24,542 nt of DNA from an uncultured Deinococcales bacterium (GTDB lineage Bacteria; Deinococcota; Deinococci; Deinococcales; JAAFIG01): positions 1 through 24,542 of the forward strand of contig CAXTTL010000031.1 in assembly GCA_964247135.1 (NCBI GenBank), in the 5' to 3' direction. Of this stretch, positions 1-24,542 are shown piece by piece (the first letter of the stretch is position 1; the number at the start of each line of letters is the position of its first letter). Both the position numbers and the translations under genes were made by a program. The notes under the pieces were generated by a model that saw only the letters and a program-made list of their open reading frames with translations, made no database searches and was not told the origin of the DNA.

Positions 1-1
1 C

Positions 2-1060
2 GTAGATTGGCGACCAATCGAATCTAATCAACAATCAGCTAATATGAATAATGGTGTGGCAGAACCTGCTGGTGGATTGCTTGCAAATACCGCCAGTCAA
101 CAAAGTGCCCGTTTTAACGTGCGCTTTGATGGCGATTTTTGTAAAGTTCAAATTGTAGGCAAAGTTGTTTATGTTGAACGAGACAACAACGGAACAGGTG
201 CTGTTGTCAAATCCGGCATAGCAAATGTCAACCTCGTTTCAGGTAATAAACTCTGTGTTGGAACCTGCCCTGCAACGTTCGGCACATCAACTCCAAACCT
301 CAACATTGCTCCCATTACGCCCAGCAACTTCGCAGGAAGCATCAACTTCCCACAAGGTATCACAACAGCAACAGCATATGCCTTTGTGCGCTTCCAAGAT
401 CAGCCTGCTGATGTTCCAGCTTACTTTCCAATTGATGCCCAAGTTGTACAAAGCACAAATCCTGTGTTTGATCTCAAAGTTGCAGTCTTCAATGATCCTA
501 AATTGTCATACCGTGTTGGTATCATCGCAACCGTTCCTGGTGGCAAAATCAATTGGATTCACTCTGACATCACAGCTCCTGGAAAAAATGATTTCGTCCT
601 GAACCTTCCAAGCCTTGGAGATACAGTTTCACCACCTATCGGACAACTTCTTGATAACAGTGGGACTGGAGCACCATTCCCAACTTTCCAACAACGCCAA
701 GTTACGGGTTCAAATATTTACTTCCGCTCGTTTCTCACTGCTGGCGCAACAAACCTCTGGTTGGCGGGTTCACCACTTACTGATTTCAAATTCCCCCAGA
801 TTGCTACACCTGCAACCCTTTCTTATCAACAACGCTTTGATTGGTTTGCAATCAACTCCCTTACATACCGTGATGCAAACACCACGAATGCCTCGGATAT
901 TGCACTCGGATTAAATGCTGTTGCAGGTCGTGCTTATGGTTTGTTCCGCAATTTGTACGGTTTGTGGACATACACCGATCCAGATCTAGTTGCTCAAGGT
1001 TCTATTAATGCAACGGCAACGAACACATGTATCATTGCACCTAGCCAATCTTGCCCATAG
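2..1060 (+). CDS. Hypothetical protein, 5'-truncated; possibly secreted or surface beta-rich protein
   Basis: Frame is open from base 2 (VDWRPIESNQQSANM...), so the gene probably starts before the window. Rich in Asn/Thr/Pro/Gly with Cys pairs, followed by a strong terminator. No family recognised. Confidence 0.75.
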   Translation, partial: VDWRPIESNQQSANMNNGVAEPAGGLLANTASQQSARFNVRFDGDFCKVQIVGKVVYVERDNNGTGAVVKSGIANVNLVSGNKLCVGTCPATFGTSTPNLNIAPITPSNFAGSINFPQGITTATAYAFVRFQDQPADVPAYFPIDAQVVQSTNPVFDLKVAVFNDPKLSYRVGIIATVPGGKINWIHSDITAPGKNDFVLNLPSLGDTVSPPIGQLLDNSGTGAPFPTFQQRQVTGSNIYFRSFLTAGATNLWLAGSPLTDFKFPQIATPATLSYQQRFDWFAINSLTYRDANTTNASDIALGLNAVAGRAYGLFRNLYGLWTYTDPDLVAQGSINATATNTCIIAPSQSCP

Positions 1061-1088
1061 TCCAGGTTGATTCGTTTAAATTGTAATT

Positions 1089-1124
1089 CTCGAGCCTCAG
1101 AAATTTCTGAGGCTCGAGTTTTTT
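1089..1124 (+). terminator. Rho-independent terminator
   Basis: Perfect 30-bp palindrome CTCGAGCCTCAGAAA/TTTCTGAGGCTCGAG (1089-1118) followed by T6, just after the stop at 1060. Confidence 0.85.
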
Positions 1125-1159
1125 ATTGCTTGCGGTATCATGCGTTATCGGAGGTGCTT

Positions 1160-1713
1160 ATGACTTGGCAAGAGGTGCTCGAGCGTAAAGAATTGCAGGA
1201 TTTGCCATTTAAGATCGAACTCAACGAAAAGGGAAAGGTCGAAAAGAGTCCAGCGACGAATATACACGGCTACTTACAAAGTGAAATTGCTGGATTGTTA
1301 CGTGATTTTTTGAAACGAAAAGGTCAAGTGGCGACAGAATGTAGTGTTCTCACAAGTGAAGGCGTCAAAGTTGCGGATGTGGCTTGGACCTCCAAAGAAT
1401 TTCGGGAAGAGTTTGGAAGTGTCACCCCGTTTCCGTATGCGCCAGAAATTTGTGTCGAAATCATCAGCCTCTCCAACTGCGCGACCATGCCCGAAGCGAT
1501 TCTGCCCGTCAGGTGCATGTTTAGAATCAAGAAGGTGCGTTTTATGGTCAAGAAACCAAAGAAATTCTCGAGAAAATTGGTTTGTACATTGCGGCTGGCG
1601 CAAGGGAAGTTTGGACTTGCAATCTCGAGGGTGAAATGCGTTTTTATGACGCTGAGGGTGCGGTGTTGCATTCAAGTCGCGTTCCCGAATTTCCAAAAGT
1701 CGTGACTTGGTAG
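1160..1713 (+). pseudogene. Uma2-family (PD-(D/E)xK) endonuclease disrupted by a 74-bp insertion
   Basis: GGAGG RBS then MTWQEV...LPFKIELN...H...VKVADVAW...APEICVEIISLSNC. The C-terminal half TKEILEKIGLYIAAGAREVW...PKVVTW* resumes in another frame at 1555. Removing 1481-1554 restores one frame. Confidence 0.85.
1481..1554. mobile_element. Miniature inserted element, long (74-bp) form
   Basis: Starts GCGACCATGC and ends AGGTGCGTTTTATGGTCAAGAA, both identical to the copy at 8906-8941. Frameshifts the Uma2 gene. Confidence 0.75.
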
Positions 1714-1808
1714 GCTCGAGTTACCTAAAACACGATTGAAACCCTGGCTCAGGTGTTAGGCTAAGAACACCATGCGATACATGAACTTCTTTCTGTCAAG
1801 AATTTTTC

Positions 1809-2702
1809 ATGGTGAAGACCGTGTTTAACTTCGTGCGTCGCGCCTGGAATCAGAACATCACGGCGAGTGACCTCGAGCGGGCATTGAATCAACTTGGAAT
1901 CAATCAGCACCGTGATCTGGTGGCGCACTCGAGTTTGTCGGCGTTCGGCTTTGTGCAGGGCGGAGCGCCAACGGTGATTGACGTTTTGCAGCGCAACGCA
2001 CGAACGGTGGTGATGCCTGCGTTCACCTATTACACGCTGGTTTGGCCCGCACACAAGAAATCTGGCGACTGGCCCGCCTTCCCACCTGCCGACGGTCCGA
2101 CCTGGCGTCCAGATTCGCCGGTCAGCCACGACATCGGGCGCATTCCGCAGCAGTACCTCGAGTTCTATCAGGCGGTGCGTTCGCACCATCCGGCTTTAAG
2201 TTTTGCCTCGCTTGGCTTGAACACCAATCAGATTTTATCCTCGCAAACTTTGGAGCGTCCTTATGCACCGATTGGGGTGTTGTACGCGCTCGATGCGGAC
2301 ATTGTGCTTTTGGGGGTCGATCACCGCTCCAACACCACGATTCATTACGGCGAGTATTTGGCGGGTCGTCCGATGCTCGAGCGTTACGCCTATTTTCGAG
2401 GGGCGCTGGCGCGAACATTTTTCCCAAATTGCAGCGCGGCGTTTAACGCCATTCAGGGACATTTAAGCTCGCTTGAGGTGGTGGGTGTTGGTAAAACCCA
2501 GGTTCAGCGCATGAGTGTGCGCGATGTGGTGGACACCACCGTTAAGATGCTGGCGCGTGACCCCGAGGCGATGCTGTGCAGTTACAACGGTTGCCGTTGC
2601 CAGCATGTGCGTGACAAAATTCGTAAAAGTGGCGTGCGCTCAACCCAAGACTCTTTGCTCGAGCAAGCCCATGCGCTCAGTGGACTGCGTCGCTCGAGCT
2701 GA
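1809..2702 (+). CDS. AAC(3)/YokD-family N-acetyltransferase
   Basis: Motifs LVAHSSLSAFG, VVMPAFT, RSHHPALSF, LLGVDHRSNTTIHYGE of the Antibiotic_NAT family. True start may be GTG 1821 (GGTGA upstream). Confidence 0.85.
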   Translation: MVKTVFNFVRRAWNQNITASDLERALNQLGINQHRDLVAHSSLSAFGFVQGGAPTVIDVLQRNARTVVMPAFTYYTLVWPAHKKSGDWPAFPPADGPTWRPDSPVSHDIGRIPQQYLEFYQAVRSHHPALSFASLGLNTNQILSSQTLERPYAPIGVLYALDADIVLLGVDHRSNTTIHYGEYLAGRPMLERYAYFRGALARTFFPNCSAAFNAIQGHLSSLEVVGVGKTQVQRMSVRDVVDTTVKMLARDPEAMLCSYNGCRCQHVRDKIRKSGVRSTQDSLLEQAHALSGLRRSS

Positions 2703-3723
2703 CGGGCGCGACGGCGGGTTTGGTGCCTGGGGCTTCTTTGGCTTCGCTCGAGTGTCCTGGTTCAAATTTGAGGTCTGGATTGGCGATCACGGCGGCTTGA
2801 TTGGCGGCGATGGCGGCTTCCCCGTAACCGGTGGCAATCAGTTTGAGTTTGCCTGGAAACACGCAAATGTCGCCGCAGGCAAACACGCCTTTGATGTTGG
2901 TTTCCATCATATTGTTGACTTTGATGCGGTTGCCTTCAAGCTCGAGTCCCCAATCGGCAATCGGTCCGAGTTTTGACAAATAACCGACCATCGAGACGAT
3001 TTCGTCTATTTCCAGGGTTTGCTCAGCTTTGCTGCTCGAGTGGTAAATCACCACCCGTTCGACGTGGTTGGTACCTTCGACCCGAGCGACCTCAAACGGT
3101 GTAAAAATCTGAACTTCACCGCGTTCTGAGGCGGCAATCATTTGGTTGGTGGTGGCGGCGTGCGCCCTGAAGCTGTCGCGGCGGTGAATCAGGCTGACGC
3201 TTTTTGCCACGTCTTTGAGCATCAACACCCAGTCCACGGCGCTGTCGCCGCCGCCGACGACCAAGACGCGCTTATTTCGGTAAAACTCTAGGTTTTTGAC
3301 GGCGTAGGCGATGCCTTTGTTTTCAAATTCGGTCACGCCAGGGGCGACCAGTTTTCGCGGCTCGAATGCGCCGACGCCGCCAGCGATGATGATTGAGCTG
3401 GCTTCAAAACGCACACCCTTGTCGGTGGTGAGCGCAAATCCAGATTCGATCTGCTCAAGTTTGTCGGCGCGTGCCCCAAGGCTGTAGACGGGATGAAACG
3501 GCTCGAGTTGCTGCACCTGGTTGGTGACCAGTTCTTTGGCGCGAATCTTGGGATAGCCCGCCACGTCGTAAATGTATTTTTCGGGATACAGTGCCGTCAG
3601 TTGACCGCCTGGTTCGGGCAGCGCATCGAGCAGACGCATCGATAAGTCTCGCATTCCAACGTAAAACGCGGCGAACAAGCCTACGGGACCAGCTCCAACG
3701 ATCAACACGTCTGTCTTGGGCAT
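2677..3723 (-). CDS. Ferredoxin-NADP+ reductase, thioredoxin-reductase-like (YumC type)
   Basis: GAGPVG FAD motif, GGQLTALYPEKYIYDVAG, GGGDSAVDW NADPH motif, HRRDSFRAH, GKLKLIATGYGEA. No CxxC pair. Confidence 0.88.
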   Translation of the reverse strand: MPKTDVLIVGAGPVGLFAAFYVGMRDLSMRLLDALPEPGGQLTALYPEKYIYDVAGYPKIRAKELVTNQVQQLEPFHPVYSLGARADKLEQIESGFALTTDKGVRFEASSIIIAGGVGAFEPRKLVAPGVTEFENKGIAYAVKNLEFYRNKRVLVVGGGDSAVDWVLMLKDVAKSVSLIHRRDSFRAHAATTNQMIAASERGEVQIFTPFEVARVEGTNHVERVVIYHSSSKAEQTLEIDEIVSMVGYLSKLGPIADWGLELEGNRIKVNNMMETNIKGVFACGDICVFPGKLKLIATGYGEAAIAANQAAVIANPDLKFEPGHSSEAKEAPGTKPAVAPVSSSDAVH

Positions 3724-3937
3724 ATCTTAAATTATCACGTTGTCATGTAAACAAGCGTCCCTTTTCACTCGAGCGGTGACAGGGCTGGAACAAAGTGGGT
3801 CCTTGAGTTTAAAGTTCATGATTTCTCACAAGCAAAAATTATAATTCTCCCGTGAAACTCGAGTCTTTTTTGATGATCCAGCGTCGATTCTCGAGCGTTA
3901 CAAATCCCTTTTGTACCGTGAAACCGTGAGGAATTCT

Positions 3938-5653
3938 GTGCTGAAATTGCTCGTTTCAATTGGCTTGGCTGGCGTGTTGTTCGGTGTTCTCATTCCCAAG
4001 ATTCTCGAGCGAGAAACGCCCAATAGTATTTTTCGGGCAACAGGAATTGCTCAAACCCCGCCAGATGCGCCAAAACCCTCGAGCGCCAGCGTTTCGTTTG
4101 GGGCTTCGGGAACTCGGTCTGAGGGTTTGGAGCAGGTCAAACCAGCCACGCTCGAGAATGCCGTGAAAAATGCTCCAACCCTGAAAAAACCTCGAGTTAT
4201 CATTTCCGGCAAACAGGTCACACCCGTTCGTCAATTGCGGGCGCTATGGGTCGATGCCTTTGGACCAGGTTTTAAAACGCCAAAAGAAGTCGATAAACTC
4301 GTGGCTGACGCTCGAGCTTTGCATTTGAACGCGCTGTTCGTTCAAGTCGGACGGCGCATGGATTGTTATTGTAACCTTGCCAGCGTGCCGCGCAGCGCCG
4401 ATCCGAAACTCGCGCCAGGTTTTGATGCGCTCGAGGATGTGATCGCAAAGGCGCACAAGGTTGGCATTCAAGTTCATGCCTGGATGATCACCACGGCGGC
4501 ATTTAACAACACCGAACCGGCGATTGCGCCGAACCACGTCATGAACTTGCACGGTTTAAAAGCCACGGGGCGCGATTACTGGTTGACCACCCGAAAAGAC
4601 GGTGACGCCAGCGCGGGCAAAGATTATGTGCTCGATGTCGGGCATCCCGATGTGGCGGATTATATTGCCGCGATGTACTCGAGCATCGTCGAAAATTATG
4701 ATGTGGACGGGATTCAATTTGATCGCGTGCGTTACCCTGACAACGGTGTGCCGCCCTACGAACCAATTTGGGGGTACAATCCGACGGCGCTCGAGGCGTT
4801 CAAGGCTTTTTCTGGACGAACCGACACGCCCAGAAATACGGACTTGGACTGGGCGCAGTGGCGGCGCAATCAAATCACGAACCTGGTGAAGCGCGTGTAC
4901 TTAAGCGTCAAAGCGATCCGACCGAGCGTTTGGGTTTCGGCGGCGACCATCACCTATAAAGAAGCCCCAAACACGCTCGAGGAATTTGAAAAAACCCGAA
5001 CCTATGCCGAGGTTTTGCAAGATTGGGCGTCTTGGATGCAGTCAGGAATCTTGGATTTGAACATTCCCATGAATTACAAACGCGAGAGCATCAAAGAACA
5101 GGTGGCATGGTTTGACGGTTGGAACCGCTTTGCGGTGCAAACCAAAGCGGGTGGCACCGTGGCGACGGGTACGGCAATTTACATCAACTCGCAAACGCAA
5201 AGCTTGAATCAATTAAAGCGCTCACTGCAATTGCCTGGGATTTCGGGTTGGGTCGGGTATTCGTACCGCACGCCAGACCAGGCGACCTTTGATGGTCGTA
5301 AAACTGGCGCAAAGGCGCTCGAGGAACTACAGGCAAAACTGACCGCCAGGTCGGGCGCATTTGCCCTCAATTCGTCTTGGGGAACCGCACCTGTGGGCAA
5401 CTTGGCGGGAGTGATTGGACGCGTCACCCAAAACGGTCTTGGGCTTGCCAACCAAACCGTGACGCTCGAGGACGCGGCAGGGCATCAAACTGAGTTGGTG
5501 ACCGATTCGGGCGGCTATTACGGCGTCCCAAACCTGAAAACCATTGGACTCGCGCTCGGGGTGCTGAAACTCAAAACCGCAGATGTCGAGGCGCAGCTCG
5601 AGGTGAAACCTGAAATGGTGGCAATTGCCCCCGAACTTCAATTGCCGCAATAA
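3938..5653 (+). CDS. Glycoside hydrolase-like family 10 (GHL10/DUF187, DigH/YddW-like) with N-terminal membrane anchor
   Basis: LRALWV, NALFVQV, GIQVHAW, YDVDGIQFDRVRYP, WAQWRRNQIT, QDWASW, IPMNY. GTG start after GAGGA (track start 3911). Confidence 0.85.
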   Translation: MLKLLVSIGLAGVLFGVLIPKILERETPNSIFRATGIAQTPPDAPKPSSASVSFGASGTRSEGLEQVKPATLENAVKNAPTLKKPRVIISGKQVTPVRQLRALWVDAFGPGFKTPKEVDKLVADARALHLNALFVQVGRRMDCYCNLASVPRSADPKLAPGFDALEDVIAKAHKVGIQVHAWMITTAAFNNTEPAIAPNHVMNLHGLKATGRDYWLTTRKDGDASAGKDYVLDVGHPDVADYIAAMYSSIVENYDVDGIQFDRVRYPDNGVPPYEPIWGYNPTALEAFKAFSGRTDTPRNTDLDWAQWRRNQITNLVKRVYLSVKAIRPSVWVSAATITYKEAPNTLEEFEKTRTYAEVLQDWASWMQSGILDLNIPMNYKRESIKEQVAWFDGWNRFAVQTKAGGTVATGTAIYINSQTQSLNQLKRSLQLPGISGWVGYSYRTPDQATFDGRKTGAKALEELQAKLTARSGAFALNSSWGTAPVGNLAGVIGRVTQNGLGLANQTVTLEDAAGHQTELVTDSGGYYGVPNLKTIGLALGVLKLKTADVEAQLEVKPEMVAIAPELQLPQ

Positions 5654-5660
5654 ATTCGCG

Positions 5661-5709
5661 CTATCATTGATGTCAGTCAGACAATCTATCATGGTGTCAG
5701 TCAGACAAT
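5661..5709. repeat. Tandem 25/24-bp direct repeat, candidate operator pair
   Basis: CTATCATTGATGTCAGTCAGACAAT followed by CTATCATGGTGTCAGTCAGACAAT; each contains the dyad TGTC-N5-GACA. Confidence 0.8.
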
Positions 5710-5767
5710 TCTTTGGCGTTGCGCTTTGCAGCCTGCATTGATCATTTTGCAAGTTGGCTTACAAAAT

Positions 5768-5797
5768 TTGACGATTCGTAGACAAATAGGTGATAAT
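5768..5797 (+). promoter_or_regulatory. Putative sigma70-type promoter of the ABC/catabolic operon
   Basis: TTGACG-18 nt-GATAAT about 90 nt upstream of the first gene. Confidence 0.45.
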
Positions 5798-5885
5798 CGT
5801 GCAAGTTGTTCGCATCAAGTTTAACTTTTGATTGGTTTTTTAAGTACACCCTGCATCAGTTCGAGTTTCACTTCGGAGGCGCAAC

Positions 5886-6686
5886 TTGATGACTGCCGAT
5901 CCAATTCGTGATATTGAACTTCAAATACCTGACGCAAAGCGTTTGGTGCAGGTTAAGGATGTCAACAAGCGTTACGGCAACGGAACATTGGCGCTCGAGG
6001 GCATCAATTTGGAGGTGCGTGAGGGCGAATTTATCTCCTTGGTCGGTCCGAGCGGTTGCGGCAAAAGTACGTTATTGCGGATTATTGCAGGCTTGGGCGA
6101 TGTGAGCGATGGACTGGTGACGGTTAACAACGCCGCCCCAACCGGCGTTCAAGCCAGGGGTTCGACGGCATTCGTTTTCCAGGAAGCCACACTTTTACCC
6201 TGGCGACCCGTGCGTGCCAACGTCGAATTGCCGCTCGAGTTGCATGGCGTGCCAAAAGCCAATTGGAAATCGGTGGTGGATGAAACCCTCGAGCTGGTGG
6301 GCTTGAGCAAATTTGACAAAGCCTTCCCGCGCGAACTCTCAGGCGGCATGAGGATGCGCGTCAGCATTGCGCGGGCGCTGATTACCAAACCAAAATTATT
6401 ACTCATGGACGAACCCTTTGGGGCGCTGGATGAGATCACCCGCCAAAAACTCAACAGCGATTTGCTGCGTTTAAAAGACATTATTGGTGCAACCGTTATT
6501 TTTGTCACCCACAACGTTTTTGAAGCCGTCTTTCTCTCGAGCCGAATTGCCATCATGAGCGCCCGCCCTGGCAGGTTCGTGTGTGAGGTTGCGGTGAACG
6601 CGCCTTACCCTCGAGATGCCACTTTTAGAGGTTCGCCAGAGTTTGGTCAAGCCGTAATGGAAACAGTCGAGTCCCTCGAGCATTAG
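5886..6686 (+). CDS. NitT/TauT-family ABC transporter ATP-binding protein
   Basis: Walker A GPSGCGKST, VFQEATLLPW, signature LSGGM, Walker B LLMDEPFGALD, FVTHN. Confidence 0.93.
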   Translation: MMTADPIRDIELQIPDAKRLVQVKDVNKRYGNGTLALEGINLEVREGEFISLVGPSGCGKSTLLRIIAGLGDVSDGLVTVNNAAPTGVQARGSTAFVFQEATLLPWRPVRANVELPLELHGVPKANWKSVVDETLELVGLSKFDKAFPRELSGGMRMRVSIARALITKPKLLLMDEPFGALDEITRQKLNSDLLRLKDIIGATVIFVTHNVFEAVFLSSRIAIMSARPGRFVCEVAVNAPYPRDATFRGSPEFGQAVMETVESLEH

Positions 6687-6801
6687 CAGGTGTTATGAAG
6701 TCCGCTTCTCGAGCAATTATCGATAAATCGAAGTGTTTTTAGCTATTTGCTTACGCTCAAGACTCAAGATTTCTTGATGAATGGGCACTGAGGAGAAATC
6801 A

Positions 6802-7644
6802 ATGGCAGTCCAAAAAGTCAGTGTCCTGTCCACAACCAGCTCCGAACCCAGTGCCATCGCCAAATGGTTCTCTAGGTCGCTACCGCCCATATCAGCACTG
6901 GTGATCTTTTTGTTGCTTTGGCAGGCAATCATCATGGTTTCTGGTTTGAAACGCTTTGTCTTGCCCAGTCCAATCGATGTCGTTCAATCGTTCATCGAAA
7001 AATCGCCCGAATTGCTCGACGCCGCCGGTTTTACCTTGCGAAGCTCGAGCATCGCCTTTGTGTTGGTGATCTTTTTGGGAACGGTGGTTTCGTTCGTGCT
7101 GGCTTCAAACAAATTGATCGAAAAAGCGCTGTACCCGTATGCGGTCATGCTGCAAAGCACCCCCGTAATTGCCCTCGCCCCAATCATTATCATTTGGTTT
7201 GGACTGGGCTTGGGCAGCATTGTGGTCATCAGCGTGATCATTGCTATTTTTGCGGTGGTCGCCAACACCACGCAGGGTTTAATCAGCGTCGAGAACAATT
7301 TGCAAAACCTGTTTAAACTCTACGGAGCCTCGAGCAACCAAACACTTTTAAAACTTCGCTTACCGTTTGCCCTGCCCTACATGGTCACCGGTTGGCGCAT
7401 CGCCAGCGCCCAGGTCGTTATTGGCAGCATCGTCGGTGAGTACATGGCAGGCGCGGGCGGCGGTGGACAGGGCGGCTTGGGTTTGGTAATTGCCGCCTCG
7501 AGCGCCAGGTTACAAACCTCGTACCTGTTCGCCTCGGCATTGACTTCAGCATTGATCGGCGTCGGTTTTTTCTTGCTGGTCAATTTTATTGGACATTTGC
7601 TCTTGCGAAACTGGCACGAAAGCGCGGTTCAACACGAAAACTAG
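6802..7644 (+). CDS. NitT/TauT-family ABC transporter permease
   Basis: LPSP motif, several TM helices, EAA-like LFKLYGASSNQTLLKLRLPFALPY, IVGEY. GAGGAG RBS before ATG 6802. Confidence 0.92.
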   Translation: MAVQKVSVLSTTSSEPSAIAKWFSRSLPPISALVIFLLLWQAIIMVSGLKRFVLPSPIDVVQSFIEKSPELLDAAGFTLRSSSIAFVLVIFLGTVVSFVLASNKLIEKALYPYAVMLQSTPVIALAPIIIIWFGLGLGSIVVISVIIAIFAVVANTTQGLISVENNLQNLFKLYGASSNQTLLKLRLPFALPYMVTGWRIASAQVVIGSIVGEYMAGAGGGGQGGLGLVIAASSARLQTSYLFASALTSALIGVGFFLLVNFIGHLLLRNWHESAVQHEN

Positions 7645-7686
7645 GGTTACTCGAGATTCTATTGTTTATTCAAGAGGGGGAACATT

Positions 7687-8664
7687 ATGAAGAAGTCGGC
7701 TCAGATCGCGTTGCTCGCCACAGGAATTTTCAGCGTGACAGGCTTGCTTGCTGTGGGGCAAGCCCAAACCAAACCCGAAGTCACGATGGTGCTCGACTGG
7801 TTTGTCGAACCACCGCACGGCGGTTTTTACGCTGCCGTTCAAGACGGTCTGTACGAGGCGAAAGGCGTCAAAGTCAACCTCGTGCCAGGTGGTCCAACCA
7901 TTGCGGGTTATTCGCTCTTGGGTTCGGGCAAAGTCGAATTTGCCATGACCGATTCGGCTGGAATGCTGAGCGCCAGGGAAGAGGGTGTGCCGCTGGTCGG
8001 CGTGTTTGCCAACTTCCAACTCTCGCCACAAGTCCTGATGTATCACAAGTCCAACCCCGTCAAAAGCTTCAAAGACCTGGCGGGTCGCCAGGTCGCAGTG
8101 ACGCCAGGCGCACCGTACTGGGATTACATCATGGCAAAATACAACCTGAGGGGCAAAGTCCAACAGGTCAATTACTCTGGGCAGCAAGCCACGTTCTTAA
8201 ACGACGAAAAACTGGTTTCCCAAGGATACGCCGTCGCCGAACCCTACACGCTCGAGAAAGCCGGCGCGGACATTGGTTACCTGCTGGTCGGAGACAGCGG
8301 TTTTAGCCCTTACGGCATGATTGCCACCACCGAAGATTACATCAAGAAAAACCCAACCATCGTCAAAGCCGTGGTCGAAGCCACCCAGGAAGGCTGGGCG
8401 CGTTACATCGCCAACCCCGCCAAGTACGGCGGCAGTCTCAAAGCTGCCAACAAGGACCTCGAGCCTGACTTCCTGGACTGGAGCGGCAAAGCCGTGATTC
8501 CGTTCGTAACCGGTAAAAACGACGACACCAAAAAGCATGGTCTGGGATACATGAGTGCCAGCCGATGGACTGCGATGTACAAAGCCTTGCGTCAAGTGGG
8601 CGTTTTAACCAAAGACCAAGACCCGAAAAAAGCCTTCACCATGAAGTTCTTGCCAAAACCATAA
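7687..8664 (+). CDS. ABC substrate-binding protein, NMT1/THI5-like
   Basis: Signal peptide, LDWFVEPPHGGFYAAVQDGLY, PGGP, W-type pyrimidine/thiamine-precursor binding family signature. Confidence 0.88.
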   Translation: MKKSAQIALLATGIFSVTGLLAVGQAQTKPEVTMVLDWFVEPPHGGFYAAVQDGLYEAKGVKVNLVPGGPTIAGYSLLGSGKVEFAMTDSAGMLSAREEGVPLVGVFANFQLSPQVLMYHKSNPVKSFKDLAGRQVAVTPGAPYWDYIMAKYNLRGKVQQVNYSGQQATFLNDEKLVSQGYAVAEPYTLEKAGADIGYLLVGDSGFSPYGMIATTEDYIKKNPTIVKAVVEATQEGWARYIANPAKYGGSLKAANKDLEPDFLDWSGKAVIPFVTGKNDDTKKHGLGYMSASRWTAMYKALRQVGVLTKDQDPKKAFTMKFLPKP

Positions 8665-8750
8665 CCTGAGGCTCGAGCGAGATAGAAAAGCAAAATCGCT
8701 GACCAATTCATTTTTCTTTGACAGACACAAGAATCAGCGATTGCTCTTTT

Positions 8751-8790
8751 CCCCTCTCATCCCAACCCTTCTCTCCAAGGAGAGAAGGGA
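8751..8790. repeat. Palindromic intergenic repeat (CCCTCTC...GGAGAGAAGGG type)
   Basis: CCCTTCTCTCC-AA-GGAGAGAAGGG perfect 11-bp stem (8766-8789), preceded by CCCCTCTCATCCCAA. Confidence 0.6.
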
Positions 8791-8905
8791 GTTTAGGTCA
8801 TTTACATGTGCAGCTCAAGGATTACTCCATTTCGTTTTCTGGCAATAGTTCGGAATATTTTTGTTCCTTCATGCCTGTTAATTATTTTGCGGTTGTAGGG
8901 GCGCT

Positions 8906-8941
8906 GCGACCATGCTGTGAGGTGCGTTTTATGGTCAAGAA
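8906..8941. mobile_element. Miniature inserted element, short (36-bp) form, within a degenerate GTAG-REP-like hairpin
   Basis: GCGACCATGC-TGTG-AGGTGCGTTTTATGGTCAAGAA. The flanks join as GTAGGGGCGCT|GCTTGCTGCACCCT. Confidence 0.65.
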
Positions 8942-9059
8942 GCTTGCTGCACCCTCAGTAACGGCGACTGGTTTACCTTGAGTTTGCAAAAAGTTCTTTG
9001 TTTGGTCGAGGTTAATTAATGAACGGGCAAACCCACACTTTTGATCACTCGAGAAACTT

Positions 9060-9530
9060 GTGACATTTACTTTACTGAATTTAAAACAAGGCATTATTTT
9101 GTTCTGGGCGCTGTACATGAGCCTGGTCGTGATTTTAAATCTTTTTGACGCACTCAAAACCGTCAAACTTTTACCGCCAAACTGGAAATTCTCGAGCGGC
9201 AATTTTTGGTTTATCGAACAGGTCACCAAAATGTACAGCACGCCAACTTGGATCAACGGCGTGTTGTTCGCAGGGGCAATCGTTTGGGAGATCGTGAACA
9301 CTGTCATGCTCTGGGCGGCGCTTGCCACATTTGACGGCTCGAGTTATGCCAGCGCCAACAGCGCGTTGATTGTCGGCTTGGCGCTCTGGGCAGCATTCAT
9401 GGTGATTGACGAATTTTTTCTGGCGTGGTCGGTGGCAATCGGCAATTCCAACGCGATGGAAGGACATCGAAGCTTATTCTTGACCTGGTTGGTCTGCCTG
9501 ATAGCAATCAACGTACTGCCCAACATTTAA
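9060..9530 (+). CDS. Small integral membrane protein of unknown function (about 4 TM)
   Basis: 156-aa ORF with about four hydrophobic segments, ending 7 nt before the creatininase gene. Confidence 0.75.
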   Translation: MTFTLLNLKQGIILFWALYMSLVVILNLFDALKTVKLLPPNWKFSSGNFWFIEQVTKMYSTPTWINGVLFAGAIVWEIVNTVMLWAALATFDGSSYASANSALIVGLALWAAFMVIDEFFLAWSVAIGNSNAMEGHRSLFLTWLVCLIAINVLPNI

Positions 9531-9537
9531 ACTCGAG

Positions 9538-10332
9538 GTGGTTTTCTTGCGTGATGAACGTTTTTTACCGAATTTAACCTGGCATGAAATCCGTGACCTC
9601 GAGAAAAACCAGGGTGTCTTGGTTTTGCCGATTGGGGCGATTGAACAACACGGTCCGCAACTGCCGACGATTACCGATGCGCTGATTGCCGAGCGCATGA
9701 CAATGCTGGCACTCGAGCGCTTAAAGCCCGAGACTCGAGTTTGGCGGCTGCCGACCCAAAGTTATGGCAAGTCCAACGAACACGCCGGTTATCCTGGCAC
9801 GTTTGCGCTATCGGCTAGCACGCTCATGGCAGTCGTGCGCGACATTGCGCTTGGCGCAAAATTGGCTGGTTTCAGGCGTTTGGCTTTTATCAATGCCCAC
9901 GGCGGAAACACCGCATTGCTGGCGATGATGGCTAGGGACATTCGGGTTGAAACCGGTTTGCTGGTCTTCACGCTGTTCTCGAGCGCGGGAGCGCAAGACC
10001 CAATTGAAATTACGCCCGAAGAGGCGAAATTCGGGATTCACGCCGGCGATTGGGAGACCAGCATTGTGTTGGCACTCGAGCCAGAGTTGGTGCACATGGA
10101 CCGCGCGGTGAAAAGCTTTCCCGATTACCCAACCTCGAGCAACCTCAGTTTGACTGGGGGAAATGCGGTCAGCGCGTGGCTCACGAGGGATTGGAGTCCG
10201 ACGGGAGTTTTTGGGGATTCGACCGTGGCTACTGTTGAAAAAGGCAAGTTGAGACTCGAGGCTTGCGTGGTGAAACTCGCGGAGGTGCTGACCGAAATCA
10301 GTAGGTTTGAAATTCCAGAGGCGAATCAGTAA
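9538..10332 (+). CDS. Creatininase-family amidohydrolase
   Basis: LPIGAIEQHGPQLP..TD, YGKSNEHAGYPGT, INAHGGN, HAGDWETS, GVFGD. Confidence 0.92.
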   Translation: MVFLRDERFLPNLTWHEIRDLEKNQGVLVLPIGAIEQHGPQLPTITDALIAERMTMLALERLKPETRVWRLPTQSYGKSNEHAGYPGTFALSASTLMAVVRDIALGAKLAGFRRLAFINAHGGNTALLAMMARDIRVETGLLVFTLFSSAGAQDPIEITPEEAKFGIHAGDWETSIVLALEPELVHMDRAVKSFPDYPTSSNLSLTGGNAVSAWLTRDWSPTGVFGDSTVATVEKGKLRLEACVVKLAEVLTEISRFEIPEANQ

Positions 10333-11513
10333 TGTTTGACCTCCTTTTAAAAAATGCGAACCTCGAGCAAGGCGTGATGGACGTGGGAATTGGTGACGGA
10401 AAAATCTCGAGCATTGCGCCAAACCTCGAGTTTCATGCCGCAAAAACCATTGACCTCGAGCGGCGATTGTTGCTGCCAGGACTCATCGAAACGCATTGTC
10501 ATATCGACAAAACCCTGACCGCCAAGCTGGTCGGGAATTCTGCTGGCACGTTGCTCGGGGCAATCGAGAATTGGATCGCCTTCAAACCTCAAATCAGCAA
10601 AAACGACTACCTCGAGCGCGGAAAAAAAGCGCTAACGATGGCGATTTCGCAGGGCACCACGACTTTAAGAACCCATGTTGACGTGGATTCAAACGGGTTT
10701 TTGGCGCTCGAGGCGGTACTCGAGTTAAAAGAATTGTTTGCCGACAAAATCACAATCCAAATCGTGGCGTTGGGCAGCCCTGAACTCGAGGTTGAAACCA
10801 TGCGCGAGGCGATGCGCCTTGGCGCTGACGTGGTTGGTGGCTGTCCCGCGATTCGGCAAGACCCAAAACTCGAGGTGGAGAATGCGCTGAAAATTGCGGC
10901 GGAATTTGGTAAACCGCTTGATTTGCACGTGGACGAGAATGATTTCAGCAACTCGCTCGAGTTTCTGGCGGATGAAGTCATCAGGCTCAAATTTGGCTTG
11001 CCTGTGATGGCTGGACATTGTTGCAGTTTGGATTTTATGTTGGAGCACGACGCGGCTCGAGTGATCGAAAAAGTGGCGAAGGCGGGAATCAGCATTGTGT
11101 CTTTGCCCGCCTGTAACCTCAATTTGCAGGGGCGCGGTCAACATCCTGTACCGCGCGGGGTGACTCGAGTCGCAGAGTTGCTTGTCGCTGGCGTGAACGT
11201 CTGTGTGGGGTCGGACAACGTGCAAGACCCTTTTCATCCAATCGGAAATTACAATTTACTCGGTGCCGCGAACCTGGCGACGATGGCGTGTCATTTAACG
11301 ACCGACACACAAATTCAGCAAACCTTTGAAATGATCTCGAGCAATGCCGCAAGGGCGTTAATCTTGCCCAAACCAGAAATCAAAGTTGGTGCGAACGCCG
11401 ATCTGATCGTGCTCGAGGCGGAATCTGCCAAGCAAGCGGTCTGCGAAATTGCGCCGTGTTATTTGACCATAAAAGCTGGAAACGTGCTCGAGAGGCGTTC
11501 ATGGACATCGTGA
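10332..11513 (+). CDS. Amidohydrolase, cytosine/pterin deaminase (CodA-like)
   Basis: HCHIDKT, LRTHVDV, DLHVDE, AGHCCSL, GSDNVQDPFHPIG: complete CodA-type metal-ligand set. Confidence 0.88.
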   Translation: MFDLLLKNANLEQGVMDVGIGDGKISSIAPNLEFHAAKTIDLERRLLLPGLIETHCHIDKTLTAKLVGNSAGTLLGAIENWIAFKPQISKNDYLERGKKALTMAISQGTTTLRTHVDVDSNGFLALEAVLELKELFADKITIQIVALGSPELEVETMREAMRLGADVVGGCPAIRQDPKLEVENALKIAAEFGKPLDLHVDENDFSNSLEFLADEVIRLKFGLPVMAGHCCSLDFMLEHDAARVIEKVAKAGISIVSLPACNLNLQGRGQHPVPRGVTRVAELLVAGVNVCVGSDNVQDPFHPIGNYNLLGAANLATMACHLTTDTQIQQTFEMISSNAARALILPKPEIKVGANADLIVLEAESAKQAVCEIAPCYLTIKAGNVLERRSWTS

Positions 11514-12763
11514 TTCGTGGTGCCAGGTTGCAAGATGGAACCATCACAGATATTGGAATAGAGGACGGTTTGATCACCCAGCTTCAACCTGAAATCGCTG
11601 GCACAGCAAAACTCGAGTTTGATGCGACCAATCAATTGGCGATTCCTGCGTTTGTGAATGGGCATCTTCACGCCTGCAAAAGTTTTTGGCGCGAGCCACT
11701 GGCAAAGCTCGAGCTAGGACAGAATTTTGATTTTACAAACATGGCTGCGAGATTTGGCGCGATCAGCGAAATCAAACGCCACTACACGCCCGAAGAGGTC
11801 GCCGCTCGAGCCGAGAAAAGCATTCTTATGGCTTTGCGTCACGGCACTTGCGCGATTCGCTTGTTTGCAGACGTGGACAGCGACGCTGGACTTCGGGCGC
11901 TCGAGGGCTTGATCAAAGTTCGAGAACAATTTCGTGAAATTTTAACCGTTCAGGTCGTGGCATTTCCGCAAAATGGGGTGTTTCGCGCTCGAGCCAGCAC
12001 CGAAAGTCTGTTGCATCAGGCGCTCGAGTTGAACATTGATGCAATTGGCGGCATTCCTTGGCTCGAGCCGAGCGAGGAATCGCAAAAAGCACACGTCGAT
12101 CTGATTCTCGAGTTGGCAAAAAAACATAATCGAGACGCGCATTTTGTGCTCGATGACACCGAAGACCCGACCTCCAGAAGCACTGAATATGTGGCGGCAA
12201 GAACCATCGAACTGGGTTTACAAACTCGAGTTCATGGCACGCAGGCAAACGCGCTGGCATATTACGATGACGGTCATGCGGCTCGGGTGATTCGACTGTT
12301 GAAGGAAGCTAAAATGACGATTTTCTCGAACGCGCATGTGGCGCTGGTAACGACCAATGTGCGCCATCAGCCAGCACCGAGGGGCATGACTCGAGTTCGT
12401 GAGCTTTTGGCGGCTGGTGTCCCCGTTGCCACCGCTCAGGACGACATTGACAACCCGTACTATCCGTTCGGGCGCAACGATTTGCTCGAGGTGGCGCAGT
12501 ACATGGCGCATTTGGGGCAATTTGCTTGGGGTGATGAAATTGACACTGTTCTCGAGATGGTCACGAGTGTTCCAGCCAAGGTCATGAAACTCGAGCATTA
12601 CGGTTTGGCGGTTGGTTGCAAAGCCAGTGTACAGATTTTGAACGCCACAAATTGGCGCGATGCAGTGCATTATCAAGCCGAGAAATCATTCGTGATCGTG
12701 AACGGTAAACTGGTTTCTCGAGCCTTGAGACAGCAAGAATTTTTTGGATTGGGGAAGTCATGA
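11501..12763 (+). CDS. Second CodA-like amidohydrolase with degenerate active site
   Basis: HLHACKS, QVVAFPQNG, GGIP, AQDDIDNPYYPFGRND. ATG 11501 with GAGAGG RBS overlaps the upstream stop. Confidence 0.85.
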   Translation: MDIVIRGARLQDGTITDIGIEDGLITQLQPEIAGTAKLEFDATNQLAIPAFVNGHLHACKSFWREPLAKLELGQNFDFTNMAARFGAISEIKRHYTPEEVAARAEKSILMALRHGTCAIRLFADVDSDAGLRALEGLIKVREQFREILTVQVVAFPQNGVFRARASTESLLHQALELNIDAIGGIPWLEPSEESQKAHVDLILELAKKHNRDAHFVLDDTEDPTSRSTEYVAARTIELGLQTRVHGTQANALAYYDDGHAARVIRLLKEAKMTIFSNAHVALVTTNVRHQPAPRGMTRVRELLAAGVPVATAQDDIDNPYYPFGRNDLLEVAQYMAHLGQFAWGDEIDTVLEMVTSVPAKVMKLEHYGLAVGCKASVQILNATNWRDAVHYQAEKSFVIVNGKLVSRALRQQEFFGLGKS

Positions 12764-14169
12764 ATCAACGCATCTTAACCAAACTCGAGCAGATTGTTGG
12801 CGCGAATCAAACCTTTACCGATGCTCGAATTTTAGAAACGTTTTCCAAAGACCAGTACGCGTTTTCGCCCGTGCTGCTCGAGTTGTTGCGCGACAAACGC
12901 GCCGAAGTGATGGTTGCGCCAGACTCGAGCGAACAACTGAGCGCAATTGTTTCGCTCTGCGCACTCGAGAATATTCCATTGACGGTTCGCGGCGCGGGCA
13001 GCGGCAATTATGGGCAAGCCGTGCCACTTCAAGGCGGCATTCTGGTCAGTTTGCACCGCTTCAATCAAATCCTCGAGATTGATCCAACAGCGCAAACCGC
13101 CCGAGTTCAAGCTGGGGCACGGCTCGGCAACCTCGAGCGTGAAGCCAGAAAACACGGGCTGGAGTTGCGGTTTTACCCGAGCACCTGGGCGACCGCTACG
13201 GTTGGCGGTTTCGTCGGCGGCGGCTTTGGCGGCGTGGGTTCGATTCAGTACGGCACGCTTTGGGATGGTCTGATCCTGGAAACACAAGTTTTATCGATGA
13301 CCGAAAACCCAAAGCTCGAGCGGTTGACTGGCAGCGATATTTTTGCCGTGATTCACGCCTACGGCACCACCGCGATCATGACCGAATTGACCATTCGACT
13401 TGCGCCCGCGACCAACTGGGAGGAAAGCGTTTTCTCGTTTGAGAGCCTCGAGAATGCGATTGCGTTTGCCCAAGAAATTGCCCAAGATTCGAAGCTCAAA
13501 AAGCGAGAAATTGGAATCTTTGAAGCCCCAATGTCAACTTTTTTCAAACCGCTCGAGGCGGCTGGCGGCGTGCGTGAGGGCAGAACCGCCGTGATTTTGG
13601 AACTCGAGGAACACACAAGCCCCACGCTCGAAACTCGAGCCAAAGAACTGGCTGGAACGCTCGATTACTTCAACCCGCACGCCACGTACCACCACTCGGG
13701 TTTTGCGCTTTCGGATTTTACCTGGAATAACACCACACTCTGGGCGATGAAAGCCGACAGCACTTGGACGTACACCCAAGCCAGGTTTGAGGTGGACAGG
13801 TTGCCCGAGCAAGTTCGCGCCATCAAAACCGAATTTGGCAGCGAAGTGTTGATGCACCTCGAGTTTATTCGTGAACGCATTTCTGAGGGCGGCGTGCTGG
13901 TCGCGGCAAGTTTGCCGCTCATTCGGTTTACGACCGTCGAGCGACTGTTTGAAATCCAAGCTTTTCTTGAAACCATCGGCGTCCAAGTCGCAGACCCACA
14001 CACCTTTTACTTGGATGAAGACTCGAGGTGGTCTGGTGAAGCCGTATTAAATGGCGTCACTCGGTTCAACCCCAAAGGCTTGCTGAACCCTGGCAAGTTG
14101 AAAGTGCTCGAGACTGGCGAAAACACGGTGCTCGCCAATTCTTGGTTTGGCACCACAAAAACTGTTTAA
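12760..14169 (+). CDS. FAD-binding oxidoreductase (VAO/PCMH, GlcD-like)
   Basis: RGAGSGNYGQAVP, ATVGGFVGGG, HAYGTTAIMTE, C-terminal NPKGLLNPGK. ATGA overlap with the previous gene. Confidence 0.9.
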   Translation: MNQRILTKLEQIVGANQTFTDARILETFSKDQYAFSPVLLELLRDKRAEVMVAPDSSEQLSAIVSLCALENIPLTVRGAGSGNYGQAVPLQGGILVSLHRFNQILEIDPTAQTARVQAGARLGNLEREARKHGLELRFYPSTWATATVGGFVGGGFGGVGSIQYGTLWDGLILETQVLSMTENPKLERLTGSDIFAVIHAYGTTAIMTELTIRLAPATNWEESVFSFESLENAIAFAQEIAQDSKLKKREIGIFEAPMSTFFKPLEAAGGVREGRTAVILELEEHTSPTLETRAKELAGTLDYFNPHATYHHSGFALSDFTWNNTTLWAMKADSTWTYTQARFEVDRLPEQVRAIKTEFGSEVLMHLEFIRERISEGGVLVAASLPLIRFTTVERLFEIQAFLETIGVQVADPHTFYLDEDSRWSGEAVLNGVTRFNPKGLLNPGKLKVLETGENTVLANSWFGTTKTV

Positions 14170-15032
14170 CGGTACTCGAGCTTAGAGCGCAAGAACAAAT
14201 AATCTCCCGCCCGTTTGAGGCTGACCGGTTTTGAGCGCGGCGCGTTTTCTGGCGTGAACGCCACACCTTCGATCAAGCCTGGTCTGCCGCACTCAGAATT
14301 CTGTCCAATGACCACGGGCGAGAGCGTCAAAAATTCCTCGTCGATCAATTTCGCCGCCACAAACGAACCGTAGACTCGAGGTCCGCCCTCGCAGAGTAAG
14401 GTTTTGACCTGGTAATCGTGATGCAAAACTTGCACCACACGTCGCAAATCCACGCGATCAGTGCCAACTTCGGGCAAGTCAACTTTGGCAGCGACACCCT
14501 CGAGGTTCTTGGCGCGTTCACGCCCTCTTGCGGTGGTGAAAATGACAACCTGCAAGTCAGCTCGAGCGAACACGGGCAAACTCGGATCAAATTCCCCCTC
14601 GAGAGACAAAAACGTTTGCAAGGGATTGGGCGCAAGTCCAAAACTCGAGCGCAGGTCGTCGAAGGCAGTTTCGCTCGGACAAATGTACTGGTGCGTCCAG
14701 ATGTGATCTGGTTCGATTTTCAGCGTGACATCGCCGACGATCACCGCATCGGCTCGGGTTCGCAGCAAACCCATCATCCATTGGTCGTGAAAGTTAAAGT
14801 TTGATACCTCTCCCCCACTGGATTGTCCTGGCATGGCAAACGAAATTCGTCCATCTCGAGATTGCACAAAATTGGAATAGGTGTACGGACGATCTGTCGG
14901 CGCATCGAACAGCCAGTCGCCGCCGTATGCAAGCCTGAATGCCTCTGGAAGCTTTGACGAGCTTGGATGGAAGTTTGTAGGCTCGAGCAATGATTGAAAC
15001 GGGTTTACGGCAGTGATGGCAACAGGCTGCAT
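14166..15032 (-). CDS. RibD C-terminal domain / dihydrofolate-reductase-family protein
   Basis: NFVQSRDGRI, LRTRADAVIVG, LLCEGGPRVYGSF, IDEEFLTLSP. Start chosen at MQPV (track start 15077). Confidence 0.85.
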   Translation of the reverse strand: MQPVAITAVNPFQSLLEPTNFHPSSSKLPEAFRLAYGGDWLFDAPTDRPYTYSNFVQSRDGRISFAMPGQSSGGEVSNFNFHDQWMMGLLRTRADAVIVGDVTLKIEPDHIWTHQYICPSETAFDDLRSSFGLAPNPLQTFLSLEGEFDPSLPVFARADLQVVIFTTARGRERAKNLEGVAAKVDLPEVGTDRVDLRRVVQVLHHDYQVKTLLCEGGPRVYGSFVAAKLIDEEFLTLSPVVIGQNSECGRPGLIEGVAFTPENAPRSKPVSLKRAGDYLFLRSKLEYR

Positions 15033-15058
15033 GAAGAATCTTAACGCAAATCCAAACC

Positions 15059-16075
15059 TTAAATTTGGGTTTGCCATGCAATATCGTTGAATTCACGCCG
15101 CAATTCGAGAATGCCAGTTTGAACCCCTCGAGATGGGTTGACGCGGTTCGTTAAAAGCACGTGAATTTGCTGGGTTTTTGGGTCAAACCAAGCGCCAGTT
15201 CCGGTAAAACCCGTGTGACCGAGCGACGTGTACGGTCCAGCATCGCCACCGCTCCAAAGCTGATGCCGCATCACCCAGCCAAAGGCTCGAGCATCACTTT
15301 CTGATCGGGCAATTTCTGTTGCCATCAACTCGAGCATCTGTGTTCCAATGACGCGTCCCTCGAGCAAATATGCCAGGTACAAACCAACGTCTCGAGCCGT
15401 GCCAAACAAACCAGCATGACCCGAAACACCCTCGAGTGCGGACGTGTTCTCGTCATGAACTGATCCAACGATCAAACCGCCGCGTTCAGGTACAAATTCC
15501 GTCGGCGCACAGTTGGCAATTTCTGGGTGATACGTTAATTTTAAGCCGAGCGGTGCGAACAATTCGTTTCGGGCGACAATGTCCAACCTCGCGCCGTACA
15601 GTTGCTCGAGAAGGTAGGTCAGCGCTATAAAACCTTGATCAGAATACAAAATCTCTCGAGACTCACGTATAGGTTCGGTCAAGGCTTTCTCGAGCGCTGC
15701 CTGACGTGGCAAATTCCAAAAACGCAATCTCGAGAGCGCCTCTAAACCCGAAGTGTGCGAAACCAACTCGAGGATATTGCTGTTTTCGAGCGGAAAGCCT
15801 TTGACCTCGGGCAGCATCTCCAACAAGGGCGCAGCGGGATCAAGTCTCCCCCGTTCGATCAATTTTAAAAGCAGTGGCACGGTCACCAGCACTTTGGTCA
15901 AACTCGCCAGGTCATAAACAGTCTCGAGCGTCACCTCTTTTGAATCTGTTTGGCTCGAGAGACGTCCAAAACTGGCGAACTCGAGGTTTGAACCAAATCC
16001 CAAAGCAGCACTTGCTCCAGGAATTGGACCAGCCTTGATGGCATTCTTTACAAGCTCAAACGCAGGGTTCATCAT
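15059..16075 (-). CDS. Serine hydrolase, beta-lactamase/esterase family
   Basis: SxxK (DLASLTK), HTSGL, YSDQG, GSVHDEN, GHAGLF, GHTGFTGT, LLTNR. Confidence 0.9.
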   Translation of the reverse strand: MMNPAFELVKNAIKAGPIPGASAALGFGSNLEFASFGRLSSQTDSKEVTLETVYDLASLTKVLVTVPLLLKLIERGRLDPAAPLLEMLPEVKGFPLENSNILELVSHTSGLEALSRLRFWNLPRQAALEKALTEPIRESREILYSDQGFIALTYLLEQLYGARLDIVARNELFAPLGLKLTYHPEIANCAPTEFVPERGGLIVGSVHDENTSALEGVSGHAGLFGTARDVGLYLAYLLEGRVIGTQMLELMATEIARSESDARAFGWVMRHQLWSGGDAGPYTSLGHTGFTGTGAWFDPKTQQIHVLLTNRVNPSRGVQTGILELRREFNDIAWQTQI

Positions 16076-16163
16076 CTCGAGCCTACCGCAAACCAGCACA
16101 ACACGGTATAGTTCTGTGCTCAACTATTCACCCGAGAGACACTTGGGTTTTGGAGGAAAACAC

Positions 16164-16460
16164 ATGTACGAATTGCTCTTATTAACCAAATCAGGACGTG
16201 AAATTGCGATGGGTCAAGCCGAAAACAAAGACGAGGCACAGAATCTGGCAAATGCCGCCGTGCAACTCTTGGGCGGACTTAAAACCGCGCAGGAACTGAA
16301 CAACGTCATGATCATCAACTCTGGACCAAACGTTTACTTTATTGTGCCCAGCGAAATTGAAGGCATCAGCCTGTTCCATGTTGAGGAAACGCCGCTGAAC
16401 GTCAACATTCAAGAGATGGTTGGCAAAGCGCTCGAGGATGCGCAAAAGCCACAAGCTTAA
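16164..16460 (+). CDS. Small hypothetical protein (98 aa)
   Basis: GGAGG RBS, ATG 16164, followed by a terminator. Confidence 0.7.
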   Translation: MYELLLLTKSGREIAMGQAENKDEAQNLANAAVQLLGGLKTAQELNNVMIINSGPNVYFIVPSEIEGISLFHVEETPLNVNIQEMVGKALEDAQKPQA

Positions 16461-16474
16461 ATTTTAATTTGGAT

Positions 16475-16507
16475 AAAGACGAAAGCGACTTTCGCTTTCG
16501 TCTTTTT
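16475..16507. terminator. Probable bidirectional intrinsic terminator
   Basis: AAAGACGAAAGCGA-CTT-TCGCTTTCGTCTTT 14-bp stem between convergent genes. Confidence 0.85.
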
Positions 16508-16528
16508 GTCGCTCGAGATTCGAGCAAC

Positions 16529-18517
16529 TCAACCCACATGAACCCGAGGGCGACGGCGCGGTTTTGGTTCGGACTGCCGAATGATCTCGCGGGTCATCGG
16601 GGCGGTATCACCCTCGCCGAAGAACAAGAACCTCGAGACGTTGGCGAGCGGCGTGATTTCGGACCAGGTGAAATAACAATGCGGAATCATGGTGCTGCGG
16701 TCACGCAAATACAACAAAAAGGCGGCGATGGCATTGGGCACGGCTGGCGCGGTGGCGCGGAGGACATGGTATTTGGAACCGTTCGGGCTGGCAATCTCGA
16801 CGCCTTGGACTTGCAATTTTCCGACAAATTCTGAGGCGTCAGAAATGCTGACCTCAAAAAACAAGATCGGGTCGCGTGCGTCAATATGGTGATCCTCGCG
16901 CTCGGCAAGTTCCTTATCCTGATATTCGCCCCAGTCTCCCGCTTGGCGTTTGTTGGTGATGATGTGCAATTCGGCGCAGTGATGAATGCTGTCTTGCAAA
17001 AACCCTTCGGCGGTATCATCGAGTTTGATGTCGGTAATCCGCAATTCGGTCGAACGAAAGACCCTCGAGAGGATCGAAACCAACACGATTGCCGAAATGA
17101 AAAACACGGCAATTCGGATACCATCGGGCTTTTCGATCACGTTGGTCACGGTGGTATAAATAAACACCAGCGTGATCAAAGCAAAACCAACCATCGCAAG
17201 GCGCTGCTTTTTGGCTCGAGCCGACAAAAATACGGCAATCGCGCCTGAACTCATCAAGACCAAAACGCCTGTCGCATAAGCGCCGCCTTGGGCATCGACA
17301 TCGGCACGGAACACCAAGGTGACCACAAAAGCGATCAAGACAAACAATAGCGTCAATGGACGGTTGGCTTTCGCCCATTCTGGAGCCATGCCGTAACGCG
17401 GCAAATAGCGCGGCACGAGGTTGAGCAACGCCGCCATCGCACTCGCACCGGCAAACCACAAAATGGTCACAGTGCTGATGTCATAGACCGTACCAAAACC
17501 GTTGCCGAAAAATTGGTACGCCAAAAACGCCAGCGCACGTCCGTTGGCACTGCCACCCTGTTGAAATTCGGCGGCAGGAATGTGAAGCGTGGTGACAAAG
17601 CTCGAGGCAATCAAAAAGACGCTCATGATGAGGGCAGCGGTGGTCAGCAATTTTTTGGTGTTGCGAATCCGTCCGAGCGGGTTGAGAGGGTCTTCGTTTT
17701 TACCGCCTTTGATGATTGGCATGACCGCGACACCCGTCTCAAACCCCGAAAGCCCGAGCGCCAGTTTAGGAAACGCCAAAATTGCAAAGCCCAAAATCAA
17801 AAACGGATTGCTGCTGCGGGTGTTCAAACCCGCGATCCAATTGTTCCACTCGAGCGGCTGCTGGAAAAGCTCGAGAATTCCTCGGGCAATCACGATGCTG
17901 TTGAGGCTCAAGTACACGACCACCAAAACCACGGCAATACCGACGGCTTCCTTAAAACCTTTTAAGAACACCGCGCCCAACAAGGCAATTAAGCCAAGCG
18001 TGATGCCGATTTGCATTGCAAACGAACCATCGGAATGAAAGGCTTGTTTGAAAAAAGGATTTTCGATCACGTGCGCCGCCGCATCTGCCGCCGAGAGCGT
18101 GATCGTGATGACAAAATCGGTTGCCGCGAAACCCAAAAGTGCCAGCACAAACAATTTGCCCGCCCAAAATCCAAGCAGTCGCTCGAGCATCGAAATTGAA
18201 CCGTTGCCAAAAGGACTTTCTGACGCGACCCGCAAGTACACTGGCAAGGCAGCAAAAAGCGTGACCAAAACCAAAATCATGGTGGCGATTGGGGACAAAA
18301 CCCCAGCCGCCAACGCCGCAATGCTGGGTTGATAACCGAGTGAGGAAAAATAATCCACACCGGTCAAACAAACCACTTTCCACCAAGATTCTTGGTGATG
18401 CGCTTTCTGATGCGACACATTACCGTCGCCCGAGGCACCTGTGTTTTCAGTTTTCGATTCGCCCTCGAGCAGCCAGTCTTTGATGCGGTGGTTATTGCCG
18501 GTTGGAGTGGAAGACAT
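16529..18517 (-). CDS. APC-superfamily (amino acid-type) transporter with soluble C-terminal domain
   Basis: [30 protein letters not shown], about 12 TM helices. Substrate not assignable. Confidence 0.82.
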
Positions 18518-18688
18518 AAACGCCTGATTCTGGTACTTGAAGATTCAATTGTCAAGACGTTTTTTACCTTATTTGGTTTGAGTTCGGATGTATTAAGGTT
18601 TAACTTGTCTAGGGTTGTTGCAAAAAAATTCGAGCAATCTTAACAGCACCTTGGTAAAGCCTTGCACCCAGCTTGATATCCTTTGCAG

Positions 18689-19240
18689 GTGAAATTGTTC
18701 TTGATTTTTGTTGCTTTCAGTCTGTTTTCGTGCAAATCACAGCGCTCGAGTTCGGACGGATTTGAGCATTGGTTGGCATTTCAAAAGTACAGCGCTTTGA
18801 TGGCAAACAAAACTGCGCCCGAACGACTGCCGATTCCAGTGGGTCGGGTCAAACTGCACCAAATCACCGACACTTGGGGTGGTGCGCGGCGTGAGGGTCG
18901 AAAACATGAGGGTGTGGACATTTTCGCGCCAACAGGCACCCCAATCTACAGTGCGACGGACGGTATCGTCATTTTTAAGGGCTGGAACCGGTTGGGCGGC
19001 AACACCGTCACCATCTGGGGCGCAGGTGACAAACGTTATTACTACGCCCACCTCTCGAGGTACGCCAACATCAATAATGCTCAAATAGTGACCCGAGGGA
19101 CGTTAATTGGATTTGTCGGAAATTCTGGCGACGCCAGCACCACGCCGCCGCACTTGCACTTTGGGATTTACGACCAGAATTGGCAAGCCAGCAACCCATT
19201 TGGGCTACTCGAGGATCACGGTTCAGCGTTGAATCCCTGA
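18689..19240 (+). CDS. M23-family metallopeptidase, putative lipoprotein
   Basis: HEGVDIF (HxxxD), YYYAHL, VGNSG, PHLHFG (HxH); lipobox-like LFSC. GTG lies 6 nt after TATCCT (track start 18683). Confidence 0.88.
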   Translation: MKLFLIFVAFSLFSCKSQRSSSDGFEHWLAFQKYSALMANKTAPERLPIPVGRVKLHQITDTWGGARREGRKHEGVDIFAPTGTPIYSATDGIVIFKGWNRLGGNTVTIWGAGDKRYYYAHLSRYANINNAQIVTRGTLIGFVGNSGDASTTPPHLHFGIYDQNWQASNPFGLLEDHGSALNP

Positions 19241-19263
19241 AAAAATGCCACTCGGGTTTAAAA

Positions 19264-21003
19264 CTAAATTTTAAGCTGCATGTTGTAATAATTGGCGTAA
19301 ACGCCACCGAGGGCTACCAAGTCCTGATGCGTGCCCTGTTCTGCAATTCCCTGATCGCCCAGCACCACGATTCGCTGGGCATTTTTGATGGTCGAAAGTC
19401 GGTGCGCAATCACGATGGTCGTGCGGTTGTCAATCAGTTTCTCGAGCGAATCCTGAACCTCCCGTTCGCTCTCGTTGTCCAGAGAACTGGTGGCTTCGTC
19501 AAAAATAATGATCGCCGGATTTTTCAGAAAAACCCGAGCGATGCTTAAGCGCTGTTTTTGCCCGCCCGAGAGTTTGACGCCGCGCTGCCCAATGTCGGTG
19601 TCGTAGCCATCCGACAGCGCCATGATGAAATCGTGCGCATTGGCTTTTTTGGCGGCATCCACAATTTCAGAAAAACCCGCCTCGAGTTTACCGTAAGCGA
19701 TGTTATCGGCAACCGTTCCAGCGAACAGGTAAACGTCTTGTTGCACAATGCCGATGTTTTTTCTGAGCGATTCAAGACCAATGTCTTTGAGGTTTTTGCC
19801 ATCGAGCAAAATCTGCCCTTCGGTCACATCGTAAAAGCGTGGAATCAGCGAACAAAGCGTGGTTTTTCCAACGCCCGACGCGCCAACCAGCGCAATAAAT
19901 TCGCCAGCTCTAATCTCGAGCGAAATGTTTTTCAGCACCTCATCATGGTTTTCGGTGTATTTAAAACTGACATCCTGAAATTTCAGATGTCCCTGAACCC
20001 GCCCTAAGTCGGTCGCAGTCGGCGAATCCTCAATGTCGGGTCGAATCTCGAGCATCTCCATAAAACGGTTAAAACCCGTAATGCCCTCCTGATAAAGCCG
20101 TCCCAGATTGCTCGCGCCCCGAATTGGTTCGAGCAAAATACCGAGATACAACAGGTAGGTCAGCAAGTCGACCAAATCCAAGTGATGACCGACAATACTG
20201 GCACCGCCAACCACCAGCAAAACAATGGTCAAAAACTGCGTGAAAAACAACATTCCACTGGTGAAAAACATATAACTTTTGTACTCGACCTTTCGACCCT
20301 CGAGAAAACGATTGTTCTGGGTGGCAAATTTTTTGGCTTCGAGTTTTTCGTTGGTAAAAGATTTTACGACACGAATCCCTGCCAGCGAATCCTCGAGCTG
20401 TGCGTTGACATCACCGATTCGGTCCCGACTGGTTCTGACCGCCAGGTTCATTTGCTTGTTAAAGTACAAAGCGTAAACCGTCATGATCGGTAAGAACGCA
20501 AAGATGACAAGGGTGAGCGGCACATTGATGGTGATTAAAATGGCAAATGCGCCGATCAATTTCAACAGCGAGATCACCACATCCTCTGGACCGTGATGAA
20601 ACAATTCACTCATGGCAAACGTGTCGTTGGTGATGCGGTTCATCAGTTGAGCCGTCAAATGATTGTCAAAAAAACCGAAAGACAGTTTTTGATAATGCTC
20701 AAATAGCTCGGCACGCATGTCGCGTTCCATCAACGCGCCCATCATGTGACCCTGATAGTCAACAAACACATTGCAGAGCGTTTGAAGCACCACCAAGACC
20801 AGCATCAAAGCGCCCGTAAAATAAATTTGCCCCAGCATTTGAGATGAATTTCCAGCCAAAATGTCTTTGGTGATGTACCTGGCAAACAGTGGCAATACCA
20901 GCGCCACGGCAGCCACGACAAAAGCACAAATGAGGTCGGCAACGAGTAAACGCGTGTAGGATTTGTAATAGGAAAAAAACTTTTTGCTTCGGGCGTTCAA
21001 CAT
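19264..21003 (-). CDS. Fused ABC exporter (TMD+NBD; MsbA/Sav1866/YwjA-like)
   Basis: N-terminal TM domain, GASGVGKT, LSGGQKQR, IFDEATSSLD, IAHRLST. ATG 21003 preceded by GGGGGA. Confidence 0.92.
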   Translation of the reverse strand: MLNARSKKFFSYYKSYTRLLVADLICAFVVAAVALVLPLFARYITKDILAGNSSQMLGQIYFTGALMLVLVVLQTLCNVFVDYQGHMMGALMERDMRAELFEHYQKLSFGFFDNHLTAQLMNRITNDTFAMSELFHHGPEDVVISLLKLIGAFAILITINVPLTLVIFAFLPIMTVYALYFNKQMNLAVRTSRDRIGDVNAQLEDSLAGIRVVKSFTNEKLEAKKFATQNNRFLEGRKVEYKSYMFFTSGMLFFTQFLTIVLLVVGGASIVGHHLDLVDLLTYLLYLGILLEPIRGASNLGRLYQEGITGFNRFMEMLEIRPDIEDSPTATDLGRVQGHLKFQDVSFKYTENHDEVLKNISLEIRAGEFIALVGASGVGKTTLCSLIPRFYDVTEGQILLDGKNLKDIGLESLRKNIGIVQQDVYLFAGTVADNIAYGKLEAGFSEIVDAAKKANAHDFIMALSDGYDTDIGQRGVKLSGGQKQRLSIARVFLKNPAIIIFDEATSSLDNESEREVQDSLEKLIDNRTTIVIAHRLSTIKNAQRIVVLGDQGIAEQGTHQDLVALGGVYANYYNMQLKI

Positions 21004-21036
21004 TATTCCCCCAACGGTTCGGAGGAACAAAAACGC

Positions 21037-21117
21037 TTACCCTCCAAACCCTGGTCTGAATTTCAGACCTCGAGCTGCGATTGTGAGTTGTAAACAAAAT
21101 GTTGAACGGCTTCTCAC
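21037..21117 (-). CDS. Putative leader peptide MRSRSTFCLQLTIAARGLKFRPGFGG
   Basis: Strong SD AAAGGAGGTG (21131-21122), AGGAGG 6 nt before GTG; stop 33 nt upstream of the exporter start. Confidence 0.65.
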   Translation of the reverse strand: MRSRSTFCLQLTIAARGLKFRPGFGG

Positions 21118-21160
21118 GTCGCACCTCCTTTCAAGGTTTGGACCGGCTGAATTGATTGTT

Positions 21161-21190
21161 AGTTTATCACTTTCACCGAAGTTGTTGCAA
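21161..21190 (-). promoter_or_regulatory. Putative promoter for leader peptide and ABC exporter
   Basis: TTGCAA-18 nt-TAAACT with extended TGn. Confidence 0.45.
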
Positions 21191-21270
21191 AATCACAAGT
21201 CAACGAGACACCCATAAAAGTATGTTGACCCTCGAGACACCAAAATGATGCTTTCAAAAACTTCAAAACC

Positions 21271-21329
21271 GTAGGGTGCGCCGTGCGCACCGTGAGCCAT
21301 GTGGTCATGGTGCGCACGGCGCACCCTAC
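21271..21329. repeat. REP doublet (REPIN-like, GTAG family)
   Basis: GTAGGGTGCGCCGTGCGCACC, 17-nt spacer, then its exact reverse complement GGTGCGCACGGCGCACCCTAC; each unit is itself palindromic after GTAG. Confidence 0.85.
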
Positions 21330-21422
21330 CAATGTCTTTTTTTAAGAAAAATCCTTTATAAACCGAGGTCAACACGCTTTTAACCCTGTCTCCAATTTCA
21401 GCCACGACGGACTCAAGGACCT

Positions 21423-22871
21423 TTAAGACTCGAGCTTCCACCGTGTGTCGTCCACCGTATCCTCGAGTTGCACGCCCAAAGACTTGAGGCGTTCACGCAG
21501 GGCGTCGGAGCTTTTGAAATCACGGTTTAAACGGTAACTTTTGCGGGCTTCAATCGCAATCTCGAGCAAACCCTCGAGCAGACCTTCCTTGCCTTGGGTC
21601 GCATCGCTGGTGTCGGCTGGAAACAACCCAAAGACAAAACCTGCGAGCTTATCAAAAGTTTCCAATCCCAACTCGAGCGATTGTTTGTTGTTGGTGATTA
21701 CAGATGCGTTAAATTCTTTGGTCATGGAAAACAATGCCGCCAGCGCCTCTGGCGTGTTGAAATCGTCGTCCATCGCGGTTTCAAATTGAACCCGAGCCGC
21801 ATCAATTTTTTTCTCGAAACCCGCATCGTGCCCAGTCGTCGCCAGCTCGAGTTTGCGCACCAGTTCGCGGCGCGTTTCCCTGAACCTCGAGAGAACGCTG
21901 GTCGCGGCGGTGATGGTGTCTGAAGATAGTTCTGCCACGCTGCGGTAATGGCTCTGAATGTAAATCAAACGCAGCACCATCGGGTCGTGGGTGGCGTAAA
22001 AATCTTGCAGGGTCGTGAAATTTCCTTTGGACTTGCTCATCTTTTCGCCGTTGATGGTCAGCATGTTGCCGTGCATCCAGTAACGCGCGAACTTATAGCC
22101 CGCGCCCTCGGCTTGGGCAATTTCGGCTTCGTGATGCGGAAATTGCAAATCCAGACCGCCGGCGTGGATGTCAAAATTTTCGCCCAAGTATTTGATTGCC
22201 ATCGCCGAGCATTCGATGTGCCAACCAGGAAAACCCTCTCCCCAAGGCGATTTCCAGCGCATTAAATGTTCTGGTTCGGCAAATTTCCAGAGGGCAAAAT
22301 CCAGTGGGTCTTCCTTGTCCTCGCGCACGTCCTCACGCGTGCCAACCTCGAGTTCATCGATCTTGCGTCCCGAAAGTTTCCCATAATCTGGGTCGGATCG
22401 CACCCGAAAGTAGACGCTGCCATCTCGCTCGTAGGCTTTGCCCCTGGCAATTAAAGTTTGTACCATTTCAATCTGCTCGAGGATATGCCCCGTCGCCCTT
22501 GGCGCAATGTTGGGTTTTTGCACGTTCAGTTGTTCCATGTCATGAAAGTAATTCCACATGTACTTCTCGGCGACCTCCATCGGCTCGAGTTGCTCGAGTT
22601 TGGCGCGTTCACCGATACGGTCATGCCCCTCGTCGCTGGTTTCGTCGGTAATGTGACCAACGTCGGTGATGTTACTCACGAACCTGACTTTAAAATTTCG
22701 GTAAGCGAACCAACGGCGGATCACGTCGAATGCCACGGCGGTTTTGCCGTGTCCAAGGTGTGCGTCGGAGTACACGGTGGGTCCGCACAAATACATGCCA
22801 ACGCGCCCGGCGGTGGTCGGCACAAAATCCTCTTTTTGCTTGCTCAAAGTGTTAAACAACCTAATGGTCAT
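21423..22871 (-). CDS. cysS: Cysteine--tRNA ligase
   Basis: [54 protein letters not shown]. Confidence 0.97.
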
Positions 22872-22887
22872 GGAAAATCCTTTCAAT

Positions 22888-22914
22888 AAAAAAGCTCGAG
22901 GTTAAGTCTCGAGC
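22888..22914 (-). terminator. Attenuator terminator in the cysS leader
   Basis: Minus strand GCTCGAG-ACTTAAC-CTCGAGC-TTTTTT, ending 16 nt before the cysS ATG. Confidence 0.75.
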
Positions 22915-22949
22915 ATCATTTCGGGTCGGGGAATGGACTCAAAACCGCT

Positions 22950-22997
22950 CTAGGGGCGGTCACAACAAGAATGCAGGGTTACTCGAGGGTCTGACAT
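22950..22997 (-). CDS. cysS leader peptide MSDPRVTLHSCCDRP
   Basis: 15-aa uORF with tandem TGT TGT codons, 9 nt after TATAAT (23012-23007), upstream of terminator and cysS. Confidence 0.75.
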   Translation of the reverse strand: MSDPRVTLHSCCDRP

Positions 22998-23196
22998 CTT
23001 GAGCAAATTATACACTCGAGTTTGCACGGTTTGGTAATCCACACTTCACGGGAGTAGACTCGAGGCAACATGAACGCGCCAAACTGGCAACAAGATGCCA
23101 TCCCACCACCGCTCTCGTAACGCTCGAGAGACATTAAATTATCGCCATTCTTTTGAAGTTCGAGCATCCAAACAACTGCTCGAGAAGAGGTTTTTT

Positions 23197-24542
23197 ATGG
23201 GTCAAATACAACTGAAAACCGCGCTGCCAGGACCAAATTCATTGGCGTTGCAAGCCAGACGTGCCGCCGCCGTCTCGAGCGCCTTGGGTCAAGCCAACCC
23301 CGTCGCCATCAAACGCGCCAAGGGTTCGATGCTCGAGGATGTTGACGGTAACATGCTGGTTGATCTGGCGGGCGGCATCGGCGTGCTGGCGGTGGGTCAC
23401 GGACCCGAAAACGTCAAAGCTGCGCTTCACAAACAGGTTGACGAGTACTTGCACATTTGCAGCATCGTGGCAAATTACGAACCATACGTTGAACTGTGCG
23501 AGAAATTGAACAGTTTGACCCCAGGCAATTTTGCCAAGAAAACCTTGCTTTCAAACGGCGGCGCGGAAGCCGTCGAAAATGCCGTCAAATTTGCGCGGCG
23601 TTTTACGGGTCGGGCGGGCATCATCGTCTTTGAGGGTGCGTACCACGGGCGCAGCAACCTGACGATGGCGATGACCAGCAAGTACAGCCTGTTCAAAAAA
23701 GGTTTCGGACCCTTCGCCCCAGAAGTCTACCGCCTGCCCATGCCAAACCTTTACCGCACCCCAAAAGGCATGAGTCAGGAAGATTACCTCGAGTGGAGTT
23801 GCTGGAATCTCGAGAATGCCTTGGTCGCCCACATTGACGGTTCGGCGCTGGCTGCCATCGTGATCGAACCCATCGTCGGCGAGGGCGGCTTCATTCCCGT
23901 GCCGAAAAAGTTCCTCGAGAAAATCCGTGAAATCTGCGACAAAACGGGTGCGGTGATGATCGCCGACGAGATTCAATCGGGTTCTGGACGCACGGGCAAA
24001 ATGTATGCGATTGAACACACGGGCGTCGTGCCGGACATGGTCATCAGCGCCAAATCGCTCGGGGCGGGACTGCCAATTTCTGCGGTCACCGGACGTGCCG
24101 AAATCCTCGATTCGCCACATGTTGGCGGCGCGGGCAGCACTTACGGCGGCAACCCGCTCGCCTGCGTTGCCGCGCTCGAGGCAATCAAAATCCTCACCAG
24201 CCAAGAAGCCATCGACGGCGCCGCCAGAATTGAACGCATCGTGCGCGAAGTCTTTGAACCCATGCAACTCGAGATACCAATTCTTGGCGACGTGCGCGGC
24301 GTTGGTGGCATGATGTGCCTCGAGTTTGTTCACGATCAGGTACAAAAAGAACCCTGGATGGAAATCGTGCCGCAAATCGTCAAAGGCTGCCTCGAGGGCG
24401 GCGTGATCTTGCTCCGCGCTGGTTTGTACACCAACTGCATCAGGTTCCTGCCCGAACTCACCATCGACGAGGCATTGTTCCGTGAAGCGCTCGAGGTTGT
24501 GGCTGGCGCGGTTCGTCAGGTTTACAAAGCGAATCAAGCGGT
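23197..24542 (+). CDS. gabT: Class III PLP aminotransferase, 4-aminobutyrate--2-oxoglutarate transaminase-like (3'-truncated)
   Basis: Translated by hand: MGQIQLKTALPGP...DVDGN..VDLAGGIGVLAVGH...NGGAEAVENAVK...YHGR...IEPIVGEGG...IADEIQSGSGRTG...AKSLGAGLP. No stop in the window, hence absent from the ORF track. Confidence 0.9.
   Translation, partial: MGQIQLKTALPGPNSLALQARRAAAVSSALGQANPVAIKRAKGSMLEDVDGNMLVDLAGGIGVLAVGHGPENVKAALHKQVDEYLHICSIVANYEPYVELCEKLNSLTPGNFAKKTLLSNGGAEAVENAVKFARRFTGRAGIIVFEGAYHGRSNLTMAMTSKYSLFKKGFGPFAPEVYRLPMPNLYRTPKGMSQEDYLEWSCWNLENALVAHIDGSALAAIVIEPIVGEGGFIPVPKKFLEKIREICDKTGAVMIADEIQSGSGRTGKMYAIEHTGVVPDMVISAKSLGAGLPISAVTGRAEILDSPHVGGAGSTYGGNPLACVAALEAIKILTSQEAIDGAARIERIVREVFEPMQLEIPILGDVRGVGGMMCLEFVHDQVQKEPWMEIVPQIVKGCLEGGVILLRAGLYTNCIRFLPELTIDEALFREALEVVAGAVRQVYKANQA

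Follow-up and report, generated by a model that had tools for sequence, protein, structure and literature searches.

The palindrome CTCGAG is a highly iterated element of a family of uncultured Deinococcales

CTCGAG sites in a 24,542-base window

The stretch of DNA analyzed here (the window) comprises 24,542 bases, and its CTCGAG sites were assigned to 19 large ORFs, 17 of which are supported by Pfam matches. The main features are the following.

1..1088, no strand: the sole long CTCGAG-free stretch of the window (0 sites)
2-1060, plus strand: ORF without a Pfam match, inside the CTCGAG-free stretch
1067..1705, plus strand: Uma2-family gene (PF05685, putative restriction endonuclease fold), 5 CTCGAG
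1089..24495, genes of both strands: 171 dispersed copies of CTCGAG, in all codon phases and between genes
10332..14169, plus strand: three successive genes for two amidohydrolases and an FAD-binding oxidase, with 15, 14 and 14 CTCGAG (9.9-12.7/kb)
15059..16123, minus strand: gene for a beta-lactamase-family protein, the densest gene of the window (15 CTCGAG, 14.1/kb)
21423..22886, minus strand: cysteinyl-tRNA synthetase (CysRS) gene (Pfam tRNA-synt_1e, E 1.5e-105)

A direct sequence search detected 171 copies of CTCGAG in the window (6.97/kb), from 1089-1094 (first site) to 24490-24495 (last site), in agreement with an earlier note that had placed about 170 copies between 1089 and 24495. Dinucleotide-preserving shuffles of the window (n=100) contained 4.6 copies on average (sd 2.27, maximum 11), and none of the 100 reached 171. 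In-frame CTC-GAG accounts for 100 of the 171 sites (65 in plus strand genes and 35 in minus strand genes); another 23 sites begin at codon position 2 and 28 at codon position 3, and 20 are located outside the 19 large ORFs, over 2,733 bases, at a density of 7.3/kb. Thus, the sites occupy all codon phases, genes of both strands and intergenic DNA, as the note had asserted. The CysRS gene alone contains 11 CTCGAG sites and encodes 11 Leu-Glu dipeptides.

The GC content over window bases 1-2000 is 46%, and the CTCGAG-free stretch at 1..1088 is probably DNA gained more recently than the rest of the window. The genome has 24 Uma2 copies, including the one at 1067..1705, an observation recorded as a lead only.

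Abundance across the genome, the family and the proteome

With 33,925 copies in the 5,091,702 bases of the assembly (6.66/kb, or about one per 150 nt on average), CTCGAG is the commonest hexamer of the genome. All 386 contigs contain at least 2.56 copies per kb (median 6.8). The observed to expected ratio (O/E) is 35 under an order-1 and 14 under an order-2 Markov model, and a motif-masked Markov background predicts 564-586 copies, which makes the excess roughly 59-fold. Synonymous shuffling that preserved the protein and codon usage of each gene (5 runs) yielded 4,078 coding sites (sd 43), compared with 28,676 observed, a 7-fold excess; by phase, the coding sites divide into 17,451 (CTC-GAG, encoding Leu-Glu), 4,586 and 6,639. 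The intergenic density is 7.50/kb vs 6.56/kb in coding DNA, and the 5,231 intergenic sites compare with 141 (order 1) or 392 (order 2) expected; because the genes are crude longest-ORF calls (4,545 ORFs, 86% coding), part of what was classed as intergenic may be coding sequence. The flank preference is weak (G at -1 and C at +1 in 38-39% of the sites), with no conserved extension, and the one-base neighbors of the motif are not depleted (O/E 0.8-3.3).

CTCGAG abundance is therefore a property of the DNA itself and not of codons. Both the shuffle and the intergenic density bear out the position of the earlier note that codon or dipeptide preference does not explain the sites, and the enrichment is present under all the Markov and codon-shuffled models. 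It survives the control for amino acid sequence and extends over the genome and the clade, so that neither of the two outcomes that the note had named as fatal to its proposal, disappearance under such a control and confinement to a single contig, was observed.

The motif is lacking in foreign DNA: 47 CTCGAG-free gaps of at least 1,200 bases were found genome-wide, most of them low-GC (27-45%) islands with defence-like genes.

All 13 sampled genomes of the family contain 4.3-6.8 CTCGAG per kb, compared with 0.03-2.9 per kb among 48 genomes of four sister families, in samples of 20-80 kb. Around the CysRS gene, all 16 family loci have 3.9-7.8 copies per kb, and all 64 loci from other phyla have 0.56 or fewer. 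The closest relatives of the CysRS itself are 16 records titled Deinococcales or Deinococcota MAGs (68-96% identity), in support of a location outside cyanobacteria; the host is not cyanobacterial, unlike those of the HIP elements described so far. Altogether, the enrichment was seen in 19 family genomes and 16 separately accessioned records, one single-contig genome included. An entire family of uncultured Deinococcales has CTCGAG as a genuine highly iterated palindrome, and within this one bacterial order the hexamer ranges from strongly avoided to the commonest word.

The shaping of protein sequence that the note had suggested is apparent in the proteome, where Leu-Glu, with 22,724 occurrences, is the most over-represented dipeptide (O/E 2.40, vs 1.02 for Glu-Leu and 1.01 for Leu-Glu in outgroup loci); 77% of these dipeptides are encoded as CTCGAG. 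CysRS orthologs contain 9.9 Leu-Glu dipeptides each in the 16 family loci vs 4.2 in 20 outgroup loci. Proteome-wide, the bias accounts for roughly 13,000 extra Leu-Glu dipeptides.

Conservation, turnover and spacing of the sites

Site gain and loss were analyzed by comparison with a congener (248 kb aligned, 85% identity). CTCGAG is intact in 2,792 of 3,442 site comparisons (81%), compared with a mean of 44% for all hexamers, and ranks first in conservation among 1,979 hexamers; its rate of loss is about one-fourth that of ordinary hexamers. Synonymous third positions are retained in 90-95% of cases inside the motif vs 63-72% for the same codons elsewhere, and intergenic sites are intact in 150 of 207 cases (72%) vs 41% for all intergenic hexamers. 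Divergence of the flanks is 0.14-0.16 up to the motif edge (0.149 overall), whereas single differences within CTCGAG are evenly distributed over its six positions, with 104, 98 and 80 transitions at the position pairs 1/6, 2/5 and 3/4, respectively. Thus, a bias that acts on exactly six base pairs keeps the sites in place and leaves the flanks free. New sites are still appearing in every lineage: among 49 site columns of a five-species alignment, 21 are common to all five species, 14 to four, and 9 are private to one. Divergence data alone do not separate selection, uptake-driven drive and biased gene conversion.

The density of CTCGAG saturates: sites less than about 45 nt apart suppress each other, and gaps longer than 300 nt are less frequent than expected by chance. 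When two adjacent Leu-Glu dipeptides are 9-15 nt apart, both are encoded as CTCGAG in 24-34% of cases, vs 59% under independence, which is reached from 45 nt onward. Relative to expectation, gaps shorter than 20 nt occur at 0-0.55x, those of 50-200 nt at 1.14-1.33x, and those of 300-1000 nt at 0.74-0.82x. Because the interference is strongest at 9-15 nt, corresponding to hairpin loops of 3-9 nt, it could reflect hairpin avoidance rather than functional saturation. The histogram of short distances shows no periodicity of 10-11 nt.

Relationship to known systems and possible functions

To our knowledge, highly iterated palindromes have been studied so far only in cyanobacteria, and a full-text literature search found no earlier report of this CTCGAG element. 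CTCGAG is nevertheless a real HIP-like element: it is a short GC-rich palindrome over-represented tens-fold, is present in all coding frames and in non-coding DNA without being part of a longer repeat, is conserved between related genomes above control oligomers and independently of codon use, and is common to a whole clade. HIP1 itself is GCGATCGC, and alternate cyanobacterial HIPs include GGCGCC in Calothrix PCC 7103 (PMC4390886; PMC5861425). CTCGAG differs from HIP1 in phylum and sequence, in its density (about 6,660 per Mb vs 300-2,700 per Mb reported for HIP1 in PMC4390886) and in the equal protection of its six positions, in contrast to HIP1, in which deviations fall preferentially on the outer bases. 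As described by Elhai (2015, PMC4390886), a cognate, usually orphan, methyltransferase is present wherever a HIP is abundant; for CTCGAG, no such clade-common enzyme was found in our census (see below). The distribution of HIP1 is reported to be periodic at 10-90 kb (Xu et al. 2018, PMC5861425); the longest contig of the present genome is 115 kb.

Each family genome encodes several DNA methyltransferases, the specificity of which is not readable from sequence. No methyltransferase common to all family genomes was found in PF00145, PF01555 and PF02086 (19 genomes; MAGs 57-94% complete) or in PF02384 and PF07669 (5 genomes tested). PF00145 is missing from genome G040 and represented by a fragment only in G035; PF01555 is missing from G035 and from the single-contig genome G030; the PF02086 proteins are unrelated groups adjoining SacI-, EcoRV-, MutH- or NotI-type nucleases; and the PF02384 and PF07669 proteins of the five genomes are divergent type I or IIG enzymes. 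The genome also has two unpaired methyltransferases, both sporadic in distribution. Thus, the interpretation given in the earlier note stands with respect to a HIP-like, non-cyanobacterial, protein-shaping motif that is not driven by codons, but the link to methylation that it proposed finds no support in this five-family census.

The sequence CTCGAG is also the XhoI/PaeR7I target, and exactness to six base pairs is typical of type II enzymes, but restriction-modification (R-M) sites are avoided, as exemplified by the five R-M pairs of this genome, which match avoided palindromes such as GAGCTC. The latter hexamer encodes Glu-Leu by the same codons as CTC-GAG and has 0 copies in the genome. 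CTCGAG was rejected as an R-M target, given its enrichment to the commonest hexamer and the lack of a PF04555 (XhoI-family) nuclease in all 19 family genomes, in a search run without a positive control. Very-short-patch (VSP) repair in E. coli, which favors CCWGG over CTWGG, offers a partial parallel as a repair bias towards a methylase target sequence; that skew is small and confined to one position, unlike the roughly 59-fold effect on six positions seen here, with no depletion of neighbors. This explanation was rejected as well: all six positions are protected alike, and Vsr (PF03852) was not found in the genome by a search that detected it in 3 control genomes.

Several explanations can be considered for the maintenance of the motif. 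Under a methylation-directed repair ratchet, as in Elhai's HIP model, an orphan methyltransferase would mark CTCGAG and mismatch correction close to methylated sites would favor the motif-bearing strand, so that copies would arise and persist either as a by-product or as marks for strand discrimination. A spacing of ~150 nt would be suitable for a mark that directs repair, several methyltransferases are encoded in every family genome, and different enzyme classes could do the same job in different genera, as has been reported for CGATCG in cyanobacteria. Moreover, the alternate cyanobacterial HIPs examined in PMC4390886 all have a cognate methyltransferase, and natural m5C CTCGAG methylases exist, for example, in Halorubrum (PMC8112702). 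The outcome of the census and the lack of a Vsr match in the genome nonetheless weigh against the ratchet, and neither cytosine of CTCGAG shows an excess of C-to-T changes, which argues against m5C at this site; we consider this explanation unlikely. We also assign a low probability to a chromosome-structure signal, that is, binding of CTCGAG by an abundant nucleoid-associated or bridging protein that organizes the chromosome. The symmetric, exact six-base-pair motif would fit a homodimer site, and the even density on all contigs, the shortage of long gaps and the footprint-like exclusion to ~45 nt are compatible with such a role, which has been proposed for HIP1 from its kb-scale periodicity (PMC5861425). 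However, no candidate protein was found, an exact hexamer is seldom needed by nucleoid proteins, and the short-distance histogram lacks a 10-11 nt signal.

Pairing of mutually complementary CUCGAG/CTCGAG copies in single-stranded DNA or RNA, in place of an action via a protein, appears very improbable. The motif is self-complementary, and interference between close copies is strongest where the 6-bp stem would have a loop of 3-9 nt; but such a stem is weak, the interference amounts to avoidance of close pairs and not to their use, and the intergenic sites, as dense as coding ones or denser, are conserved in a way that suggests that those in untranscribed DNA are equally kept. The absence of any function, with the pattern produced by neutral context-dependent mutation bias, by a preference for certain codons or dipeptides, or by an artefact of assembly or binning, is largely refuted and scarcely credible. 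In its favor are the share of Leu-Glu-encoding CTC-GAG among coding sites (17,451 of 28,676) and the high-GC relatives that are CTCGAG-rich partly via codon usage. Yet codon or dipeptide preference is contradicted by the excess over the synonymous shuffle, the intergenic density and the absence of GAGCTC, and an artefact by the recurrence of the signal across separate genomes and records. Equal protection of six positions, its stop at the motif edge, and neighbor interference, which site-autonomous mutation does not predict, fit poorly with plain mutational bias, as do conservation far above that of the flanks and all other hexamers and the lack of depletion of one-base neighbors.

The reading that we favor, tentatively and at somewhat less than even confidence, is that CTCGAG is the binding site of a lineage-wide hexamer reader and densely marks own or kin DNA for uptake, recombination or repair. 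In the manner of type II enzymes, a lineage-wide protein would recognize the 6-bp palindrome in double-stranded DNA, with CTCGAG not being the target of a restriction system and with methylation of the site possible. The mark would be put to use during DNA uptake, recombination or repair, and mark-bearing alleles would be fixed preferentially, via selection or via molecular drive powered by uptake or conversion. Uptake sequences, namely, DUS of Neisseriaceae and USS of Pasteurellaceae, are non-palindromic, 9-12 nt long and spaced at about one per kb. CTCGAG resembles them in that it is specific to a clade, hyper-abundant and evenly spaced over genic and intergenic DNA, and in that uptake-driven molecular drive could accumulate it; it differs from these asymmetric 9-12-mers in being a palindrome of six bases, present at 6.66/kb and lacking a conserved extension. 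A density of ~7 CTCGAG per kb is far above the need for uptake of kb-sized fragments. ComEC was detected in 18 of the 19 family genomes, and DprA and two ComEA-like HHH_3 proteins are encoded in this genome; competence genes are common in bacteria and were also detected in 10-11 of 14 control genomes, so that their presence is not discriminating. No candidate reader protein for CTCGAG was identified in this analysis.

Chi, another short, over-represented self-DNA signal (5-8 nt), modulates recombination; it is asymmetric, orientation-biased and far less dense than CTCGAG, and RecC was detected in none of 61 genomes of the order by a search that detected the E. coli control. For HIP1, a Chi-like role has been suggested and methylated HIP1 is reported to raise transformation in Synechococcus PCC 7002 (both bioRxiv 10.1101/2024.09.10.611283), HIP1 abundance is reported to correlate with pilus and competence genes (PMC13756078), and HIP1 is described as conserved through selection (PMC5861425); a role in marking self or kin DNA is now proposed for it. 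An uptake, recombination or nucleoid role for CTCGAG, as envisaged in the earlier note, which put forward several mechanisms and preferred none, is possible. The more specific proposition that this family of Deinococcales evolved its own HIP independently of cyanobacteria, as a methylation-independent self or kin tag read by a predicted hexamer-specific protein in uptake, recombination or repair, is in our estimate rather doubtful.

CTCGAG provides a second, independent natural system for the HIP problem, which is now three decades old. The differences in phylum, sequence and density and the lack of an obvious cognate methylase make comparative tests possible, with genes, repair pathways or uptake components common to both systems and missing from motif-poor relatives as the candidates. 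In practice, CTCGAG offers a sharp compositional marker with which these genomes can be binned and foreign DNA in them recognized, and the pattern of avoided palindromes predicts restriction barriers to the genetic handling of these organisms. The case also illustrates the extent to which a signal at the DNA level can reshape a proteome, with Leu-Glu as the most over-represented dipeptide and with an essential enzyme, CysRS, containing about twice as many Leu-Glu dipeptides as its orthologs elsewhere.

CTCGAG in the window, the genome and the proteome

CTCGAG occurs 171 times in the window, from position 1089, where the first copy begins, to position 24495, where the last one ends, matching the roughly 170 sites over 1089..24495 reported in the earlier note; 100 dinucleotide-preserving shuffles of the window yielded a mean of 4.6 sites and a maximum of 11. 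When the sites were assigned to the window's 19 large ORFs (Pfam supports 17), 100 of the 171 were found in frame as CTC-GAG (65 in plus-strand and 35 in minus-strand genes), 23 started at codon position 2 (xCT-CGA-Gxx), 28 started at codon position 3 (xxC-TCG-AGx), and 20 lay outside the ORFs, which corresponds to a non-ORF density of 7.3/kb. The same note had described sites in all three codon phases, on both strands and in intergenic DNA, and this description was right wherever it could be checked.

The assembly that includes the window as contig C31 (G000; 5,091,702 bases, 386 contigs, 84% complete) carries 33,925 copies of the motif, or 6.66/kb. The hexamers next in abundance all overlap CTCGAG; the commonest ones free of such overlap are GGTTTT (6,081 copies) and AAAACC (5,877). 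The observed to expected ratio (O/E) of CTCGAG is 24.8, 35.2 and 14.4 under Markov models of orders 0, 1 and 2, respectively, and 3.4 and 1.2 under orders 3 and 4, which are invalid as nulls because they absorb the pentamers and other sub-words of the motif itself. A background with the motif masked expects 564-586 copies, an excess of about 59-fold. The feature flagged for highly iterated palindromes (HIPs), a short GC-rich palindrome tens-fold above the Markov expectation, is thus present in CTCGAG. Confinement to this contig, or an assembly artefact, which the earlier note had considered, does not hold: every one of the 386 contigs carries at least 2.56 sites/kb (median, 6.8; 5th-95th percentile, 4.5-8.9).

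Genes were called by us as the longest ORFs (4,545 ORFs covering 86% of G000). Coding sequences contain 28,676 sites (17,451, 4,586 and 6,639 in the three phases; 6.56/kb), and 5,290 sites are located outside ORFs (7.50/kb). Synonymous shuffling within each gene, which preserves the protein and the codon usage of the gene, itself already inflated by the motif, yields 4,078 coding sites (standard deviation 43, five runs), and shuffling of codon order yields 1,665. In the intergenic segments taken by themselves, 5,231 sites were counted, where Markov models of orders 1 and 2 predict 141 and 392, respectively. As the note had argued, codon or dipeptide preference does not explain the enrichment; coding fails to account for the motif, and the motif strongly shapes coding.

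This effect on protein sequence, also proposed in the note, is apparent in the proteome of G000, where Leu-Glu occurs 22,724 times, with the highest O/E among all dipeptides (2.40, a surplus of about 13,000) and CTCGAG as the spelling of 77% of these pairs, whereas the O/E of Glu-Leu is 1.02 and its GAGCTC spelling is never used. In loci from other phyla, the O/E of Leu-Glu is 1.01. Cysteinyl-tRNA synthetase (CysRS) follows the same trend, with a mean of 9.9 Leu-Glu pairs in 16 orthologs from the family versus 4.2 in 20 outgroup orthologs, and 2.7 versus 3.0 Glu-Leu pairs.

Distribution across the order and motif-free islands

No rRNA is assembled in G000, so the placement of the organism rests on the relatives of the CysRS encoded in the window:

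21423-22886, minus strand: CysRS gene, used as the query for relatives

The search retrieved 16 Deinococcales/Deinococcota MAG records at 68-96% identity, the next matches being at most 49% identical and from other phyla. The CysRS loci of all 16 relatives carry 3.9-7.8 CTCGAG/kb and zero GAGCTC; the 64 CysRS loci from other phyla carry 0-0.56 CTCGAG/kb. When the motif was counted in 61 genomes of the order, each of the 13 sampled from the family proved to be enriched (12,028-33,925 copies, 4.3-6.8/kb), in line with the note's proposal of a HIP1-like signal outside cyanobacteria, and the four sister families contained 128-10,639 copies per genome. In one sister family (12 genomes of a single genus, including G002, G007 and G012; 3.5-4.8 Mb), there are only 128-942 copies, 0.03-0.27/kb; this genus strongly avoids CTCGAG, the opposite of the window's family, so that the density of one hexamer spans a more than 100-fold range within one order. 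In 20-80 kb samples with crude ORF calls, four sister-family genomes showed 2-3 sites/kb, 2.0-2.9 times the synonymous shuffle, and a Leu-Glu O/E of 1.4-1.7; tentatively, sister families may carry a weaker form of the bias. Among the matches listed, viral contigs with three closely spaced sites were GC-rich and also contained GAGCTC, and none had the family signature. In one public sequencing run, 0.07 of the sampled words were present.

Only 47 gaps of at least 1,200 bases in G000 (72.5 kb in total) are free of the motif, most of them with 27-45% GC, and we read these as foreign DNA without the motif. They encode a reverse transcriptase-protease fusion, AbiEii-like and AAA ATPases, an O-antigen ligase, a strain-specific methyltransferase and several ORFs without Pfam matches; some motif-free gaps hold solute-binding protein genes of ordinary GC content. 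Four of the islands have 27-35% GC and defense-like contents, namely, a fusion of reverse transcriptase with a trypsin-like protease, an AbiEii-like AAA_21 ATPase, an AAA_16 ATPase and two ORFs without Pfam matches:

C4:51606-53234, low-GC motif-free island
C20:8448-9575, low-GC motif-free island
C70:14265-16157, low-GC motif-free island
C13:11893-14536, low-GC motif-free island

One such long stretch lies in the window itself and was probably acquired recently (46% GC in bases 1-2000):

1-1088: sole long CTCGAG-free stretch of the window
2-1060, plus strand: ORF of 352 aa within it, no Pfam match

Two ordinary-looking genes of the window, for a PF02522 aminoglycoside 3-N-acetyltransferase (1809-2702, plus strand) and a PF00144 beta-lactamase (15059-16123, minus strand), are rich in CTCGAG and hence appear to be long-resident rather than recent arrivals.

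Conservation, turnover and spacing of the sites

For the congener G045, 350 kb were compared, of which 248 kb align to G000 at 85.1% identity. Counting both directions, 2,792 of 3,442 CTCGAG sites (81.1%) are intact in the other genome, compared to an average of 44.4% for all hexamers (median, 44.8%; 95th percentile, 57.9%), which places CTCGAG first among the 1,979 hexamers with at least 100 occurrences. Within the motif, third codon positions match between the two genomes in 93% (CTC before GAG), 93% (GAG after CTC), 95% (TCG) and 90% (CGA) of the cases, compared to 63%, 72%, 70% and 64% for CTC, GAG, TCG and CGA outside it. Of the 207 intergenic sites, 150 (72%) are intact, against 41% for intergenic hexamers overall. 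Bases flanking conserved sites mismatch at a rate of 0.14-0.16, starting with the very first one (0.149 overall), so the constraint stops exactly at the edge of the motif. Transitions predominate among the 357 single-base differences within it and are spread evenly over the symmetric pairs of positions (104 at 1/6, 98 at 2/5 and 80 at 3/4), and no deamination hotspot was detected among the motif positions. The one-base neighbors of CTCGAG are not depleted (O/E 0.8-3.3 over the masked background), and CTTGAG, CTCAAG and CTGGAG turn over fast, with just 9-18% conserved. In an alignment of five species (5.6 kb, 84-87% pairwise identity), 21 of the 49 site columns are common to all five, 14 are common to four and 9 are private to one, several private sites having been built stepwise, for example, CTCAAA to CTCGAA to CTCGAG; sites are therefore lost and also newly made in each lineage. 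CTCGAG sites are actively maintained, over six bases only.

The gaps between successive sites in G000 (n = 33,539; mean, 148 nt; CV, 0.96) depart from the geometric expectation, with 0-0.55 times the expected number below 20 nt, 1.14-1.33 times at 50-200 nt, 0.74-0.82 times at 300-1000 nt and a slight surplus above 1 kb that is due to the islands. Pairs 8 nt apart number 11, versus 87 at 7 nt, 115 at 9 nt and 50 at 10 nt. Comparison of adjacent Leu-Glu pairs, which holds the protein fixed, shows that both are spelled CTCGAG in 0% of the cases at 6 nt, where this spelling would create GAGCTC, in 24-34% at 9-15 nt, in 47-57% at 18-42 nt and in about 59% from 45 nt, the value for independence (0.768 squared). 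A mutation bias acting on each site autonomously does not predict this interference, which is compatible with returns that diminish within a given stretch of DNA, with steric exclusion by a bound protein or with avoidance of short-loop 6-bp hairpins.

Restriction systems, candidate enzymes and the possible role of the motif

GAGCTC, the motif with its two triplets reversed, has 0 copies in 5.09 Mb, and the GRGCYC set is almost missing from G000 (GGGCCC 1, GGGCTC 4, GAGCCC 6). The methyltransferases of G000 comprise five PF01555 matches, two C5 enzymes, one D12 enzyme, two MmeI-like proteins, one HsdM-like protein and one protein of 1,499 aa, and five of them adjoin nucleases whose canonical sites are near-absent palindromes.

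Nucleases adjoining methyltransferases in G000, with the copy numbers of what we take to be their canonical sites

SacI-like (PF09566), C320; E 8e-7, 29.7 bits against a cut-off of 19.3; GAGCTC, 0 copies
PvuII, C36 (locus L082); E 9e-67; CAGCTG, 15 copies
NgoPII, C14 (locus L086); E 3e-85; GGCC, 380 copies
Eco29kI, C178 (locus L087); E 8e-68; CCGCGG, 11 copies
NotI-family (weak match), C207 (locus L083); E 1e-5; CGGCCG, 3 copies

The SacI-like gene forms a pair that 7 or more of the 19 family genomes share, and a SacI-type system of this kind probably accounts for the absence of GAGCTC:

C320:1061-2985, D12-class methyltransferase of 277 aa beside a PF09566 protein of 364 aa

Further near-absent palindromes, GGATCC (7 copies), GCATGC (17) and CGTACG (5), have no system assigned. 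A nuclease of the XhoI family (PF04555), to which CTCGAG would be the recognition sequence, was found in 0 of 19 family genomes, the control genomes likewise giving no match; Vsr, detected in three control genomes, was not found in G000.

The note's suggestion of a cognate methyltransferase gained no support from the five methyltransferase families surveyed: several enzyme classes are encoded, and no single enzyme can be proposed across the family genomes, which are incomplete MAGs. The two unpaired methyltransferases of G000 are sporadic within the family. Of the individual candidates, L081 (258 aa, PF01555) is strain-specific and resides in a low-GC motif-free island, and L085 (466 aa, methyltransferase-like) has matches in no more than 6 of the 61 genomes, with none in G040 or in G030, a single-contig genome; both were rejected as the enzyme acting on CTCGAG. 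The PF02384 proteins of 500-540 aa were rejected, given that they share 27-41% identity with one another and have HsdS-like ORFs alongside, which marks them as type I systems; in five genomes, the members of PF02384 and of PF07669 proved to be divergent enzymes of type I or IIG. D12 enzymes, present in 18 of 19 genomes, belong to unrelated groups paired with nucleases and were therefore rejected as an enzyme common to the family, their neighbors across the family being of the SacI, EcoRV, MutH or NotI type or ORFs without Pfam matches. In the family search, C5 enzymes were absent from G040 and represented by just a fragment in G035, and PF01555 was absent from G030 and G035. For CGATCG in cyanobacteria, different enzymes are reported to serve in different genera (PMC4390886), and by analogy, different enzymes could serve CTCGAG in different genera of the family.

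Competence genes are widespread and non-discriminating (ComEC in 18 of 19 family genomes; DprA and two ComEA-like proteins in G000), and RecC was found in 0 of the 61 genomes of the order. Uma2 (PF05685), with a nuclease-like fold, has 24 copies in G000, one of them at 1067-1705 of the window (plus strand), and 6-40 across the family. Its copy number is an imperfect match to motif density and was discarded as a correlate: there are 29-35 copies in three large genomes of one sister family, 0 in all 12 genomes of another, 7-19 in one unenriched genus and none in one genome with 3 CTCGAG/kb; the Synechococcus elongatus control has Uma2 as well.

There is hardly any doubt that the family is subject to a clade-wide fixation bias that acts at the DNA level and is exact to the hexamer. 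That the motif has no function, or is an artefact, is scarcely credible beside its spread over all contigs and its conservation. A ratchet driven by methylation-directed repair appears unlikely, and a role as a site of nucleoid structure we hold to be equally improbable. Pairing between nucleic acids is very improbable.

The closest known elements are HIP1 and the alternate HIPs of cyanobacteria, with which CTCGAG has the defining behavior in common, including the hallmarks used to argue for selection on HIP1 (PMC5861425). One alternate HIP, GGCGCC of Calothrix PCC 7103, is likewise a hexamer, reported as the most over-represented 6-mer across 97 cyanobacterial genomes (PMC4390886). The family motif differs from HIP1 in phylum and sequence and in density, about 6,660 per Mb, where HIP1 is quoted at 300-2,700 per Mb (PMC4390886), and is set apart from cyanobacterial HIPs by the equal protection of its six positions and by having no cognate methylase that could be identified. 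Full-text searching of the literature, with subscription journals and supplements outside its coverage, turned up neither a description of hyper-abundant CTCGAG nor one of a HIP from Deinococcota.

Methylated HIP1 is reported to boost transformation of Synechococcus PCC 7002 more than 100-fold (bioRxiv 10.1101/2024.09.10.611283), and pilus and competence genes are reported to track HIP1 abundance (PMC13756078). Drawing on this recent work and on the saturation behavior seen here, we tentatively favor the reading that a symmetric sequence-specific protein would recognize duplex CTCGAG and that these densely placed copies would mark DNA as the family's own, or as that of kin, when it is taken up, recombined or repaired.
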